DNA of 64,000 nt from Dehalococcoidia bacterium. Lineage in GTDB: Bacteria; Chloroflexota; Dehalococcoidia; Plut-88900. The translations under genes and the position numbers were made by a program. The notes beneath the pieces were generated by a model. That model did no database searches. It worked only from the letters and a program-made list of their open reading frames with translations, and had not been told where the DNA came from. This document shows positions 1 to 64,000 of this stretch, piece after piece (within the stretch, counting starts at the first letter, position 1; every line of letters begins with the position of its first letter). The DNA lies in NCBI GenBank assembly GCA_965197585.1, contig OZ240215.1, positions 1,536,001 to 1,600,000 on the forward strand, written 5' to 3'.

Positions 1-59
1 GCTCCTCCTTAGGCAGGTCTATTCCCCTGCGTTGCCTTGTTCGTTCTTGGTAGTCGAGG

Positions 60-1541
60 CTAGTCTTTGAGTTCTAGGGTCGTGACACTGCCCGTCGAAA
101 GGGTAGCAACCCTGATTGCGTGATTGTTCGTGTCGGCAATGTACATCTTGCCGTTCGCAATGGCCAAACCTTCCGGCTCATAGAAGAGGGCCGCTCTGGC
201 GGGTCCGTCCTCGAACCCCGTGTCCCCCAGCCCCGTGAAGCTCACGACAGCCTGGGTTAGAGGCTCGATCCGCTTGATCTTGTTGTTGTAGGTGTCCGTC
301 ACGTACAGCATCCCCTCGTGCCAGCACACACCCTGCACGTGCTGAAGAAGTGCCCTGTCCCCGACTCCATCCTTGTCCCCGAAGTCGAACAGGCCCGTTC
401 CCACAACCGTGCTCACCTTCCCCGATTCTCCTCGAGTTGCCGTGCGCACTGCGCTAGTCTCACTGTCCGCGAAGTAGATCGTATCGCCGTCAGTGTCTAT
501 TCCCGTCGGCTGGGCCAGCATAGCGTTGCGGAGAGACCCATCCTTGATGCCCTCCCTGCCGCTTCCGGCAAATGGTCCCACGTACCCGGACTCCAGGTGC
601 ATCACCCAAAGCTGGTGGAACCCCGCCATAGCGATGTAGAGCATCCCGTCCAGGCAGGTCAGGTCCCACGGCGAGTTCAAGGCTACCGACCCCACACCCC
701 CATCGTGGAACATCCGCGCCTGCTCACCCGTCCCGGCTATCGTCTCCACCCGACGCTCCCGCAGGTCTATGCGACGGATGGCGTGGTTCTCCGTATCAGC
801 CACGTACAAACTGTCGCCCGACAGGGTCAGACCATGAGGATGGTGGAATTTCGCATCGGCGTATTCACCATCCTCCAGCCCCACGTCCCCACCCCCGATC
901 ACGTCCAAGATCTTCCCATCCAGGGAAATCGAGAGCACTCGGTTGTGGTTGGAGTCAGACACGAAAAGCCGAGACCCCTTCTCATCGGCGATGATCTTGC
1001 TCGGGAACGAGAGCGTTCCGCCCTCCTCCTTGTGCGCCGAAAGCCCTGGTATCGGGGTTCGGTCCAGCGTACCCCTCGCCTCAAACTCGGTAATCATGTC
1101 CCGGATCACCCTGTCGAAAGCATCGAAGGTAATCTCCCCCTCGTGCCTTCCCAAAATGTTCCCCTCAGGGTCGACCACGTAAAGCGTCGGCCAAGCCCTC
1201 GCTGAGTACTGGCTCCACACCCGGAAGTCCTTGTCGTTCACCACCGGGTGCTCCAGCTCGAATCGCCGGATCGCCTTCTCGATGTTGGCTGTGTCCTTCT
1301 CTGAGGTGAATTTGGCAGAGTGGACGCCCACCACCACCAGCTCCTCCTGGTATTTCTCTTCAAGTTTCCGCAACTGCGGAAATATGTGCATGCAGTTAAC
1401 TCAGCAGTATGTCCAGAAGTCCAGGATGACTATCTTGCCCTTCAGGTCCTCCATGCTCAAAGGGCGCTCGACGTTCAGCCAGTCGATGTCCCTCGGAAAA
1501 TCCGGGGCCTTTACGCTGCCTACCATAGTCTGTTGTGCCAT
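60..1541 (-). CDS. Thioredoxin-like domain + NHL-repeat beta-propeller protein (NHLRC2/SOQ1-like), predicted selenoprotein (Sec TGA at 1401-1403)
   Basis: The frame continues upstream of the 443-aa ORF as [15 protein letters not shown]...[24 protein letters not shown], matching the family motif DFWTYCCINC. GAGGAG RBS precedes the ATG at 1541. NHL repeats ([22 protein letters not shown]) follow. Confidence 0.9.
1365..1382 (-). promoter_or_regulatory. Putative bacterial SECIS hairpin
   Basis: TTTCCGC-AGTT-GCGGAAA starts 19 nt downstream of the in-frame TGA, with G at the 2nd loop position. Confidence 0.6.
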
Positions 1542-1591
1542 TACGGATTACTCCTCAGTTTTCCAAAGCGTCCCGATATCCGTTCGACTCA

Positions 1592-2572
1592 CTACCCGGT
1601 TACCCTGATCACCCACACGGCGGGAAGGCCGCTAGCAATTTGTTCCCAGCTGTCTCCCTCGTCCTCGCTCGCGAACAATTCCCCGTCAGTTGTGCCGGCG
1701 TAGACAGCGCCCGGTGTAACAGGGTCTGCAACCAGTCCCCTCACCATTGCATGGAGCCTGTCCGGCAACCCGTTCCCGAGCCTCTCCCAATTTGAGCCCG
1801 CATCTCGGCTCCTGTAGATCCGCGCCAGCGCTCCACCCGGCCCTCCGAAGGTTGTCGGGTTGTCCGCCGCTGCTCCTATGTACAGCAGATTGGGGTCGCG
1901 GCTGTCCAAGACGATGGGGTGAGTATATGGGTTGTCCATTCCACCCTGCAGGTGTTCCCAGTTCCGTGCCCCGTCCGTCGAGCGATAGAAACCGTCGCCC
2001 GTCGTGGAGTACATCACTTTCGAGTCCCGCGGATGGGAAAGGATATAGTGAATGTCTTCGTAGATGCCTTCGCCGTAGCTCTCCCACGTATCGCCGCCGT
2101 CCCGGCTCCGAATGAGTCCCCCCACCTCCACACCAGCGAACACCGTGTCCGGCTCATCCGCCACAAAGTCGAAGGTGCGAACATGGGAGATGAAGGGAGG
2201 TGCGGGGAACGACCACGTCGGGTAGGAAGGCAGATCTTTCACCGCCTTCAGCTCGACCCAGTTTTCACCCCCGTCCCGGCTCCTGAACACCGCCGCGGGC
2301 TCTGTGCCAGCAAACACGGTTCTTGTTTGATGAGGCGAGACGCCCAAACCTCTGATATCTCCCTCCAAACCCTGGGACCAAGGCCCGGATGGCGAGTCGG
2401 CCCAATAAACCCCGTCTCCCGTCACCCCCGCATATAGCCGCCCCGAGGCATCTATCTCCAGCTTCTGCACCCATTTCCCGTCCAACGACTCAGCGGACTT
2501 GGCCCACGCCCCGTTCTCTTTCTCCAACACAAGGAGTCCCGCATCCGTGCCCACCAACAACTTCTTACTCAT
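1592..2572 (-). CDS. BNR/Asp-box repeat beta-propeller protein (WD40/YVTN/BNR-like)
   Basis: Repeated S-x-D-G-G-x-x-W Asp-box motifs; AGGAGG RBS. Confidence 0.8.
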   Translation of the reverse strand: MSKKLLVGTDAGLLVLEKENGAWAKSAESLDGKWVQKLEIDASGRLYAGVTGDGVYWADSPSGPWSQGLEGDIRGLGVSPHQTRTVFAGTEPAAVFRSRDGGENWVELKAVKDLPSYPTWSFPAPPFISHVRTFDFVADEPDTVFAGVEVGGLIRSRDGGDTWESYGEGIYEDIHYILSHPRDSKVMYSTTGDGFYRSTDGARNWEHLQGGMDNPYTHPIVLDSRDPNLLYIGAAADNPTTFGGPGGALARIYRSRDAGSNWERLGNGLPDRLHAMVRGLVADPVTPGAVYAGTTDGELFASEDEGDSWEQIASGLPAVWVIRVTG

Positions 2573-2660
2573 GCCTCACCTCCTGTTAGCTAGGTTCCTC
2601 CGTCGACCCGTTCACCCCAGTGCAACTACATTATCCCCTTTACGTGATGTACACAGCAAA

Positions 2661-2966
2661 TCACACTCTTTCCCTAGTCGCGACCCGCGACCTCGCTCTC
2701 TCAATCAGCCGACCACTCAAATACTTGTGAATCACGCTGGAAAGCAGTGTCTGATACGGGATACCTTCCTCCCTCGCCCGAGCATGGGCCAGATTGAAGT
2801 CGCGCTCCGTCACCCGAAGATTCACCCTTTTGGTCTTGTTGAACGTATTTCGTGCGGCCTCTCGGGCCCATTGTATTTCCTTCTCCTCATTGGCAACGGG
2901 CCGCAACTCTCCCCGCTCAAATCGCTCTAGTATGTCAAGCTCTTCTTCAGTCATTCTGTCCTTCAT
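2661..2966 (-). CDS. BrnA/CopG-like ribbon-helix-helix antitoxin
   Basis: RVNLRV...AREEGIPYQTLLSSVIHKY motif; ATGA overlap with the upstream toxin. Confidence 0.8.
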   Translation of the reverse strand: MKDRMTEEELDILERFERGELRPVANEEKEIQWAREAARNTFNKTKRVNLRVTERDFNLAHARAREEGIPYQTLLSSVIHKYLSGRLIERARSRVATRERV

Positions 2967-3247
2967 TTTGTCCTCCTCCTTCGCCTTCTCGTCTCCCTGC
3001 TACTAGGGATTATCGTTTTAAGGAACGCACTCCCATCTTCTTGTCTCACAAATGGCACTAGATAAACATGCGCGTTCATTTCAACAACGTAGATTTGTTG
3101 CCCAGGATATCGAGCCTGGTTCGGGTGGTCCCGCACTGCCAATTGACCACCCAGTTCTAATGATGACACGATATGCTCGAATGATACTCCCCTCTGCTCG
3201 ATTAGTTGTTGATTCTTTTCTTCGTTCCATTCAAACCCTGAGTGCAT
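2963..3247 (-). CDS. BrnT-family toxin (type II TA)
   Basis: FEWNEEKN...RGVSFE N-terminus and ...FLKTIIPS C-terminus; toxin-first order. Confidence 0.8.
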   Translation of the reverse strand: MHSGFEWNEEKNQQLIEQRGVSFEHIVSSLELGGQLAVRDHPNQARYPGQQIYVVEMNAHVYLVPFVRQEDGSAFLKTIIPSSRETRRRRRRTK

Positions 3248-3385
3248 AGTGCAATAATCGCACTATGTGTGCATTTTGGCAACACCACATCAGACATTCA
3301 AGAACAAGTCATTGGGAGAACTGGCCCGATGTTTTTCCCTTGCCGTAAGGCTATTTTTGAAGTGGAGTGCCCCCACCCCTACCCC

Positions 3386-4558
3386 CTACCCCAGATACTC
3401 CAGCGCCGCCTCCGTCATCACTTTCAACCCGACCTCCAGCGCCCGCTCATCGAAACCAAACGTCCCGCTGTGATGGGGCCCGTATCCCCCCTCCTCATCC
3501 CCACCCCCGACAATGAAGTAGCACCCAGGCACTTCCTTCTGGAAGTAGGCCATGTCATCGCCGCCCATTGATGGTTCGCAGTCGATTACGTTTTCAGCTC
3601 CAATGGCCCGAGTCGCGGCACTGCGGACCAGGGCCGTCATTGCGGGTTCGTTCATGACCACCGGGCTCTGATAAATGTCCTCGAACGTGTACGACGCTCC
3701 CGCCGCGGCCGTAATACCGCTCAGCACTTCTTCAATACGACCCATAACCCTGTCCCGCGTCCCGTCATCAAAGGCCCGCACCGTGCCCTTTAGCTCGACC
3801 TCCTCAGGGATTATGTTGAACGCCGTCCCGCCCCTAATCATCCCGATGCTCAGCACCGCCGCTTCCAGGGCCCCTACGTTCCGACCCACTATCTGATGTA
3901 GCGCACTCACTGTCTGCCCCGCGACCAATATCGGGTCGATCAACGACTCCGGGTGGGCCGCGTGACCGCCGGTCCCCTGGATTCTGATTGTGAACTCGTC
4001 CACGCTGGCAAACATGCCCCCCACCCTAACCCCCACCCTGCCGGCTTCAAGCCCATTGATGATGTGAAGGGCCAGGGCCGCATCGACTTTCGGGTCCTCC
4101 AGCGCGCCCGACTCTATCATCCCCAGGGCCCCGCCCGCGGTCTCCTCCGCCGGCTGGAAAGCGAACTTAACGTTCCTCTTAAGCTTTCCCCTCATCCCCG
4201 CCAACACCGACGCCACTGACATAGCCACGGCTACGTGTCCGTCGTGGCCTCAGGCATGCATCTTCCCCGGCTCACGAGAGCAATAGTCCGCATCGTTGTC
4301 CTCCTCGACAGGCAAAGCGTCCATGTCCGCCCTAATGAGCAACGTCTTCCCACCCGACCCCCCTCTCAGCAGTCCTGTAACCCCCGTACCCCCCACCCCA
4401 GTCTTCACCTCCAGCCCCAGTTCCCTTAACCCATCTGCCACCATCCCCGCCGTCCTCTCCTCCTCGAAAGACAACTCCGGGTGGCTGTGAATGTCCCTCC
4501 GAAGTGCCACCATTGAGGGTATAACTTTCTCGTATGCGTGGCTCAGGTCTAGCGTCAT
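3386..4558 (-). CDS. M20D amidohydrolase (YxeP/ILR1/hippuricase-like), predicted selenoprotein (Sec TGA at 4250-4252)
   Basis: ORFs 4250..4594 and 3386..4228 are in one frame, joined by ...RADMDALP...GKMHA-TGA-GHDGHVAVAMS...FQPAEE (family motif MHACGHD). AAGGAG RBS precedes the ATG at 4558. Confidence 0.9.
4212..4248 (-). promoter_or_regulatory. Putative bacterial SECIS hairpin
   Basis: GCCAC...ACGTAGC-CGTG-GCTATGT...GTGGC directly 3' of the TGA; apical loop about 21 nt from UGA with G at position 2. Confidence 0.65.
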
Positions 4559-4652
4559 GGAAATTCTCCTTGAATATGGACTGGTGCAGCCCAAGGCTAA
4601 GCGGATTCTATATCACGCCCCGAGCCCCATCCAATACCCCCACCCCACCCCT

Positions 4653-4723
4653 CTATGGAGGCAACCCTTGTGGTTATCCTGCCTGTTCCCTCCGCAATTC
4701 CCGCGCACCGACACGGGAATCCA
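4653..4723. repeat. REP-like palindromes (GGCAACCCTTGTGGTTATCC; ATTCCC...GGGAATCCA)
   Basis: Short imperfect inverted repeats in the intergenic region; the second resembles copies near 40215 and 41016. Confidence 0.5.
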
Positions 4724-4989
4724 GAAATGGCCTACTCGCGTTGGCTTTGCTTTGTGACATCAGCCCCTTGCCCCACCCCACACCTCATCCTCCATAATGC
4801 TCCCATGCCCACGCACATTTCCTTCCCCTCCCATCGGTATCCTTTCCCTCGGGAAAACGCGTGTAGAAACGTTTTCTTTCCGCAGATCAATCAAAGCAGG
4901 CACGAGTTTTGATTGTAACAATCAAAACTTCCCATTTTGACCAGATGCGAGTCCCGTCCATAGCCCTCTCCACCTGCGCCCCCCGCCCC

Positions 4990-5018
4990 TTGACCCCCGA
5001 CCATGTGCGCGGTAATCT
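4990..5018 (+). promoter_or_regulatory. Sigma70-type promoter for the HesB/IscA gene
   Basis: TTGACC-17 bp-TAATCT, 40 bp upstream of the ATG; CAGGAG RBS. Confidence 0.6.
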
Positions 5019-5058
5019 ATTTCTAGGTATTCGCTAGACAGCAAGTCAGGAGAACCAA

Positions 5059-5400
5059 ATGGTAAGCCTAACCCCTCTGGCCCTTGAAAAAGTCAAGGAG
5101 TTCATCGCCGAGCAGAGCGAAGAAGAAATCTCGCTTCGCGTCATGATCGCCGGCATGGGCTGCGGCGGACCCCAGTACATGATGTCCCTGGACAACGAAA
5201 TCTCCGCCGAGGACCTCACCGTTGAGCAAGACGGCTTGACCGTTGTCTACGACCCCGAGAGCGCTCCCATGCTTGACGGCTCACAGATCGACTACATCGA
5301 GACTCTGGAGCGCTCCGGCTTCACCGTCAACAACCCCAACTTCCAGAGCGGTGGCGGAGGCGGCTGCGGTGGCAACTGCGCCTGCGGCCGAGGCGGCTAA
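5059..5400 (+). CDS. HesB/IscA/ErpA A-type Fe-S cluster assembly protein
   Basis: LRV..GMGCGGPQY, IDYIE..GFTVNNPN and a Cys-rich C-terminus. Confidence 0.9.
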   Translation: MVSLTPLALEKVKEFIAEQSEEEISLRVMIAGMGCGGPQYMMSLDNEISAEDLTVEQDGLTVVYDPESAPMLDGSQIDYIETLERSGFTVNNPNFQSGGGGGCGGNCACGRGG

Positions 5401-5434
5401 TCCCCGACCTCACATAATCGGCCTTGACGAAAAC

Positions 5435-5464
5435 GGGCCCGCCGAATGGCGGGCCCTTTCTTTT
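5435..5464 (+). terminator. Rho-independent terminator
   Basis: GGGCCCGCC-GAAT-GGCGGGCCC followed by TTTCTTTT. Confidence 0.8.
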
Positions 5465-5517
5465 GATTGTGCATTAGTGTTATATTGGCATCATACCGCA
5501 GTCAAAAAGGAGTTACA

Positions 5518-5760
5518 ATGGCTGTAAATCTCTCCATTAGAGAAGTTCCCGACGATTGGGCTGAAAAGCTGAAAGAAAGGGCAAGGCGCAACCACCGCTC
5601 GCAGCAGGGAGAACTGCTTGCAATACTTGAAGAAGCCCTCAGACCCGGACGCCTATCTATAGAAGAGGTTCACCAAAAGATTCAAAGTATGCATTTACGC
5701 ACACCCGATGAATCTACCCAATGGATAAGGGAAGATCGAGATGCCGGGTATAGTAGCTGA
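5518..5760 (+). CDS. FitA/Arc-like ribbon-helix-helix antitoxin
   Basis: NLSIREVPD...LKERARRNHRS.QGELLAILEEA; AAGGAG RBS; overlaps the PIN toxin. Confidence 0.8.
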   Translation: MAVNLSIREVPDDWAEKLKERARRNHRSQQGELLAILEEALRPGRLSIEEVHQKIQSMHLRTPDESTQWIREDRDAGYSS

Positions 5761-6124
5761 TGCATCCGTCCTAGCCGCAATTGCCTTCGGAGAACCCAAT
5801 AGGTTGCAAGCACTTGCCCTCGTATCGGGCCATGAGATTCATGCTCCGTCCCTCATGGCATTTGAGATGGCCAACATTGCTTGGAAGAAGATTCTTAGAA
5901 ACCCTTCTCAACATCTGACTACATCAAAAGGGCTAGATGCGATGCTCAGCGGAGCTATCTATTGGACTAAAGTGGACTTCAATAAGACCCTCGAATTAGC
6001 CCTCGAGACTGGACTGACCGCCTACGACGCCAGTTGCCTCTACCTGGCTCAGACCCTCGGCATGCCGATAGCCACCTTCGACAGGAAATTGAGCTCCACA
6101 GCCCAGGCCCGAGGCATCTTCTAG
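5741..6124 (+). CDS. vapC: VapC/PIN-domain toxin
   Basis: VADASVL, E.AN, LTAYDASCL.LA and TFD PIN motifs. Confidence 0.85.
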   Translation: MPGIVADASVLAAIAFGEPNRLQALALVSGHEIHAPSLMAFEMANIAWKKILRNPSQHLTTSKGLDAMLSGAIYWTKVDFNKTLELALETGLTAYDASCLYLAQTLGMPIATFDRKLSSTAQARGIF

Positions 6125-6139
6125 CCCCCCACCCGACCC

Positions 6140-8152
6140 CTATGGCCGGATCCGCGTCCTCTTATGGTTTATGTAGTCCACCAGGATGTACTCGCCTAGC
6201 CGGTCCGCAGTCGTGAAGAACGCCCGACCCTTGTTTATCTTCGTCACCTGTTCCATGAAGTCGATCAGGTAGTAGCTCGTGTCCAGCATGAAGATGTTGA
6301 GGGTTATCCTCTCCTTGGTGCAGCGCCTCACCTCCTGCAGGGTGGCCTGCACCGTAGCGAGACTCGGCGGCCAGGCAAAGTAGGGGTACCCTTGCTCCAT
6401 GTGGGCCGTCGGCTCTCCGTCGGTGACCATGATGATCTGCTTGTTTTCACATTTGCGCTTTGCCAGGTACTCGCGCGCTAGCTGTAAACCGTGTTGCATG
6501 TTGGTGCCGGGCGCACTATCGCTCGCTCCCGCCTCCGGCAGGTCCCGAGCCAATATCTCCTTCGCCATCAACGAAAACCCGATTATGTGAAAATCGTCCT
6601 TCGGGTACTGCCCCGATATCAGGCTGTGCATCGCCAAAGCCACCTTCTTAGCCCCGAAGAAGTCCCCGCTCATATCCATGGACCGGCTCTGGTCCAGCAG
6701 CAAGACCGTCGCACTCCGAGTTTGGTGCTCGGGCTTGTAAATCTCCAGGTCTTCTGGGGACATGTTCACCGGGATCCCCGGCCCCGACCTCTCCACCGCA
6801 TTCAGTATCGTCCGCGGGATATTAAGCCGGAACGGGTCCCCAAACTCGTAGGTTTTCGTTTCCTGCACGTCTTCCAACCCGATCCCACTCCGCTGGGTCT
6901 CGTGGGCCGCGCGCCGGTCCTTTTTCATGTGTCCGAATATATCCCTCAAAGCCTTCTGCCCGATCCTACGCAACCCCTTCGGCGAAAGCTCCATCCGGCC
7001 GTCCTTGAACCGCAGATAGCCCGCCTCTTCCAGTTCCCGGGCCAGTTCCCTCAGCGCTTCAATGTCATCCTCCGCCTCCTGTCCCAACACCTCATTCAGC
7101 TTCTTCGTATCGATCCCCTCCAGCCCCCGGCTAGCCTGCGCCTTACGCAGCTGCGCCTCCAGCTCTTCCATCTTCTGGAGCTTGGACATCACCTCCATCG
7201 CCTGGTCCCAGCTGAGTTCCTCTTCACCCTCAAATGGGAAGCCGCTCCTGCGTCTCCGCGTGGGGTGCAGGGCCTCCAGGTTCTCTGCGAGGCTCGCCAT
7301 CAGGTCCGCCAAGTCGGGGTCCGTGAGTTGAGACTGCATCATCTGCTCCAACGACTCCCGCGCCTCGTCCGACAAGCTGTTCATCAACGACTGCATCTGC
7401 GAAATCCGTCTCTGCAGCTCTTCTATGAACTCTTCCAGGGTGTCGGGCATATCGGGGAAAGCCCCGCCGTAGCGCTGCTTGAACTCGTCATATCCCGAGT
7501 CGAGCCCCATGCGTTGTCTTTCGAGCATTTCATTCAAGTCGGAGAGCATCTGCTTGATCGCATCCATCTCCCCCTGGCCCATATTGCTCATCCGCTCCGC
7601 CATGTCCCGAGCGTAAGGATCTAGCATCTTCTGGCGCAGCATATCCAGCAGTTTCTGGAACTCTTCCCGCGCCTCTTCGTCGAAGAACTCGTAGTCCATC
7701 AGCTCCTTGAACATGCCGCCGGGGCTTTCAGGAAGGCCGTCAAGCGTGTCCTTCTTGCGCTGCACCATCCGCTCCAGCATTTCCTGCATCCCCTCCCCGG
7801 GCCCCTCCTCGGTCCCGGCGCGTGCATCCTCCAGCCGCTTCTCCAGCCCTCGCCTCTCCATGCTGACAATCTGGTCGAGCTTCTCTTTCAGATCGTCCAT
7901 CATCGAATCGAGATCGTACTGCTTAAGCTGCTTTTCCTTCTCCCGACGAAGCTGGTTTATCAGGTCTCGCAGTCCCTGCAGCCGCATCCCTTGCCGGGTC
8001 TGCATCCCCCTTTCCATCAGCCGTTGCATCGCCGACTCCAGGTTGCCATAGGCTAGAACGTCCTTCGTCAGCTCATCCAGCAGCTCTTCGGCAGACGCCT
8101 TGAACGGCTCCTGTGTCCCGTCCCACTTCGAATACCTGTATCGAATGCTCAA
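6140..8152 (-). CDS. VWA domain-containing protein (partner of MoxR/chelatase-type AAA ATPase)
   Basis: RYRYSKWDG N-terminus, helical middle, MIDAS motif DQSRSM and VTDGEPTAH. Confidence 0.85.
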   Translation of the reverse strand: MSIRYRYSKWDGTQEPFKASAEELLDELTKDVLAYGNLESAMQRLMERGMQTRQGMRLQGLRDLINQLRREKEKQLKQYDLDSMMDDLKEKLDQIVSMERRGLEKRLEDARAGTEEGPGEGMQEMLERMVQRKKDTLDGLPESPGGMFKELMDYEFFDEEAREEFQKLLDMLRQKMLDPYARDMAERMSNMGQGEMDAIKQMLSDLNEMLERQRMGLDSGYDEFKQRYGGAFPDMPDTLEEFIEELQRRISQMQSLMNSLSDEARESLEQMMQSQLTDPDLADLMASLAENLEALHPTRRRRSGFPFEGEEELSWDQAMEVMSKLQKMEELEAQLRKAQASRGLEGIDTKKLNEVLGQEAEDDIEALRELARELEEAGYLRFKDGRMELSPKGLRRIGQKALRDIFGHMKKDRRAAHETQRSGIGLEDVQETKTYEFGDPFRLNIPRTILNAVERSGPGIPVNMSPEDLEIYKPEHQTRSATVLLLDQSRSMDMSGDFFGAKKVALAMHSLISGQYPKDDFHIIGFSLMAKEILARDLPEAGASDSAPGTNMQHGLQLAREYLAKRKCENKQIIMVTDGEPTAHMEQGYPYFAWPPSLATVQATLQEVRRCTKERITLNIFMLDTSYYLIDFMEQVTKINKGRAFFTTADRLGEYILVDYINHKRTRIRP

Positions 8153-8198
8153 ACCATCACCTGTTAGCTACCATGCTTTACTGTGGCCCTCTCAGCGG

Positions 8199-9119
8199 TC
8201 AAGACCGGAAGGAATCGACCGTTCGACTCAATCCCTCTTCCAGCGACACCGTAGGCTCCCACCCCAACACCCGACGCGCTTTTTCGGTGTTTAGGACTAT
8301 CTTGAACACCTCGCCCTCGCTCAATGTCCTGTACTGGGGACTGAGCGAGTTGCCCGTCAGTCTGTCCAAATGACTGAATATCTCTTTCACTGAAGTCCCA
8401 ACCCCGGACCCGAGGTTGAACGCTTCGTCCTCCCCGGCGCTCAGGGAGATGACGTTGGCCCGAGCCACGTCCTGAACGTACAGGAAGTCCCGTTCCTGTT
8501 CGCCTGTGCCGTTGATCGTGACCCGTTCATTCTTCAACATCTTGCCCGCGAATATTGCAACTACTCCGGCCTCACCGCCGGGGTTCTGCCGTGGCCCGTA
8601 TACGTTGGCGTAGCGCAATGCCGTATACCTCAGGCCGTACAAACTCCGGTAAATGGGCAGGTACAGTTCAACCGCTGCCTTTGCTGCCCCATAGGGGGCC
8701 AAAGGCTGGATTGGGTGGCTTTCGTCGCATGGCAGGGATATTGGCTCTCCGTAGATAGCCCCTCCGCTCGAGGAGAAGACTATCTTTTCAACGTCGTTAT
8801 TGCGGCATTCCTCAAGGACGTTCAGAGAACCCATTATGTTCTCGTCGGCGTCCACCAGGGGCCCGCGTATCGACTTAGTTATGCTAGCCTGCGCCGCCAG
8901 ATGACAGACGAACCTCGGCTTATGCTCCTGAAATATACGTGCCAGGCCCGGGTCCCGAAGGTCTGCTTCCAGGACCAGGACGTCGGGGTTGACGTTCCCC
9001 CTGTTGCCCGTGACGAGGCTGTCTATGACCACAACCTCGTAGCCCTCTCCAAGCATCGCATCAGCAACGTGGGAGCCGATGAATCCCGCTCCCCCTGTCA
9101 CCAGAACCTTGTCAGCCAT
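8199..9119 (-). CDS. NAD-dependent epimerase/dehydratase (UDP-glucose 4-epimerase-like)
   Basis: GGAGFIGSH, YGAAK and RYANVYGPRQ motifs. Confidence 0.9.
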   Translation of the reverse strand: MADKVLVTGGAGFIGSHVADAMLGEGYEVVVIDSLVTGNRGNVNPDVLVLEADLRDPGLARIFQEHKPRFVCHLAAQASITKSIRGPLVDADENIMGSLNVLEECRNNDVEKIVFSSSGGAIYGEPISLPCDESHPIQPLAPYGAAKAAVELYLPIYRSLYGLRYTALRYANVYGPRQNPGGEAGVVAIFAGKMLKNERVTINGTGEQERDFLYVQDVARANVISLSAGEDEAFNLGSGVGTSVKEIFSHLDRLTGNSLSPQYRTLSEGEVFKIVLNTEKARRVLGWEPTVSLEEGLSRTVDSFRS

Positions 9120-9203
9120 GCCCCTTTTCCCAGCTACTACTCACTTCCCGATGTAAAGACCCTTGCACCACAATGCCGAACATCTACTGGGGTGGTGTCT
9201 CGT

Positions 9204-9241
9204 CCCCTCTCCCTCGATGGGAGAGGGCTAGGGTGAGGGTG
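9204..9241. repeat. REP-like family A (CCCTCTCCC-N-GGGAGAGGG..GGGTGAGGGT)
   Basis: Palindrome recurring at about 33774-33812, 39082-39140, 54805-54844 and 62214-62265. Confidence 0.75.
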
Positions 9242-9275
9242 ATTCGATTCTTACGAAAGCTGTTAAGCACAATTC

Positions 9276-10289
9276 TCAAAAGTGCGCGATCACCCCGTCC
9301 GCAAACAGCTTCAGCGACTCTTCAAGACCAGTGAACCTGCCATTGGATGCCTGCGTGTTGAGCACTACCGTATCGAACCCCGACACAGTCGCCATCCTTT
9401 CCACCTGTGCTCTAACCTCATCGGGATTTCCCGCCAAGGCCAGCTGATCGATGAATTTATCTGGCACGCCGCCCGCGTTCTTGGGTGCGTTCGGGTCATG
9501 TGGATAAGGCGAAAATCCCTTTTTGATTCGCTCGATGGCTTCCCTGTCTTCCTCGTCGAACAGGTCCGGGTTGACCCTCGACAGGAGACTTGCCACGTGT
9601 TTGGAGACGTGCTCCCGAGCCACTCCACCCTCCTTCGCAATGGCGAATGGCGCCCACATTATCACTTCCGCCTCCGAAATATCCTTCCCCGCATCCCCCA
9701 TTCCCGCGTAGGTCTTGTCCAGTCCCTCCTGCACAAAAGCCGGCCCCGACCCAGCCATCAGTATGATATTCGACGTCAGCCTCGTCGCCGCCTGCAGCAT
9801 CTTTGGCCCCGTCGCCGCGACGTATATCGGGATTTGGGTAGGACTGTTCAGCCAGGAGATGCCACCCCTCACCCCACTATCGAAATCCGTGTCCCGGTTG
9901 TCCAGCAGGTCCGTCAGCTTCCCGACATACTCCTCCATCTCCGCGATACGGGCTGGCCTTCGCCCTATGGTCCTTACCAGGCTGTTGCCTGTGCTCACAC
10001 CCAGGATCACCCTGCCCGGAGCCAGTTCGTTTAACGATGCAAATGCGCCCGCAGTCACGCTCACGTGCCGGGTATACGGCGCCGTCACCCCCGCCCCCAG
10101 CTTTATCCGGCTCGTGCCCAGGGCGCAGGCCGTCAGCGTCACGTACAGTTCCCGGCATAGCACCTGGGAATCGGCGATCCACAGGCTGTCGTAGCCAAGC
10201 TCCTCCGCCAACTGCGCTATACGCACGACCTCCGGCAGAGGTTGCTGCGCAAACATGCACGCCCCGAATTTCAACTTTCTCGTCAACAT
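9276..10289 (-). CDS. LLM-class flavin/F420-dependent oxidoreductase (Mer-like)
   Basis: AEELGYDSLWIADS, GVTAPYTRH and IPIYVAATGPKML luciferase-like motifs. Confidence 0.88.
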   Translation of the reverse strand: MLTRKLKFGACMFAQQPLPEVVRIAQLAEELGYDSLWIADSQVLCRELYVTLTACALGTSRIKLGAGVTAPYTRHVSVTAGAFASLNELAPGRVILGVSTGNSLVRTIGRRPARIAEMEEYVGKLTDLLDNRDTDFDSGVRGGISWLNSPTQIPIYVAATGPKMLQAATRLTSNIILMAGSGPAFVQEGLDKTYAGMGDAGKDISEAEVIMWAPFAIAKEGGVAREHVSKHVASLLSRVNPDLFDEEDREAIERIKKGFSPYPHDPNAPKNAGGVPDKFIDQLALAGNPDEVRAQVERMATVSGFDTVVLNTQASNGRFTGLEESLKLFADGVIAHF

Positions 10290-10390
10290 ATGTCCTCTTT
10301 ATCAGCCATTGTATCACCAGCCCTGTCCTTTCCCTGCTCTTCCTCCCCCCCCCCAAAGAAACATCCCTTGATCGTCCCGTCCCCGAGGTG

Positions 10391-10455
10391 GGGCCGCTCA
10401 CCCTGTCAGAGATCCGCCGAGGCGGAAGCTACGTCGAAGGGTCGAGCGGGGGGGG
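10391..10455. repeat. REP-like family C (CCGCTCACCCTG..GTCGAAGGGTCGAGCGG) carrying a 21-nt hairpin insert
   Basis: Same unit at about 41124-41185 and 54605-54648; related units at 27630, 41901 and 57481. Confidence 0.7.
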
Positions 10456-10510
10456 CCACGTACAGCCAATCCGTCACACCGCCCTCCCCCCGCCCTGCAC
10501 CAAAATCCCC

Positions 10511-10539
10511 TTGACTGCATGAAACGAACGTGCTAACTT
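10511..10539 (+). promoter_or_regulatory. Sigma70 promoter with a degenerate LexA-like box
   Basis: TTGACT-17-TAACTT with AAAC-GAAC-GTGC abutting the -10; same layout as 41677, 54873 and 62313. Confidence 0.5.
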
Positions 10540-10635
10540 ATCCCTCGACCCCGTCCCCCTTCAACCCAAATGCAAAAGCCTCATCACACCTTCTCCATTG
10601 ACTCCATGACTCCCGCAATTCGCTGCAGGCGTCAT

Positions 10636-10757
10636 TCAATCAAAACAGCTACGAATTCAATCAAGTCCAATCAACGTTCAATCGACTATCAATCAAGATC
10701 AATCATTTGTTAATCAAGCTCAATCACCCGTCAATCAAGTTCCGTCAAACTCAATCG
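10636..10757 (+). repeat. Helically phased (T)CAATCA(A) repeat array
   Basis: Cores at 10637, 10658, 10668, 10679, 10690, 10700, 10711, 10721, 10732, (10742) and 10752; spacing 10-11 bp. Confidence 0.85.
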
Positions 10758-10825
10758 TCGCTCATCCTTCCTCTCCCCGGCTCCCCTTGCGCCCCCACCC
10801 CCACCCCCTTATCATCCCTCCCGCT

Positions 10826-11821
10826 ATGGCCCCACCTCCAAACCCCAACTTTGCAAGAATAGTCGTCATCGGCGGCGGCACCGGCAACTACGTCGTCCTC
10901 AACGGACTCAAGCACCACACCCCCAACCTCACCGCCATCGTAGCCATGACTGACAGCGGAGGCTCCTCCGGCAGACTTCGAGACCAACTCGGTCAGCTGC
11001 CCCCCGGTGATGTCCGCCAGTGTCTCCTCGGCCTGAGCCCCGACAACCCCAACGACTCAATCCTCCGCCGCCTCCTCGACTACCGCTTCGACCGCGGCCA
11101 AGACCTCCAGGGCCACAGCTTCGGGAACCTGATGCTCGCTGCCCTCACCGAGTTAACCGGCAGCATGGCCCTCGCCATCATCGAGGCTGGACGCATGCTG
11201 CAGATCACCGGCCGCGTCCTCCCCGTAACCCTCACCAAGACCAACCTGAAGGCCCGCCTGGTCGACGGCACCGTCGTCGCCGGAGAGGCCAGCATCGACG
11301 TCCGCAGCATCAAGCCCGGCGTCCTTATCGATTATGTCTACCTCGATCCCCCTGCCCAAGTTTATCCACCCGTGGTCGAGGCAATCCTTGAAGCCGACCT
11401 GGTAGTCATGGGCCCCGGCGACCTTTACACCAGCATCATCCCCAATCTCATGGTCGACGGAGTGGGTGACGCCATAGCCCGCACCCGGGCCAGGGTTGTC
11501 TACACTTCCAATCTCATGACCAAGCCCGGAGAGTCGGACTCGTTCAAGGTCTCCGACTTCGTAAAGGAGGTGAAGGGTTACATGGGCCCGCGTGGGCGCA
11601 TCGACTATCTGCTGGTAAATAACGGCCCCATGCCAGACGACGTCGTGAACCGTTACCGTTCAAGCAATGCCCACCCCGTCGTGTTGGACACTGCGGAATG
11701 CACAGGGCTGGTTGGGCGGATAGTCCGTAGCCCGATTGTCGGATATGGAACGCAGATCAGGCACGACTCGGACGCCTTGGCCAGGATGATCATGAGCGTA
11801 GCTAGGGATCAGGCTTCGTAG
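10826..11821 (+). CDS. yvcK: YvcK/GlmR (UPF0052/CofD-like) UDP-GlcNAc-binding gluconeogenesis factor
   Basis: VVIGGGTG, DSGGSSGRLR, GHSFGNL and GPGDLYTSIIPNL motifs. Confidence 0.85.
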   Translation: MAPPPNPNFARIVVIGGGTGNYVVLNGLKHHTPNLTAIVAMTDSGGSSGRLRDQLGQLPPGDVRQCLLGLSPDNPNDSILRRLLDYRFDRGQDLQGHSFGNLMLAALTELTGSMALAIIEAGRMLQITGRVLPVTLTKTNLKARLVDGTVVAGEASIDVRSIKPGVLIDYVYLDPPAQVYPPVVEAILEADLVVMGPGDLYTSIIPNLMVDGVGDAIARTRARVVYTSNLMTKPGESDSFKVSDFVKEVKGYMGPRGRIDYLLVNNGPMPDDVVNRYRSSNAHPVVLDTAECTGLVGRIVRSPIVGYGTQIRHDSDALARMIMSVARDQAS

Positions 11822-13203
11822 CTGATGTCCCCCGACTGAGCCGTCACCTTGTTCAGCTTCCGGTTCAGGTGCAGCCCCTCGAGGATGAACTCCACGCCCG
11901 ACGCCACCATCGCCGGCTTCTTGTCGCACTCCAGCTTCTGCAACCCCTTGTCAAAGCCGCCGAGCTTCTTGACGAGACGCGTGTGCGTCCGGGAGTGGGC
12001 CATGTCCGAAATGCCCACGCTTGCCCCTTCCTGAAACTGCGTAAGTAATGCTGCGAAGTCGGTAACGTTGAAATAGCGTGCAAATACGTTGGACACGGCC
12101 CGGTCCACGAGTCCGTCCAACACCTGCTCGCTCCGCTCGTCCTCCACGGTTTCCAGCTCCAGCTTCCCCAGCGTCGACGCCTTTAGGTAAGTCAGGTCGG
12201 ATATCCTTGGCGCAGCCGCCTTCTCACCCGTGTGGAGCGCCCTCCGCATGGCGTTCCCCATAATGCTTTCGTAGTTTGCCGTGGATATCCTGACGCTGAC
12301 CCCCGACCTCTGATTCACGTCCGGGCTCTTCCTTGCCAGCGCCGACACCTGCGCCACGATCTCTTTCATAAAGTGAGGCACCAGTGTCGTACGCCCATCC
12401 TCGAATCGCCGCGCTTCACCTTCCATTATTGCAATCTCGACTTCAGGCGTCTGGGGATAGTGAGTGCGTATCTGGGCCCCATACCGGTCCTTGAGCGGCG
12501 TGATAATCCGCCCTCGGTTTGTGTAGTCCTCCGGGTTGGCGCTCGCTACGACCAGGATGTCCAAAGGCAGCCGGATCTGGTATCCCTTCACCTGGATGTC
12601 ACGTTCCTGCATCAGGTTGAACAGCCCGACTTGCAGCCTTTCCGCCAGGTCGGGAAGCTCGTTGATGCAGAAGATGCCTCGGTTGGTCCTCGGGACCAGC
12701 CCGTAGTGCACGGTCAACTCGTCGGATAGATACCGGCCCTCGGTGACCTTGATCGGATCGATGTCCCCGATTAGGTCGGCCATGGTCACGTCGGGCGTGG
12801 CGAGCTTCTCCGCGTAGCGATCGTCCCGGTGGAGCCAAGTCACCGGGGTCCCATCCCCGAGGTCTCGCGCCTTGTCCCTGCAGGTACGGCATACCGGAGC
12901 GTATGGGTTGTCATTGATCTCGCACCCCTCCACCACGGGAACTTCCTCGTCTAAAAGACTCACCAGTCCGCGGATCATCCGGCTCTTAGCCTGCCCTCGC
13001 TCCCCGAGCACGATGATGTCCTGACCCGCCAGCAGAGCGTTTTCCAGCTGAGGCATAACCGTGTCCTCGTACCCGAGGATCCCTTCAAACAGCGGCTCAC
13101 GCCCCTCCAGCTTGCGGACCAGATTCCGCCTCAATTCTGCCTTTATCGGCAGCACCTCATACCCCGACTCCCTAAGCTCTCCAACCGTACTGGCCTTTAC
13201 CAT
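11809..13203 (-). CDS. Magnesium-chelatase-like/MoxR AAA+ ATPase
   Basis: GERGQAKSR Walker A; INELPDLAERLQV and ASANPEDYTNRGRIITPLKDR motifs. Confidence 0.85.
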   Translation of the reverse strand: MVKASTVGELRESGYEVLPIKAELRRNLVRKLEGREPLFEGILGYEDTVMPQLENALLAGQDIIVLGERGQAKSRMIRGLVSLLDEEVPVVEGCEINDNPYAPVCRTCRDKARDLGDGTPVTWLHRDDRYAEKLATPDVTMADLIGDIDPIKVTEGRYLSDELTVHYGLVPRTNRGIFCINELPDLAERLQVGLFNLMQERDIQVKGYQIRLPLDILVVASANPEDYTNRGRIITPLKDRYGAQIRTHYPQTPEVEIAIMEGEARRFEDGRTTLVPHFMKEIVAQVSALARKSPDVNQRSGVSVRISTANYESIMGNAMRRALHTGEKAAAPRISDLTYLKASTLGKLELETVEDERSEQVLDGLVDRAVSNVFARYFNVTDFAALLTQFQEGASVGISDMAHSRTHTRLVKKLGGFDKGLQKLECDKKPAMVASGVEFILEGLHLNRKLNKVTAQSGDISYEA

Positions 13204-13260
13204 TTTTTCACCTTCAAATGAGTTGTTTCCACTCCTAATCCCCTCTACCTCCACCTCTAT

Positions 13261-13297
13261 CATTCCTCGCGTGGCCTCGGAATCTAGGACTTACCCC
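13261..13297. repeat. REP-like family B (CATTCC..GG AATCTAGGACTT(G/A)CCC)
   Basis: Related units at about 40047, 41251, 41451 and 55506. Confidence 0.55.
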
Positions 13298-13429
13298 TAC
13301 TCCTTCTGCCATGCCCTACCCCTCCCACGACCCCTCAAACCTAACGTTGCCCATGTTCCCAAACCCCCCTCCCCAATGTCAAATAACCCTCACCTTGCGA
13401 TACGCACGCCGCGACTGTACGCTTTCATC

Positions 13430-14596
13430 ATGCCGACCCACACCTTGACTCTAGGCTCCCTCTCACTGGACGGCGATGTTGTTGCATCGCTCAACGGCGA
13501 ATCAATACCCGTCCCCCTCGGCATCCGCGGCGAGACCGTAGAGGTCGAGGTCCATGAAAATCGGCGAGGCACAAAAACTGGCGTTGTCACCTGGGTAATT
13601 GATCCCTCCTCCCACCGCGTTGAGCCTCCGTGCCCCTACTTCGGAGAGTGTGGCGGCTGCCAATGGCAACACGTCGCCTATTCTCATCAGCTTGAGATGA
13701 AGCGCGACGTTCTCAAAAGACACCTTGAAGAGGTGGCCGGCTTGAAGTCTCCCAACGTATCCCCGACTATCGCCTCCCCTTCGCAGTCCGGATACCGGAA
13801 TCACGCACGGTTCTCCGTGGACCGGAAAGGGAGCCTCGGATTCACCAAGGCCGGGACCCACCGTCCCCTCGAGATCGCCCGCTGCCTTATCATGCACGAA
13901 GATATAAATGCCGTCTTGTCCGAACTCCAGGGCAAGGGCAAAGGCCTTCGTCAGGTCGCGGTCAGGTGTGGTGTCAACACCGGTACCCTTCTCATCCAAC
14001 CTTCCCTCACTGTCCCCGACGTAAACGTCAAGTCAGGCCAGCCCGACTTCACCGAGTCCCTCTTCGGCTACACTTTCAAAGTCTCCAGCCCGTCCTTCTT
14101 TCAGGTCAACACGCCCCAGGCCGAACGAATGACCGCCGAGCTTAGAGACCGCCTCTATCCCACCGGAGATGAACTGCTTTTCGACGCCTACGGCGGCGTG
14201 GGGACCTTCGCGGTCCTCCTGGCCCCCTACTACCGGGAGATTGTCACCCTGGAAGAATCTCCCTCGGCAATTGAGGACGCCTTGGTAAACTGCCGTCCTT
14301 TCTCCAACGTAACCGTTCTGAAGGGAAAGGCAGAGGAGGTGCTTTCGGAGATTGAGGCCCTACCCGACACCGTAATTCTCGACCCTCCCCGCGTCGGCTG
14401 CCACCCGAAGATTCTGGAGGTGCTCGCCTCCCTGCGGCCGCGGAAGATAGCCTACGTATCCTGTTCCCCTAGCACTCTGGCCCGGGATTTGGCATTCCTT
14501 ACCGGCAACGGCTATTCTCTAAGGGAAGCCGTGCCCATCGATATGTTTCCCCAGACCCACCACGTCGAGTCCATATCCATCCTCGAAAGGACCTGA
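13430..14596 (+). CDS. rlmD: 23S rRNA (uracil-C5)-methyltransferase RlmD/TrmA family
   Basis: CPYFGECGGCQWQH Fe-S motif, FFQVN, DPPR, YVSCSPSTLARD and DMFPQTHHVE. Confidence 0.88.
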   Translation: MPTHTLTLGSLSLDGDVVASLNGESIPVPLGIRGETVEVEVHENRRGTKTGVVTWVIDPSSHRVEPPCPYFGECGGCQWQHVAYSHQLEMKRDVLKRHLEEVAGLKSPNVSPTIASPSQSGYRNHARFSVDRKGSLGFTKAGTHRPLEIARCLIMHEDINAVLSELQGKGKGLRQVAVRCGVNTGTLLIQPSLTVPDVNVKSGQPDFTESLFGYTFKVSSPSFFQVNTPQAERMTAELRDRLYPTGDELLFDAYGGVGTFAVLLAPYYREIVTLEESPSAIEDALVNCRPFSNVTVLKGKAEEVLSEIEALPDTVILDPPRVGCHPKILEVLASLRPRKIAYVSCSPSTLARDLAFLTGNGYSLREAVPIDMFPQTHHVESISILERT

Positions 14597-14599
14597 CCA

Positions 14600-15259
14600 A
14601 TGGCTGTTAATAACGGCCCGACCCTGGTCCTCGCCTCCCGCTCCCCGAGACGCCGGGAGATCATGGACGCCCTCGGGGTAAGCTACGAAATCGTCCCCGC
14701 AGACATAGACGAGGCCTCACTCCTGGACCAAGCCGCTGGCCCGGAGGACGCAGCCCGTAGGCTAGCCCTGAGCAAAGCCGAAACCGTAGCAAAGCTCCGC
14801 CCCGAGGCACACGTCCTTGCCGCCGATACCGTAGTCTGCCTAAGCAGCCGCATCTTCGGTAAACCCGCTGATGAGCAGGAAGCCACCGACATGCTGAAAG
14901 CCCTGCGGGGAAAACCCCATCGGGTGGTCACGGGCCTCGCTCTTCTGCCACCTGGCCCCTCCGACCCCATCGTCGCCCACACCAACACCTCAGTCCTCAT
15001 GCGTCCCTACACCGACGAGGAAATCGACGCCTACGTCGCCACCGGCTCTCCCATGGACAAGGCGGGCGCATACGGCGTCCAGGACACTGAATTTCATCCC
15101 GCCGCCCCCGTCAATGGCTGCTACTTCAACGTAGTCGGACTTCCCCTCTGCACCGCCTCGGAGATGCTAAGGCAGGCGGGTTTCCCGCCCGTGGTGGACT
15201 TGCGTGTCGCCGCGGCCTGCGTCAGCCACCGCTGCCCCTTCGCCGGGTTCGGTCACTAG
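14600..15259 (+). CDS. maf: Maf-family nucleoside triphosphate pyrophosphatase
   Basis: LASRSPRR, ADTVV, DKAGAYGVQ and NVVGLP motifs. Confidence 0.92.
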   Translation: MAVNNGPTLVLASRSPRRREIMDALGVSYEIVPADIDEASLLDQAAGPEDAARRLALSKAETVAKLRPEAHVLAADTVVCLSSRIFGKPADEQEATDMLKALRGKPHRVVTGLALLPPGPSDPIVAHTNTSVLMRPYTDEEIDAYVATGSPMDKAGAYGVQDTEFHPAAPVNGCYFNVVGLPLCTASEMLRQAGFPPVVDLRVAAACVSHRCPFAGFGH

Positions 15260-15281
15260 CGGGCAATACCTGGAGAGCCTA

Positions 15282-16529
15282 CTACTTCCCCCGGTTACCG
15301 CCCGACAGACCACCCCCCGCGCGGGGCGAAATCATCAGCCCCGCTAAAGAAACCGCTATTGGACATAGCGCTGAGATTATCATGGCCAGATGCAGGCTTC
15401 CCGTTGCTGTCTGCACCGCCCCCACCATCACCGGCCCGATGAAGCTCCCGACCCACAACATCGTGAACATCACGCCTTGGATTACCGCTGCCTCCCGGGG
15501 CGTGATACCCGGAAGCTCGAACGGAAGCGACGTAAACGGTATCCAGAACGCCCCTCTAGCCAAGCCGTTGATTATGAAGGTCACAACCAGGATGGGCAGA
15601 GACCCGGTGAACAGTACGGCCAGCGATGTGACGGTTACCAAGACTCCTATCCCGATAAGCGGGATCCGGTAACCCCCGAATCGGCTGATCACCGGCAACA
15701 TCACGAATCCCCCCACTGCCACCACCACCCCTACCACTCCAATTATTAGCCCGGCCTGTACAAGAGACATGTCATATGTCTCTTGCATGAACTTAGGCCA
15801 GAAGGTGAATTGGGACATCTGGGCTATCGCATATCCCAGTATTCCAACACCTAGCAGCCAGGGCTCTTTGTACTTGAACAGACTCCTAATCGGCGAGCCT
15901 TCTTGCGACTGTTCTACCTCTCGGTAATCCGCGGTGCGGTTTTCACGGCCGAGTAGCAACCATGCTACCGCCATACCAATGCTGAAGAAGCCCCAGGCAT
16001 ACAGGGTCTTTCGCCAATCGTTGTCAAACGCCTCCAGCAGCATTGGCGCTACTACGAAACTCACCGTAAGGCTCACCCCGAACACGGCGTTCAGTATTCC
16101 GCTCGAAAGCTGGATCTCTTTCCGTGGCAGCCATTGCCGCACCAGAAGCACCCGAGACGCCTCCCGGGCCACCGGAGTAATCCCGAACAGTACACGCCCG
16201 AGCAGCAGGACCACAAAGTTTGCGGCCTCTGCTTGCATGAACACGAACCCAGCACCGAGAAACAGCGTGATAGCCGTCAACAGCATCGGCCTGAATCGAG
16301 ACATCCACAGCCCAAAGGGTATCGAGAAGATAAGGCTGCCAATAATTGCCGAGGATCCGAGCCACCCCTGCTCCAGGGGCGATAGCCCCAGGTCCTCCGC
16401 CATTGCGGGAAGGAGCACGCCCAGCACCAGCGCCCCAACCATCGCCGAGGCGTGCGCGATGTTAAACGTCATCATCACCACCCAGCGGTAGGATGATGGC
16501 TTGTTTGATTCTACGGCGGCACTAGTCAA
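15282..16529 (-). CDS. MFS transporter
   Basis: About 12 hydrophobic segments; paralogous to the adjacent MFS. Confidence 0.85.
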   Translation of the reverse strand: MTSAAVESNKPSSYRWVVMMTFNIAHASAMVGALVLGVLLPAMAEDLGLSPLEQGWLGSSAIIGSLIFSIPFGLWMSRFRPMLLTAITLFLGAGFVFMQAEAANFVVLLLGRVLFGITPVAREASRVLLVRQWLPRKEIQLSSGILNAVFGVSLTVSFVVAPMLLEAFDNDWRKTLYAWGFFSIGMAVAWLLLGRENRTADYREVEQSQEGSPIRSLFKYKEPWLLGVGILGYAIAQMSQFTFWPKFMQETYDMSLVQAGLIIGVVGVVVAVGGFVMLPVISRFGGYRIPLIGIGVLVTVTSLAVLFTGSLPILVVTFIINGLARGAFWIPFTSLPFELPGITPREAAVIQGVMFTMLWVGSFIGPVMVGAVQTATGSLHLAMIISALCPIAVSLAGLMISPRAGGGLSGGNRGK

Positions 16530-16573
16530 GCAGTTTGTGGCCCGCCAACTTAGGCATTGTCCGGCTCATTCGT

Positions 16574-17893
16574 TTATGCAAGGCCTTTCAAATTTTGTTT
16601 CTTGTCCGGCGGGACCCTGTCTCGGAACAGCATGAGCCCCGCGGCGGCCATTGTAAGCCCAAAGAAAGAGCTTATCACCATCGGCCACACCCGGTCTCCC
16701 GTCGCGTCCCACGCTATCCCGACAAACGCTGGGCCCATTACGCCCCCCAGCCGCCCCACTCCTTCGATAAACCCGGATGCCACCGCTATCTGCCTGTGCG
16801 TAACCCCAGGTATCTCAAACGGCACTGTCCAAATCAGCGACACGAAGGAAAACCCAACTCCGTGAAGCGCCGCAAACGTCCACAGGAGCGGCACGGTTGT
16901 ACTTGCATTCATCCCTATCGCTGTGCCGACGAGCAGCAATGCCAGTATCGTCACTATTGGACGCCGCATCCCCCTAGATATCCGTCCCATCAACATCGCC
17001 GACAAAGCCACGCTGCCTATACCCTCACAAATCGCCCCCGTCAACAGCATCGCACCTGATATGGTCTCCTCTATGCCTCGCTCTCGCAGCATCAACGTCG
17101 GCCAGAGGGTAAGTATGGAGAATTCCATTACCAGCATCCCTGCCATTCCTACCCCCACCACCCAAATGTCCTTCTCTTTGAGCACCGACCAGAGGGATGT
17201 GTCACCCGAGCTCCCGCGCTCCTGCAGAGCGGGTACGGCTATCGGTTCCTCCGTTCTGCGTTCCTTGCCGATGACGGCCCAAATAAGCGTGACTACTACG
17301 AATATTGCCCCGTATATAGTGAGTGTCCACCGCCAGCTTTCGTCCAGCCATATTTGCAAGTATGGCGTCAGTAGAAGGGCAATCACCGCCGAGGCGCCAT
17401 AGGTGGTGTTGACCAGACCGTTCACTAGCACAATCTCCCGTCTCGGGAACCACTGTGCGGTCAGCATCGCGCGCGCCGGCTGCCGAGCCACGATTGCAAT
17501 GCCGAATGCCAGGCGCGCCAGAAGCAGCACCGTATAGGTCGGGGCCCAGGCCTGGACTATCACGAACGTCGTCCCGAAGGCCAGGGACCCTAATAAGACT
17601 TTGCTCGCATCCGGCCGGGACAGCCACAGTCCTGCTGGCAGGGACATAATCATTGTCCCTATGAACATGGATGAACCCAGGAACCCCTGTTGTGCAGAGG
17701 AAAGCTCCAGGTCCTCGGATATGTTGGGCAGCAGGATGCCCAGTGAGAGCATGATGAGGGAGTTGAGAATGTTGGACAGGCCCAGGAACGCCAACACCAC
17801 AAACCTGAACCTTGATGGCGGCCTGTTACCGGGGTCTATGACGAACCCCTCCCCCGAGCATGCGATGCGGACAACATTCTCACGTCGCCGCAC
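16574..17893 (-). CDS. MFS transporter (start uncertain)
   Basis: About 12 TM segments; shares LP.I.EDL.LS..QG and PFE.PG.T.R motifs with its neighbour. Confidence 0.85.
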   Translation of the reverse strand: MRRRENVVRIACSGEGFVIDPGNRPPSRFRFVVLAFLGLSNILNSLIMLSLGILLPNISEDLELSSAQQGFLGSSMFIGTMIMSLPAGLWLSRPDASKVLLGSLAFGTTFVIVQAWAPTYTVLLLARLAFGIAIVARQPARAMLTAQWFPRREIVLVNGLVNTTYGASAVIALLLTPYLQIWLDESWRWTLTIYGAIFVVVTLIWAVIGKERRTEEPIAVPALQERGSSGDTSLWSVLKEKDIWVVGVGMAGMLVMEFSILTLWPTLMLRERGIEETISGAMLLTGAICEGIGSVALSAMLMGRISRGMRRPIVTILALLLVGTAIGMNASTTVPLLWTFAALHGVGFSFVSLIWTVPFEIPGVTHRQIAVASGFIEGVGRLGGVMGPAFVGIAWDATGDRVWPMVISSFFGLTMAAAGLMLFRDRVPPDKKQNLKGLA

Positions 17894-18031
17894 ATTCTAA
17901 AGTATTCTTTGACTACGGCGGGGGTCTTCTGCCGCTCTATTGTTGGCCGCAAGCCCTTTTCGTATACTTTCGACGTATCCCCTCTTCTCACTCATCTTCC
18001 ACGGCCTGGATTCAGAAATCCCAACTCTCAC

Positions 18032-18700
18032 GTGAACGACCTTACTGAGCCACAGGGCCTAGAGGCCCAAGAATCCCCTGCGCCTCCACAGCGTCACAAC
18101 ATGTTCTCGGGGGTTCAGCTCCTCCTGGAAAAGGCCGGCATCAAACGCCAACACCTGATTGCTGGTGCAGCCGTCGCCGCCGCGGCCGCCAGTGTCGGGG
18201 CCTTCTTCCTCCACGATTTCCTCTTCGACCAGCAAAACCTGATCTCCTTGGGCTACGCCGGCGTATTCATCTTCACGTTTCTGGGTGCGGCTACCATTTT
18301 TCTGCCCAGCGCCAGCAGTCTGGTGGTCATTGGGGCCGGGGCATGGCTCAATCCCTTCCTTGTGGGACTCGTAGCTGGCACCGCCGCAAGCCTGGGAGAG
18401 TTTACCGGATATGCCATTGGATACGAGGGCGGTGAGCTTCTCGAAAGGCGCAGCAGGGTTTTCCAACGGGCCAAAGGCTGGATGGAGAAACGCGGCAGCA
18501 TCACCCTATTTCTCCTATCGATCATACCCAATCCTTTCTTTGACGCCGCGGGTTTGGCCGCGGGCGCCAGCAAGTTCCCCATCAAGAGATTCTTCGCCAT
18601 CGTATGGGTTGGCAAGACCATCCAGGCAATCGTCGGTGCATATCTGGGGGAACGTACGTGGGACTGGCTTTCCGAGATAATCGACCGGGTACTCTCCTGA
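18032..18700 (+). CDS. DedA/VTT (SNARE-associated) membrane protein; start uncertain
   Basis: GEFTGYAIG and IPNPFFDAAGLAAG motifs. Confidence 0.8.
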   Translation: MNDLTEPQGLEAQESPAPPQRHNMFSGVQLLLEKAGIKRQHLIAGAAVAAAAASVGAFFLHDFLFDQQNLISLGYAGVFIFTFLGAATIFLPSASSLVVIGAGAWLNPFLVGLVAGTAASLGEFTGYAIGYEGGELLERRSRVFQRAKGWMEKRGSITLFLLSIIPNPFFDAAGLAAGASKFPIKRFFAIVWVGKTIQAIVGAYLGERTWDWLSEIIDRVLS

Positions 18701-18811
18701 CCCGTGCCGACTCCCTCAGTTACCCAGATACAATCTCCCCGGCATTCAGTGTAAAATTAACGCTTGGGTGCTCCCTTTTAGTCAATAGAAACAGGTCTTT
18801 TAGATAGCCTT

Positions 18812-19456
18812 ATGCCAGTTTACTATCCCGCATTTCTCAGTATTGAGGGCCGACCCTGCCTCGTCGTCGGCGGTGGCCAGATCGCCGAGCGAAAGGTCAA
18901 GGGCCTCTTGGAGGCTGGGGGCAAGGTTACCCTGGTAAGCCCCACCGTCACCCCGAGACTCCTCCGCCGCATAGACAAGGGCCAGGTCGAGTATTTCAAC
19001 CGTGAGTTCCAGTCCTCGGACATGGACGGCATATACCTCCTAATCACCGCCACCGACGACATGCCCCTCAATCGAGAGATCGGCATCGAAGGCCGCAACC
19101 TCGGCCTCGTCGTCAACGTCGTCGACGATCCCGACTATTGCGACTTCATCGCCCCCTCAATCGTCCGCCGCGGCGAGATCACCTTCGCTATCTCTACAGC
19201 CGGGGCCAGTCCCGCATTGGCCCGTTGGCTCCGACGCCAAATCGAGCAACAGTTCCCACCCTCATACGCCGGTCTTGCCAAGGTCATGGCCAAGGTCCGT
19301 CTCCAGGTTAGAGGCGGAGGCCACGTCGTCAGTGCAACTAAGTGGCAAAAGTCTATAGATGAGAGCTTCTTGACCCTGGTCAAGCAACGCAGGCTCGCCG
19401 AAGCCAGGCGTCACCTTTTCGCTGCTCTGACCAGCAGCCGGTCCACGGCCAGATGA
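18812..19456 (+). CDS. Precorrin-2 dehydrogenase/sirohydrochlorin ferrochelatase (SirC/CysG N-terminal-like)
   Basis: LVVGGGQIAERK, VNVVDDP.YCDF and ISTAGASP motifs. Confidence 0.9.
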   Translation: MPVYYPAFLSIEGRPCLVVGGGQIAERKVKGLLEAGGKVTLVSPTVTPRLLRRIDKGQVEYFNREFQSSDMDGIYLLITATDDMPLNREIGIEGRNLGLVVNVVDDPDYCDFIAPSIVRRGEITFAISTAGASPALARWLRRQIEQQFPPSYAGLAKVMAKVRLQVRGGGHVVSATKWQKSIDESFLTLVKQRRLAEARRHLFAALTSSRSTAR

Positions 19457-19469
19457 ACGAGCCGCGACG

Positions 19470-20393
19470 GTGATGAACACCATAAAACTGGGTACGCGGG
19501 CCAGTGATCTCGCTATGGAGCAAACCCGAGAAGCGTCCCGGGCCCTCACCCGAGCCTACCCGGACCTTAACGTCGAAATCGTACCCGTACATGCCCTCGG
19601 AGACCACGATAAGGTGTCCCCCATCGCCAAGCTGGGCGCTCGGGGCGTCTTCGTATCTACATTGGAAGACCGGCTCCGCTCCTGCGAGATCGACGCCGCA
19701 GTCCACAGCCTTAAGGACATGCCCACTGATACCGCCGAGGGATTCGTACTCGCCGCAGTACTGGAACGCCTCGATCCCCGGGACGTCCTGCTCACCTCCA
19801 ACGGCTGCGGACTGAAAGACCTGGCCCCAAATGCCCGCGTCGGCACCGGAAGCCCCCGACGCGCAGTTCAGATCAAGTCTGCTCGCCCAGATATTGAAAT
19901 CACCGGCATACGCGGCAACATCGACACACGTATCCGCAAGCTCAACAACGGTGACTACGATGCCATTGTCCTCGCCGCCGCGGGTCTCATCCGCATGGGT
20001 TGGCAGGACCGCATAGCAGAGTACCTCCCTGTTGAGACCTGCCTTCCTTCCATGGGCCAGGGCGCACTCGCCATCGAGACCCTCGCCACCAACACGGAGG
20101 TCACCCAACTCTTCGCCGAAATCGAGCACACCCCGACCCGCCGGGCGGTCGACGCCGAGCGGTCCTTCCTAAGGCAACTTGGCAGCGGTTGTCTCGCTCC
20201 GGTCACCGCTCACGCAACATTGAACGGCGATACCTTGGCCTTGACCGGTCTAGTCGGCCACCCCGAAACTTATCAAATTATGACTGATTCCATAGAAGGA
20301 AGCCCTGAAGACCCCGAAGGTCTGGGAATACGCCTCGCTGAAAGGTTCATGGCCCAGGGCGCAGAATCCTTGCTCGCAGGAGTTGTATCGTGA
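19470..20393 (+). CDS. hemC: Hydroxymethylbilane synthase (porphobilinogen deaminase)
   Basis: GTRASDLA, AVHSLKDMP, RGNIDTR and GCLAP motifs. Confidence 0.95.
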   Translation: MMNTIKLGTRASDLAMEQTREASRALTRAYPDLNVEIVPVHALGDHDKVSPIAKLGARGVFVSTLEDRLRSCEIDAAVHSLKDMPTDTAEGFVLAAVLERLDPRDVLLTSNGCGLKDLAPNARVGTGSPRRAVQIKSARPDIEITGIRGNIDTRIRKLNNGDYDAIVLAAAGLIRMGWQDRIAEYLPVETCLPSMGQGALAIETLATNTEVTQLFAEIEHTPTRRAVDAERSFLRQLGSGCLAPVTAHATLNGDTLALTGLVGHPETYQIMTDSIEGSPEDPEGLGIRLAERFMAQGAESLLAGVVS

Positions 20394-21916
20394 GCCGAGT
20401 CGGCTTGGTAGCCCTTGTCGGCGCGGGTCCCGGAGACCCGGGCCTCATCACCGTCAAGGCCTTGGAATACATCAAACACGCCGACGTTATCGTATACGAC
20501 AGGCTGGTAAACCCTGTCCTCCTGGACCATGCCCTCGAGACCTGTGAACTGGTCTACGTGGGCAAAACTCCAAAACATCACACCAAGACGCAGGACGAGA
20601 TCAACAACATCCTGGTCGCCCAGGCCAAACAGGGCAAGCTCGTCGTCAGGCTCAAGGGCGGCGACCCCTTCCTATTCGGCAGGGGAGGGGAGGAAGCCGA
20701 GGTCCTTGCCGCCGAAGACCTGCCTTTTGAGGTCATACCCGGCGTCTCCTCCGCAATCGCTGCTCCCGCTTACGCCGGCATCCCGGTCACCCACCGCGAC
20801 CTATCCTCCTCGGTTGCCGTGGTCACCGGCCACGAGGACCCTGAAAAGTCCCGGGTCTCCGTTGACTGGGCCGCCCTCGCCCACGGCCCCGATACCCTTG
20901 TCATCCTTATGGGCCTCGGCAATCTTCAGTCGATTACTGACCGGCTTATTGAGGCCGGTAAGTCCCCCGATACTCCCGTCGCGCTCATACAGGACGCCAC
21001 CACCCCCGACCAGAAAACTGTCATCGGCACACTTGCCGATATCGCCCAGAAAGCCAGTGAAGCAGGCCTAAAGCCCCCTGCCGTCGCCGTAATAGGAGAC
21101 GTGGTGCGCCTCCGAGAACAGATCTCGTGGCACGAGACCCGGCCCCTTTCCAACCGCCGCATCCTCGTAACCCGTGCCCGTAAGCAGGCCAGCGCCCTAT
21201 CTTTCAGGCTCGCCGCTCTGGGTGCGGAAGTAATCGAGCTTCCCGCTATTGAAATTACCCAGTCGCCCGATCACCGGAAAGCCCTTGGAGAGGCGGTCGG
21301 CAGTGTGCACGAATACGACTGGGCTATCTTCACCAGCGTGAACGGTGTCTCCCTATTTTTTGACCGATGGCGCACCCTTGGGGCCCTACCCGACTCCCTG
21401 AACGGCTTGAAACTTGCCGCCATCGGCCCCGAGACCGCCAAGGCCATCGGGAGCTACGGTTTCCCCGTATCCGTCACCGCCTCTACCTATACCGCTGAAG
21501 GACTCCTGGATTCCCTAGCCACCCTGGACATGCAAGGGACCAGAGTCATGCTCCCAAGAGCCGAGGGTTCCAGGCCCGTGCTTCCCGCAGGGCTGACAAA
21601 AATGGGCGCAACTGTGGACGAGTTCCTTACCTACGGCGCCTCGGGCCCACAAAGAAAGCCCGAGCAGGCTATTAAACGGCTCCGGGCCGGAGAGGTGGAT
21701 ATCGCCACCTTCGCCAGCTCGTCCACGGTTAAGAACCTTGTTCGCATGCTGGAAGGCGACGTCTCCCCCCTGAAAGACACTTGCGTGGCCTGCATAGGCC
21801 CCGTGACGGCTGCAACTGCCGAGGAACTTGGCCTGGATGTCACCATTGTGGCCCGTGAACACACCATACCCGGGCTCGTAGACGCTATACTTGAAGGCAA
21901 AGGAGGTCTGACATGA
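20390..21916 (+). CDS. cobA: Uroporphyrinogen-III C-methyltransferase / uroporphyrinogen-III synthase fusion (CobA-HemD)
   Basis: GAGPGDPGLIT and RLKGGDPFLFGRGGEE, followed by a HemD domain (ILVTRA, FTSVNGV, FASSSTV). Confidence 0.93.
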   Translation: MSRVGLVALVGAGPGDPGLITVKALEYIKHADVIVYDRLVNPVLLDHALETCELVYVGKTPKHHTKTQDEINNILVAQAKQGKLVVRLKGGDPFLFGRGGEEAEVLAAEDLPFEVIPGVSSAIAAPAYAGIPVTHRDLSSSVAVVTGHEDPEKSRVSVDWAALAHGPDTLVILMGLGNLQSITDRLIEAGKSPDTPVALIQDATTPDQKTVIGTLADIAQKASEAGLKPPAVAVIGDVVRLREQISWHETRPLSNRRILVTRARKQASALSFRLAALGAEVIELPAIEITQSPDHRKALGEAVGSVHEYDWAIFTSVNGVSLFFDRWRTLGALPDSLNGLKLAAIGPETAKAIGSYGFPVSVTASTYTAEGLLDSLATLDMQGTRVMLPRAEGSRPVLPAGLTKMGATVDEFLTYGASGPQRKPEQAIKRLRAGEVDIATFASSSTVKNLVRMLEGDVSPLKDTCVACIGPVTAATAEELGLDVTIVAREHTIPGLVDAILEGKGGLT

Positions 21917-22932
21917 CCAGTTTGCTTGAGCAGATGGTACCAACTCAGGGTTCTGGATTCCCCATTCAGAGGCTCCGACGTTTACGCCGAACCCAGGCTA
22001 TGCGGGACCTGACCAAGGAAACTACCTTGAGCCCCAGCGACTTCATTTACCCGATGTTCGTCACGCAGGACTCGGGCCAAAAGCGTGAAGTCTCTTCTAT
22101 GCCGGGGGTCTACCAGATGTCCCCGGACATCGCCGCCAAGGAAACGGAGGAAGTCGCTGCGCTCGGTATTAAGGCGGTGCTTCTCTTCGGCCTGCCCAAA
22201 GAAAAAGACTCCGTCGGCACAGGGGCCTACGACCCCAACGGAGTTATTCAAGAAGCGGTCGCCAGCATAAAAAACGCCTCCCCCGACACCCTCGTCATCA
22301 CTGACGTCTGCCTCTGCGAATACACCGACCACGGCCACTGCGGCGTCATCGTCGACGAATATGTCGACAATGACCAGACCCTGGAACTCCTGAGCAGGAC
22401 AGCCCTCTCCCACGCCGAGGCTGGCGCCGACATCGTTGCTCCTTCCAACATGATGGACGGCGCCGTCGCCTCCATCCGGGATATCCTCAACCGAAACGAC
22501 CTCGACCTCACTCCCATCATGGCCTACTCGGCCAAGTACGCCTCCTCCTTCTACGGGCCCTTCAGGGACGCCGCGAACTCCACTCCCTCCTTCGGAGACC
22601 GTAAGTCCTACCAAATGGACCCCCGAAACTCTCGAGAGGCCCTTCTGGAGATAGATTTGGACATCCAGGAAGGCGCCGATATAATCATGGTCAAGCCCGC
22701 GCTGGCGTTTCTGGACGTAATATCCAAGGCCCGAGAAGCCTTCCGCCAACCCCTCGGGGCCTACAACGTCAGCGGCGAATACGCTATGGTCAAGGCCGCG
22801 GGCCGTAACGGCTGGCTCGACGAAAAGAAAGTCACCATGGAAATCCTGACCGGCATCAAACGTGCGGGCGCCGACCTCATCCTTAGCTACCACGCCAAAG
22901 AGGTCTCTCGCTGGCTAAGGGAACAGGAGTAG
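21913..22932 (+). CDS. hemB: Porphobilinogen synthase (ALA dehydratase)
   Basis: DVCLCEYTDHGHCG, MVKPAL and AYNVSGEY motifs. Confidence 0.96.
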   Translation: MTSLLEQMVPTQGSGFPIQRLRRLRRTQAMRDLTKETTLSPSDFIYPMFVTQDSGQKREVSSMPGVYQMSPDIAAKETEEVAALGIKAVLLFGLPKEKDSVGTGAYDPNGVIQEAVASIKNASPDTLVITDVCLCEYTDHGHCGVIVDEYVDNDQTLELLSRTALSHAEAGADIVAPSNMMDGAVASIRDILNRNDLDLTPIMAYSAKYASSFYGPFRDAANSTPSFGDRKSYQMDPRNSREALLEIDLDIQEGADIIMVKPALAFLDVISKAREAFRQPLGAYNVSGEYAMVKAAGRNGWLDEKKVTMEILTGIKRAGADLILSYHAKEVSRWLREQE

Positions 22933-22941
22933 TTACACCCA

Positions 22942-23523
22942 ATGAGTTTCGTATCCCTGGCCCTGAAGGAATGGGCAGTAATCACCCGGGCACTGGCCCG
23001 CGGCGAACAATTCCTCGTCCTCCGCAAGGGCGGCATCCGTGAACAGCAAAAGCGCTTCGTCCTGGAGGGCAACCGATTCCTCCTATATCCCACCTACGAG
23101 CACCAGAGTGTAGATCTCCTCAAGCCCCAGTGGCACGACTCCCTCGCCCAGACTCTGACCCAAGCCCCGTCACCCGACACCGTTATCATCGATACCCTCG
23201 CCGAGGTCGTTGAAATCCTCGAAATCACCGAGCCTGAACGCGTAACCGCACTCACCGACTTCTACATCTGCACTGACGACTACGCCCAGTATCGGCTCAA
23301 GTGGCGGCCCAAGCACGCCCTGTCGATCATCCTTCTCCGGGCAATGAAGCTGAAGCGCCCTCAAGCCATCCCGGTCCTGCCTCGATATGGCGGTTGCATC
23401 TCCTGGGTGGAGCTTGAAGAGCCCATCAACGTTACCGGAGCCACCGCCGTAGTGCCCGACGAAACCCTCCGCTCCGAAATCATCCGCATTAAGGAGGCCG
23501 TGGGCACGGTAGTCCCAGTATGA
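22942..23523 (+). CDS. DUF1802 family protein
   Basis: ALKEWA...LRKGGIRE...FLLYPTYEHQ...YGGCISWV. Confidence 0.8.
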   Translation: MSFVSLALKEWAVITRALARGEQFLVLRKGGIREQQKRFVLEGNRFLLYPTYEHQSVDLLKPQWHDSLAQTLTQAPSPDTVIIDTLAEVVEILEITEPERVTALTDFYICTDDYAQYRLKWRPKHALSIILLRAMKLKRPQAIPVLPRYGGCISWVELEEPINVTGATAVVPDETLRSEIIRIKEAVGTVVPV

Positions 23524-24515
23524 AATACCGTACGATACCCAACACCGACCTATCTGTATCCGAGACCGGTTTCGGCACCTGGACACTGGTCAGTAACTGG
23601 TGGGGTAATGTCAGCGAAGAGGATTCCGTCAAGCTCATCCACAAAGCCCTCGATCTTGGCATAAACCTCTTCGATACCGCCGACCAGTACAGCTCCGGCG
23701 CCAACGAGGAAGTCGTCGCCAAGGCTCTCAAGGGTCAGCGCAACGACGTCGTTCTCTGCACCAAGGTCGGCTACGACTTCTATACCTTCACCGCCCGCAT
23801 CCGGCACAAGGAAAAACCACAGAACTTCGAACCCCATTTCATCAGAGAGGCCTGCGAAAAGAGCCTTCAACGCCTCCAGACCGACTGGATAGACGTCTAC
23901 CAGCTCCACAACCCCCGTATAAATGTCATTGAGCGGGACGACGTTTTCGAAACCCTGGAAGACTTGAAGAAAGAAGGCAAGATTCGCCACTATGGCGTGG
24001 GCCTCGGCCCCGACATAGGCTGGTTCGAAGAGGGCCAGGCCTCCATGCAGGAGCGATCGGTCTCCACCCTCCAAATCATCTACAGCATCCTGGAGCAGGA
24101 CCCGGCCCAGGACTTCTTCCCTATCGCCAAGGATTGCGGCACGGGCCTTTTCGTGCGCGTGCCCCACGCCAGCGGTTTGCTCGATGGTACCGTCAACCGG
24201 GACACCGTATTCCCGGAGACCGACCACCGCAGTTACCGCAAGCAGGAGTGGCTCGACGAAAGCATGATCAAGGTCGATCAGATCGGCTTCCTCACCGAGG
24301 ACACTGGCCTGACCATAGGCCAGGCCGCCATAAAATTCTCTCTCGGTCAAGATACCGTCTCTTCCGTCCTGATCACTGTAACCGACCCCGTACAGCTCGA
24401 AGAGTTCGCCAAAGCCCCGGACCTTCCCGACCTTCCCCAGGAATACCTTGACCGAGTGTACGAGCTTTATCGAAATAACTTTGGCATAACCCCGGCGCCC
24501 ACCGCCGCAAGTTAA
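23520..24515 (+). CDS. Aldo/keto reductase
   Basis: FDTADQY, TKVG and SLQRLQTDWIDVYQLHNP (catalytic D/Y/K/H present). Confidence 0.92.
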   Translation: MKYRTIPNTDLSVSETGFGTWTLVSNWWGNVSEEDSVKLIHKALDLGINLFDTADQYSSGANEEVVAKALKGQRNDVVLCTKVGYDFYTFTARIRHKEKPQNFEPHFIREACEKSLQRLQTDWIDVYQLHNPRINVIERDDVFETLEDLKKEGKIRHYGVGLGPDIGWFEEGQASMQERSVSTLQIIYSILEQDPAQDFFPIAKDCGTGLFVRVPHASGLLDGTVNRDTVFPETDHRSYRKQEWLDESMIKVDQIGFLTEDTGLTIGQAAIKFSLGQDTVSSVLITVTDPVQLEEFAKAPDLPDLPQEYLDRVYELYRNNFGITPAPTAAS

Positions 24516-24552
24516 ACCAGACCCGACCCAAATCGACTTACCAGGAGCAAGA

Positions 24553-25554
24553 ATGGTCGCCAAGACTGCCACGGAACTCACCACAACCCAGAAGGAGCTT
24601 CTAAACACACTGCAGTGGGACTTTCCTTTGGTAGAAGAGCCCTTCTCCGAGATTGGCGCAAGGCTTGGCTTGACTGAGGGAGAGGTAATCGGTCAAATAG
24701 CCACGCTCAAGGACGAGGCCATAATCAGGGAGCTAAACGCCATATTCGACACCCGGAGGCTCGGTTACAAGAGCTCCCTTGTAGCCGTCCGTGCCCCCGA
24801 GGACCGCGTCGACGACGTAGCGGCCGTAATCAGCGAACACCCCGGAGTCAGCCACAACTACAAGCGCGACCACTATTTCAACATCTGGTTCACCCTCGCC
24901 GTACCGCCGGAAAGCGACCTGGAATCGGAGCTCGACTCCCTTGCCGCACGCGCCGGTGCCGAGAAGTACCGCCTGCTGCCCACCAAGCACCTGTTCAAGA
25001 TCGGCGTGAAACTGGACATGACCAAGGATGAGGTAAAGCTGGAACCCGAGAAGCGCGTAGCCAAAAAGTCCAGGCCGACCGCTGGGCCCTTAACCGACGA
25101 AGACCGGGCCTTCGTTCGGGAACTTCAGGAAGACGTCCCCTTGGTCCCGCGCCCCTTTGACGGCATGGCCAAAAGGCTGGGTATGACGGTTCCCGGGCTG
25201 TTGGAGAAAATCCAGTGGTTTCAGGATGTGGGGTTTATGCGCCGGTTCGCCGCAGTGCTTAGGCACCAGAACGCGGGCTTCACTTCCAACGGTATGGTCT
25301 GCTGGAAAGTGCCGGAGGAGCAGATCAGGAGCGTGGGAGAGATTGCAGCTTCATTCCCTCAAGTGAGCCACTGCTACCAGAGGCCCACTTACCCCGACTG
25401 GCCCTACAGCCTCTTCAGCATGGTTCACTCGCGGTCCGATGATAAATGCCGCAAGATTGCTGAGCAGATCTCTGAAAAGACCGGAATCACCGAGTACGAG
25501 ATCCTTTTCAGCACGAAGGAATACAAGAAGGAGCGGGTCAGGTATTTCGTTTAA
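24553..25554 (+). CDS. Fused siroheme decarboxylase AhbA-AhbB (NirDL/GH-like, AsnC fold)
   Basis: Two tandem AsnC-like halves with VSHNYKR..FNIWFT and VSHCYQRP.YPDWPYSLFSMVH; located in the tetrapyrrole operon. Confidence 0.85.
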   Translation: MVAKTATELTTTQKELLNTLQWDFPLVEEPFSEIGARLGLTEGEVIGQIATLKDEAIIRELNAIFDTRRLGYKSSLVAVRAPEDRVDDVAAVISEHPGVSHNYKRDHYFNIWFTLAVPPESDLESELDSLAARAGAEKYRLLPTKHLFKIGVKLDMTKDEVKLEPEKRVAKKSRPTAGPLTDEDRAFVRELQEDVPLVPRPFDGMAKRLGMTVPGLLEKIQWFQDVGFMRRFAAVLRHQNAGFTSNGMVCWKVPEEQIRSVGEIAASFPQVSHCYQRPTYPDWPYSLFSMVHSRSDDKCRKIAEQISEKTGITEYEILFSTKEYKKERVRYFV

Positions 25555-25586
25555 CCCGTACCCACGCCTGACTGAATCAAAGGGTC

Positions 25587-25614
25587 GTCCCAAGGCGGCT
25601 AGCCGCCTTGGGAC
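25587..25614. terminator. Perfect 28-bp palindrome between convergent genes
   Basis: GTCCCAAGGCGGCT|AGCCGCCTTGGGAC. Confidence 0.6.
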
Positions 25615-25636
25615 CGTGCTTAAAGGGACGGTGCCG

Positions 25637-25741
25637 CTACTCTGCCTCCGCGTCCTTGTTGCCCATCCGGCCCTTTAGTAACTTGGCTGCAGCGCCTATC
25701 ACTGCGGCAACCAGTGCAACCAATATAAACTTTTTCTTCAT
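25637..25741 (-). CDS. Small (34 aa) single-pass membrane protein, not in the ORF track
   Basis: MKKKFILVALVAAVIGAAAKLLKGRMGNKDAEAE*, with GAGGTG RBS upstream and a hairpin downstream. Confidence 0.65.
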   Translation of the reverse strand: MKKKFILVALVAAVIGAAAKLLKGRMGNKDAEAE

Positions 25742-26023
25742 CTTGTACACCTCTTACCCGGGAGTCGAGGATCGGAGAAATTCACGACCCTCTCCATAAA
25801 TTATATTGATTTGCCCTTCCCTTTAGCAAGTAGTGACATAGGAGCGTCTGCCAACCCTATCCCCGAGGCCGTTAACTAATGCACAGAAACCTTCCGAACG
25901 CCTCGCTTTAATCGGATATTCGTATAAACGGTTGCCCAAGGAGGTTGGGCGAGGCTACCATATGCCCTGAATGATCTCCCTCTTAGACCTCGCATAATTC
26001 CCAAGCCACGATACGGAGAAAAC

Positions 26024-26722
26024 ATGTCCGCCCAATTGACGCTAACCCAACTCGAGACCCTCCGAAACATCACCGCCCCCACAATTGCCAACGCCATTGA
26101 GACTTTCGATATCCAATCCAGAAGCGTCGGCTTCATGGGCCCCGAGATCAAGTGCATCCTCCCGAGCCTCGGGAACATGGCTGCCTACGCGTGTACGGCA
26201 GTCATCAGCGCCCGTTCCCCTGCCTTCAAAGGACAGGGGCCAACAGCCCGAGACCTCTGGGAGCACGCACTGAGCATCCCCGAGCCCCGCGTCGTTGTCA
26301 TCAAGGACCTGGACTACCCCAACACTATTGGCTCCTTCTGGGGTGAGGTCAACGGCAACGTCCACAAGGCTCTTGGGTGCGTTGGCACGGTTACCGATGG
26401 TGGAGTGCGTGACCTGGACGAGGTCGAGGAGCTAGGCTTCCATTTCTTCGCTACTGAAGTATTGGTCTCCCACGCCTACGTCCACTTGGAAGCCGTGGGC
26501 TGTCCCGTCACCGTCGGAGGTGTGGAGGTCCGGCCCGGTGACTTGATTCACGGCGACAAGCACGGAGTCATCAGCATTCCCTCTGAGATCGCCGCCCGAG
26601 TCGCCGACGCCTCTCAGCAAATGGAAGACTGGGAGCGGCCTGTCATCGAGTTTTGCAAGTCCCTCGACTTTAACGTGGACAAACTGCAGGAACTTATGTC
26701 GAGGCCCCGCCCCTCCAACTAG
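26024..26722 (+). CDS. RraA/HMG-aldolase family protein
   Basis: GEVN...GTVTDGGVRDLDEV and GDLIHGDKHGV motifs. Confidence 0.85.
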   Translation: MSAQLTLTQLETLRNITAPTIANAIETFDIQSRSVGFMGPEIKCILPSLGNMAAYACTAVISARSPAFKGQGPTARDLWEHALSIPEPRVVVIKDLDYPNTIGSFWGEVNGNVHKALGCVGTVTDGGVRDLDEVEELGFHFFATEVLVSHAYVHLEAVGCPVTVGGVEVRPGDLIHGDKHGVISIPSEIAARVADASQQMEDWERPVIEFCKSLDFNVDKLQELMSRPRPSN

Positions 26723-27556
26723 CTATAACCCCGACCTGTTGGCCTCCGACTGCCGCTGCGCCGCGATCAGGCATTCCCTGTACGCCGTCTCCACTCCTCG
26801 TCTTTCGAGCGCCTTTATGCCTGCAAAAGTCATGTTGTTCGGCACCCGGGCGTAGTCCAACAGCTTCTCCATTCCTTCGGGTGTACAGTCCTCGCCGTCT
26901 AACACCCTGGACGTGCATCTGAGCGTAGCGAGCGACACCGCCTGGGCGTCCGCCACCGACAACCCCGCCTCCCGACCATAGGCCACCATCGCCTTGATCA
27001 CCGGAAACAGAAAGAACTGGCTGCACGCCTGCAGCACAGTAAATGCGTCCTGCCTTCCGTCCTCGACTACCATGATCTCGTTGCCGAACCTGCCCCAATA
27101 CTCCTTCAGTGCCTCAACGTGTTTCACCGAAGTCCCAGGTTCGAATGTCATAGCAATATAGCCTTCTCCACTCCCCATGAAGACCGGCGTAAATACCCAG
27201 GCCAGGGTGCAGGGGGACTTGAGAAATTGCCGGTACCACGACAGGGGAATCGACGCTGCACCAGTCGCCACGATTTGCTCCTCACCAATAACCGGCCCGA
27301 CCTCCTCCATCAGTGCGGCCATCTGTTCCGGCCTTACCAGGGGAATGATCATGTCCGCACCCTCGCAAGCCTCCCCGTTGGAAGCCAGCACCCGGATCCC
27401 GAATCGCTCTGATACTTCCACTCGACGCTCCGCCCGCCTGTGCGTCGCGACTACCTCCACTCCTCGCGCCTTCTCCTCCTCCGAGGCCATGACCTTCAAA
27501 AGCAATTCTGAGTATCGACCCGCGCCCAGTATCGCAATTCTCTTTATTCTTCCCAT
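26723..27556 (-). CDS. Pyrroline-5-carboxylate reductase-like protein (divergent)
   Basis: N-terminal Rossmann (IAILGAG) and ProC-like dimerisation region (DAFTVL, GLS...A, P...T..GI..LE..G). Confidence 0.65.
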   Translation of the reverse strand: MGRIKRIAILGAGRYSELLLKVMASEEEKARGVEVVATHRRAERRVEVSERFGIRVLASNGEACEGADMIIPLVRPEQMAALMEEVGPVIGEEQIVATGAASIPLSWYRQFLKSPCTLAWVFTPVFMGSGEGYIAMTFEPGTSVKHVEALKEYWGRFGNEIMVVEDGRQDAFTVLQACSQFFLFPVIKAMVAYGREAGLSVADAQAVSLATLRCTSRVLDGEDCTPEGMEKLLDYARVPNNMTFAGIKALERRGVETAYRECLIAAQRQSEANRSGL

Positions 27557-27629
27557 CGCTCTCCTAAAGCCCTATCGAGGGATTTGTATAACAGTTGCTC
27601 CCGCTCCCGAGTCGGATCCATCCTCACGG

Positions 27630-27690
27630 GCGGGGCATTCCGCTCGCCCTGAGCCGAGTCGAAGGGTCTCAAGAGTGGAATGGGCGGGGT
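27630..27690. repeat. REP-like unit CATTCCGCTCGCCCTGAGCCGAGTCGAAGGGTCTCAAGAGTGGAATG
   Basis: Terminal inverted repeats; near-identical at 41901-41984 and related at 57481-57540. Confidence 0.75.
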
Positions 27691-27725
27691 GGCTCAGACC
27701 TGATCTGGAGTTATACAAAGGCTCC

Positions 27726-28817
27726 TTATCCGGTATCAGCCGCAGCCAACTTAGGAGCTGGAAAATCTATGCCGAACTCCTCGGAATAGGTCCGTAGCGC
27801 CTCCACAACTTCCGTATGGAGAGGCACCCCGTCCCTGAGGCGCTTCAACCGAACCTCGTGCTCCTTCTGTCCTGGAATCAACACCGGCTGGTCAGCCTGG
27901 ACCCGTGGTGTCGACCTCATGTCCCGTATCATCTCATCCATCATGGACTTGAACTCCGCCACGGGCCGGAAACCGTCCACCCGAAACGCCCCTAAGAAGT
28001 GCCCGACCACCCGTTTCTCCCGAGACATCGTCGCCCCGAACCCCACTCCCGTCAGCACCCCGGAAAGAATGTCCACCAGCATCCCCAGCCCGAATCCCTT
28101 GTAGCTGCTCAGCTCCGCCATCGACCCCAGGGGCACCAGAGCGCCCCCATTCCAGTAGTCGTTGGGGTCCGTCGTGTCCCGTCCTTCCGAGTCCACCGCC
28201 CACCCCACTGGTATCGGTTCTGACTTTCTCCTCGCGAGCTCCAGCTTCCCGACCGCCACCGCACTGGTAGCCATGTCCAGCACGTACGGGGGTTCCTCTC
28301 CCGCGGGAATCGCATAGCTCATCGCATTCGTCCCGATTTTCCGTTTCGCCCCGAAAGTCGGCAGTACCGCCGGCGACGCCTGCGTCATTGAGATTCCGAT
28401 CATGTCGTGAGGCAGCGCCATCTCCGCATAGTATCCCGCCGACCCGTAATGTCGGCTGTTCGACACCCCCACCAGCCCCACCCCCGTGGCCCGCGCCTTC
28501 TCAATCGCCATCTCCATCGCACGGTGACCTACCACCGACCCTAGCCCACCGTCCCCGTCGACCATCGCTATCGTAGGACCGTCAGTGATAGTCTTCAGCT
28601 TAGGACGTGGATTGACGTTTCCGTTTTTGAGCCCTTTCACGTAGGACTGGTGCGCCGAGAGATGAGCGATACCGTGGGAGTCGATCCCTCGCAGGTCGGC
28701 ATATAACAGGACGTCTGTGCCGATGTCGGCCTCTTCCCCACTCATCCCACACCCCTCCAATATCGAGCTGGCCAGCCGATGCAGTTCATCGGCGTCAAAA
28801 TAGGTGTATTCGTTCAT
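27726..28817 (-). CDS. Ldh_2-family oxidoreductase (malate/L-lactate/ureidoglycolate/sulfolactate dehydrogenase-like)
   Basis: ADLRGIDSHG, NSRHYG, GTNA, DMATS and YKGFGL motifs. Confidence 0.9.
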   Translation of the reverse strand: MNEYTYFDADELHRLASSILEGCGMSGEEADIGTDVLLYADLRGIDSHGIAHLSAHQSYVKGLKNGNVNPRPKLKTITDGPTIAMVDGDGGLGSVVGHRAMEMAIEKARATGVGLVGVSNSRHYGSAGYYAEMALPHDMIGISMTQASPAVLPTFGAKRKIGTNAMSYAIPAGEEPPYVLDMATSAVAVGKLELARRKSEPIPVGWAVDSEGRDTTDPNDYWNGGALVPLGSMAELSSYKGFGLGMLVDILSGVLTGVGFGATMSREKRVVGHFLGAFRVDGFRPVAEFKSMMDEMIRDMRSTPRVQADQPVLIPGQKEHEVRLKRLRDGVPLHTEVVEALRTYSEEFGIDFPAPKLAAADTG

Positions 28818-29061
28818 CTTTTCCCTCGAGGTCAGGGCCGCCGAATTCTACCCTTTTAGCTGAACCCTTGTGTAGAAGGGCCTGATACCTGGAATGGAGA
28901 CTGTCTTGCTGACCCTTTCCCTCACCCCTTGTGTATCAGAGCCTTGCACCTTCAATAGCCCCCGACAGCCGGGGGCTGGTATACTGAGATACGTGACCCA
29001 CCCGAGCCCCTGCCCGGCATTCCTTGGATCCTCCCCTCTTCAACACTGTTAGGAAACCTCA

Positions 29062-29934
29062 ATGAGCAACCTCATCTTCTCGGAATCCCCCGAGCTTAGG
29101 AAACCCAAGGTTGTTGCTGGATTCTCCGGCTGGGCCAATGCAGGCGAGGTGTCCTCCGGCGCTGTCGCATATCTGAAAAGCAAGCTGAACCCCACCAAAT
29201 ACGCAGAGTTTGACCCCGAACCCTTTTATGATTTCACCAATGCCCGGCCTCATGGCGTCATCACCGACGGCGTAGTAAAAAGCCTGCAATTCGTCTCCAA
29301 CGAGTTCTTCTACTGGGAAAACGTCAAGGGAGAGCACGACCTCATCCTATTTCTCGGCACCGAGCCCCACCTCATGTGGCGCCAGTTCTCCGAGGACTTC
29401 TTCTCCGCCTTCCAGGACAGCGACCCCGACGAGCTGATCCTCCTCGGCAGCTTCTACGACTCAACACCCCACACCCGGGACCCCATCGTCTCCGCCGCCG
29501 TCAACGACAGTGGCATGCGCGACACCCTGGCGGAATTCGATCTGCAGTTTACAGACTACGAAGGACCCACCTCCATCCATTCCGTCCTGGAGCATGCCTG
29601 TGTGGAGTTGGGCATACCCAGCATCAGCCTTTGGACCGGCACCCCCCACTACCTCCCCACCGCCAACCCCAAGGCCTGGCGCGCAGTCCTGGACCGACTC
29701 CTGCCCATCCTCGGTATAGACCTCGACCTCCGAGACCTCAACCGCCGCGAGGACCGTCTCATCAAGCAGGTCGAGCAGGCTTTATCCCAGAATCCAAAGC
29801 TGCAACGCTACGTCCGCCAGCTTGAGAACGCCCTCGAGGTCAAAGAGGAAGACGATTCCTTCCAGTCTGAGGAGATCATCAAGAGTTTGGAGGACTTCCT
29901 TAGGCAGCGCCAGCATGACGGGCCGGAGGACTAG
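29062..29934 (+). CDS. PAC2 (proteasome assembly chaperone) family protein
   Basis: GFSGWANAGE, YDF...RP, GTEP...W, PHTR, YEGPT and PHY..PK motifs. Confidence 0.85.
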   Translation: MSNLIFSESPELRKPKVVAGFSGWANAGEVSSGAVAYLKSKLNPTKYAEFDPEPFYDFTNARPHGVITDGVVKSLQFVSNEFFYWENVKGEHDLILFLGTEPHLMWRQFSEDFFSAFQDSDPDELILLGSFYDSTPHTRDPIVSAAVNDSGMRDTLAEFDLQFTDYEGPTSIHSVLEHACVELGIPSISLWTGTPHYLPTANPKAWRAVLDRLLPILGIDLDLRDLNRREDRLIKQVEQALSQNPKLQRYVRQLENALEVKEEDDSFQSEEIIKSLEDFLRQRQHDGPED

Positions 29935-29949
29935 ACACCGCCACCTGTC

Positions 29950-30273
29950 TTAAACGTACGGCCCCAGGAACCTGCCCCCTATCACGTGCAGATGCCCGTG
30001 CTCCTGGCTCTGCATGGCATCATCCCCAAAATTCGATACCAGCCGAAACCCGTCCGGACAGTACCTCTTCCCCATCTCTACCGCAATCCTCCCTGCCTCC
30101 GACATGTCCTGCCAATACTCCTCCTGGCCCATGTGCTGTTTCCGCACCACCAGCATCATCACCGGCGCCCAGGTAAGCTTGTTGTCGAAGACCATAAAAT
30201 TCTCATCCTCGTACCGCACGTTGGACGGCGCCACCCCGGAGATGATGTCACAGAAAACGCAGGAAGATGCCAT
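29950..30273 (-). CDS. HIT family protein
   Basis: CVFC N-terminus and HGHLHVIGG histidine triad. Confidence 0.9.
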   Translation of the reverse strand: MASSCVFCDIISGVAPSNVRYEDENFMVFDNKLTWAPVMMLVVRKQHMGQEEYWQDMSEAGRIAVEMGKRYCPDGFRLVSNFGDDAMQSQEHGHLHVIGGRFLGPYV

Positions 30274-30319
30274 GTTAGTGATTGAGTGAAACTGGTGGTC
30301 GGGGGGAGCCTGAAGCCTG

Positions 30320-31729
30320 TTAACGGCGCTCCCTCATGGACTGCCCTCTGCGGGGACGCGAAACCCTGGTCTCCCCGCTCCGGTAGTCCGGGGCTTCGTC
30401 GATTCCGTAGAACATTGTTAGGCTCGGGTCAGCCAGCCGGGAGCTTATTCTCTCGTCCATCTCGTCCAGCGGGAGCGCCGTGGTTATTACCGTCGGCAGC
30501 CTGCCGTTATAACGATAGTTTATGATCTGGTACAACTTCTCCTTGGCCCAAGGCGTGGCTGCCTGCTCCCCGTAGTCGTCCAAAACCAGCAAAGCAACGG
30601 TCCGCACTTTGTTGAACAGCTCGTCATATGTGATTTTCGCGTCCAGGGAATATGTGGAACGCAGGTAGTCCAGCAAGTCCGGCACAAGGATGAATAGGCC
30701 CTCTTTGCCCCGACTCCGATGGTAGTGAGCGATGGACGCAGCGAGGTGTGTCTTCCCTCGGCCCGGCGGCCCCATCAACACCATCCACCCGTCCAGCGAC
30801 TCTGCGAAGTTGATCGCCGCCCTGTACGCCCCTTCCAGGTTCTGCTTGGCGTCCCCGCGCAAGCCCCTCCCTCCGGGCTTAAACGACTCGAACGTCATGC
30901 CCGATGGCAGGGCCAGACTCAGACTGTCCATGGAACTGAGCACCGATGACCGCCGCTCCACCTCAACGACCGTAGACAGGGCAGGGTCCGTCAGTCGGCT
31001 TTGCAGACTTTCGTCCAACCGGTCCAGCGGAACGTTCGTGGTCACCACCGTGGGAAGCTGGGCGTTGAACCGATGGTTCAGTACCTGGAACAGCTTTTCT
31101 GCTGCCCACGGGCTGCTCGTCTGCGCCCCAAGGTCATCAAGTATCAGCAGCGGCACGTTCCTCACCTGCTCGAACAATTCATCGTAGGTGACCTCGCTGT
31201 TCGGGCCGAAAGTAGCCCTCAGATGATCGAGGAGGTCGGGGACGACCATAAAGAACGTTCTGACCCGGAGGCCGATACAATAGTTGGCTACCGCCGCCGC
31301 AATATGCGTCTTTCCGCCGCCGCTGTTTCCCGTGAGTACCAGCCAGCCCCGAGGCTCCATCGCGTACCGTTTCGCCGCCTCGTAGGCCGCATGAAACAGC
31401 CGCCGATTGTCCTCATCCGGACTCCGGCCTTGTGGAATCAGGTTGTCGAAGGTCAGCCTTGCCAGCGGCCCGAGGTTGCTGTAGCGCTCCAGGCGCTGAG
31501 GGATTCCGGCATCCCATTCCAACTGCATGCACCTGCAGGGCAGTGCCTTGCCAAAGTCGGCGTGGCCAAAGGGAACATCAGATGTCACCCACCCGACGCC
31601 CCCACAGATCTCGCATTCCGGGTCACCGCTGTCTTTAGTCGAATCTGCGGCGGACGAGATGCCCGTATCTCCCCTGGAAATACCTGTCCGTATCTTCTCT
31701 TGATTTAGTATGTCCCCGATCCGTTCCAC
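30320..31729 (-). CDS. DnaC/IstB-like helicase loader with two tandem AAA+ domains
   Basis: CxxC..CRC zinc motif, two Walker A (GGGKTH, GRGKTH) and two LDD.G Walker B; downstream of dnaB-dnaD. Confidence 0.88.
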   Translation of the reverse strand: MERIGDILNQEKIRTGISRGDTGISSAADSTKDSGDPECEICGGVGWVTSDVPFGHADFGKALPCRCMQLEWDAGIPQRLERYSNLGPLARLTFDNLIPQGRSPDEDNRRLFHAAYEAAKRYAMEPRGWLVLTGNSGGGKTHIAAAVANYCIGLRVRTFFMVVPDLLDHLRATFGPNSEVTYDELFEQVRNVPLLILDDLGAQTSSPWAAEKLFQVLNHRFNAQLPTVVTTNVPLDRLDESLQSRLTDPALSTVVEVERRSSVLSSMDSLSLALPSGMTFESFKPGGRGLRGDAKQNLEGAYRAAINFAESLDGWMVLMGPPGRGKTHLAASIAHYHRSRGKEGLFILVPDLLDYLRSTYSLDAKITYDELFNKVRTVALLVLDDYGEQAATPWAKEKLYQIINYRYNGRLPTVITTALPLDEMDERISSRLADPSLTMFYGIDEAPDYRSGETRVSRPRRGQSMRERR

Positions 31730-32351
31730 CGCTCCTGCCTTCCGTCTTCCATTTCTTCAGAATGGCCTCGATGTATCTCCAGCTCCGAGCCTCGTACTTG
31801 ACTGCTTCCTGGATCGCCTCGGCAATCCATTCTTCGGGATAATTATCCAGGGCATCGTTGAGTTCGTCGGACACCAGAGGCGTAAGAGGCCCGATATTGT
31901 CCTCGTATAGCGAGAAGATATTGGGCCGAGATTCACCGGCCGTAACGTCGACGGGCACCCTTCCGAAATCAATGTCTCTGCTCTGGATGCGTGTGAGGTC
32001 CCTGGCCGCCGTCGGAGTATTCAGCATATACAGCTGATTCCTCAGCCCCTCGGCCTCGACCTCCGTCGTAATCAATATCCCCTTCTCCACCGCCCCCCTC
32101 AGCCCCTGCTCCAATACCTCGACTCGTTCAGTTAGGTGCTCTCCCAGACTAAGCGTCAAAGTCTTGTCGCCTAGCAGTTCCCTGAACGTCACAAATCGCG
32201 GTGACCCTTTCTTCTGCTGGAGGGCCCAGAAAACGTGCAGGGCTATCTTCAGTTCTGCCGCGTCCTTGATCAACGGCATGAGCCGGGTGAAAAAGACGTT
32301 GGGGATTGCCGTCTTTTGAGAGTTTGGTTGAAAACCCTCGAACGCCGCCAT
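31635..32351 (-). CDS. DnaD domain replication protein
   Basis: NIFSLYEDNIGPLTP...EAIQEAV...RSWRYIEAILKKW. Confidence 0.85.
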   Translation of the reverse strand: MAAFEGFQPNSQKTAIPNVFFTRLMPLIKDAAELKIALHVFWALQQKKGSPRFVTFRELLGDKTLTLSLGEHLTERVEVLEQGLRGAVEKGILITTEVEAEGLRNQLYMLNTPTAARDLTRIQSRDIDFGRVPVDVTAGESRPNIFSLYEDNIGPLTPLVSDELNDALDNYPEEWIAEAIQEAVKYEARSWRYIEAILKKWKTEGRSGGTDRGHTKSREDTDRYFQGRYGHLVRRRFD

Positions 32352-32358
32352 CAGACGG

Positions 32359-33714
32359 CTATGCCACGCCTACAGGCAATGGCTCGAACTTCGCGAGATG
32401 GTCTATGAACCGCAGCTGCACCGTGCCCGTAGGCCCGTTCCTGTGCTTCCCGACTATGATGTCCGCTATCCCCTTCGGGTACATCTGGTCCGGGAACAGC
32501 TTGTTCCACTGCTGCTCGTCATAGTAACGATCGGCCTTATAGATAAACATCACCACGTCTGCATCCTGCTCAATGCCCCCACTCTCTCTCAGATCGGACA
32601 GCATGGGCCGGTGGTCATTTCGCAGCTCCGGCGCTCGGCTGAGCTGCGATAACGCCAGTAGGGGCACGTCCAGGTCCCTCGCCAGCAGCTTCAGAGACCT
32701 GGATATCTCGCTCATCTCCGCAACGTTATTGTCGCCCCGCTGAAGCATCAACCCTATGTAGTCCACGATGATCAGATCAACGGGGTTTTCCAGGTGCAGC
32801 CGTTTCGCCTTGCTGCGAAGCTCAACGATGTTCAGCAAGGCCGAATCGTCTATGTAGATCGGAGCCTGGGCCAGCTTACCCGTCGCCTCAATGACGTTGG
32901 CCTCTTCATCCGCCGTGAACTCCCCAAGCCTGAACTTCCGCGTATCGACCCCCGACTCACTCGAAAGCAGACGCTGCACCACCTGCTGCTTACCCATCTC
33001 CAGGCTGAATACCGCCACCCGAGCCCCCTGCTCCAATGCAGCAGTGCGGGCGATGTTCAGCGCAAGGCTGCTTTTCCCTAAACTGGGCCTCGCCGCCAAT
33101 ATAATCAGGTCCGAACGGTGCAGACCACCCAGCAGGGTGTCCAGGTTGTGGAAACCGGTCAAAGCCACCGACAATGGCCCTGCCTCGGCGTCCGGCCCGA
33201 ACCCGCTCTCATCGAGATACTGGTCCAGGATTTCCCGGATGTGGACGAAGTCCCGAGAACCCTGCCCGCTCCTAAGCTGGAACAGGATGTCTTCGGCCTT
33301 GCTGAGCGCCTCATCTTCGTCGGGGCCCGCTTCATACCCGATCTTGGATATCTGGCCGGCCGACTCGATGATCCGGCGCATCATCGCCATCCGGTGCACG
33401 ATACGCGCGTAATGCTCAATGTGCGCCGATGTCGGCACCACCGAGATCAGTTGACTCAGATACGCCGCCCCGCCTGCACTGGTCAGCCTATCCAGCCGTG
33501 AAAGCTCATTCTCGACCGAGACCTGGTCAATCGCCACCCCACGGTCGTACAACCCTATGCAGGCCTGATAGCACCACCGGTTCGACTCCCTGTAGAAGTC
33601 CTCGGGATTCAGCAGAGGCGCTACCTCAGGCATCGCATCGCCGTTAATCAGCAGCGATCCTAAAACCGAGTCCTCCGCATCTATATCGTGTGGTGGCAGT
33701 CTTTCCGCGTACAT
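32359..33714 (-). CDS. dnaB: Replicative DNA helicase
   Basis: PPHDIDAE, AARPSLGKS, LSQLSR, SDLRESGGIEQDAD and KHRNGPTG motifs. Confidence 0.97.
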   Translation of the reverse strand: MYAERLPPHDIDAEDSVLGSLLINGDAMPEVAPLLNPEDFYRESNRWCYQACIGLYDRGVAIDQVSVENELSRLDRLTSAGGAAYLSQLISVVPTSAHIEHYARIVHRMAMMRRIIESAGQISKIGYEAGPDEDEALSKAEDILFQLRSGQGSRDFVHIREILDQYLDESGFGPDAEAGPLSVALTGFHNLDTLLGGLHRSDLIILAARPSLGKSSLALNIARTAALEQGARVAVFSLEMGKQQVVQRLLSSESGVDTRKFRLGEFTADEEANVIEATGKLAQAPIYIDDSALLNIVELRSKAKRLHLENPVDLIIVDYIGLMLQRGDNNVAEMSEISRSLKLLARDLDVPLLALSQLSRAPELRNDHRPMLSDLRESGGIEQDADVVMFIYKADRYYDEQQWNKLFPDQMYPKGIADIIVGKHRNGPTGTVQLRFIDHLAKFEPLPVGVA

Positions 33715-33931
33715 CTATCCCTTATAGTGCCCTTTGCATAGTCCTGCGTCTTGGGTGAGGGGCGGCGTCCCACCCCCTCTCCCTCGATGGGAGAGGGGGT
33801 GGGGTGAGGGTGATTCGTACCTTGTAAGACCGGTTACGCAAAGGTTCCTCGACGTATGGACGTGATTCAGGTCTGGCTACAACAGTCAAGCAAAGGTCTC
33901 TCGCAGACTCCTAGCCGCTTCCGGCCCGAGA

Positions 33932-35029
33932 CTATCCGGATTCGTCGGATTGCTCGGACGGCATCCTTCGCTTGGCCCGCCGGACCGCAGCTGCCGCAGC
34001 CGACTCCTTGCCTGCCGCAGACCTTCTCTGTGTTGCGGCAGCCTCAACTTCTTCTTCTGATTCCACCGCGGCGGCAGAATCATCCTCCGTGACGGCGCTC
34101 TCCTCCGCTGTCGGTTCGTCCGCAGTTTCCTCGGCTACCGGTTCTTCGGCCACTTCCACTTCGGCCTCAGCGACAGGTGTTTCTTCCGACACGGGGGCCT
34201 CTTCCTCTACCTCCCCCACTGCGGTTTCCTCTTCCATCTCCGCAACAGGAGTCGATTCCTCTACCTCTGCGACAGGAGCCTCTTCTACCTCCGCCACGGG
34301 GGCTTCCTCTTCCACTTCAGCAACAGGGGCCTCTTCTTCTGCCTCAGCTACTGGAGTTTCTTCAATCTCCGCCGCCGGGGCTTCTTCTTCAATCTCCGCA
34401 ACAGGAGGTTCTTCCACATCAGCAACAGGAGCCTCTTCGACTACTTTAGCCACCACCGCCTCTTCCTGCACCTCGGCTACAGGCACTGCTTCCGTCGTCT
34501 CCTCAACAGCCGCCGCCGACACCTTCGCCGTCTCTCTGCTCTTAGGCGTTCTCGCTTTACGCTTGACTGCCGGCTTGGCAGGCGCAGCCTCGACAACCTG
34601 TACGGTCACCACGGGTTCAACCTCTTCAGCCAGCCTGAAAGTGACCTGATAGTCGCCCACGGCCTTAATTGGCTCTGCTAAATCCAGGTCCCGTGCCTCG
34701 ATCTTTTCTCCCGTAGCCTCGGCAACCGCCTCGGCAACCCTCGCCGACGATACCGACCCATACAACCGACCCGTAGGCCCGCTCCTCGCTTCAATAGTGA
34801 TCGTCAGGCCTTCCAGCTTGGGTGCCAGCTGTGCAGCCCGGGCCCCGGAAATACCCTGCCGTAGATCCTCTGCCCGCTTCAGGGCATCTACTCTTCGCAG
34901 CTGGTCCGGGGTGGCCAACACGGCTAGGTCCTTCGGGAACAGGTAGTTCCTCGCAAACCCGTTCTTCACTTCTTTTACGTCACCCGTTTTGGCGACGTTC
35001 TCGACTTCTTCCAGGAATATAACTCTCAC
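33932..35029 (-). CDS. rplI: 50S ribosomal protein L9 with a long acidic repetitive C-terminal extension
   Basis: GTG start (MRVIFLEEV...VKNGFARNYLFP, GRLYGSV); about 200 aa of EEAPVAEV-type repeats follow. Confidence 0.92.
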   Translation of the reverse strand: MRVIFLEEVENVAKTGDVKEVKNGFARNYLFPKDLAVLATPDQLRRVDALKRAEDLRQGISGARAAQLAPKLEGLTITIEARSGPTGRLYGSVSSARVAEAVAEATGEKIEARDLDLAEPIKAVGDYQVTFRLAEEVEPVVTVQVVEAAPAKPAVKRKARTPKSRETAKVSAAAVEETTEAVPVAEVQEEAVVAKVVEEAPVADVEEPPVAEIEEEAPAAEIEETPVAEAEEEAPVAEVEEEAPVAEVEEAPVAEVEESTPVAEMEEETAVGEVEEEAPVSEETPVAEAEVEVAEEPVAEETADEPTAEESAVTEDDSAAAVESEEEVEAAATQRRSAAGKESAAAAAVRRAKRRMPSEQSDESG

Positions 35030-35144
35030 TTCGAACCCGAACCTTTCTATCGACGCTTGTTTGGCGATATTAATTGGGCATTCAGCCCAAGGCAATTATA
35101 TACTGCTGGCGGGGCGGGACAAGAACGTCAGCAAGAAAAACATA

Positions 35145-37343
35145 CTACCTCATGGCCTCCGACAGACCGTTTGTCCACACCCGCTCTATTTTCTTCAACG
35201 GCAGGTCTATGTAATTCCCTATCGTCAGCCGGTCTCCCCCCACCACCCCCAGCCCCATAACCGTCACCCCTGACTCCTCCGCCATCTTCCTAACTCCTTC
35301 AACGTCCCCCGGAGCAACCGATACCACTATACGGGACTGCCTCTCCCCAAACAGCACTGCATCCCACCGCCCCTTCACCCCAATCTCCCCACTGAACCCG
35401 ATCTGCCCACGCACAGCACACAATGCCAGGGCAACCCCCAGCCCACCCATTGAGCAATCGTGCGCCGACCGAAGGAGGCCCTTTTCTATAAGTGAGATGC
35501 AAAGCTCTTGTACCCGCTTCTCAGTGTTCAAGCTTATCGATGGTTTTCCGGCAACAGTCCCGTGCATCACTTCCAGGTACTCGCTTCCACCTAGTCCGTC
35601 GGCAGATGGTGGAGTGCCCAAAAGCAGCACCTCGTCCCCCGGCTCCTGAAATCCCATCCGGCACGCGAGGGATACGTCTTCCAGGAGTCCCAGCACCCCG
35701 GCCACTGGGGTCGGGTAAATCGGCTCGTTCATCGTTTCGTTGTAAAGGCTGACGTTGCCGCTTATCACCGGTATTCCGAAGGTATTGCAGGCCTCCGTCA
35801 TCCCCTTGATGCACTGCTCCAGCTGGTAATACACCTCAGGCTTCTCCGGGTTTCCGAAGTTCAGGCAGTCTGTCACCGCTATCGCCCGTGCCCCGACACA
35901 CGCCACGTTCCTGGCCGCTTCTGCCACCGCTATCGCTCCCCCTGCATACGGGTCAAGGTAGCAGTATCGTCCGTTCCCGTCCGTCGAGAGAGCAATGGCC
36001 TTCCCAGTCCCCTTTATTCGTAGCAGCGCAGCGTCTCCGCCTGGCGGCACTACGGTGTTGGTCATCACCTGATGGTCATATTGCCTGTACACCGACTCCT
36101 TGCTCGCCACATTCGGCGAGGCCAGCAGTCGAAGCAGGACCTCATCCGGCCCCGAGTCCGGCATTGGCAATGAATCAAAGTCGAACCCCTGAAGCTCCGT
36201 TAGCCCCTCCGGCTTCCTGCTTTCAATCGTGTACAGTGGAGGTTCGGTCAGCACGTTAACCGGCAAGTCTGAGACCAATTCCCCATCGTCCCTAACCTTG
36301 ACCCGACCGTCATCCGTGACCTTTCCGATGACATCGGAGTGAAGGTCCCACTTTTCCGTTATCTCGTCGACTTCTGCCTTCCTATCCGGGGTCACGATTA
36401 GCAGCATCCTCTCCTGCGATTCGGAGAGCATGATTTCGTAGGGAGTCATGCCTTCCTCGCGTCTCGGCACCCGTGCCACGTCTATATCGACACCGCTCCC
36501 CGCCCGACCCGCGCTCTCCACCACCGAGCTGGTCAATCCCGCCGCCCCGAGGTCGGCAAGCCCCACCAACAACCCCGCCTCCGATAGCTCCAGGCACGCC
36601 TCTATCAACACCTTTTCCAGGAACGGATTGCCCACCTGTACCGTCGGCCTCAACTCCCTTTCCTCTTCGAAAGTCCGTGACGCCAGCCCCGAGGCCCCAT
36701 GAATTCCGTCCCTTCCCGTATCTGCACCCACCAGAATTAGCAGATTGCCCGTGCCCTCCGCCCGTGCCTTCAATAGTCCCTCACTCCGCACAATCCCCAC
36801 GCACATGGCATTCACCAACGGGTTCCCCGAATACGTCGGGGAAAACACCACCTCGCCCCCGACATTGGGTATCCCAAGACAGTTGCCGTACCCGCTTATA
36901 CCGCTCACCACCCCGTTGAACAGGTACCGGTTACGCGCCGAGTCCAGGGGCCCGAATCGAAGAGAATTCATCAGGGCGATTGGTCTCGCCCCCATTGTGA
37001 ATATATCCCGTACTATGCCCCCCACCCCCGTCGCCGCCCCCTCATACGGCTCGATGGCTGAGGGATGGTTGTGAGACTCGATTTTCATCACCACCGCCAA
37101 CCCGCCTCCGATATCGACAGCCCCCGCGTTTTCCGCGCCCGGCTCCACCAGCACCCTTTCACTATCCGAGGGGAACATCCTCAGCAAGGGCTTGGAGTGC
37201 TTGTAACTGCAATGCTCACTCCAAAGAGACCCGATAATCCCCAGTTCGACGAGGTTAGGCTCTCTCCCGAGCTTGTCCACGGCCAACGCGTACTCCTCGG
37301 GGGAAATGGCAAGTTGGTCCAGGGCCTCGGAAGATACGTTCAT
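35145..37343 (-). CDS. purL: Phosphoribosylformylglycinamidine synthase subunit PurL
   Basis: [32 protein letters not shown] and GNVSLYN motifs. Confidence 0.97.
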
Positions 37344-37378
37344 CCTAGGCTTCCCTCGGCCCATGCATGACGCTTCTG

Positions 37379-38239
37379 TCAGTAAGGATCGGCAAACAGC
37401 ACCCCCACGGCAATGGCATTGTTCAGTAAGTGGACAAGAATCGAGGCCCACAGCGCCCCGGTTCTATGATATAGCCATGCGAGCAGCAGCCCCAAGACGA
37501 AAAGAGGTGGGAATCTCAGCGGTTCCAGGTGCGCTCCCATGAAAAGTAGGGAGCTAATCGTCGCCCCCCATACCGGCCCCCACCGCCCCGCCAGCCCCGC
37601 GAAAATGAAGCCTCTGAAAAATAACTCCTCCATAAACGGAGCCAGCGCAACAGCTATAATCGCTAGCCCGATCACGTATTCCGTACCGCCTTCCAGGAAT
37701 GGCGTGGGGGACAAGTCTTCCGTGTCGACACCCGCCGCCTCCAGGATCAGGTAATACACCACCTGCACCGTCAACTCTGCAACCAGGACGACTATCCCCC
37801 ACCCCGCATCCCGGAGCGCGGGTTTCCGCCAAAATCCCAAGGCACTCCACCGGACTCGCCTTCGGGATACGGCGAAGAACCAGACCGTGACCGGCTGCGC
37901 CAGCTGCGCCAGCAGCATCCCCACCAGCAGGGGGACCCCCGTGTACTCGACATCCGCCACTCTCGCCACCACCAGGACAATCGCTAAAATAGAGACGGCC
38001 TGGATGATGTAGAAGCCCGTGCCCAGCGCCACGTCCCCAACACCCCACGCCACCCGACGCCCCGGCCCCTGGGGATCAGTCGCGGCAGCGCCGAATGACG
38101 TCTCGGCTACGACAGGATGGATATGTACCCCGCACCGGGTGCAAAACCGCCAATCGGGTTGTAAGCGCTGTCCGCAGGTGCTGCAAAACACAGGTGGGGC
38201 ATGGGAAGTTTGCGCGGAAGGTTCGTCGGAAGAGTACAT
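37379..38239 (-). CDS. CPBP/Abi (CAAX protease) family membrane metalloprotease with N-terminal zinc ribbon
   Basis: [18 protein letters not shown] and H..NN motifs. Confidence 0.88.
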
Positions 38240-38298
38240 CGGGCGAATTTCCTACTCTGTACGGCGTCGTGCGGAAAGCAAGACAGAAGGGTGAAGAA

Positions 38299-38994
38299 TC
38301 ATCGACGCACGACAGCCCCGACTATCGCCTCGAAGATATACAGCCCATCCGTTCCCCCGAGCACCGGCTCGCAGCAACGCTCAGGGTGTGGCATCATCCC
38401 CAGCACGTTCCCCTCTCGATTCATGATTCCCGCAATCCCATTCAACGAGCCGTTGGGATTCGCTTCAGGGCTTACGGCGCCATCCTCGGCGCAATAACGG
38501 AACAGCACGCGGCCCTCTGTGTCCAGGGTGCGAAGCGTCGCATCATCGGCGTAGTAGCGGCCCTCGCCGTGAGAAATGGGCACCCGAAGCCTCTGTCCCG
38601 ACTCGCAGTTCCCCGTAAACACCGACTCCGAGTTGTCGACTCTCAGGTTAACCCATTCGCACCGAAACTCCAGGCTGTCGTTTCTCAACAGTGCTCCCGG
38701 CAGAAGCCCCGCTTCACAAAGGACTTGAAAGCCGTTGCATATCCCAATCACCAGGCCCCCGCGTCCGGCAAAATCAACCACAGCCTCCATCACCGGGGAA
38801 AACCGGGCGATAGCCCCGCATCTCAAATAGTCGCCATACGAAAACCCGCCTGGCAGAACAACGCAGTCATATGACGACAGGTCCGTATCCTTGTGCCAAA
38901 TGTAGCTGACCTCTTGGCCAAGCACTTCATCCAGAACGTGGTAGCAATCGACGTCGCTCCACGTCCCCGGAAATACAACTACCCCAAATCTCAT
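38299..38994 (-). CDS. purQ: Phosphoribosylformylglycinamidine synthase subunit PurQ
   Basis: [23 protein letters not shown] and MMPHPER motifs. Confidence 0.97.
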
Positions 38995-39247
38995 ACGCAG
39001 TCCCGATTAATATCCTCATCACCTCTCCCTGGAAAAACCTTTGCGTAACCCCGCTCCATAGATGGAGGGGGGAGGTTCAGTCCCCTCTCCCTTGACGGGA
39101 GTCGTAGATGCGCCGAGGCGTGAGGGCTAGGGTGAGGGTGAAGGCTTTATTGACACTCTAATACAAACCCGCCGGACAAACTAAAGCCCGGCTCCCTGAT
39201 TAATCATAACCCAGGACCGGGCCCCATGACCTCTTATATGCCTATGC

Positions 39248-39703
39248 TTAAACTGATTTCCCGGCCAGCAACTCCCCGACTATCTGGCTTACCAGCTTCC
39301 CGTCCGCCTTGCCCTTCACCTGGGGCATCAGCCGTCCCATCACCTTACCTCGATCGCCAGCCCCTACGGCGCCGGTTTCCTCTATCACCGAACGTGCGAT
39401 CTCGGTGATCTCCTCTGCGCTGAGTTGCTCGGGCAGATAGCTGGAAATGAGAGCCAGTTCCGCCTCTTCCTTTTCCACAAGGTCGGGCCTATTGCCCTTC
39501 TGGAAAGCATCGATGCTCTCTCTCCGCCTCTTCGCCTCCCGAGACAGTATTTGAATCACGCCGTCGTCACCCAGGGCCTTCCCCTGGGATTTCTCCTCCG
39601 ACTGCAGACTGGCCTTAATAAGACGTAAGGCGGAGCGCCGGAATTCATCCTTACTGCGCACCGCCTCAAGCAGTTCGGCGTCTAGTTGTTCTCGTAGAGA
39701 CAT
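39248..39703 (-). CDS. GatB/YqeY domain protein
   Basis: KRRRESI..F..GNR.DL..KE, YLPEQLS and GKVMG..GKADG; follows rpsU. Confidence 0.92.
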   Translation of the reverse strand: MSLREQLDAELLEAVRSKDEFRRSALRLIKASLQSEEKSQGKALGDDGVIQILSREAKRRRESIDAFQKGNRPDLVEKEEAELALISSYLPEQLSAEEITEIARSVIEETGAVGAGDRGKVMGRLMPQVKGKADGKLVSQIVGELLAGKSV

Positions 39704-39730
39704 CTGCCCATCCGGTCACGTGACCCGGGG

Positions 39731-39916
39731 CTACCTCCGCGCGGTACGCCGTTTCCGGGCTGCCGCTGCGATTTTCTTCTTCCGCTTGATGCTCGGCTTC
39801 TCGTAGTATTCACGCCGCCTGGCCTCGGAAAGAATGCCGTTCTGCTGCACTTTCTTATTGAACCGCTTCAGCAGACTTTCGAAGTTTTCGTCTCGCCCCA
39901 ACTTTACCTCGGACAA
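39731..39916 (-). CDS. rpsU: 30S ribosomal protein S21
   Basis: [10 protein letters not shown]...[11 protein letters not shown]. Confidence 0.95.
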
Positions 39917-40281
39917 ACTGGAAGCCTCCCACCTGCGCTATCTAATCGATACCGGTTTAACTATAGAAACGGATTCTGATTATATGTACGACGCAATTGA
40001 GTGTCAACAAAACCCCTCCAGAATCTCCCCAACCCTCCTCACCCCGTCATACCGAGGCCCCGCGAGGAATCCGGGCCCTGCTCTCTCACCCCCTTCCTCC
40101 CCTCCCTCATTCCGCCAGAGCCAGTTCCGTTCTTGATACGGGGGCCGGGACCTGAGCGGTGTGCGCGGAAACCGACGTCCCTGCGCGCCTACCATCGTCC
40201 CCCCTCTTTTCTTCGTCATCCCTGCGTCGGCGGGGACCCACACGATCATTCGGGCATAGCGCACGCCTGCCGTACGAGCCT

Positions 40282-40812
40282 TCACCCGGTAGGACCGGCG
40301 GGCGGGAGAGGGCCGGTGGAGCGGTCGGTTCCGAGGGTAGGCCAGATACGCAGGAGGACGGTCTCCGCTGGCGGGACGGGCATCATGGCGCGGCGCGGGA
40401 GGTCGCGGGATGCGAGCGCGCGCCTGACCGCCTCGGCGCTCGCCTCGGGCTGGGTAGAAGCACACGCCAGCACGACATCGACACGCGCGGGAACGGTACG
40501 CCCGCAATGGACGACCGTCGCAAGTGCGCCGGGCTCGAGGTTCCGCCACCACCCGCCGTGGAGGCTGGTCAACGCCTCGAGCGCGCCGTCGTCCGCTCGG
40601 CGGTAGGCGACGGGTGTCTCGTAGCGCTTGCCGGTGCGCCTGCCCTCGAAGCACAGGACGATGACGTGCCGGCTCATCAGTCCGTGCAGTGGTGAGTGGA
40701 GTAGGGCGCGGGCGAGGGGGTTGATCTTGGGAAAAACGGCAGGCACGAGCCGCCGCGCCACCCACCTCGCGATGGCCGTCCTGAGCGAGCACGTCTTGAT
40801 ACGCGTTCTCAT
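40282..40812 (-). CDS. Nitroreductase/deazaflavin (F420)-dependent DDN-like protein
   Basis: NPL..ALLHSPLHGL, GRRTGKRYETPVAY and WWRNL motifs. Confidence 0.7.
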   Translation of the reverse strand: MRTRIKTCSLRTAIARWVARRLVPAVFPKINPLARALLHSPLHGLMSRHVIVLCFEGRRTGKRYETPVAYRRADDGALEALTSLHGGWWRNLEPGALATVVHCGRTVPARVDVVLACASTQPEASAEAVRRALASRDLPRRAMMPVPPAETVLLRIWPTLGTDRSTGPLPPAGPTG

Positions 40813-41000
40813 TCGTCGGACCGCCCGTTTACCGCTCTCAGGCCAAGCATGCCGATGAGCGTAGCGGAGACGGCGGGGGCGTGTCTATCATCGGCGGGGC
40901 GCTTGGCAAGGCCCGCTTCCCCCTCCAGCACGTAGCGCTCGAGTAGTTGATAGACGGTCGGGGCGAAACCCCGTTGCGCGAACGAATCCCGCCTCTCTAT
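40809..41000 (-). pseudogene. Truncated 3' fragment of an upstream gene (possibly a regulator C-terminus), cut off by the repeat mosaic
   Basis: Short frame with ATGA coupling to the DDN-like gene; its 5' end runs into REP sequence at about 41016. Confidence 0.35.
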
Positions 41001-41015
41001 CCTACCCCTTCCCTC

Positions 41016-41670
41016 CGTCATTCCTGCCTAGGTCGTAGATGCGCCTTTGGCGTGTAGGCCGAAGGTGCGCCGTGACGTGAATCCATCGCCGGATGCGGGG
41101 TCGGTCGTCCCGTCTTTCATGCGGGGCCGCTCACCCTGAGCAAGCTGAAAGTCCGCCGAGGCGGATCGAAGGGTCGAGCGGGGGCGACCCACGCCCCTCC
41201 AATCCGTCACGCCCCACCCCCCGAGGGGAGCCTGTCCGCCAAAGGCGGATCATCCCGAGGCCCCACGAGGGATATAGGACTTGCCCTCTCACACCCTTCC
41301 TCGCCTTTCCTCGCCCTCCCCACTTGGTAACGATATACCAATAAAACAGGGCGGGTGGGCAGGCTGTAAGTGCGCCTATGGCGTGACTCAACTTATCCCG
41401 GCGGGGTCGGGAAGGGCGTCCCCCCCCCCCGACCCCCTCCCTCAACCCACCATTCCGATGCCCCGCGAGGTCGGAGATGCGCCTTAGGCGTGAATCTAGG
41501 ACTTGCCCACTCACACATCTTACCCCCTCCCCAGCGTTGGGCCGCTCATGCTGAGGCTCTCGAAGTATGAGCGGGGGGCGGCCCGCGTTTGCCAATCCGT
41601 CGCGCCCGTCTTTCCCCCGGACACCCCATTCCACCCCATCATCCTCTCACTCCCCGGTACGTGTGGCATA
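41016..41670. repeat. BIME-like mosaic of REP families
   Basis: Concatenated family B/C units, TCCGCC-N-GGCGGA hairpins and the CTTGG.AACGATATA..AATAAAACAGGG block shared with 54430-54845. Confidence 0.75.
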
Positions 41671-41676
41671 ACCCCC

Positions 41677-41705
41677 TTGACTTTACTGAACATATGTACT
41701 ATATT
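41677..41705 (+). promoter_or_regulatory. Sigma70 promoter with a LexA (GAAC-N4-GTTC-type) box
   Basis: TTGACT-17-TATATT; GAAC-ATAT-GTAC at 41688-41699. Confidence 0.7.
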
Positions 41706-41787
41706 ACCTCTCAGGCCCGACATCCCGCGTCGGCCCTAATCAAGGAATAGGTGGAACATCCGCCCCTGGCGGAACAAAAGGAGTCCC

Positions 41788-42870
41788 ATGAGTCGCACAA
41801 GGCTAATCAGGCCCCGTCGTCCCCGAGCGGTATGTCACCGCCCGGCCCCCGGCACGCGCCTCCTCCCCAATCCTCATTCCCGCCTGGACCATTCCCTGAG
41901 GCGGGGCATTCCGCTCGCCCTGAGCCGAGTCGAAGCATGTCCTGAGCCCCGTCGAAGGGGGTCTCAAGAGCGGAATGGGTGGGGCCTCCTCCCCTGTCCT
42001 CTCCATCTCAACTCCCACTACAAGCGCTGCCCAAAGGCCCTACGCCTACGCCTTCGCAGCGATCAATCACCGTCCCGCCCCCTGCATGGAAGGTCCCCGG
42101 ACAAATCACGGCACGCCCTTTCCAAGGACCACTGCCAAGTGCGCGCCCCACTCAAACGGCGCTTAGGTTTCGCCTCTTCAGGCGACGCCCTGGAGCACAT
42201 CGTCATGTCTCCACCTCGGGCCATAGTGCCCCCTTGGGCCTCCGCGCCCTTACCGGACTCCCACGGCCTAGACCTTGCCGGCCAGTCCGAACAGTCGGAT
42301 GAGCGCCGACTCAAAACCAACGCACCCTTCTCGGACTCCGCCGTCGCAGCCCTTGCCGGCCAATCCGAACAGTCGGATGAGCGCCGACTCAAAACCAACG
42401 CACCATTTAAGGATTCCACCGTCGTCACAACCGGAGAACTTCCGACTACGAACGCCGGTCACGGGTCCACGCTCCCATCCCTTAGGGTGGTCGAGCACTT
42501 CTTTACGGATTCCACCGTCGTCACAACCGGAGAACTTCCGACTACGAACGCCGGTCACGGGTCCACGCTCCCATCCCTTAGGGTGGTCGAGCACTTCTTT
42601 ACGGATTCCACCGTCGTCACAACCGGACTACTTCCGACTACGAACGCCGGTCACGGGTCCCCGCTCCCATCCCTTGGGATGGTCGAGCACTTCTGGTGGT
42701 CGGGACTGCCCCACAGCGAGACTTCCTCGCGTCTCCTCCACATCCTCTCAGAAGTTCGGGGCTGTCGCAGAGTCGTCGCCGATGTGAACCGTCCCCAGGG
42801 GCGGACACCGTGCATCGGTACAGGCGTCGCCGTCTTCCTGCACAAACGTCCGGGACCTTCCATCCCCTCC
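41788..42870 (+). pseudogene. Internally deleted phage terminase large subunit-like relic, copy A (REP inserts, in-frame tandem duplications)
   Basis: AAGGAG-ATG start; GLDLAG...DSTVVT.GEL...VVEHFWWSG.PH...CRRVVAD...GTGVAVFL resembles a TerL RNase H-like nuclease domain; homologous to 54962-55500 and 62375-62890. Confidence 0.6.
42273..42694 (+). repeat. Tandem repeats: 78 bp x2, then 96 bp x3
   Basis: Units start at 42273/42351 and at 42411/42507/42603; near-identical copies. Confidence 0.9.
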
Positions 42871-42955
42871 CCCTCTGCCCCTCTAACAACCAAAACAGGT
42901 GTATACTCCCTCCATCCGGCATCCGGCCTTAGTCACCGACACGGGAGCAAGCGCC

Positions 42956-44284
42956 ATGACGAAGCTGAAGGTCGCTCACTACCTGAACCAGTTCTTCGCC
43001 GGCATCGGCGGCGAGGACAAGGCCAACACCTCACCGGGCACCGAACCCCGACCCCTCGGCCCCGGCAACTCCCTCCACCAGACCCTGACCTCCTCTGGCG
43101 ATGGAGCGGTCGTCGCAACCGTATTCTGCGGCGACACCTATTTCACCGAAAATGAAGAGGAAGCCCTCGACCGCATCGTCGAACTAGTCCGGGACTCTGG
43201 TGCCGACGTTCTCGTCGCCGGGCCCGCTTTCGGGTCGGGACGCTATGGCCTCGCCTGCGCCCAGGTCTGCCAAAAGGTTGCCTCTTCCCTCGGTATTCCC
43301 GTCGTAGCCGGAATGCACCCAGCCAGCCCGGGAGCCGAGCAGTACAAGGGCCAAGTCTACATCGCCTCCACCGCCGAGACCGCAGTCGGCATGCCAGCCG
43401 CCATCTCTGCTATGGCCAACTTGGCAGCAAAGCTAGGGCGTGGTGAAGAGCTCGGACCCGCCGACGAGGACGGCTATATACCCACCGGCCGGGTCAAGAC
43501 CCAGGTCCACGAAAAGACCATGGCCCAGAGACTTGTCGACATGGCCCTCAAGAAGGTCAGAGGCGAGCCTTTCGAGACCGAGTGGCCCCTCCCCACCATG
43601 GAGAAGATAGCCCCGGCGCCTGCCATAGATTCCTTGGCCGGTGCCCGTATCGCCCTCGTCACCGAGGGCGGCGTCGTCCCCAGGGGCAACCCCGACAAGA
43701 TTCCCAGCGGTTGGGCCCGCCACTGGGCCCGCTACGACATCGGCGAGACGTCAGACCTCACCGCCGAGGAATGGCAGTCGGTCCACGGCGGCTTCGATAC
43801 CACAACGTTAAACCGTGACCCGGACAGGGTCGTGCCCCTTGATGTGATGCGCGATCTGGAAGAAGAAAAGGCCATAGGCAAGGTCCATGAGTATATGTAC
43901 TCGACCGTCGGGAACCTTGGCTACGTCGCCAACATGAAGCAGTTCGGCCAGGATATCGCCGCCGAGCTTCAGGCCGCTGGCGTCCAGGGGGTGATCCTCA
44001 CCGGCACCTGAGGCACGGGTACACGTAGCGGCGCTACGCTTGCCAAAGAGTTGGAACGGGCCGGCCTTCCCACCGCCTTCATCACCGCAATGGTCCCATT
44101 GGCCCAGAGCATCGGTGCAAACCGGATCGTCCAGGGCAAATCAGTGACTACGACTACAGGCGACCCCAGCCTCCCCCCCGACGAAGAAAAAGCTTTCCGC
44201 CGACGCCTCGTCGAGAGGGCTCTCAAGTCACTGCAGTCCACTCCACAGGACCAGGAAGTCGTCTGGGGCGAGGACCGGGGCTAG
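42956..44284 (+). CDS. Glycine/betaine/sarcosine reductase selenoprotein B (GrdB)-family protein, Sec TGA at 44009-44011
   Basis: HYLNQFFAGIGGE, AGPAF.SGRYG, GNPDKI, HGGFD and DPDRVVPLD motifs. The frame continues GVILTGT-TGA-GTGTRSGATLAKELERAG into ORF 44051..44284. Confidence 0.9.
44012..44044 (+). promoter_or_regulatory. Putative bacterial SECIS hairpin
   Basis: GGCA...CGTAGC-GGC-GCTACG..TGCC directly after the TGA. Confidence 0.65.
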
Positions 44285-45819
44285 ACCGCCACCCGCTCCA
44301 GGTCTTTCAGTATGGCCTTTGCGGCGTTGTGTCCCGGTGCCCCAGTGATCTCTCCACCGGGGTGCGTCCCCGACCCGCACATGTAGAACCGGTTGATACT
44401 CGACCGGTACGGCATCCGACCCGTGAAAATCTGTTTCGTCGTTATGTCTATATGCCGGATGTTGCCGTCCGTGAGGAATTGCCTGATCTCGATGTCCTCC
44501 GGCGTCTGCAGCGTCCAGTCCACTATCGACTCCCGGAAGTTGGGTGCATAGGTCGTCAGTATGTCTATCAGCTGCTCCCCGACCTTCGGGCCCTCCACGT
44601 CCCACGAACCGTCTTTTAGCTCCGCAGGCGCATACAGCGTCCACGACGAAAGCACGTGGTGGCCCGCCGGCGTCAACGACTTGTCGTAGATCGAAGGCAT
44701 CTGCACGTTCATCACCGGGCAGCTTGAGGGATAGCCGTTCTTGGCGTCGTCCCAGCTCTGCTGGAAGTAGTCCACCGAGGGACAGATTCGGAAATACGCC
44801 GTCAGTCGAGGATCGTATTCCTCCCCCAGGTAGCTGCTGAAGTCGGGCAGCTCCCGTAGGGCAACCAGCAGCTTGACGCAGTTCGCTCGAGTGGATAGTC
44901 CGTCTACTTTGGTCTTCGTAGCCGCGTCTACGTCGGCCGCATCCACCAGGTCCCGGTAAGTGCGCTTGGGGTCGGCGTTGGACACGACCATGAAACTCCT
45001 GATCTCTTCACCGCTCTCCAACCTGACCCCGACCGCCGTCCCGTCTTCGACAATCACCTTGTCTACTACAGTGTTCAACCTGATCTCGACCCCGAGGGAC
45101 TTGGCATACCGGGCCATCGCGAAGGGCAGTTGGCTCATGCCACCGCGCGGTATGCCATAATTCTCCGGCTTGGTGAAGGTGTTTACTCGCAGATATGCCA
45201 GGCTCAGGATGCTGCCCGGTGCGCTTGGGTCACCTGCGTCCTGGGCGTCGATGAAGTGCGCCTTCACCTGCGGATGCTCGAAGTGCCTGTCGACCAGGTC
45301 TCTCATGCTGACGGTGAGCATGGTCTCCCACACTTCCTCATCACTCGTGCCCCGGACGTCCTGGTAAACCTCCGCAAGCGTCGGCGGCTCCCGGAACCAG
45401 TACCTGTGCAGGATCGCCGACGCCCTTTCCCAGAAGTTCACCCATTCAGGGAATGCCCGGGCATCCCTCTCCGAGAACCGGGCCAGCTCCTCTGCGTTCC
45501 GGTGATTCTCCCGGTACGTCATGATGTAGTTGCCGTCCGGGAACGGGTCGAACCGGAACGTCGTGAACGGGATTATGTCCAGCCCGTTGTCCCGCAACTT
45601 CAGGTCGTCGATCACCCGTCCCTGCATGATGTGCAGAATGTAGGCGCAGTAGGGGATGGTGAAGCCCGGGGCGAGTTCGTCGCTGACCACGGCGCCGCCC
45701 ACCATTTCGAGCCGCTCCAGCACCAGGACTTTCAGGCCTTCCTGGGCCAGATATCCCGCCGTGACGAGACCGTTGTGCCCCGCCCCGATGATGATGGCGT
45801 CGTATTCGTGCTGCTGCAT
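44281..45819 (-). CDS. Phytoene-dehydrogenase-like NAD(P)/FAD oxidoreductase (COG1233)
   Basis: IGAGHNGL, GGM..L, VSNADPK and YMCGSGTHPGG.ITGAPGHNAA motifs. Confidence 0.88.
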   Translation of the reverse strand: MQQHEYDAIIIGAGHNGLVTAGYLAQEGLKVLVLERLEMVGGAVVSDELAPGFTIPYCAYILHIMQGRVIDDLKLRDNGLDIIPFTTFRFDPFPDGNYIMTYRENHRNAEELARFSERDARAFPEWVNFWERASAILHRYWFREPPTLAEVYQDVRGTSDEEVWETMLTVSMRDLVDRHFEHPQVKAHFIDAQDAGDPSAPGSILSLAYLRVNTFTKPENYGIPRGGMSQLPFAMARYAKSLGVEIRLNTVVDKVIVEDGTAVGVRLESGEEIRSFMVVSNADPKRTYRDLVDAADVDAATKTKVDGLSTRANCVKLLVALRELPDFSSYLGEEYDPRLTAYFRICPSVDYFQQSWDDAKNGYPSSCPVMNVQMPSIYDKSLTPAGHHVLSSWTLYAPAELKDGSWDVEGPKVGEQLIDILTTYAPNFRESIVDWTLQTPEDIEIRQFLTDGNIRHIDITTKQIFTGRMPYRSSINRFYMCGSGTHPGGEITGAPGHNAAKAILKDLERVAV

Positions 45820-45842
45820 TTAATGTGCTCCCGGGCCCCTGG

Positions 45843-46934
45843 CTAGTCGTACATGATGACGCTTCTGGCGATGTGTGCGTCCCTCATATCCTCGAAAGCC
45901 TCGTTAATGTCTTCCAGCTTGATCCGCTTGGAGATTATCTCGTCCAGCTTCAGCCGACCCTGTCGGTAAAGCTCCATGTACTGCGGCATGTCCACCCTGA
46001 AGTGGTTGGAGCCCATGTTGCTTCCCTGGATTCGGCGCCCGTCCAGCAACGAGGGCCCGTCTATCGTGACCTTTGTCCCCTGCGGGATCATGCCGATAAC
46101 CGTGGCCATACCACCCTTATCGAGCATGTCGTAGCACTGCTCTGCCGTAACCGCCTTCCCTATCGCCTCGAACGCATAGTCCACTCCCAGGCCTCCCGTG
46201 AGTCCTTTTACCTTGTCGACTACCCCACCCTTCGACGCGTCGATAACGTCCGTAGCCCCGACCCTCTGCGCAAATCCCAGCTTGTCCTCCACGGCGTCTA
46301 TCGCTATGACTTTCGCCGCCCCGGCAATGATCGCTCCATTGATCGCGCTCAGTCCAACCCCCCCACACCCCACAACCGCCACGGTACTCCCCGGCCTCAC
46401 CCTGGCTGTCCTCATCGCCGCCCCGACTCCCGTGGTCACGCCACAACCTATCAACGCCTGCACTTCGATTGGCACATCCTCTTCCACAACCACCGCCGCG
46501 TTCTCGTGGACCAGCATGTACTCCGCAAAGGAAGACAGGTTCATCGCTTGGTGGATCACTTCGTCGCCCTTGTGCAGGCGCGGCGACTCATTACGCCCCC
46601 TCTTGAGGCCTACTCCCCTGCAGTTCACCATCTCGCCCTGTATGCACTTGTCGCAGGTGCCGCAGAACACGGAAAGGCAGGTTATGACCCTGTCTCCCGG
46701 CTGATGGTACGTCACCTGGGCCCCGACTGCTGCCACCGTCCCCGCAGCCTCGTGTCCCAGGATGGTCGGCAGGGGGCACTTGTACAGCCCGTCTATGTAG
46801 TGCAGGTCGCTGTGGCAAACTCCGGAAGCTCCCGTCTTTATCAATATCTCCCGGGGCCCGGGTTCCCCTACGTCAACCTCTTCTATGGTAACCGGCTCGT
46901 ACGGCGCCCTCATAACGGCTGCTTTCATCTTCAT
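45843..46934 (-). CDS. Zn-dependent alcohol dehydrogenase (class III/FDH-like)
   Basis: CHSDLH, GHEAAG, CGTCDKC, GCGVTTG and GCGGVG motifs. Confidence 0.92.
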   Translation of the reverse strand: MKMKAAVMRAPYEPVTIEEVDVGEPGPREILIKTGASGVCHSDLHYIDGLYKCPLPTILGHEAAGTVAAVGAQVTYHQPGDRVITCLSVFCGTCDKCIQGEMVNCRGVGLKRGRNESPRLHKGDEVIHQAMNLSSFAEYMLVHENAAVVVEEDVPIEVQALIGCGVTTGVGAAMRTARVRPGSTVAVVGCGGVGLSAINGAIIAGAAKVIAIDAVEDKLGFAQRVGATDVIDASKGGVVDKVKGLTGGLGVDYAFEAIGKAVTAEQCYDMLDKGGMATVIGMIPQGTKVTIDGPSLLDGRRIQGSNMGSNHFRVDMPQYMELYRQGRLKLDEIISKRIKLEDINEAFEDMRDAHIARSVIMYD

Positions 46935-46997
46935 CTCGGGTGTCCTCCTTGGGTTTTGGTCAATCGGACTCGGTCATTCGTAACGTGATTCGTATTG

Positions 46998-48080
46998 CTA
47001 GTCAAAGGTGAGCACACTCCGGGCCACGTGGCCTTCTTTCATGTCATCAAAGGCCCTGTTTACGTCTTCCAGGGGCATCTGCTGGGAGATCATCTCCTTC
47101 AGCTTCAACCGACCCTGTAGATATAGCTCTATGTAGCGGGGCATGTCGATCCGGAACCTGTTCGACCCCATGCTGCTCCCGCCAATTTTTCTCTCACTCA
47201 ATAGGGACGGCCCGTCCAGGTGGATCATCGTTCCTTCGGGAATCATCCCGATAACCGTGGCCAAGCCTCCGGAATCGAGCATGTTGTACGCCTGCTCCGC
47301 CGTCTCTTTCAGCCCGATAGCTTCGAATGAGTAGTCGACGCCCCTCGGCGAGAGTGAGAACACCTTATCCACCGTCCCCCCACCCGAAGCGTCAATTACA
47401 TCCGTCGCCCCAAGCTCCCTCGCCAACGCCAGCTTAGTCTCTATCGTGTCGATGGCGATAATCCGCTCGGCGCCGGCGAGCACCGCCCCTTGCAAAGCAC
47501 TCAGCCCGATTCCCCCCAGCCCCAGCACCGCCACCGTGCTTCCAGGTGCAACCTTTGCAGTGTTCAGGGCAGCGCCCACACCCGTCGTAACCGCACACCC
47601 GATCAACGCCACCTCTTCGAGGGGAACATCCTTCCGTATCTTGCAGGTGGCATTCTCATGCACCAGCATGTACTCTGCGAACGTGGACAGGAACGAAAAC
47701 TGGTGCATGATGTCCCCATTCTGTCGCAGGCGAGAAGGCTCGCTGGGGAGACGTTCCATCCCTTTCCTACGGCATAGGTTAGGATGCCCGCTCAGGCACT
47801 TGTCACATACGCCGCAGAATACCGAGAGACACGTAATCACGTGGTCGCCCGGCTTCACGTAGTCCACCATCGACCCCACAGCCTCTATCACCCCTGCCGC
47901 CTCGTCACCCAGCACAGTCGGCAAGGGGAACGAGTACTTGCCCTCCATGTAATGAAGGTTGCTGTGGCAGACCCCCGAGGCCACCGTCCGCACCACCACC
48001 TCGTTCGGCCCCGGATCATCGATCTGTACGTCCTCAATAGTTAGCGGGGTATCGACCTCGCGTAGTACGGCTGCTTTCAT
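46998..48080 (-). CDS. Zn-dependent alcohol dehydrogenase paralog with variant catalytic site
   Basis: CHSNLH, GDEAAG, CGVCDKC and GCAVTTG motifs. Confidence 0.9.
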   Translation of the reverse strand: MKAAVLREVDTPLTIEDVQIDDPGPNEVVVRTVASGVCHSNLHYMEGKYSFPLPTVLGDEAAGVIEAVGSMVDYVKPGDHVITCLSVFCGVCDKCLSGHPNLCRRKGMERLPSEPSRLRQNGDIMHQFSFLSTFAEYMLVHENATCKIRKDVPLEEVALIGCAVTTGVGAALNTAKVAPGSTVAVLGLGGIGLSALQGAVLAGAERIIAIDTIETKLALARELGATDVIDASGGGTVDKVFSLSPRGVDYSFEAIGLKETAEQAYNMLDSGGLATVIGMIPEGTMIHLDGPSLLSERKIGGSSMGSNRFRIDMPRYIELYLQGRLKLKEMISQQMPLEDVNRAFDDMKEGHVARSVLTFD

Positions 48081-48335
48081 GGGTCACCTCCCTATCGTGG
48101 GTCTCGATGCGGTGTAAGTTTAGTTAGCGGCACACAATGCGGGTCACGGGTGAGTTTATTATCCCCCGTCGCACGGAGTCAACATGTCTATCCCGCATCA
48201 GAAAATATGCCCGCGCCGATGATTAAACCGCTCTCCTCATTATTCGCCGACCCAATCTGCTGTAAGATGTAGGAACAACGCTGGTTCCACAAGGACCCGC
48301 GTTACAATTCCATATGCCAATTTCCCACTAGGAGC

Positions 48336-48881
48336 TTGCCCATGACGTCGCCCTCAGGTTCCAAGATCATCATGGAAGGCCAATTTGACACGCGCTACAT
48401 TGGATACTACCGCATTTGGGTGTCCATGTTCCTTGTCATCACCGTAGTCGGCATTCTCTTCATACCGTTCTGGCTGATTTTCAGCCTGTGGTACGGCCCC
48501 GAGTCCATACGCCGCCTCTCCGTTCGGCTCACCCCAACCACCCTCGAAATCGGGAAAGGCGTCTACTTCCGTAAAGAAATCACCATTCCCCTGAGCCGCA
48601 TCACCGACGTCCGGCTCCACGATGGCCCCCTGATGCGATTCTTCCGCATCCGCGGCCTTAAGGTCGAGACCGCAGGCCAGTCCGGCAATGATGCAGGCAC
48701 AGAGGGTGATCTCGTCGGCGTCATCGACCCAGTGGAGTTTCGGGACGCCATCCTTCGCCAGCGTGAGGGTATAGTGGAAGGCGCTCAGCCCCCCACCCCC
48801 TCCCCTGCCGCTTCCGGTGACACTGACTCCGTCCTAACCGAAATCCGGGACATCCTCGCCCGCATAGAGTCAAAGGCCTGA
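48336..48881 (+). CDS. Bacterial PH-domain (YdbS/bPH_2-like) membrane protein
   Basis: N-terminal TM pair; IPL.RITDV...GPLMR.F....LKVETAG. Confidence 0.8.
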   Translation: MPMTSPSGSKIIMEGQFDTRYIGYYRIWVSMFLVITVVGILFIPFWLIFSLWYGPESIRRLSVRLTPTTLEIGKGVYFRKEITIPLSRITDVRLHDGPLMRFFRIRGLKVETAGQSGNDAGTEGDLVGVIDPVEFRDAILRQREGIVEGAQPPTPSPAASGDTDSVLTEIRDILARIESKA

Positions 48882-48933
48882 ATGACCTGAGACTAACCTG
48901 GGTGCGTCGCACTCCACTCAACCCCCTGATTAC

Positions 48934-48977
48934 AAAAGGAATCGGCGAATGCCCAGGGCATTCGCCGATTCCTTTTT
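48934..48977. terminator. Bidirectional Rho-independent terminator
   Basis: AAAAGGAATCGGCGAATGCCC-A-GGGCATTCGCCGATTCCTTTTT between convergent genes. Confidence 0.85.
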
Positions 48978-48996
48978 CTGCAAAATAGTTGGGCAG

Positions 48997-49455
48997 CTAC
49001 TCCGTAGTTACCTTCTCTCCCTTACCGACTAGAGCGGCCTTCAGGGTATGCCAGGCGAGGCTCGCGCACTTGACCCGCATCGGGAATTGGCTGACTCCAG
49101 TCAACGCCGCTAGCTTGCCCAGCCTATCGATTGCCTCCATCATATCCATGCCGGTCTCCCCGGTCACCGACTCGTGGAACAGTTCAAACAGCTCCCGGGC
49201 TTCCTCTTTATTCAGACCCTTAACCAGCTCCGTCATCATTGACGCCGAGGCCTTGGAGATAGCGCACCCATCCCCCTGAAACCCCACTGCCATGATAGTC
49301 TCCCCGTCCAGCACGACTTCCACGTTTATTATGTCCCCGCACAGCGGGTTGTACCCTTGCGCCGAGCCGTTTGCGTTTTCGAGTGGCCCGAAGTTTCGGG
49401 GCCGGTTGTTGTGGTCCAACACGGCCTGCTGATACAGGTCTGAAAGATCGCTCAT
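48997..49455 (-). CDS. sufU: SUF system NifU-family Fe-S assembly protein
   Basis: NPLCGD, GCAISKAS and RVKCA motifs. Confidence 0.93.
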   Translation of the reverse strand: MSDLSDLYQQAVLDHNNRPRNFGPLENANGSAQGYNPLCGDIINVEVVLDGETIMAVGFQGDGCAISKASASMMTELVKGLNKEEARELFELFHESVTGETGMDMMEAIDRLGKLAALTGVSQFPMRVKCASLAWHTLKAALVGKGEKVTTE

Positions 49456-50714
49456 GTACCAAAGACCTCTATTACTTTGTCTAGTCCCTTGACCAGGGCG
49501 TCTATATCAGACTTGGTGTTGTAGAAAGCCAGCGACGCCCTCGCCGTCGCAGGCACCCCGAAGTGCTGCATCACCGGCTGGGCACAATGGTGCCCCGTCC
49601 GAATCGCCACCCCTTCCGTGTCCAGTATCGTTCCCACGTCGTGAGCGTGAATGCCGTCCAGAAGAAAAGACACGACTCCCGCCTTCTTCCGGGCCGTGCC
49701 CAATATCCGCACCCGTTCTATTGATGATAGCGTCTCGTGCGCGTAGCTCAACAGCGAGTTTTCGTATTCTGCGATGCGTCCCATCCCTACTTCCTGCACA
49801 TAGTCAATGGCCGCGCCCAAGCCTATGGCTCCGGCTATGTTCGGCGTCCCAGCCTCGAACTTGTAGGGCAAGTCGTTGTACACCGTTTTCTCAAATGTCA
49901 CCGACTTGATCATGTCCCCACCACCCTGGTAGGGAGGCATCGATTCAAGTATGTCCGCTTTGCCGTAAAGCACCCCCATCCCCGTCGGCCCGAACACCTT
50001 GTGAGACGAAAACGCCAGGAAGTCGCAGTCTATGTCCCGCACGTCCACCGGGCCATGAGGCACGGCCTGCGCCGCGTCAATAAGTACTGGTATGCCCCGG
50101 CTGTGCGCCATTTCGACTATCGTATTCACCGGGTTTACCGTTCCCAGCGCGTTCGACGTGTGCGCCATGGACACCAGCTTCGTCCGAGGCCCCAGGATCC
50201 GCTCATATTCATCCATGAGCAGTTCCCCGTCCTCGTTGAAGGGAACAACCTTCAACACGGCCCCCGTCTGCTCGCACACCACCTGCCACGGCACAATGTT
50301 CGAGTGGTGCTCCATCTCCGAGATCACGATCTCGTCCCCCACCCCGACTCGGTCCCGGCCGTAGCTCGCCGCCACCAGGTTTATCCCGTCCGTCGTGCCC
50401 TTTACGAAGATGATTTCCCGGTCTTCGGCGGCGTTAATGAACTTCCGCACCTTGGTTCGTGACCCCTCGTACTCTGCGGTCGCCATTTCGCTGAGGGCAT
50501 GGAGCCCGCGGTGAACGTTGGCGTTGTAGCGCGAGTAGTAATCGCTGATCGTGTCTATAACGGCTTGGGGCTTCTGGCTCGTGGCCGCGTTGTCGAGATA
50601 TACCAGAGGCTTGCCCCTGACCTCCTGGTTAAGGGCCGGGAATTCGCTTCTGAGCCTTGCGGCCTCCCGCTCGTCCAGGGGCCTGGCGACGTCTCTCGAC
50701 ACGGATGTGCTCAC
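49452..50714 (-). CDS. sufS: Cysteine desulfurase
   Basis: YLDNAATSQKP, SSHK and RTGHHCAQP motifs; GTG start overlaps the sufD stop. Confidence 0.95.
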   Translation of the reverse strand: MSTSVSRDVARPLDEREAARLRSEFPALNQEVRGKPLVYLDNAATSQKPQAVIDTISDYYSRYNANVHRGLHALSEMATAEYEGSRTKVRKFINAAEDREIIFVKGTTDGINLVAASYGRDRVGVGDEIVISEMEHHSNIVPWQVVCEQTGAVLKVVPFNEDGELLMDEYERILGPRTKLVSMAHTSNALGTVNPVNTIVEMAHSRGIPVLIDAAQAVPHGPVDVRDIDCDFLAFSSHKVFGPTGMGVLYGKADILESMPPYQGGGDMIKSVTFEKTVYNDLPYKFEAGTPNIAGAIGLGAAIDYVQEVGMGRIAEYENSLLSYAHETLSSIERVRILGTARKKAGVVSFLLDGIHAHDVGTILDTEGVAIRTGHHCAQPVMQHFGVPATARASLAFYNTKSDIDALVKGLDKVIEVFGT

Positions 50715-52039
50715 CGGGTCTCCTCGAACGCGCCGGACTCGGCAAACTTGGCGAACTCTCCGTCCACCAGGGTCATCAGATGGTCTCTGATGCGGGAGTC
50801 GGCCACTTTCGCTACAATCGATGTCGCAAAACCGTACGTCAATATTCGTTTTGCCTGCCCCGGCCCGATACCTCGGCTGGCCAAATAGAAAATCTGGTCT
50901 GCGTCCAGTTGACCCACCGTGGCGCCATGCGAACACTTCAGGTCGTCGGCGAATATCTCCAGTTGGGGCTTGGTGTCGACCATCGCCTTATCCGAAATCA
51001 ACAGATTGTTATTGGCCTGCTGTGCGTCGACCTGATGAGTCCCGCGCCGCGCTATCACCTTGCCGTTGAACACCCCCCTGGCGCTGCCTGCCAACACCCC
51101 CTTATAGAGTTGCCGGCTTGGAGTAAAGGAACTCCTGTGGTCCACCGACGTATGGTTGTCCACATGACAATTTTCCGAGGCTATGTACAGCCCGTTCATT
51201 TCACACGCCGCCCCCTCTCCATCCAGCCTCACCGACAAATCATTCCTCCCTATCCTGGCCCCTATGTCCAGTGAAAAGGAAGAGAATTCGCTGTTTCTAG
51301 CAAGCGTCGCGTTGGTCGTCCCGACGTGATAGGCCTTAGTCCCCTCTGCCTGCACCTTGAAATAATCTAGTCGAGCCCCGGCCCCTATCACAATTTCTGT
51401 AACGGCATTGGTCAGGTAAACGCCGTCACCGCCGCTGTATTGCTCTACCACCGTGGCCCTGGCGCCCTCCCCCAAGACGATCAAATTGTACGGATTGGCC
51501 ATGCGGGGAGTAGCTCCCGAGTCCGCAGCGAATGACAGCAAAATAGGCGAAGGCGCCGTTGCACTGGCGGGAACGTGTACGAATCCACCGTCCCTCAGGA
51601 ACGCATTGTTAAGTGCGACAAACCCGTTGGGCCGGTCGGCAGACTGCCTATTGAGGTGCGGCTCGATCAGCTCCGGCGAATCGCGCAGCGCCGAGGCCAG
51701 ACCCATCACCCGAATCGAATCCGGCAACCCTTCTCCCGAAGGTGCGCGACCAACGCACAGCCCTCCGTAGAAGCTAAGCCCGGGAAAGTCTGCTACCGGC
51801 GACGAAGCCGCTTCCGCTCCTGTCCTGCCCGCCAGCACAAAGCTCTGCCTGGCTATCGGCGCGACGTTGGTGTATTTCCAGTCCTCGTTCCGCGGAGTGG
51901 GAAACCCCAGCGTCTCGAATTCTCGGAAGGCTTCTCGGCGGAGCGTTCTCAGCCAAGCCGGTGCTAAGCCGTCTTCGTCCGACTGTAGAGCCTTGAACTG
52001 ACCGACATATGAGTGGTCGCTGCTACGGACCTGCACCAA
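50711..52039 (-). CDS. sufD: Fe-S cluster assembly protein SufD
   Basis: EDWKYT, KPQLEIFADDLKCSHGATVG and FYL.SRGI motifs. Confidence 0.94.
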   Translation of the reverse strand: MVQVRSSDHSYVGQFKALQSDEDGLAPAWLRTLRREAFREFETLGFPTPRNEDWKYTNVAPIARQSFVLAGRTGAEAASSPVADFPGLSFYGGLCVGRAPSGEGLPDSIRVMGLASALRDSPELIEPHLNRQSADRPNGFVALNNAFLRDGGFVHVPASATAPSPILLSFAADSGATPRMANPYNLIVLGEGARATVVEQYSGGDGVYLTNAVTEIVIGAGARLDYFKVQAEGTKAYHVGTTNATLARNSEFSSFSLDIGARIGRNDLSVRLDGEGAACEMNGLYIASENCHVDNHTSVDHRSSFTPSRQLYKGVLAGSARGVFNGKVIARRGTHQVDAQQANNNLLISDKAMVDTKPQLEIFADDLKCSHGATVGQLDADQIFYLASRGIGPGQAKRILTYGFATSIVAKVADSRIRDHLMTLVDGEFAKFAESGAFEETR

Positions 52040-52074
52040 TGTAGGTTTCTCCCTGGGGATTGGGTGGGAACCCG

Positions 52075-52830
52075 TTAAGCCGTAGTTGCTTGTTCACGCA
52101 CCCAGTCGTAGCCGTGCTCCTCCAGATGAAGGGCCAAACTCCCGTCGCCCGACTCTACAATGCGTCCGTCCATCAGCACGTGAACGTAGTCCGGGTCAAC
52201 GTAATCTAGCATCCTCTGATAGTGGGTAATGAGAAGTATGGCCTTGGAAGGGCTCCTCAGATGGTTGATTCCCTCGGCTACGATTCTCAGGGCGTCGATG
52301 TCCAGGCCGGAGTCCGTCTCATCGAGCACCGCCAGATCGGGCTCGAGAACGGCCATCTGGAGAATTTCATTCCTCTTCTTTTCACCGCCGGAAAAGCCGT
52401 CGTTCAAAGGTCGCGACAGATATGCTGGGTCCATCTCGACCACCTTCAGCTTGTCCTGAAGGAATCGGTAGAACTCGACGGCGTCCATCTCCGGCAGGCC
52501 CCTGTACTGCTGCAGTGAGTTGTACGCAGTCTTCAAAAACTCCTGGTTGGATACTCCCGGAATCTCATAAGGGTATTGGAAAGCCATGAATACGCCTTCC
52601 CGGGCCCGGTCTTCCGGTGGCACGTCCAGCAGTGACTTGCCTTTGTAAAGAATCTCACCCTTGGTGCAGGTGTACGAATGGTGCCCGGCTAATACACGAG
52701 CCAATGTGCTCTTACCGGAGCCGTTCGGCCCCATGATGGCATGAAGTTCTCCGGCCTTGACCGTGAGGTTTATGCCCTTGAGGATGGGTACGTCCCCGAC
52801 TCCCGCGTGAAGGTCTCTGATCTCGAGCAA
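52075..52830 (-). CDS. sufC: Fe-S cluster assembly ATPase SufC
   Basis: GPNGSGKST, FSGGEKKRNE and LDETDSGLDIDAL motifs. Confidence 0.96.
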   Translation of the reverse strand: MLEIRDLHAGVGDVPILKGINLTVKAGELHAIMGPNGSGKSTLARVLAGHHSYTCTKGEILYKGKSLLDVPPEDRAREGVFMAFQYPYEIPGVSNQEFLKTAYNSLQQYRGLPEMDAVEFYRFLQDKLKVVEMDPAYLSRPLNDGFSGGEKKRNEILQMAVLEPDLAVLDETDSGLDIDALRIVAEGINHLRSPSKAILLITHYQRMLDYVDPDYVHVLMDGRIVESGDGSLALHLEEHGYDWVREQATTA

Positions 52831-52847
52831 GTCGGTTCTGCCTCCGC

Positions 52848-54284
52848 CTACCCCGTCGACCCTTCGAGACTCACCCCGAGAAGCCGGCTCGCCTCCACCG
52901 CAAACTCAAAAGGTAGCTTCTTCACCACGTCCCGGCAGAACCCGCTCACTATCAGCCCTACGGCATTCTCCAGCGAGATGCCCCTCTGCTGGCAGTAAAA
53001 CAGCTGCTCCTCGTTTATCTTGGAGGTGGTTGCCTCGTGCTCCATGTTGGAGGAGCTGTTTTTCACTTCTACGTATGGGAAGGTGTGGGCCCCGCACTGG
53101 TCCCCGATAAGCAGGGAGTCGCACTGGGTGTAGTTTTTGGAACCACCCGCCCTTGGCCCGATTCTCACCAGGCCCCGATACGTGTTGTTCCCGTGTCCCG
53201 CCGATATGGCCTTGGACACGATTGTGCTCTTCGTGTCCCGGCCCAGGTGAATCATCTTTGTGCCCGTGTCCGCCTGCTGGTAGTTGTTGGTCAGCGCTAT
53301 CGAGTAGAATTCACCAACCGACCGGTCTCCCTGCAAAATAACACCCGGGTACTTCCAGGTAATCGCCGACCCCGTCTCAACCTGCGTCCACGATATCCGG
53401 GAGTCGTCTCCGGCGCACTTGCCCCGCTTCGTGACGAAATTATAGATGCCGCCCTTGCCATTCTTGTCACCGGGGTACCAGTTCTGTACGGTCGCGTACT
53501 TGATCTCGGCGTTCCCGAGAGCCACCAACTCGACCACTGCGGCGTGGAGCTGGTTCTCATCCCGCATCGGCGCCGTGCAGCCTTCCAGGTAGCTCACGTA
53601 GCTGTCCTCGTCGGCAACGATCAACGTCCGTTCAAACTGCCCCGTGTCCCGAGCGTTGATCCTGAAATATGTGGAAAGCTCGACAGGACACCTGACTCCC
53701 TTCGGGATGTAGCAGAATGACCCATCGCTGAAAACTGCCGAGTTAAGCGTCGCGAAGAAGTTGTCGGTATAAGGCACCACCGACCCCAGATACTTCTTGA
53801 TCAGATCCGGGTATTTGTGTACTGCCTCAGAGAAGGAGCAGAAAATGATCCCCATCTTGGCCAGCCGCTCTTGGTGAGTCGTGGCCACCGACACGCTGTC
53901 GAACACCGCGTCCACCGCGACTCCGGCCAGCCACTTCTGCTCATCCAGGGAAATGCCCAGCTTTTCGTAGGTCTCCAGAAGCTCGGGGTCCACCTCGTCA
54001 AGGCTATCGGGAGCCTTCTTGGGTGCGGCGAAGTAGACGATCTCTTGATAGTCGATTGGCGGATAGGTGACATTCTGCCAGGAGGGCTCCTTCATCGTGA
54101 GCCAATGGCGGTAGGCTCGCAGCCGCCACTCCAGCATGAAGTCGGGCTCGCCCTTTTTCGCCGAGATCCACCGGACTACGTCTTCACTAAGGCCGGGCGC
54201 CAACCTATCCTGTTCAATATCAGTGACGAAACCGTACTTATATTCTTGGTCGGCTATTGCCTGTATAGTGGCCTTGCTTGCCAT
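52848..54284 (-). CDS. sufB: Fe-S cluster assembly protein SufB
   Basis: [22 protein letters not shown] and EHEATTSKI motifs. Confidence 0.97.
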
Positions 54285-54429
54285 CCGTATTGTCCGTCTC
54301 GATTTAGTATTTGGGTATGCGAAGCTGGTCTATTACATCAAAAACCGGGGCCTGCCGGTAAAGCGGGGGCCCCGGTGAGCCACCGAGTTGAATGTCTAGG
54401 GGAATTATAATCTGTTTTGTTATAAAAAT

Positions 54430-54845
54430 CCATTGAACCCCTTCCTCCCCGAGGGGAGCGTGTCCGCCTAAGGCAGATCATTCCACCCGCCCAGAGCCGG
54501 TCAAAGATGCTGAAAGTGGAACATCCGCCGGTCTGAAAGTCCGCCCTAGGCGGAAAAGATGCACCTTTGGCGTGAGCCAAGGCGTGAATCCATCTCCAGT
54601 GGCAGGGCCGCTCACCCTGAGCGCCGTCGAAGGGTCGAGCGGGGGGGAGGCCCCGCACTGCCAACCCGTCGCACCCGCCCAACACCCCCCTCCCCCCTTG
54701 GCAACGATATATCAGCCGTGTTGTTCTGCAACACGGCTGATATATCAATAAAACAGGGTGGGTGGGCGGGTACCAATTAAACGGGGTGTCCGGGAGGCGT
54801 CCTACCCCCTCTCCCTCCGATGGGAGAGGGTTGGGGTGAGGGTGA
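54430..54845. repeat. BIME-like REP mosaic including a 41-bp inverted repeat (54706-54746)
   Basis: Shares blocks with 41016-41670 and 62040-62270. Confidence 0.75.
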
Positions 54846-54872
54846 CCTTTCCCCAAAAGTGACACGAACCCC

Positions 54873-54902
54873 TTGACCTAATCAAAACACATGTACTATA
54901 TT
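54873..54902 (+). promoter_or_regulatory. Sigma70 promoter with a LexA-like box
   Basis: TTGACC-18-TATATT; AAAC-ACAT-GTAC at 54885-54896. Confidence 0.65.
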
Positions 54903-54961
54903 CGCCCCCAGGCTCCGACCTTGTACGTCGGCCCTAATAAGGAAAGGACTAAAGGAGTCCC

Positions 54962-55500
54962 ATGAGTCGCACCAGCCTAATCAGGCCCCGTCGTAACCGA
55001 GCGGTATGGAACCGCCCGGCGCCCGACACGCGCCTCCTCCCGAGTCCCTCTTTCAACACCGTGTCCCTCGGATTCCCTCTACCAAGCGATGGAAGGTCCT
55101 TCGACTGTCGGCGGCATTCTCCCTCTAAGGGCCTTTGCCGATATATCGCCCCCTCATCCGGGCGTTTGCTCCTCGCCGACTTTACCCTCGCCGAGGATAT
55201 ATCCGCGTCTTTTGACGCGTTTGCCAGGGCCTTAGTGCCCTTATCCGGCTCCACCACCCGCTGTAACTGGAGATTCTCCTTCGGTCCACCGCGGCATCGA
55301 GTCGTTATGCCGTCCCACGCAGCGGTCGAGCGCTGCCGCCGGACGGATAATCCCCACCCAGAGACGCCCTCGACTTCGGTATGTCTCCTCCGACATGCGT
55401 GGGGATATCGCAGGACAGCCGTCGACGCCACCAGCGTCGGCGCAGGTGTCGTCGTCTTCCTGCTTACCAGTCCCGGACCTTCCATCGCCTCCCCTTCCCT
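54962..55500 (+). pseudogene. Terminase large subunit-like relic, copy B
   Basis: AAGGAGTCCCATGAGTCGCAC start shared with copy A; ...LLRHAWGYRRTAVDATSVGAGVVVFL resembles the TerL vvDatGvG motif; ends CCCGGACCTTCCATC. Confidence 0.6.
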
Positions 55501-55976
55501 TGCCCCATTCCCAGGCTCCGCTAGAAATCTCGGACTTGCCCACTCACCTATCTCCGCCCTCCCGGCCACTCAGCGGAAATCCAGGTGGGGAGGCCCCTAC
55601 CCCCATCACCCACGAAAGAAACCCGCCTATCTGCTCACATCCCCCACTCTCCCAACCGAGCAGCCAAAGAAAACGTCCCTTTTCCAAAACAATCAAAATT
55701 CGTGCCTCTAACCGAAATTCAATCAAAACCCCCCCATCAGAACAACCCCCACAAAAGGAGACTGCCTGCTAGCCGATACCTCCTACTCAGCCCCCACAAC
55801 TAAATATCGCACCTTCCGGGGCCTGGCATCTGGCCCTCACTGAACGGGTCAAAGGGACAGCGGAATAGCGAGAAGACACCCTTTACCCCCATCAACCTTC
55901 CCCTCCCGGTTGACGCCCACGCACCCGCTTATTACAGTTGTCCCCCGAGACGATAACCCCGAAGGGAGCACCCGAC

Positions 55977-57374
55977 GTGACCGCCAAACAACCCACCCGA
56001 ATAGAAAAAGACTCCATGGGCCCAATGGAGGTCCCCGCCGACGCCTATTACGGCGCTTCCACAATGCGGGCCGTCCTCAACTTCCCCATCAGTGACCTGA
56101 GATTTCCCCGCTCCTTCATCCGAGCCCTTGGCCTGATCAAGCTCGCCGCCTCGGAAGTCAACTCCAGCCTGCGTTTACTGGAACCCGACAAGAAGGACGC
56201 CATCGTCCAGGCTGCCCAGGAGGTCGTCGACGGCAAACTTGATGCCCATTTCGTCCTCGATGTCTTCCAGACCGGCTCCGGCACCTCAACCAATATGAAC
56301 GCCAACGAGGTCATCGCCAACCGCGCCTCCGAGATCATGGGCGGCGACATCGGCTCCCGTATCGTCCATCCCAACGACCACGTAAACAAGGGCCAGTCCT
56401 CTAACGACGTTATCCCCACTACAATGCACCTCGCAGCCCTTACCGAAATCGAGACCAATCTCATCCCCGCCCTACGGCGCACCCATGCGGCGCTCGAATC
56501 CAAGTCCCGAGACTTCTGGGACATCATCAAGACCGGCCGCACCCACCTCCAGGACGCGACACCCGTGCGACTCGGGCAGGAGTTTCTTGGTTACGCAGGC
56601 CAGATCAAGCTCGGCATCCGACGCCTCTCCCACGCCCGGGAAGAGCTTTCACAGGTCGCCCTCGGCGGCACCGCCGTCGGCACGGGCGTCAACACCCACC
56701 CCGAGTTCGCCGCCCGAGTCACCGCCCGCGTCTCCGAGCTCGGCGGCGTGGAAATTCGAGAAACCGAGAACCACTTCCAGGCCCAAAACACCCTCGACGC
56801 CGTCGTCGAGTCCAGCGCCGTCCTCCGAACCATCGCCATCAGCCTCACCAAGATAGCCAACGACATCCGGTGGATGGGCTCAGGCCCCAGGGCCGGCATC
56901 GGCGAGCTAGCCCTCCCCGAGGTCCAGCCCGGAAGCTCTATCATGCCCGGTAAGGTAAATCCAGTCATTCCCGAATCCGTCATCCAGGTCTGCGCCCAAG
57001 TCAAGGGCAACGACACCGCCATCGCCGCCGCCGCCCAGGACAGCTATTTCGAGATCAACTTGATGATGCCCGTGGCCGCCTACAACCTCCTACAGTCCAT
57101 TTCCATACTCTCCGCCGCCGCCGACAACTTCACCAGCCAGTGCATACAGGGCCTTCAGGCCACCGACCAGGGCCCCAAAACCGTGGAGCGAGGCCTTATG
57201 ATCGGCACTTCCCTCGCCCCCGTCATCGGCTACGACCTTGCAGCCCAAATCGCCAAAGAAGCCTCAAAAAGTAACCGCACCATCCGTGAGGTAGCCCGAG
57301 AACTCACCGATCTCTCCGAAGAAGACCTCTCCCGCATCCTCGACCCCAAAACCATGGTAGAACCCCGCGCCTAA
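55977..57374 (+). CDS. fumC: Class II fumarate hydratase
   Basis: RIEKDSMG, QTGSGTS.NMN.NE, GRTHLQDA and GSSIMPGKVNP motifs; GTG start after GGGAG. Confidence 0.93.
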   Translation: MTAKQPTRIEKDSMGPMEVPADAYYGASTMRAVLNFPISDLRFPRSFIRALGLIKLAASEVNSSLRLLEPDKKDAIVQAAQEVVDGKLDAHFVLDVFQTGSGTSTNMNANEVIANRASEIMGGDIGSRIVHPNDHVNKGQSSNDVIPTTMHLAALTEIETNLIPALRRTHAALESKSRDFWDIIKTGRTHLQDATPVRLGQEFLGYAGQIKLGIRRLSHAREELSQVALGGTAVGTGVNTHPEFAARVTARVSELGGVEIRETENHFQAQNTLDAVVESSAVLRTIAISLTKIANDIRWMGSGPRAGIGELALPEVQPGSSIMPGKVNPVIPESVIQVCAQVKGNDTAIAAAAQDSYFEINLMMPVAAYNLLQSISILSAAADNFTSQCIQGLQATDQGPKTVERGLMIGTSLAPVIGYDLAAQIAKEASKSNRTIREVARELTDLSEEDLSRILDPKTMVEPRA

Positions 57375-57556
57375 GTGTTAATTCACAGAACGAGGGGTTG
57401 TCACCTCTCTCATAAAGAACTGCCACCAACTGCGATGCACTTGGTGGCAGTCCGAATGAACTTTTTGGGGTGGCACTCCGTCCCTTTCCGTTCGCCCTGA
57501 GCAGAGTCGAAGGGTCTCAAGAACGGAAAGGGACGGAGTGGGGGCGGAGTCCCCTC

Positions 57557-58657
57557 CTAACTCGGAAACTGGATCACAGACCTCAACACCTCACCCCTCT
57601 CCATCTCCTCGAACGCCTCCTCCACGTCCTCCAGCTTGATCAGCTTCGTCACCGCCCTGTCCAGGTCCAGCTTGCCCTGCAGATACCAGTTGGCCAGCAT
57701 CGGGAAGTCCCGAGACGGTAGATTGTCCCCGTACCAGCTAACCCTCAGCGATCCTCCTAGCCCGAAGAACTGAAGCATCGGCAGCTCCATCACCATAGTC
57801 GGGTCCGGCACCCCGATAAGCGTGCACGTCCCCGCCAGGTCCCGAGACCACAGCGCCTGCAGCAACGTCGCCGGTGTCCCGACCGCTTCGAAGGCGTGGT
57901 CAACGCCGTGGCCACCCGTGATCTCCTTGATCGCTTCAACCGGGTCGCCCTTGGTCGCGTCGACTACGTGAGTTGCCCCGAAATCCTTGGCCCATGCCAG
58001 CTTGTTGTCGGCAATGTCCACCCCGATTATCGTCTTTGCATTGGCCAACTTGGCGCCCATGATCACACTGCAACCCACCCCGCCGCACCCATACACCGCC
58101 ACCGTGCTCCCCCGACGCACGCCTCCCGTATAAAGCGCCGCCCCGACACCCGTCGTCACTCCGCAGCCGAGCAGACATGCCTGTTCCGGCGGGCATTCCC
58201 GAGGCACAGGCACGGCCTGCTTTGCCGACACAACGGTATGAGTGCAAAACCCCCCTATACCCAGCGCGGGCGAAAGCAGCTTACCGTCGCTTTTGGCAGT
58301 CATCCTGGGTTTCGCATTCAGGCTCGCCGAGCACAAATGCGGCTGCCCGATAGCGCAAAACCGGCAGTTGCCGCACGGCGCCCGCCAGGCGATCACCACA
58401 TATTCACCCACGCCCGGCGACTCCACCCCCTCCCCCACCGCCTCAACGATACCCGCAACCTCGTGCCCTAGCAGGAACGGAAACTCGTCCGTAATCTTCC
58501 CAAGCTTGTAATGGAGGTCCGTATGGCACACCCCGCTGGCCTGTATCCTTACCAGCGCCTCCCCCGGCCCCGGGTCCTCCACCACCATCTCCTCCACCCG
58601 TGTAGGCGCACCCGCCTCCCTCGAAATCACCGCCTGCGCTATCGTAGACATGTACAA
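57557..58657 (-). CDS. S-(hydroxymethyl)mycothiol dehydrogenase (MscR/AdhE2-like)
   Basis: CHTDLHY, FPFLLGHE, L.PALGIG.F, RDLAGT, GG.L..SWYGD.LPSRDFPML and GEVLRSV motifs. Confidence 0.8.
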   Translation of the reverse strand: MYMSTIAQAVISREAGAPTRVEEMVVEDPGPGEALVRIQASGVCHTDLHYKLGKITDEFPFLLGHEVAGIVEAVGEGVESPGVGEYVVIAWRAPCGNCRFCAIGQPHLCSASLNAKPRMTAKSDGKLLSPALGIGGFCTHTVVSAKQAVPVPRECPPEQACLLGCGVTTGVGAALYTGGVRRGSTVAVYGCGGVGCSVIMGAKLANAKTIIGVDIADNKLAWAKDFGATHVVDATKGDPVEAIKEITGGHGVDHAFEAVGTPATLLQALWSRDLAGTCTLIGVPDPTMVMELPMLQFFGLGGSLRVSWYGDNLPSRDFPMLANWYLQGKLDLDRAVTKLIKLEDVEEAFEEMERGEVLRSVIQFPS

Positions 58658-58706
58658 CCTCCGCGAAAGCTGAAATGTCCGCGTATCCTAACACACGCGG
58701 TGTGGA

Positions 58707-59062
58707 ATGAACCCTCATATGCCGACTCGAAAGAAAAACACCGAGTCCGTTCGAGAGGAAGCCGTCAATACGCTTACCGCCCACACCCTCCACCCTGTCC
58801 CCGACTCCCTGTCCCCGCTTCTTGCCTCTATGGTCGAACCTATGGCTTGCTCCTACCGGGGCATTGCGCTGGGTCGGCTGAGGATCGAAAGTCGGGTGCT
58901 TGTGCTGGGCGCCGGGACCGTCGGCCTCTTTGCAGGCCTCCTGGCCCGGGACCGCACCGCCGAGGTCGCCATCACCACCCGATACCCCCAGCAAATCAAA
59001 GCCGCCCGAAGGCTGGGGCTCACTCCCCTAGGCGAGAGCGAATGGGAGGATTGGGCCCGTGA
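58707..59062 (+). pseudogene. Internal fragment of a Zn-binding (MDR) dehydrogenase
   Basis: Contains only ...SMVEPMAC...VLVLGAGTVGL...RYPQQ..AA..LG; lacks the catalytic N-terminus and the C-terminus. Confidence 0.65.
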
Positions 59063-60210
59063 CCGCTATGCCAGCCAGAGCCGAACGTCATCCCGTCGTA
59101 GCCGACCACCCAAACGCGCACGTCCTCCGTGGTCACCCAGTGGCCCTCTGCGGGAACATCAGATATATCAGTGCCGAGCAGGTCCTTGAGGGCCGTTCCC
59201 ACCAGTGCTTTGTCGTAGTGGTCTACGATTGTGCCACTACTGTCGGCAATGAACGCGAACCATTCCCCTTCGACGGTCTGGGCGCTGTTGTAGTAGTCGA
59301 TAGTCGCTGCCAGTCCTGAATAAACGCTCTCGGGGCCGGTGAAGTATGCGATGGTCGCTTCCAGTCCTGCCGAACGGAACTTGTTGACGGCGGCGAACAC
59401 CAGGGACATGGTGAATTCATCGGCGTTGACATACCAGCCGGAGGCGAACAGCAGCCCGTCGTGCCTCACAACCCAGGCGTTCTTGAGTTGCAGCGTGCCG
59501 GAGTGGTCGGAACCGAGACTGCCACTCTCCGGATTTCTGAACACGTAGGACACCCACTTGCCCTCCCCGGTGGCAGACAGCATGTCCGGCCCGAAGTTGT
59601 AGCCGTTGGCGTCGGTGCCCACCCAGCCCTTCAGGTCCAGCCCAAGGCGGTGAGCATCGGGATGTCCGATGACCAGATCGTTCTCGTCTATGATGAACAC
59701 GTACCACTGGCCGTCGATGCTCTCTGGGCGGTTGTAGTAGGCGAGGGTGGCGTCCAGTCCCTGGCTCTCGTACCTGCTGATGGCCTTCTCTACGAAGAAC
59801 TTGGTGTACTCGACGGGGGCTGACGTGGGTGGGATAGAGGCGACGACGCTGCGGGCGATGCGCTCGGCTTCAGCGGCCGTGAGTCCGGGTTCCGGACGGG
59901 GCATGTCTGCTATCGCCGCCCGGATGGCGGCTTCGATTATCTGCTCGACATCCTCTTGGGACAGTCCCGATTCAGGCTGGGGCATGTCCGCCATCGCCGC
60001 ACGGATAGCATCCTCTACATCTGCGGAAGTGAGTCCCGGCTCCGGTTGGGGCGGGGCTGGCGCGTCGGCTAACTCCTCACGCACGATCTCCTCAACCTCG
60101 GCGCGGGACAATCCTGCGTCTCCGTCTCCGCAGGCGACAAGGAGAACCAGAAGCATCACGGCTAGCGCTGGTGCGACCTTATTCATCTTCAGCCTAGTTG
60201 ACAACTTCAT
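59020..60210 (-). CDS. Lipoprotein with four helical repeats and tandem Cache-like domains
   Basis: Lipobox LVAC; GL(S/T)..(E/D).. repeats x4; WYVFIID....GH, D.NG, G.WVSY..NP and FASGWY-type motifs occur twice. Confidence 0.7.
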   Translation of the reverse strand: MKLSTRLKMNKVAPALAVMLLVLLVACGDGDAGLSRAEVEEIVREELADAPAPPQPEPGLTSADVEDAIRAAMADMPQPESGLSQEDVEQIIEAAIRAAIADMPRPEPGLTAAEAERIARSVVASIPPTSAPVEYTKFFVEKAISRYESQGLDATLAYYNRPESIDGQWYVFIIDENDLVIGHPDAHRLGLDLKGWVGTDANGYNFGPDMLSATGEGKWVSYVFRNPESGSLGSDHSGTLQLKNAWVVRHDGLLFASGWYVNADEFTMSLVFAAVNKFRSAGLEATIAYFTGPESVYSGLAATIDYYNSAQTVEGEWFAFIADSSGTIVDHYDKALVGTALKDLLGTDISDVPAEGHWVTTEDVRVWVVGYDGMTFGSGWHSGHGPNPPIRSRLGE

Positions 60211-60255
60211 AGGCTATCCAATAGAGCCAAGCATTGCGGGGCAATCCTAATCTCA

Positions 60256-61632
60256 TCAGAGTCCCCCGATGTCCGCCGCTACCTTGTGGCCTGAGTCGTC
60301 GGCAACGGCGTCGTGGCTCAAATCAGCGTCGTTTATTCCGTATCCGAACTTCCCTGTGGCATCCTTGATCTGTTGACCTGTCAGCTTATTGGCGCCGATG
60401 GAGATGCCGTTGTCGTCAGTGTCCCCAGCCTGCACGGTGTAGGCATAGACCACCTCCGTGCCATCGTGGCTCTCGTAGGCGGCGGTTCTGGCTGTGCCTC
60501 CTATGTCAAGCGCAAGCTCGGCTTTGCAATGAACAACTTCGCTGCTACAACTGATGCTTGTGGGAATGCTCATATTCTCGCTGAAGGTCACGGTGACTTC
60601 GATCTTGTCCCCGGTCCCATAGGTGTCGTCATCCCCCGGGTCGGAGGTAAAGGCGATAGACGAAACGGTTGGGGCAACCGCATCCACTATGAAGGATGAG
60701 TCGGCAGCTACGGCCGAGTGGGTCAGAATGGCATCGTTGCCCGCTGCGTCTCTAATGAATCCTCCATTGAGGTCTACCGAGTTGGCGCTAATGGTCGGCC
60801 CGTCACTGTCCAAATCTCCTTCCTGTACCACGTATCCGAAATAGCCCCGATCCCGATACCGGTCAGTGTGGAGGGAGGGGTCCCATTTGGCCACCCTCGC
60901 TTCGCCATCGAAGTTCAAAGTAACTCGCGGTGGACCGGTGACGCTGCCCCGGACTCCATCTTCGCTGAACTCTACTTTGACGAGCAGCTCTTCGCCTGTG
61001 GTGTATGCCCCGTCACTTCCGCCCGAGCTTGCCAGAAAGTCGAGGCTGTCGAGTCTCTTTAGCCGCGGTCGAACGCCGTCAACCTTGTGTCCATCCTGAG
61101 CAGCCAGGGCGTTGTGGGACAGGTCGGCGTCATTGTTCGCCGCATCCTTGATGCTGCCGCCATTGAGCGTTAGCTTATTGGCGTTTATAGCGATTCCGTC
61201 CCTGTCCCAGTGGCCCTCTGCCACCGTGTAGCTGAAAACCACTGCGCTGCCCTCGGCACTCTCGTAGGCAGCGGTCCTATTGCTGGAGTCGAGAGCCAGT
61301 TCCAGTTGTGGTGAGCCAGTGACAGTTACGTTCTCGCTGAACGTCACCGTCACCTGAACATCGTCGCCGATGCGGTAGACGCCCGAAGCCCAGCTGGTCG
61401 ATTGCACAATGCTGCCGCCAGACCGGCCGACAATGTAAGCACCCAGATCGGCGTCGTTTTCATCGGGGTCGCTGGTGATGGCGACGGACGAGATGGTCGG
61501 GGCCGTAGTATCCGCTTGGGCCGAAACTGAGGGCAGGCCGTCGAATGCGAACAGTCCGATGATTCCCACGAGCACTCCAACCACAAGCGCCCACGCCAGT
61601 GTCCATCTAAGGGTTCCTATTCTTATGGTCAT
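60256..61632 (-). CDS. Secreted protein with about 3 Ig-like beta-sandwich repeats
   Basis: Signal peptide; repeated V.V.FSE, YTV..GD.D.DG and I.DAA.NDA.L.H units. Confidence 0.65.
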   Translation of the reverse strand: MTIRIGTLRWTLAWALVVGVLVGIIGLFAFDGLPSVSAQADTTAPTISSVAITSDPDENDADLGAYIVGRSGGSIVQSTSWASGVYRIGDDVQVTVTFSENVTVTGSPQLELALDSSNRTAAYESAEGSAVVFSYTVAEGHWDRDGIAINANKLTLNGGSIKDAANNDADLSHNALAAQDGHKVDGVRPRLKRLDSLDFLASSGGSDGAYTTGEELLVKVEFSEDGVRGSVTGPPRVTLNFDGEARVAKWDPSLHTDRYRDRGYFGYVVQEGDLDSDGPTISANSVDLNGGFIRDAAGNDAILTHSAVAADSSFIVDAVAPTVSSIAFTSDPGDDDTYGTGDKIEVTVTFSENMSIPTSISCSSEVVHCKAELALDIGGTARTAAYESHDGTEVVYAYTVQAGDTDDNGISIGANKLTGQQIKDATGKFGYGINDADLSHDAVADDSGHKVAADIGGL

Positions 61633-62039
61633 CTGGTTCCTCTCTCTGGAGATTTGGGAGCCTTCCCTTGGGTGAGCTCCACGGGTTACGTAGTCACAAC
61701 CCGCCCAAAACCACCACCGCCGTACCCTCGCTTGTCTGGGACTCCTCGCTCCCGGCGTCGTCGGTATAGGTGGCTCGCACCGAGCGTCATTTCATAATTG
61801 GCGAAGGTTATAATCGCACTTTTGGGATTCTTTGCCAAGCTACGGCCTCCTATGTACCCCCTACATAGGCTGCGAAGCCGGGATTGCATGACAATGCCGT
61901 AGCGTCACCCCACTGGCAATTGCCCGGCCCGTCGCGCCCTGGACGACGGCATATCCAAAATCCTCGGCCTCCCTGACCTCGCCAAGCTAAGAGACCTCCT
62001 GGCCTCGGAACCCGTCATATCCAACCGGCCCTTATGATC

Positions 62040-62270
62040 CCAGCCCCCATCCCGAGCCCCCCCAATTGACCCCCCCCGAAGTGAGCCTGTCCGCCTAAGG
62101 CGGATCATTCCCGACCCCGAGAGCCGAAATCCACCCCCATCCCCCTCCCCCCAGTACTGAACTAGAGGGAGACGTTGGCGCGTCTGCGCCAACGTCTCCC
62201 TCTGTTCTTATCTCCCCCTCTCCCTTAATGGCCCTAAGGGAGAGGGGGATCAAGGGGGTGAGGGTTCCCG
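62040..62270. repeat. REP mosaic including an 18-bp-arm inverted repeat (62164-62203) and a family A unit
   Basis: AGAGGGAGACGTTGGCGC-GTCT-GCGCCAACGTCTCCCTCT; GAGCCTGTCCGCCTAAGGCGGATCATTCC block shared with about 41230 and 54460. Confidence 0.7.
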
Positions 62271-62312
62271 GTGGGGCTGGGGCGGTGTTCCCCCGAAAGT
62301 GACACGAACCCC

Positions 62313-62342
62313 TTGACCCGTGTGGAACACTAGTGCTATTAT
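62313..62342 (+). promoter_or_regulatory. Sigma70 promoter with a LexA-like box
   Basis: TTGACC-18-TATTAT; GAAC-ACTA-GTGC at 62325-62336; upstream AAAGTGACACGAACCCCTTGACC identical to copy B. Confidence 0.6.
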
Positions 62343-62374
62343 CCTCACCGTTCGAACACCAACCTAACTATCTC

Positions 62375-62890
62375 AAGGAGGAACCAAAAACCCAGGGAAG
62401 CCCACCCGACCCACCCGAGGACTCAACGCCCCAGCCCATCCCAACGGCCCTCGCGCAGGCCCGCGGCACAAGCGAAAGCGGAACGTCCGCCTATGGAGGA
62501 GCGCCATCTCCTCATCCCACCGGGTCCCGTATCCCCTTCCCTGACTCCCAGGCGATGGATGGTCCACAATTTTAAGCGGCACGCTCCCCTCAAAGGAGCC
62601 CTGCCCAAATGAGCCCCGCTCACGCCGGGCCAAACACCTCGGGCCTTTACGCCCTTGGAAATATCTCCCCCGTCGTTCCCTTCGGAGACCCCCATACAAC
62701 CAGCGACGGCAGCGAGAAAACGTGCTCCCCACCCCTCCGAGTGGGTCAGCCAAAACTGGTGGTAGAGATGCCCTCAAGCGAGAACCCCTCGCTTGTCTAC
62801 CACGTGATAACAGAAGCACGGGGCTGAACCAGGCTGGCCTCCCGCCCCCTGAATCCGAGTCCCGGACCTTCCATCGCCTGCCCTCCCCCA
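62375..62890 (+). pseudogene. Terminase-like relic, copy C (most decayed, no start codon)
   Basis: Shares the GCGATGGA..GGTCC...CGGCA...AAGG..CC.TGCC block and the 3' GTCCCGGACCTTCCATCGCC end with copies A/B. Confidence 0.45.
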
Positions 62891-62970
62891 ACAACCCAAA
62901 CCGAAACCCCACCCCCCACAACCGAATAAAAACCCGGCGAGCCACTAACCTACCGGACCAGTTCCCCCAA

Positions 62971-62999
62971 TTGACCCCCCACCCCCGACATGCTACCAT
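62971..62999 (+). promoter_or_regulatory. Sigma70 promoter for ribF
   Basis: TTGACC-17-TACCAT with an extended TG. Confidence 0.55.
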
Positions 63000-63057
63000 C
63001 CCACCCTAGTGACCCCTATCACGCGGTAGGGGTCACATTCGGGTATAGAGCCACCCT

Positions 63058-63981
63058 GTGCTGGAAGAGTTAGCCGCCCACCCACCTGACAGACACACAG
63101 CCGTTGCCATCGGCGTGTTCGACGGTGTGCACCTTGGACACCAGGCCCTCTTCCAGACCACCATCGCCCAAGCCCAGGCCCGTGGCCTCGAATCAGCAGT
63201 CGTAACCTTCCGAAACCACCCCCTTACCGTCCTCTCGCCCACCTTCCAGCCCCGCTACCTCATGGACCTCGACACCCGGCTTAATGCCATAGGCTCATTG
63301 GGCATCGACCATACCGTCGCCATAAACTTCACCCGAGAAGTCTCCCAGCTAAGGGCCAGAGAGTTCGTGCAACGACTTTCCGAAGGTCTGAATATGAAGA
63401 CCTTAGTCTGTGGCCAGGACTTCGCCCTCGGCAAGAACCGAGAAGGAGACCTCGAGACCCTCACAAAGCTGGGAGAGGACTACGGTTACGAAGTAGTCTG
63501 CCAAGACGTAATCCAGGACGCCGACCTCACCGTAAGCAGCACCGCTATCCGACAAGCCCTCACAAAGGGCAACGTTGAACTGGCAATGCGCCTGATGACG
63601 AGGCCCTTCCGGCTCTCGGGGTCCGTGGTAGTCGGCGACAAGCGTGGACGCCTCCTCGGCTTCCCCACCGCCAACGTCGATGTCCCTCCCGACCGAGCCC
63701 TTCTGGCCGACGGCATATACGCCACCCGTGTCCTGCTCAATGACCGATGCCTCGACTCCATAACCTACGTCGGCAACAAACCCACCTTCGACGGCGAAAA
63801 ACGTGCCACTGAGGTCTACATCTTCGATTTCGACGAAGACATCTACGGCCGGTCCATCGATGTGGATTTCCTGGCCAAGATCAGGGGCGACATGCGCTTC
63901 TCCGGCGCCCAGGAGTTGATAGACCGGATGAACATTGACGTAGAAATGGCCCGAAATGCCCTCTCATCAATCCTCAGCTAA
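63058..63981 (+). CDS. ribF: Bifunctional riboflavin kinase/FAD synthetase
   Basis: IGVFDGVHLGHQ, VSSTAIR, GRLLGFPTAN and EVYIFDF..DIYG motifs. Confidence 0.96.
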   Translation: MLEELAAHPPDRHTAVAIGVFDGVHLGHQALFQTTIAQAQARGLESAVVTFRNHPLTVLSPTFQPRYLMDLDTRLNAIGSLGIDHTVAINFTREVSQLRAREFVQRLSEGLNMKTLVCGQDFALGKNREGDLETLTKLGEDYGYEVVCQDVIQDADLTVSSTAIRQALTKGNVELAMRLMTRPFRLSGSVVVGDKRGRLLGFPTANVDVPPDRALLADGIYATRVLLNDRCLDSITYVGNKPTFDGEKRATEVYIFDFDEDIYGRSIDVDFLAKIRGDMRFSGAQELIDRMNIDVEMARNALSSILS

Positions 63982-64000
63982 TGACTACCAGCAAATACGA

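Follow-up and report, generated by a model that had tools for sequence, protein, structure and literature searches.

The window analysed here, a stretch of 64,000 nucleotides from a Dehalococcoidia bacterium (contig OZ240215.1), carries on its reverse strand a gene of 390 codons and a TAG stop (3386..4558 (-)) that encodes an amidohydrolase of the M20D type (TIGR01891) and contains a single in-frame TGA. Under translation table 11 the gene appears as two ORFs, 4594..4250(-) and 4228..3386(-), which share one frame. With the ATG at 4558 as start and TGA read as selenocysteine (Sec, U), 390 residues are obtained and the sole internal stop is the TGA at codon 103, within GKMHA-U-GHDGH. A Shine-Dalgarno sequence, AAGGAG at 4566..4571 (-), can be read directly from the DNA 7 nt upstream of the ATG (4558..4556). 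Retranslation confirmed the proposal of the first-pass annotation that the two ORFs are one 390-codon frame broken only by the TGA at 4252..4250, and the motifs it had called intact, RADMDALP, FQPAEE, GGHAAHP and HHSGTF, were all found in frame. Its expectation that pipelines would call a pseudogene did not hold, as the gene is instead delivered in two pieces without a name, one of 102 and the other of about 280 amino acids.

The read-through protein matches Peptidase_M20 (PF01546, 149.5 bits, residues 74-386) and M20_dimer (PF07687, 50.4 bits, residues 188-280), the dimer domain being inserted in the catalytic domain. With Sec read as C it scores 350.9 bits against the NCBIfam model TIGR01891 "amidohydrolases" (cut-off 153.75) and covers profile positions 1-366 of 366. 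The thresholds of the equivalog models were not reached (CpsA 364.1 bits vs 500; DoeB2 271 vs 550), and none of the 25 NCBIfam matches of the protein is a selenoprotein-specific M20 model. Matches in the PDB were 1YSJ (E = 1.4e-76), 4EWT, 1XMB and 6SLF, with E values ranging from 1e-76 to 2e-46. The protein is predicted to be an amide hydrolase of the N-acyl-amino-acid, dipeptide or carboxypeptidase type. Gene context gives no clue to the substrate, because among 138 ORFs flanking the 40 TGA-containing loci described below no neighbour is conserved across phyla.

The TGA, the proposed Sec codon (4250..4252 (-)), aligns with a metal-bridging cysteine, namely Cys-105 of N-AGA (6SLF), a solved M20D enzyme in which, according to the available sections of the structural papers, this residue binds both zinc atoms (PMC7209930; also PMC11511702). 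The earlier statement that the M20D cysteine is a ligand of the dinuclear site is therefore correct for the residue to which codon 103 aligns. The codons of the remaining site are intact. The metal ligand His105 (4244..4246 (-), His-107 of N-AGA) is found in 41/41 TGA forms, a count that is partly fixed by the search pattern. Glu138-Glu139, the general base and a metal ligand (4142..4147 (-), Glu-140 and Glu-141 of N-AGA), and the metal ligand His165 (4064..4066 (-), His-168 of N-AGA) are likewise present in 41/41. The HH motif His362-His363 (3470..3475 (-)), either His of which may be the fifth ligand, lies beyond the end of the 6SLF alignment at residue 347; H363 is present in 38 of 41 rows, the remaining three being truncated. 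If UGA is read as Sec, residue 103 would be the selenolate analogue of the bridging cysteine.

The TGA is not unique to this assembly, a point on which the first-pass annotation had made its reading depend. The pattern ATGCAYGCNTGAGGNCAYGAYNNNCAY, which represents MHA-TGA-GHDxH at the DNA level, occurs at 40 loci in 185,579 species genomes, where by our own arithmetic about one would be expected by chance; MHA and GHD.H are invariant in these loci because the pattern requires them. In tblastn searches with the window protein all 40 loci matched, and all lie in M20D genes. At 37 of the 40 the gene is a single frame with the TGA as its only stop, while the other three carry an extra lesion (a frameshift in L004 and L015, an in-frame TAG in L006), which may reflect assembly errors or decay. 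Judged by record titles, the loci cover at least nine phylum-level groups: 17 belong to Dehalococcoidia/Chloroflexota, 9 to Planctomycetota, 5 to Methylomirabilota, 2 to Fervidifonticultor and 2 are unclassified, with one each from Poribacteria, Bacteroidia, Armatimonadota, "Deltaproteobacteria" and Clostridia. The protein collection mirrors this picture. The 15 matches at or above 69% identity are all C-terminal pieces, 269-282 amino acids long, 32 of the best 120 N-terminal fragments end precisely at ...MHA, and the 105 full-length matches (47-53% identity) have Cys at the position of codon 103 without exception (105/105). Across the M20D comparison, Cys and Sec forms have been swapped repeatedly. 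From residue differences between the two forms no conclusion was drawn, as the Cys rows are confounded by one large Ktedonobacteria clade.

Relaxed selection downstream of the TGA, which had been named as an observation that would speak against a functional gene, was not found; selection is purifying on both sides, with dN/dS well below 1. In the clade of the window gene (9 sequences, 36 pairs) the median dN/dS was 0.131 upstream of the TGA (34 usable pairs) and 0.074 downstream. The other four clades gave values of 0.11-0.43, the higher ones (0.31-0.43) in the Planctomycetota clade. Synonymous differences in the window clade amount to 0.235 over the 14 codons that follow the UGA vs 0.453 elsewhere, and only 1 of 347 windows along the gene is equally low; such a suppression was not seen in the Planctomycetota clade.

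Downstream of the UGA, at a distance of 7-41 nt, lies a SECIS-like hairpin (4209..4243 (-)), recognised by its position and by pairing across relatives. Its lower helix pairs 4243..4240 with 4212..4209 (-) and its upper helix 4236..4230 with 4225..4219 (-), closing on an apical loop CGUG (4229..4226 (-)) that begins 20 nt after the UGA. When the window sequence is folded by itself, the 66 nt after the TGA are not significant (z = -0.81, 41/200 shuffles equally good), a 48-nt stretch gives z = -2.18, and several alternative folds compete; a single-sequence fold is thus unable to carry the SECIS claim alone. Reportedly, bSECISearch expects the apical loop to lie at about 16-37 nt from the UGA and to have a G within its first few bases. 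The CGUG loop at 20 nt fits this description, although as a single-sequence signal it is weak. A scan of the window with Rfam returned no family at gathering scores, and a permissive match to IRES_c-myc was dismissed as meaningless.

The comparison of relatives is more informative. Because an unconstrained search for the best hairpin was noisy, it was replaced by a search anchored on loop position. In nearly all TGA forms the apical loop lies 20-26 nt after the UGA and reads GGUCU, GGGGU, GGUC, GGUCCUG, GUC or CGUG; other clades have GGUC-type loops, which are more canonical than the CGUG of the window. Two helix registers were distinguished, both defined on the very sequences in which pairing was then counted. 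In register I (16 sequences including the window) the upper helix is 92.4% paired over 15 distinct sequences, with both-side changes in two pairs. In register II (24 sequences) 94.6% of cells are paired vs 77.1% after shuffling, a level reached by 0/500 shuffles, and both-side changes occur in 5 of 8 pairs, while slid controls gave 23-66%. Pairing of at least 85% in one of the registers was found in 38 of 41 TGA forms vs 0 of 12 Cys-form control genes, which are distant relatives (proteobacterial and Paenibacillus plasmids, 33-44% identity). In addition, in 40/41 TGA forms the region behind the UGA shows stronger folding than the remaining gene (mean z = -1.24). The case for a real hairpin therefore rests on position, covariation in both registers and absence from the Cys-form controls; on these grounds the hairpin of the first-pass annotation stands, and the covariation it had asked for in relatives is present, whereas the signal in the window sequence alone is insignificant.

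Use of Sec by the organism is suggested by other genes in the window. In a GrdB-family gene a TGA lies at the canonical site, and the read-through product of this gene matches TIGR01918 with 491.6 bits over profile positions 1-429 of 431. A thioredoxin-fold/NHL gene has a TGA within C-U-V-N-C (UxxC), and in both genes a hairpin follows the TGA. The 9-mer ACACGTAGC is present in exactly two copies in the window vs 0.30 expected, and both form the 5' arm of a hairpin, one just past the TGA of the M20D gene and one just past that of the grdB-like gene. In the BSepDB entries available, Dehalococcoidia MAGs appear with 46 and 49 selenoprotein genes. TGA is otherwise an ordinary stop (standard code): of the 38 window ORFs with a family match, 10 end in it. 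Pairs of ORFs joined by a TGA were also surveyed across the window and yielded too many chance candidates in DNA of 59% GC. An NCBIfam scan of 58 window ORFs did not find selA, selB or selD, its sole selD line being a weak cross-match of PurL, and ARAGORN found no tRNA in the 64-kb window and hence no tRNA(Sec) there. The Sec machinery of this organism is thus only inferred.

Several explanations other than a functional Sec codon have to be weighed. A pseudogene, in which a recent nonsense mutation or an assembly error ends translation at the TGA and the gene is dead, would agree with the splitting of the gene by gene callers, with the further lesions in 3 of 40 relatives and with the lack of sel genes within the window. 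We regard it as exceedingly improbable, since 40 species genomes from at least nine phylum-level groups share the TGA at this codon, dN/dS is 0.07-0.13 on both sides of it in the window clade, all other ligands are retained and the downstream hairpin covaries. Alternatively, the ribosome could stop at the UGA and restart at a GTG or ATG a few codons on, giving a split enzyme of a 102-aa and an about 280-aa chain that lacks the bridging ligand. In the window clade a start codon does occur within 8-11 codons, and it is the start that gene callers use. However, it is precisely the ligand codon that carries the stop in every lineage, the codons between the TGA and the following start include that of the ligand His105 and remain in frame without stops in 41/41, the later start differs from clade to clade, and every solved M20D enzyme compared has the bridging ligand, which makes a split enzyme highly improbable.

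Functional recoding could still deliver a residue other than Sec. Systems are known in which a Sec codon is converted to Cys by a SelB-like factor and a UCA-anticodon tRNA charged with Cys, and the present sequence data do not distinguish between these two residues at a UGA recoded through a SECIS. The use of the hairpin to insert Cys or another residue is nevertheless very unlikely: the GrdB-family and UxxC thioredoxin-fold genes of the window carry TGA at classic Sec sites, Dehalococcoidia MAGs are listed as selenoprotein-rich in the BSepDB entries available, and a trait spread over many phyla is more readily explained by the standard Sec system than by a rare variant. Finally, Sec may be inserted and yet owe its value to redox chemistry or regulation, for example as a switch through which oxidation controls the metal site, or in reactions on selenium- or sulfur-containing substrates. 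Known selenoproteins are mostly redox proteins, as the available text of a recent inventory states (PMC13188914), and the repeated interchange of Cys and Sec suggests a benefit that depends on the environment. Against this, conservation extends to the whole hydrolytic site with its general base, and the 138 flanking ORFs contained neither a redox partner nor a conserved neighbour, so that we consider a redox or regulatory role rather unlikely.

We therefore propose, with high confidence, that the locus is an intact gene of a Sec-containing M20D amidohydrolase, which would represent a new family of selenoproteins, one in which Sec serves as a ligand in the dinuclear metal site of a hydrolase. 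The first-pass annotation had arrived at a similar reading, a Sec-ligated non-redox metallohydrolase, and the conservation of the TGA, the selection, the covarying hairpin and the intact ligands argue for it. Sec insertion at UGA103 is what we infer from the data, and ligation of metal by the selenium of Sec103 would follow from homology. At UGA103 the ribosome would encounter the hairpin 7-41 nt downstream, which would recruit SelB with Sec-tRNA(Sec) so that Sec is inserted. The selenolate of Sec103 would then form the bridge between the two catalytic metal ions in place of a cysteine thiolate, and His105, Glu139, His165 and His362/363 would complete the site, with Glu138 as presumed general base. 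A metal-activated water would cleave the amide bond, and the chemistry would thus be of the Lewis-acid and general-base type and not redox. Candidate advantages of selenium are that a bridging ligand of this kind might resist irreversible oxidation, might have a lower pKa or might change the metal preference. A broader idea, to which we give even chances, is that selenium has been recruited repeatedly to a purely hydrolytic Lewis-acid site, with Cys and Sec swapped at least six times in at least nine phyla, and that a bridging selenolate offers a property beyond that of sulfur, candidates being a bridging ligand resistant to irreversible oxidation or a shifted metal preference. The rule that Sec arises from redox-active cysteines would thereby be broken.

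That a widespread M20D family exists with a putative Sec codon on the ligand predicted to bridge the two metals of an amide hydrolase is well supported by the sequence comparisons. If this is true, the selenoproteome gains a family that is missing from current inventories and predictors and whose genes are at present annotated, in many MAGs (Dehalococcoidia, Planctomycetota, Methylomirabilota and others), as a pair of fragments without a name. Metal-ligand cysteines of hydrolases would then also be subject to Cys-to-Sec replacement. The accepted view in the available parts of the literature is that redox-active cysteines give rise to Sec (PMC1794560; PMC13188914). Furthermore, the family would provide many natural pairs of Sec and Cys orthologues for probing the role of selenium outside redox catalysis.

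The closest known systems are the Cys-form M20D enzymes, such as B. subtilis YxeP (1YSJ), the S. aureus M20 peptidase (4EWT), Arabidopsis ILL2 (1XMB) and the Corynebacterium N-acyl-glutamine aminoacylase N-AGA (6SLF). The window protein has the same two-domain architecture and the same ligand motifs (MHA-x-GHD, PAEE, LH and HH), and presumably shares their dinuclear hydrolytic mechanism. It differs from them in the codon of the bridging ligand, TGA (Sec) instead of TGY (Cys), in the SECIS-like hairpin after the TGA, which the 12 Cys-form control genes lack, and in the amino acids at positions 109-116, where the RNA must pair. A paper on Campylobacter avium is irrelevant here, since the species is without Sec and its hippuricase is ordinary. 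The M20-type YgeY family selenium metabolism-linked hydrolase (NF009555) is matched only weakly (E = 7e-5), and the window protein, which scores 21.8 bits where the cut-off is 321, is not a member. The selenium link of YgeY is presumably one of genomic association, not of Sec content. The UshA-like selenoprotein families 1 and 2 (NF041198, NF049981), which we take to be homologues of a metal-dependent hydrolase of the 5'-nucleotidase type, would be the nearest listed precedent for a non-redox hydrolase with predicted Sec, but they belong to another fold and family, a comparison made by table entries only. The inventory entries give these families as predicted, with CxU/CxxU motifs and no stated role of Sec (PMC13188914). 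Table 1 of this 2026 inventory, which comprises 119 prokaryotic selenoprotein families and subfamilies, lists no M20, peptidase, amidohydrolase or hydrolase family, and the terms M20, amidohydrolase, peptidase, aminoacylase and hydrolase have 0 occurrences in its whole text (PMC13188914). The first-pass annotation had not recognised this selenoprotein type as characterised, and in agreement with it no prior description was found in the selenoprotein literature available, this inventory included. Coordination of a catalytic metal by Sec is itself established in formate dehydrogenase (Mo/W) and [NiFeSe] hydrogenase (Ni), as the accessible text of the same source reports (PMC13188914). With these enzymes the M20D family shares the bacterial UGA and downstream hairpin; in contrast to their redox chemistry and single Sec-metal bond, its metal pair is non-redox and hydrolytic, and Sec is predicted to bridge both metals.

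The table-11 ORFs at 4594..4250(-) and 4228..3386(-) share one frame, and with TGA read as U, translation from the ATG at 4558 yields 390 residues and a single internal stop. This stop is the TGA at 4252..4250(-), codon 103 in the sequence ...GKMHA-U-GHDGH.... The motifs RADMDALP, FQPAEE, GGHAAHP and HHSGTF are each intact, and AAGGAG lies 7 nt 5' of the ATG in a window with a G+C content of 59.3%. Translation thus bears out the first-pass annotation, which had read the two "separate" ORFs as one 390-codon frame broken by the TGA alone. The protein carries a Pfam Peptidase_M20 domain with an inserted M20_dimer domain and matches NCBIfam TIGR01891 "amidohydrolases" with 350.9 bits (cut-off 153.75), while it falls short of the equivalog cut-offs for CpsA (364 vs 500) and DoeB2 (271 vs 550).

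Among solved structures, the best relatives are YxeP 1YSJ (E = 1.4e-76), 4EWT, ILL2 1XMB and N-AGA 6SLF (E = 2.2e-46), and in all four alignments codon 103 lies opposite the Cys of MHACGHD. According to the accessible sections of the structural papers, Cys-105 of N-AGA is bound to both zinc atoms and Glu-141 coordinates one of them (PMC7209930); PMC11511702 agrees and adds that in M20A enzymes the bridging residue is an Asp. The earlier statement that this Cys is a ligand of the dinuclear metal site therefore agrees with the solved enzyme. By alignment count, chain and paper numbering differing by one throughout, the N-AGA ligands map to U103, H105, E139 and H165; the fifth ligand lies in the HH motif at 362/363, before which the 6SLF alignment ends. 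H105, E138, E139 and H165 are kept in all 41 TGA forms and H363 in 38 of them, the other three rows being truncated; the conservation of H105 is fixed by the search pattern, that of E138, E139, H165 and H363 is not. Judged from these alignments, the Sec codon falls on the residue predicted to bridge the two metal ions of a hydrolytic site. We infer with strong confidence that the residue inserted at UGA103 is Sec and that it binds the metals.

The TGA is not confined to the assembly of the window. In a collection of 5.8 billion proteins, the listed matches with at least 69% identity (15 among those listed) are all fragments of 269–282 amino acids that begin right after the TGA, and the remaining 105 listed matches are full-length (389–424 amino acids, 47–53% identity) with Cys at the TGA position. 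When the 102 N-terminal residues were used as query, 32 of the 120 best matches terminated exactly in ...MHA, 30 of them at 72–98% identity and 28 with exactly 102 amino acids. The clusters of these fragments have 125 and 52 members, with no names attached. Two distant N-terminal fragments (P0167 and P0176, 54–55% identity), one of them from an Acetobacteraceae MAG and labelled "partial", also terminate exactly in ...MHA; they may be additional TGA-form lineages or contig ends.

A genome scan with the DNA pattern ATGCAYGCNTGAGGNCAYGAYNNNCAY, for which about one locus would be expected by chance according to our own arithmetic (18 fixed and 4 two-fold positions, 1.2e12 sites), returned 40 loci, every one an M20D gene. 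In 37 of them, including L037, which is cut by a contig end, the gene aligns to the window protein without a change of frame, the TGA being the sole stop. By their record titles, the loci belong to Dehalococcoidia/Chloroflexota (17), Planctomycetota (9), Methylomirabilota (5), Ca. Fervidifonticultor (2) and, with one locus each, Poribacteria, Bacteroidia, Armatimonadota, "Deltaproteobacteria" and Clostridia; two are unclassified. The locus closest to the window gene (L022, 96% identity) lies on a Dehalococcoidia MAG chromosome, which places the window in a Dehalococcoidia bacterium. Three of the 40 TGA-form genes carry an extra lesion, namely frameshifts near codon 298 in L004 and near codons 171–182 in L015 (96% identity to the window) and an additional in-frame TAG 18 codons 5' of the TGA in L006, which are either assembly errors or early decay.

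Nei-Gojobori dN/dS ratios were taken separately for the codons 5' and 3' of the TGA, the comparison of both halves proposed in the first-pass annotation. They are 0.131 upstream and 0.074 downstream in the window clade of TGA-form relatives (9 sequences, 36 pairs, 34 usable upstream; calculated without the frameshifted L015), 0.112 and 0.106 in the second Dehalococcoidia clade, 0.24 and 0.15 in Methylomirabilota, 0.21 and 0.25 in Fervidifonticultor/Armatimonadota, and 0.43 and 0.31 in Planctomycetota, all values being rough because synonymous sites are saturated in distant pairs. In no clade is the ratio near 1 on either side of the TGA, and purifying selection acts downstream as well; a dead gene is therefore excluded. 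It is very probable that the UGA is recoded and the M20D gene functional.

A SECIS-like hairpin after the TGA had been claimed from the window alone; the element lies at 4243..4209(-), with its loop at 4229..4226. As a single-sequence fold it is unconvincing (66 nt, z = -0.81; 48 nt, z = -2.18) and rival folds compete, but comparison among TGA forms upholds it. Nearly all of them have a hairpin whose apical loop begins 20–26 nt after the UGA, with the loops GGUCU, GGGGU, GGUC, GGUCCUG or GUC, and CGUG in the window's clade. The hairpin occurs in two registers, and since these were derived from the same sequences used for counting, the pairing figures are flattered: the 8-pair helix of register II is 94.6% paired vs 77.1% in shuffled sequences (0 of 500 shuffles as high; 24 sequences, alignment A1), with both sides changed in 5 of 8 pairs and 23–66% pairing for slid partners; in register I (16 sequences including the window, alignment A2) the 7-pair upper helix is 92.4% paired with two pairs changed on both sides, and the 4-pair lower helix 70%. 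One lower-helix pair in register I is C-G in some sequences and U-A in others, both of its bases being synonymous third positions. Because of this origin of the registers, 12 Cys-form M20D genes from plasmids were taken as outside control. At least 85% pairing in either register was found in 38 of 41 TGA forms vs none of the 12 controls. Fold energy at the site gave a mean z of -1.24 for the TGA forms (40 of 41 negative) and -0.60 for the controls (7 of 12 negative). Over the 14 codons that follow the TGA, synonymous differences in the window clade amount to 0.235 vs 0.453 elsewhere (1 of 347 windows as low), and they are reduced in four of five clades, with Planctomycetota as exception. The predicted hairpin is thus convincing by comparison, though not from the window sequence.

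Other genes of the window also point to Sec usage. A GrdB-family "selenoprotein B" gene (42956..44284(+)) has a TGA at 44009-44011 in ...LTGT-U-GTGTRSG..., a canonical Sec site, followed by a hairpin at 44024-44038. Read through, it covers positions 1-429 of 431 of TIGR01918 with 491.6 bits; cut at the TGA, positions 1-345 with 393 bits; it does not reach the equivalog cut-offs of GrdB, GrdF or GrdH. A 455-aa ORF at 41788-43155(+), without Pfam or NCBIfam match, overlaps its start by ~200 nt and may be either a spurious frame or a reductase partner not yet recognised. A gene with a thioredoxin fold (ResA/TlpA-like) and NHL repeats (1541..60(-)), with a TGA at 1403..1401 in FWTYC-U-VNC (UxxC) and a 7-bp hairpin with loop AGUU at 1365-1382(-), 25 nt after the UGA, is probably the third selenoprotein gene. 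The 64 kb contain exactly two copies of the 9-mer ACACGTAGC (0.30 expected; two reached in 4 of 100 shuffles), each of them a hairpin 5' arm, beginning 12 nt after the TGA in the M20D gene and 10 nt after it in the grdB-like gene, which points to a single SelB recognising both. TGA is the ordinary stop in 10 of 38 family-matched ORFs of the window; therefore, the standard code is used. No tRNA, selA, selB or selD gene was found within the 64-kb window. In the accessible part of BSepDB, 46 and 49 selenoprotein genes are recorded for Dehalococcoidia MAGs.

In a FastTree phylogeny of 41 TGA and 105 Cys forms, the Cys rows being those nearest to the window gene only, as in the second tree, the TGA forms are split into several groups interspersed with Cys forms, which needs 9 changes, at least 6 of them forced by well-supported branches. 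An IQ-TREE analysis of 36 TGA and 41 Cys rows, without the damaged or cut L004, L006, L015 and L037, the very long branch L031 and 64 near-duplicate Cys rows, needs 10 changes (gains, losses or transfers). A single TGA clade was rejected by the AU test (delta lnL = 206.7, p = 2.8e-6).

Among 138 flanking ORFs of the 40 loci, no neighbour is common across phyla. The second Dehalococcoidia clade has GAPDH as neighbour, and recurrent neighbours in the window clade are a divergent HesB/IscA-type gene and FitA/PIN toxin-antitoxin genes. The HesB/IscA-type Fe-S assembly gene of the window (5059-5400(+)) is a Cys form and also adjoins M20D in four of nine window-clade relatives (L015, L022, L030 and L033); HesB-like proteins are a selenoprotein family elsewhere. 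Toxin-antitoxin pairs lie on both sides of the M20D gene (5467-6124(+) and 2661-3247(-)), a FitA-like antitoxin with a PIN toxin on one flank and, on the other, a small gene next to a weak BrnT-like toxin match; L015 and L022 likewise have the FitA/PIN pair beside the gene, and L008, L030 and L035 a PIN gene. The Cys-form M20 aminoacylase genes of two plasmid controls (L042 and L044) lie between LLM flavin oxidoreductase and GNAT acetyltransferase genes, a setting that presumably resembles the B. subtilis yxe cluster with yxeP; the window gene has no such neighbours. Going by family membership, our best guess is that the enzyme would cleave either an N-acyl-L-amino acid or a short peptide at its C-terminal residue. 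Elsewhere, the window holds a replication cluster (30320-33714(-)) with genes for DnaB helicase and a DnaD-domain protein and a 469-aa ORF, two separate parts of which match DnaC/IstB-type loader ATPases, as a duplication or fusion would give, as well as ordinary housekeeping genes, i.e. a cluster for siroheme and alternative heme (AhbA/B) and the whole suf Fe-S operon (sufB, C, D, S, U), at 18812-25554(+) and 48997-54284(-).

No description of a Sec-containing M20 enzyme was found in the literature searched, and the NCBIfam matches of the M20D protein include no selenoprotein-specific M20 model. The 2026 review PMC13188914, which presents its Table 1 as the most comprehensive inventory (119 families and subfamilies), contains M20, peptidase, amidohydrolase, aminoacylase and hydrolase nowhere in its text; mentions of hydrolase were sought in main texts only. 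As protein names, M20, amidohydrolase, peptidase and aminoacylase are likewise absent from the deep-Sep text and three supplementary files, from the BSepDB text and part of its supplementary file (where "M20" occurs 8 times, the two inspected cases being strain or isolate names), and from ISME J 2016, GOS 2008, the Olavius symbiont paper, the 2022 review, SelCysML 2026 and Genome Biol 2006. The first-pass annotation, which did not recognise this selenoprotein type as characterised, accords with this inventory and these surveys.

In conclusion, TGA-form M20D is a real and widespread selenoprotein family that has so far gone unlisted, with Sec insertion as a strong inference. Sec as metal ligand is described in PMC13188914 for formate dehydrogenase and [NiFeSe] hydrogenase, both redox enzymes. 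As a hydrolase homologue, the closest precedent listed is the predicted "UshA-like" selenoproteins.

Follow-up and report, generated by a model that had tools for sequence, protein, structure and literature searches.

The three related stretches described here, copies A, B and C, very probably belong to a genus-wide family of non-autonomous transposable elements of the cut-and-paste (DDE-like) type with cargo derived from a terminase gene. A promoter joined to a cut-down terminase gene is an unusual origin for a bacterial repeat. All three copies lie in one 64,000-nucleotide stretch of a Dehalococcoidia genome (hereafter the window; contig OZ240215.1). An earlier reading made from the sequence only had counted three copies in 21 kb; the copies are real but are a mere sample of a dispersed family of ~72 elements, 0.6–1.2 kb in length. 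The promoter module of the family occurs 81 times in the 3.43-Mb genome, with 72 occurrences heading an element, and the density is approximately one copy per ~48 kb. All other species of this uncultured genus of Dehalococcoidia have the family (8 of 8), compared with 0 of 32 searched genomes from other genera. Two forms are present: 14 copies have a start ATG (A and B included) and 56 are non-coding (C included).

Homology of the three stretches was confirmed by shared repeat families (D5, D7, D10, D13 and D15) and a MAFFT alignment, and the same analyses recovered what had been reported as common to A, B and C: promoter, internal block and 3′ end (Table 1). The internal block, (G)CGATGGA(A/T)GGTCC, and the 3′ block, GGACCTTCCATC, occupy the IR-L and IR-R positions in each copy and are mutually reverse-complementary, which the sequence-only reading had missed. 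As it stated, the leader hairpin and AAGGAGTCCCATGAGTCGCAC are common to A and B only, and translations confirm that the ORFs of both copies remain open. The right boundary of copy A falls between 42865 and 42878, the empty-site sequence of relative G001 resuming at 42879, and ORF A continues beyond the element into the grdB gene in a different frame. The REP-like insert of ORF A is missing from orthologous copies in relatives G005 and G002, and positions 41879 and 41992 are adjacent in the orthologues L090 and L091. The tandem units of A (repeat families D1 and D6) are all multiples of three; the 96-nt triplication occurs only in the present genome, and orthologues have one 96-nt unit. The ORF B orthologue in G002 is likewise open for 249 aa. 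Copy C and the majority type have no conserved open frame. At copy C, 17-nt direct repeats flank a REP mosaic and the element as a unit, and TTGACC of the right repeat is the −35 of a promoter-like site (N17, TACCAT) before ribF.

Table 1 Features of copies A, B and C and their surroundings (window positions; IR-L and IR-R, left and right arms of the internal inverted repeat)
Feature	Position	Strand	Details
REP-like mosaic upstream of A	40915..41660	.	Families D4, D9, D11, D16, D17, D19
Copy A	41663..42878	+	A-type with ORF: promoter module, leader, fused ORF, TerL-derived body to IR-R
Promoter of A	41677..41705	+	−35 TTGACT 41677-41682; −10 TATATT 41700-41705; 17-nt spacer containing palindrome GAACATATGTAC 41688-41699
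ORF A, 455 aa	41788..43155	+	Residues 74-362 match TerL residues 198-368
REP-like in-frame insert in ORF A	41880..41991	+	~111 nt
IR-L of A	42086..42096	+	ATGGAAGGTCC; derives from TerL codons D-G-R-F
Tandem duplications in A	42243..42693	+	2 x 78 nt (42243-42398), 3 x 96 nt (42406-42693)
IR-R of A	42853..42864	+	GGACCTTCCATC; TerL codons G-P-S-I, where TerL homology stops
REP-like mosaic upstream of B	54445..54855	.	
Copy B	54859..55500	+	A/B-type; IR-L 55086-55099, IR-R 55475-55486
Promoter of B		+	−35 54873-54878; palindrome AAACACATGTAC 54885-54896; −10 54897-54902
ORF B, 249 aa	54962..55711	+	Residues 39-178 match TerL residues 228-368
17-nt direct repeat, left copy	62059..62075	+	CCCCCAATTGACCCCCC
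REP-like mosaic between left 17-nt repeat and C	62076..62296	.	
Copy C	62299..62964	+	Non-coding majority type; IR-L 62552-62565, IR-R 62864-62875
Promoter of C		+	−35 62313-62318; palindrome GAACACTAGTGC 62325-62336; −10 62337-62342
AAGGAGG box of C	62376-62382	+	
Diverged right-end inverted-repeat module of C	62921-62964	+	Right-end match at genome 1598921-1598964
17-nt direct repeat, right copy	62964..62980	+	

The bodies of the elements correspond to the 3′ part of a TerL gene, as had been recognized from motifs: GLDLAG, DSTVVT, VVEHFWW, RRVVAD and VDATSVGAGV align with YVAGIDLAGES, DSTVVTIGEL, VVEHHWW, RRVIVD and DATGIGAGV of two intact paralogues. Direct Pfam profile searches gave zero matches for ORF A (E ≤ 10) and ORF B; thus, the link to TerL required the intact paralogue, through which homology was recovered (BLASTP E values of 6e-24 and 3e-14 for ORF A, and 2e-17 for ORF B). 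The search for an intact parent gene yielded two terS–terL operons behind the family's promoter module, which encode a protein of 132–134 aa and a TerL-like ORF of 463 aa (the other called at 430 aa). PHROG terminase large-subunit families match the intact TerL at E values of 7e-6 to 8e-5. Foldseek comparison with viral models returned 52 matches at E ≤ 1e-3, of which the named ones are nearly all terminases, and T4 gp17 matches with a Z of 9.5 over 125 residues. Portal, major capsid and adaptor genes adjoin one of the operons. The promoter module is found upstream of terS at 11 of 22 loci in relatives, and also upstream of uvrC. Judged by these comparisons, descent of the elements from a TerL gene is clear.

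Element-to-parent DNA maps show that the mapped copies are alike in architecture and end in TerL at G-P-S-I. The cargo is best described as a prophage packaging operon that has lost internal sequence, not as an IS remnant. Retained from the operon would be its own promoter, which is of the sigma-70 type and contains a LexA-box-like palindrome, a short leader that includes the ribosome-binding site and start codon, and TerL residues ~198–368, a segment that takes in the linker and the greater part of the RNase H-like nuclease core. The aligned portions of ORF A and ORF B include the core beta-strands of that domain. Unlike TerL, however, the elements lack the ATPase domain and the last ~95 residues, carry in-frame REP units and tandem repeats, and are under relaxed selection (median dN/dS of 0.84 for open-frame copies, compared with 0.28, indicating purifying selection, for intact TerL over the shared residues). 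They are a transposon cargo fragment and not a terminase. The deletion model is weak for the 5′ ~100–180 nt, where weak similarity was seen by eye and protein-level similarity to the intact small gene is undetectable.

Complete majority-type copies have imperfect terminal inverted repeats of ~35 bp, 5′-TG...CA-3′ ends and 5-bp target duplications. The terminal repeats match at 26 of 38 positions, with a score of 29 compared with 11 ± 5.9 for shuffles, and flanking direct repeats of at least 6 nt were found for 8 of 15 copies compared with 6 of 210 mismatched pairs. A genome-wide search located 34 right-end modules, each of which shares its strand with a promoter module and lies 620–820 nt downstream of it. 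The right-end module is missing from A/B-type copies, including A and B of the window, which counts against the transposon reading. Precise empty sites exist in sister species for the two copies examined (duplications GCCTC and CAGGG), and thus the family moved after the species split. Copy A is absent in G001. Copy B is absent in six of eight relatives (G004, G006, G007 and G008, where the intergenic region is 75–82 nt, plus G005 and G001), is at the same site in G002 (92–93% identity) and is partly present in G003. An element occurs upstream of the ribF orthologue in at least six of the seven relatives compared, with its central ~350 nt replaced. The terminal repeats, target duplications and empty sites bear out the proposal that the family multiplied as a non-autonomous element, and no observation that the sequence-only reading had named beforehand as contrary to it was made. 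The left-end motif also stands alone before groES, so some of the 'end' may be a motif that natively lies upstream of promoters.

No family copy encodes a transposase, and an autonomous element with identical ends was not found in this genome. Movement would be catalysed in trans, and the best candidate helper appears to be a ~1.06-kb IS with an rve/rve_3 transposase, which from its family traits we take to be a putative member of the IS481 family. It is present in 21 near-identical copies with TGT...ACA ends. Its one ORF, of 320 aa, has rve and rve_3 domains, and it generates a 5-bp target duplication (ATTCC in three of three copies read). The candidate and the elements share TG...CA-type termini and 5-bp duplications. 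However, the candidate targets a REP sequence, unlike the elements, which are found immediately before −35 boxes, and its ends resemble theirs in part only (19 of 30 positions identical at the element right end, fewer at the left).

A 12-nt palindrome lies just before the −10 in each of A, B and C, and its AC-N4-GT core, between the −35 and −10, is invariant in all 81 promoters. Across 72 elements, information content shows that only functional promoter positions are conserved (GTGACA, CCTTGAC, AC-N4-GT and TA...T). Because of this, and because the elements are mostly co-oriented with the next gene, we infer that the family promoter is active. The claim that it is an SOS promoter bound by LexA goes no further than a resemblance. 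The palindrome shares AC-N4-GT with LexA boxes (GAAC-N4-GTTC), but the left half is GAAC in 21 of 81 promoters and the right half GTTC in 20 of 81, and in most copies at least one half-site differs (GTAC, GTGC, AAAC). A perfect GAACGCCCGTTC is found in the promoter of the genome's lexA gene; recA has only a half-match. SOS control of the elements is plausible, but a phage-type repressor could equally be the ligand of the palindrome. One 223-nt contig from an RNA library covers 62550–62758, although this could reflect DNA carry-over.

The elements abut the next gene directly before its −35. After the right end come N4-6, TTGAC, ~17–18 nt of unique sequence and TA, with which a −10 may begin. 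In 57 of 72 cases the element and the gene downstream of it point the same way. Copies are on the locally C-rich strand in 52 of 64 cases (p = 5e-7); genes are distributed 997:953. A Pfam scan of 17 neighbouring ORFs (39.2–64 kb) agrees with the earlier statement that no phage gene, integrase or transposase is adjacent. The matching neighbours are housekeeping genes (SUF genes, GrdB, fumarase, RibF and alcohol dehydrogenases), and three ORFs have no match. The description of the elements as attached to REP mosaics needs correction, given that relatives carry REPs without the element, or neither. At the copy B locus, G005 and G001 have different REP mosaics and no element, and G001 has 104 nt in place of the mosaic at the copy A locus. 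Thus, we conclude that the mosaics are not part of the elements but build up next to them through insertions of their own.

The earlier reading had also put forward a hypothetical role for the elements as a source of decoy peptides or decoy RNAs. As one alternative, the A/B-type copies could be real genes for short, basic proteins with a truncated TerL nuclease core. Made on DNA damage, these would hinder the packaging of phages or prophages, for instance through poisoned terminase assembly, and the non-coding majority would be decayed copies. We regard this as unlikely, although the reading frame is clearly maintained. All 11 ATG-bearing copies that reach IR-R have an uninterrupted frame between the ATG and the end of G-P-S-I. 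Each of the 11 has a length divisible by 3, as do 17 of 25 gap runs in their alignment, and the 226 shared codons contain no stops where 1.1–3.3 are expected per copy (simulated probability of no stop, 0.035–0.32 per copy). Orthologues are open past IR-R at four of five loci checked (the fifth, L083, is without IR-R), and orthologous ORFs in other species are open for 249–363 aa. A good AAGGAG ribosome-binding site lies 4 nt ahead of the ATG in A and B, and motifs near the putative catalytic D, E and D are kept in A-type copies. On the other hand, the dN/dS of ~0.84 argues against a conserved protein function. The Pfam result and the missing domains also count against such genes, as do a composition in which R, P and S prevail, a product of the C-rich DNA, the tolerance of REP units and tandem duplications, the frame of orthologue L090, which is shifted at G-P-S-I yet still open, and the 56 of 72 copies without an ORF. 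The A/B subfamily may be translated, or may at least have to stay translatable, with its frame kept while the amino acid sequence drifts. In the majority type, start codon and frame would have been lost and the Shine–Dalgarno (SD)-like box, a hairpin with compensatory changes and the TerL-inherited inverted repeat kept. These 56 copies retain a covarying long-range inverted repeat of 14–16 bp (GGTCC/GGACC versus GACGCCC/GGGCGTC), which raises the question of whether the family is first of all a structured non-coding RNA. This would be a promoter-driven transcript of ~550–700 nt with a variable central domain closed by the conserved helix, and the transposon-like spread would be secondary. Such an RNA would account for the class-specific compensatory differences, for at least four different self-complementary stems at one place in the 5′-module hairpin (read by eye from the alignment), for the invariant AAGGAGG and CUCCU stretches, which are predicted to pair, and for conservation limited to short separate blocks. 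We nevertheless consider it decidedly improbable. The inverted repeat is already present in the intact TerL gene as codons for DDGRF and G(T/P)SIV, and is thus inherited and not evolved for RNA; inverted repeats also fit a role at the DNA level equally well. Rfam gives no match at gathering score and none convincing at E ≤ 10. C makes up 38% and G 25.5% of the sense strand, the 190-nt 5′ module has only a weak consensus fold (−12.5 kcal/mol), and the sole RNA-library contig may be carry-over.

In another reading, the elements would be dispersed pac-like sites, ~70 directional starts of headful packaging for the terminase of a domesticated GTA-like or transducing particle; the conserved terS–terL operons would be part of this particle together with the small cluster of head genes, and the scattered units would be promoter/terS-5′ modules. 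The purifying selection on TerL and its presence in two to four copies in six of eight related assemblies giving matches are in line with this, as are the short structural cluster, in which host cupin and MFS transporter genes are interposed, and one terS–terL operon that no other phage gene follows downstream. The portal belongs to the SPP1 type, and SPP1 pac overlaps the terS promoter and 5′ end; element orientation also tracks the replication-linked strand asymmetry. This role is nonetheless very improbable. TerS-binding repeats were not identified, packaging itself would be a prediction from sequence, and the spread is already explained by the terminal inverted repeats and target duplications. 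The orientation bias could stem from the transposition mechanism or from selection on transcription, and in the majority type the stretch from the promoter to the start of the TerL part shows no similarity to the intact operon at the DNA level. That each copy is a separate prophage decayed in place has next to no probability. The bodies are phage-derived, but phage genes are absent beside A, B and C, the copies have target duplications, and 72 independent decays into one form are not credible; the common deletion end points and the precise empty sites refute it.

The family of transposable elements can be compared with known non-autonomous repeats. Like neisserial Correia repeat-enclosed elements, it is non-autonomous, dispersed, mostly intergenic and present in many copies, with terminal inverted repeats, a target duplication and delivery of promoters to neighbouring genes. 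Correia elements encode strong promoters, according to entries in the reference list of PMC11602168. They are ~100–160 bp and without gene-derived cargo, whereas the present elements are 680–1200 bp, have at one end a full −35/−10 promoter that contains an operator-like palindrome and at the opposite end another −35, and hold a recognizable phage terminase fragment, with an ORF kept open in 14 copies. A length of 680–1200 bp is large for MITEs, which counts against the transposon reading. In plant Pack-MULEs, transposon ends surround captured unrelated sequence and are moved in trans. Tn3-derived TIMEs (PMC4133298) are mosaic non-autonomous transposons with IS or Tn ends around foreign DNA. 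Captured cargo between transposon ends and, as proposed here, mobilization in trans are common to these systems and the present family, in which, by contrast, the cargo is a promoter and packaging-gene fragment of a resident prophage-like locus, copies number ~70 and are genus-wide, and the ends are only loosely like those of the candidate helper.

We propose that the net effect of the family is that selfish repeats scatter a promoter, plus a far-end −35 box, ahead of housekeeping genes. The scattered promoter would probably be damage- or repressor-controlled.

Based on repeat-family detection (families D5, D7, D10, D13 and D15) and alignment, copies A, B and C are homologous. Each is headed by a -35/-10 promoter in which a 12-nt palindrome abuts the -10, carries the block (G)CGATGGA(A/T)GGTCC and ends in GGACCTTCCATC; the internal block and the 3' block are mutual reverse complements. 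A and B have three more features in common, namely a leader hairpin, an AAGGAG box and the ORF start MSRT.LIRPRR; their ORFs are 455 and 249 codons long. Copy C has no ATG at this position and no long ORF.

With an iterated nhmmer profile built on the 48-nt promoter module, 81 modules were retrieved from the single 3.43-Mb contig. Nine precede other genes (uvrC, a dGTPase/primase operon, an ABC transporter, a thioredoxin-reductase-like gene, a capsid operon, two operons for the terminase large subunit (TerL) and two others) and 72 continue into family sequence. The module upstream of uvrC, which is the sole classical repair gene behind one, is a weaker copy. The majority of the 72 elements (56) are C-type, continuing with AAGGAGGAACCAAAAACCCAGGG... 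and GAGGACTCAA, 14 are A/B-type with an ATG, and two are variants. Their build is modular: a 5' module of ~250 nt occurs in 56 copies and a 3' module in 20–39, and the central ~350 nt fall into subfamilies of 5–11 copies each. Elements are present in all eight other species of the genus (G001–G008); searches of the three other genera in the taxonomic family, and of 29 other families in the class, were negative. Full-text literature searches turned up no account of bacterial repeat families that are terminase-derived or carry a LexA box, and no equivalent.

Coordinates of the element copies and of related features (bare positions refer to the window, genome positions to the whole contig; L-numbers denote extracted loci)
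Feature	Position	Strand	Details
Copy A	41663..42878	+	palindrome GAACATATGTAC; next gene grdB
ORF A	41788..43155	+	455 aa
GrdB-like gene	42899-44011		start probably ATG 42956, not GTG 42899
Zinc-type alcohol dehydrogenase paralogues	45843-48080 and 57557-58657		three genes, two in tandem
Copy B	54859..55500	+	palindrome AAACACATGTAC; next gene fumarase-class lyase
ORF B	54962..55711	+	249 aa
Copy C	62299..62964	+	palindrome GAACACTAGTGC; next gene ribF
Element with duplication GCCTC	genome 3361685-3362430		empty site in G002
Element with duplication CAGGG	genome 3365077-3365924		empty site in G003 and G001
Intact TerL operon	promoter module at genome 1119956	minus
Intact TerL operon	promoter module at genome 2874405	minus
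Head-gene cluster	genome 2856000-2875500 (L041)
uvrC with promoter module	genome 887687	minus	palindrome GCACGGTTGTAC
Tandem-unit ORF	genome 1341685	minus
Tandem-unit ORF	genome 729003	minus
Tandem-unit ORF	genome 1673462	plus
Tandem-unit ORF	L083:3446 onward
~1.06-kb IS	L112:945-2000 (genome 1007810-1008865)		320-aa ORF at L112:1009-1971; about 20 other places
Single-copy IS with 423-aa transposase	L076:540-1850 (genome 659340-660650)		ends CGTGCGACCTCAAAATT...
Lone left-end motif at groES-groEL	genome 3404961-3405080 (L075:960-1090)		TGATCCCGTTCACATAGAGGGGTGACATCACCCCCTTG

The family consists of non-autonomous transposons with a phage-derived, promoter-bearing cargo. Two copies have precise empty sites in relatives, and the elements are therefore transposons. 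These two copies neighbour each other, and both have 5'-TG...CA-3' ends and a 5-bp target duplication. At the site of the copy with the GCCTC duplication, AAAGCCTCACCG is uninterrupted in the relative. This copy is 96% identical to another copy of this genome and is missing also from G005, despite flanks that are 96–98% identical, so the family has moved recently. Among C-type copies, 15 start with TGATCCCGTTCACATAGAGGGGTGACA; 34 copies terminate in ...GTGTCACTAATCTACCGAACGAGTACA, and all 34 ends lie 620–820 nt downstream of a promoter module. For the 15 copies holding both ends of this subtype, the consensus left end and the reverse-complemented right end form an imperfect terminal inverted repeat (TIR) of ~35 bp, with 26 of 38 positions identical (score 29 versus 11 ± 5.9 for 300 shuffles, maximum 31). 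Flanking direct repeats with a longest common string of at least 6 nt were found in 8 of 15 copies versus 6 of 210 mismatched pairs. No transposase is encoded within the elements (0.6–1.2 kb), and the majority type has no conserved ORF. Complete copies span 680–880 bp and copy A ~1200 bp. Since MITEs are usually well under ~600 bp, "non-autonomous transposon" fits better than "MITE" in the strict sense.

The source of the cargo is apparent from two intact operons behind promoter modules. Each encodes a protein of 132–134 aa followed by a TerL-like ORF (463 aa in one operon, called as 430 aa in the other), and the larger protein reads ...YVAGIDLAGES...DSTVVTIGEL...LPSLRVVEHHWWTGRPHTE...CRRVIVDATGIGAGVAAFLRKRLGSSIVKPF.... 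It matches two terminase large-subunit families, PHROG 5909 and 5713, at E 7e-6 to 8e-5; it has no match in Pfam, and no PDB sequence matched at E ≤ 1, whether a single sequence or a 12-sequence profile was used. The AlphaFold model of TerL is poor (mean pLDDT 46) and usable only over residues ~255–370, where the confident core has an RNase H-like topology. Based on this model, a Foldseek search of viral models (BFVD) gave 52 matches at E ≤ 1e-3 (best 2.8e-9), the named ones nearly all terminases. T4 gp17 aligned with Z 9.5 and rmsd 3.2 over 125 residues (VIA-align), and several other terminase nuclease domains with Z 6.5–9.1.

One of the two operons belongs to a head-gene cluster (L041) with a portal protein (SPP1_portal, E 1e-14), a major head protein (phrog_212, E 9e-75) and an SU10-type adaptor. 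The cluster (small protein, TerL, portal, capsid, adaptor) is broken by a cupin gene and plus-strand ORFs, has an MFS transporter gene at its far end, and carries its own promoter-module copies before the TerL operon and the capsid operon. The 15 ORFs scanned include no integrase or lysis gene. In relatives, intact TerL genes occur in 2–4 copies in six of eight assemblies with hits (72–81% identity) and as one hit each in the other two, and 11 of 22 such loci have the promoter module ahead of the small gene. The intact copies have a dN/dS of 0.28.

Alignment with intact TerL covers residues 198–368 for ORF A (E 6e-24 and 3e-14) and 228–368 for ORF B (E 2e-17). Wherever a mapped element extends to the 3' block, the homology stops at an identical point, the codons G-P-S-I of the right arm of the internal inverted repeat. 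ORF A and ORF B are thus TerL fragments without the complete ATPase and nuclease architecture, and are not terminases. Their first ~35 codons have no similarity to the intact small protein (E > 1); by eye, there is weak DNA similarity between the element ORF starts and the small gene around the ribosome-binding site and ATG.

These results bear on the sequence-only reading, which had described three homologous copies sharing a promoter, an internal block and a 3' end, and had proposed that a truncated TerL gene multiplied with its promoter as a non-autonomous element. Its description of the three copies is borne out, and they are now three of 72. The proposed origin is upheld by the empty sites, the TIRs and the intact parent operons, of which we located two with promoters at their heads, and 34 copies across the genome share a right end. 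The motifs that the reader assigned to TerL by recognition are exactly those of the intact TerL-like protein. Profile searches agree in part: ORF A and ORF B themselves match no Pfam family at E ≤ 10, and the assignment comes through the PHROG matches of their intact paralogue.

The coding status differs between the types. In the 11 A/B-type copies reaching the 3' block the frame is open from the ATG to G-P-S-I; the 11 ORFs are 525–1077 nt long, all multiples of three, as are 17 of 25 gap runs. When substitutions were simulated from the consensus, 1.1–3.3 stops were expected in each copy and the probability of none was 0.035–0.32 per copy. Orthologues of the A/B ORFs in other species are also open. 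The median dN/dS of the element ORFs is 0.84 versus 0.28 for the same residues of intact TerL. Thus openness is under selection, given the lack of stops and the multiples of three, yet the sequence hardly is. Translation may matter in itself, e.g., by sustaining transcription; alternatively, the A/B products may be fast-evolving. The 56 C-type copies have neither a start codon nor a shared open frame. On the minus strand, ORFs of 206 and 208 aa with R/G-rich translations run across B and C. Some promoter-headed ORFs contain in-frame tandem units, for instance ...LLGVEADACGIAPRMISR... in 3–5 repeats, which are REP-like DNA units read through in frame.

Comparison across species shows how the window copies vary. 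Copy B is present in G002 (92–93% identity, the 249-aa ORF open) and partially in G003. In G004, G006, G007 and G008 merely 75–82 nt separate sufB from the fumarase gene, and in G005 and G001 the site holds REP mosaics and no element. Copy A is missing in G001, where 104 nt stand in place of 1965 nt; in G005, G002 and G003 it is present, lacking the 111-nt insert (41880-41991) and the 96-nt triplication. The comparison places the right boundary of A at 42865-42878, just after GGACCTTCCATC, so that A/B-type copies lack the right-end module of complete C-type copies. Upstream of the adjacent GrdB-like gene, TGTATACT, a possible extended -10, is native and common to the empty site in G001. An element lies upstream of the ribF orthologue, the site of copy C, in at least six of the seven relatives compared. 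There the 5' and 3' modules are kept and the central ~350 nt are replaced, even in G005 with its 92.5% identical flanks, a sign of recombination or conversion among copies. A 17-nt direct repeat brackets copy C together with its REP mosaic. The window also contains three zinc-type alcohol dehydrogenase paralogues (repeat families D2, D3 and D8; Pfam) and no tRNA or tmRNA.

The shared promoter raises the question of what acts on it. In the 72 elements, the positions with high information content are GTGACA (about -45), CCTTGAC, the AC and GT of the palindrome and the -10; the remaining spacer and the bases just downstream score low. Such a pattern speaks for functional selection, not simply for a young age of the copies. 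The AC-N4-GT core is found in 81 of 81 promoters; left halves of the palindrome include AAAC (22), GAAC (21) and GTAC (20), and right halves GTAC (34), GTGC (25) and GTTC (20). In this genome a perfect GAACGCCCGTTC follows the -10 of lexA (encoded at ~1609.9 kb), and recA has only a half-match. Judged from these motifs, a LexA-type operator is plausible, at slightly less than an even chance, and a phage repressor as the ligand is the main alternative.

A rival explanation of the elements as a whole is that they are structured RNAs. The arms of the internal inverted repeat covary between classes (GCGATGGAAGGTCC/GGACCTTCCATCGC versus GCGATGGAAGACGCCC/GGGCGTCTTCCATCGC), and the 5'-module hairpin is formed by several different self-complementary stems at one position. 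Intact TerL genes already contain this inverted repeat, which reads GACGATGGAAGGTTCC ... GGAACCTCCATCGTC there and has a one-base bulge. Several results speak against a structured RNA: C makes up 38% of the sense strand, the consensus fold of the 5' module is weak (-12.5 kcal/mol), and Rfam 15 gave no match at the gathering score in the whole window; at E ≤ 10, only chance-level microRNA and snoRNA matches appeared around A and B. Two RNA libraries, recorded as sponge metagenome, contain part of the window (12–13% of sampled words), and a 223-nt contig from them covers 62550-62758, within copy C, with two differences. RNA depth over the elements is repeat-inflated and, relative to DNA runs, not above that of neighbouring genes.

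Placement and strand are both biased. For 57 of the 72 elements, the next gene is co-oriented. Beyond the right end come 4–6 variable bases, TTGAC or a near match, ~17–18 unique bases and TA, with which a possible -10 begins; an element thus either directly precedes the -35 of the next gene or provides it. The sense strand lies on the locally C-rich strand in 52 of 64 cases (p 5e-7), a bias that genes do not have (997 versus 953). Strand-specific insertion at replication forks could account for it, as could selection. GC skew in this genome is strong (up to 0.2) and patchy, negative at 1.1–2.6 Mb and positive at 0.65–1.05 and 2.65–2.9 Mb. Gene orientation does not track it, and rearrangements may contribute to the replication layout.

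No autonomous element sharing the family ends was found in the genome: all 34 right ends belong to known copies, and a degenerate 11-mer scan for ends gave 105 scattered matches and no convincing pair. Additional left ends, examined as possible autonomous elements, were traced to two copies, one split by an unrelated IS and one carrying a REP insert, and to a lone motif at the groES promoter. The Mu-type transposase domain PF02914 had no match here, nor in the control genomes, which makes this search uninformative. Of 29 rve-domain ORFs in the genome, 21 belong to one IS of ~1.06 kb (copies 89–100% identical), which we take to be IS481-like from its family traits. It encodes a 320-aa ORF with rve and rve_3 domains between 28-bp inverted ends, TGTAAGTGTTAGGTAATTCGTTGACAGA. 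All three copies that were read interrupt the same REP unit, GTCATTCC^GAGGC...GAGGAATC, and have the 5-bp duplication ATTCC. About eight copies lie within 500 nt of an element. By eye, its end shares 19 of 30 bases with the element right end, including TGT, GTT.G.GTA and TGACA. It is the best candidate helper, with about an even chance of being the helper. One element has its left end separated from its promoter by a different, single-copy IS with a 423-aa rve transposase. The lone motif in front of groES-groEL is followed by a -35/-10 pair and a perfect inverted repeat of the CIRCE type, TTAGCACTC-N9-GAGTGCTAA; the motif may be a solo end, or else native to the region upstream of promoters and copied from there by the elements.

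As a rule, the MITE-like repeats of bacteria arise from insertion sequences by deletion. The cargo here is unusual, as it is a promoter-bearing fragment of a phage terminase operon and not an IS remnant, and the elements are a prokaryotic counterpart of gene-fragment-carrying transposons. Co-option is an improbable further step: a prophage packaging module turned transposon would have been recruited by the host genus as ~70 damage- or repressor-controlled units, serving in the stress wiring of housekeeping genes, as packaging-sabotaging TerL peptides or sense RNAs, or as oriented GTA-like packaging starts. Its small chance derives from conservation confined to the promoter and operator positions, A/B ORFs that are open while their sequence drifts freely, the orientation bias with the replication-linked strand, the retention of some copies at a locus genus-wide with the central cassette swapped, and purifying selection on the intact terS-terL operons.

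The annotation of these genomes will be affected, as gene callers will predict TerL-like fragments and "hypothetical proteins" by the dozen that are spurious or odd. The family shows a route by which phage regulatory DNA is copied across a chromosome. If LexA or a phage repressor controls the promoter, ~57 ordinary genes per genome would gain an upstream, co-oriented, stress-responsive transcription unit; if true, a transposon would have rewired a regulon in this uncultured lineage of Dehalococcoidia.
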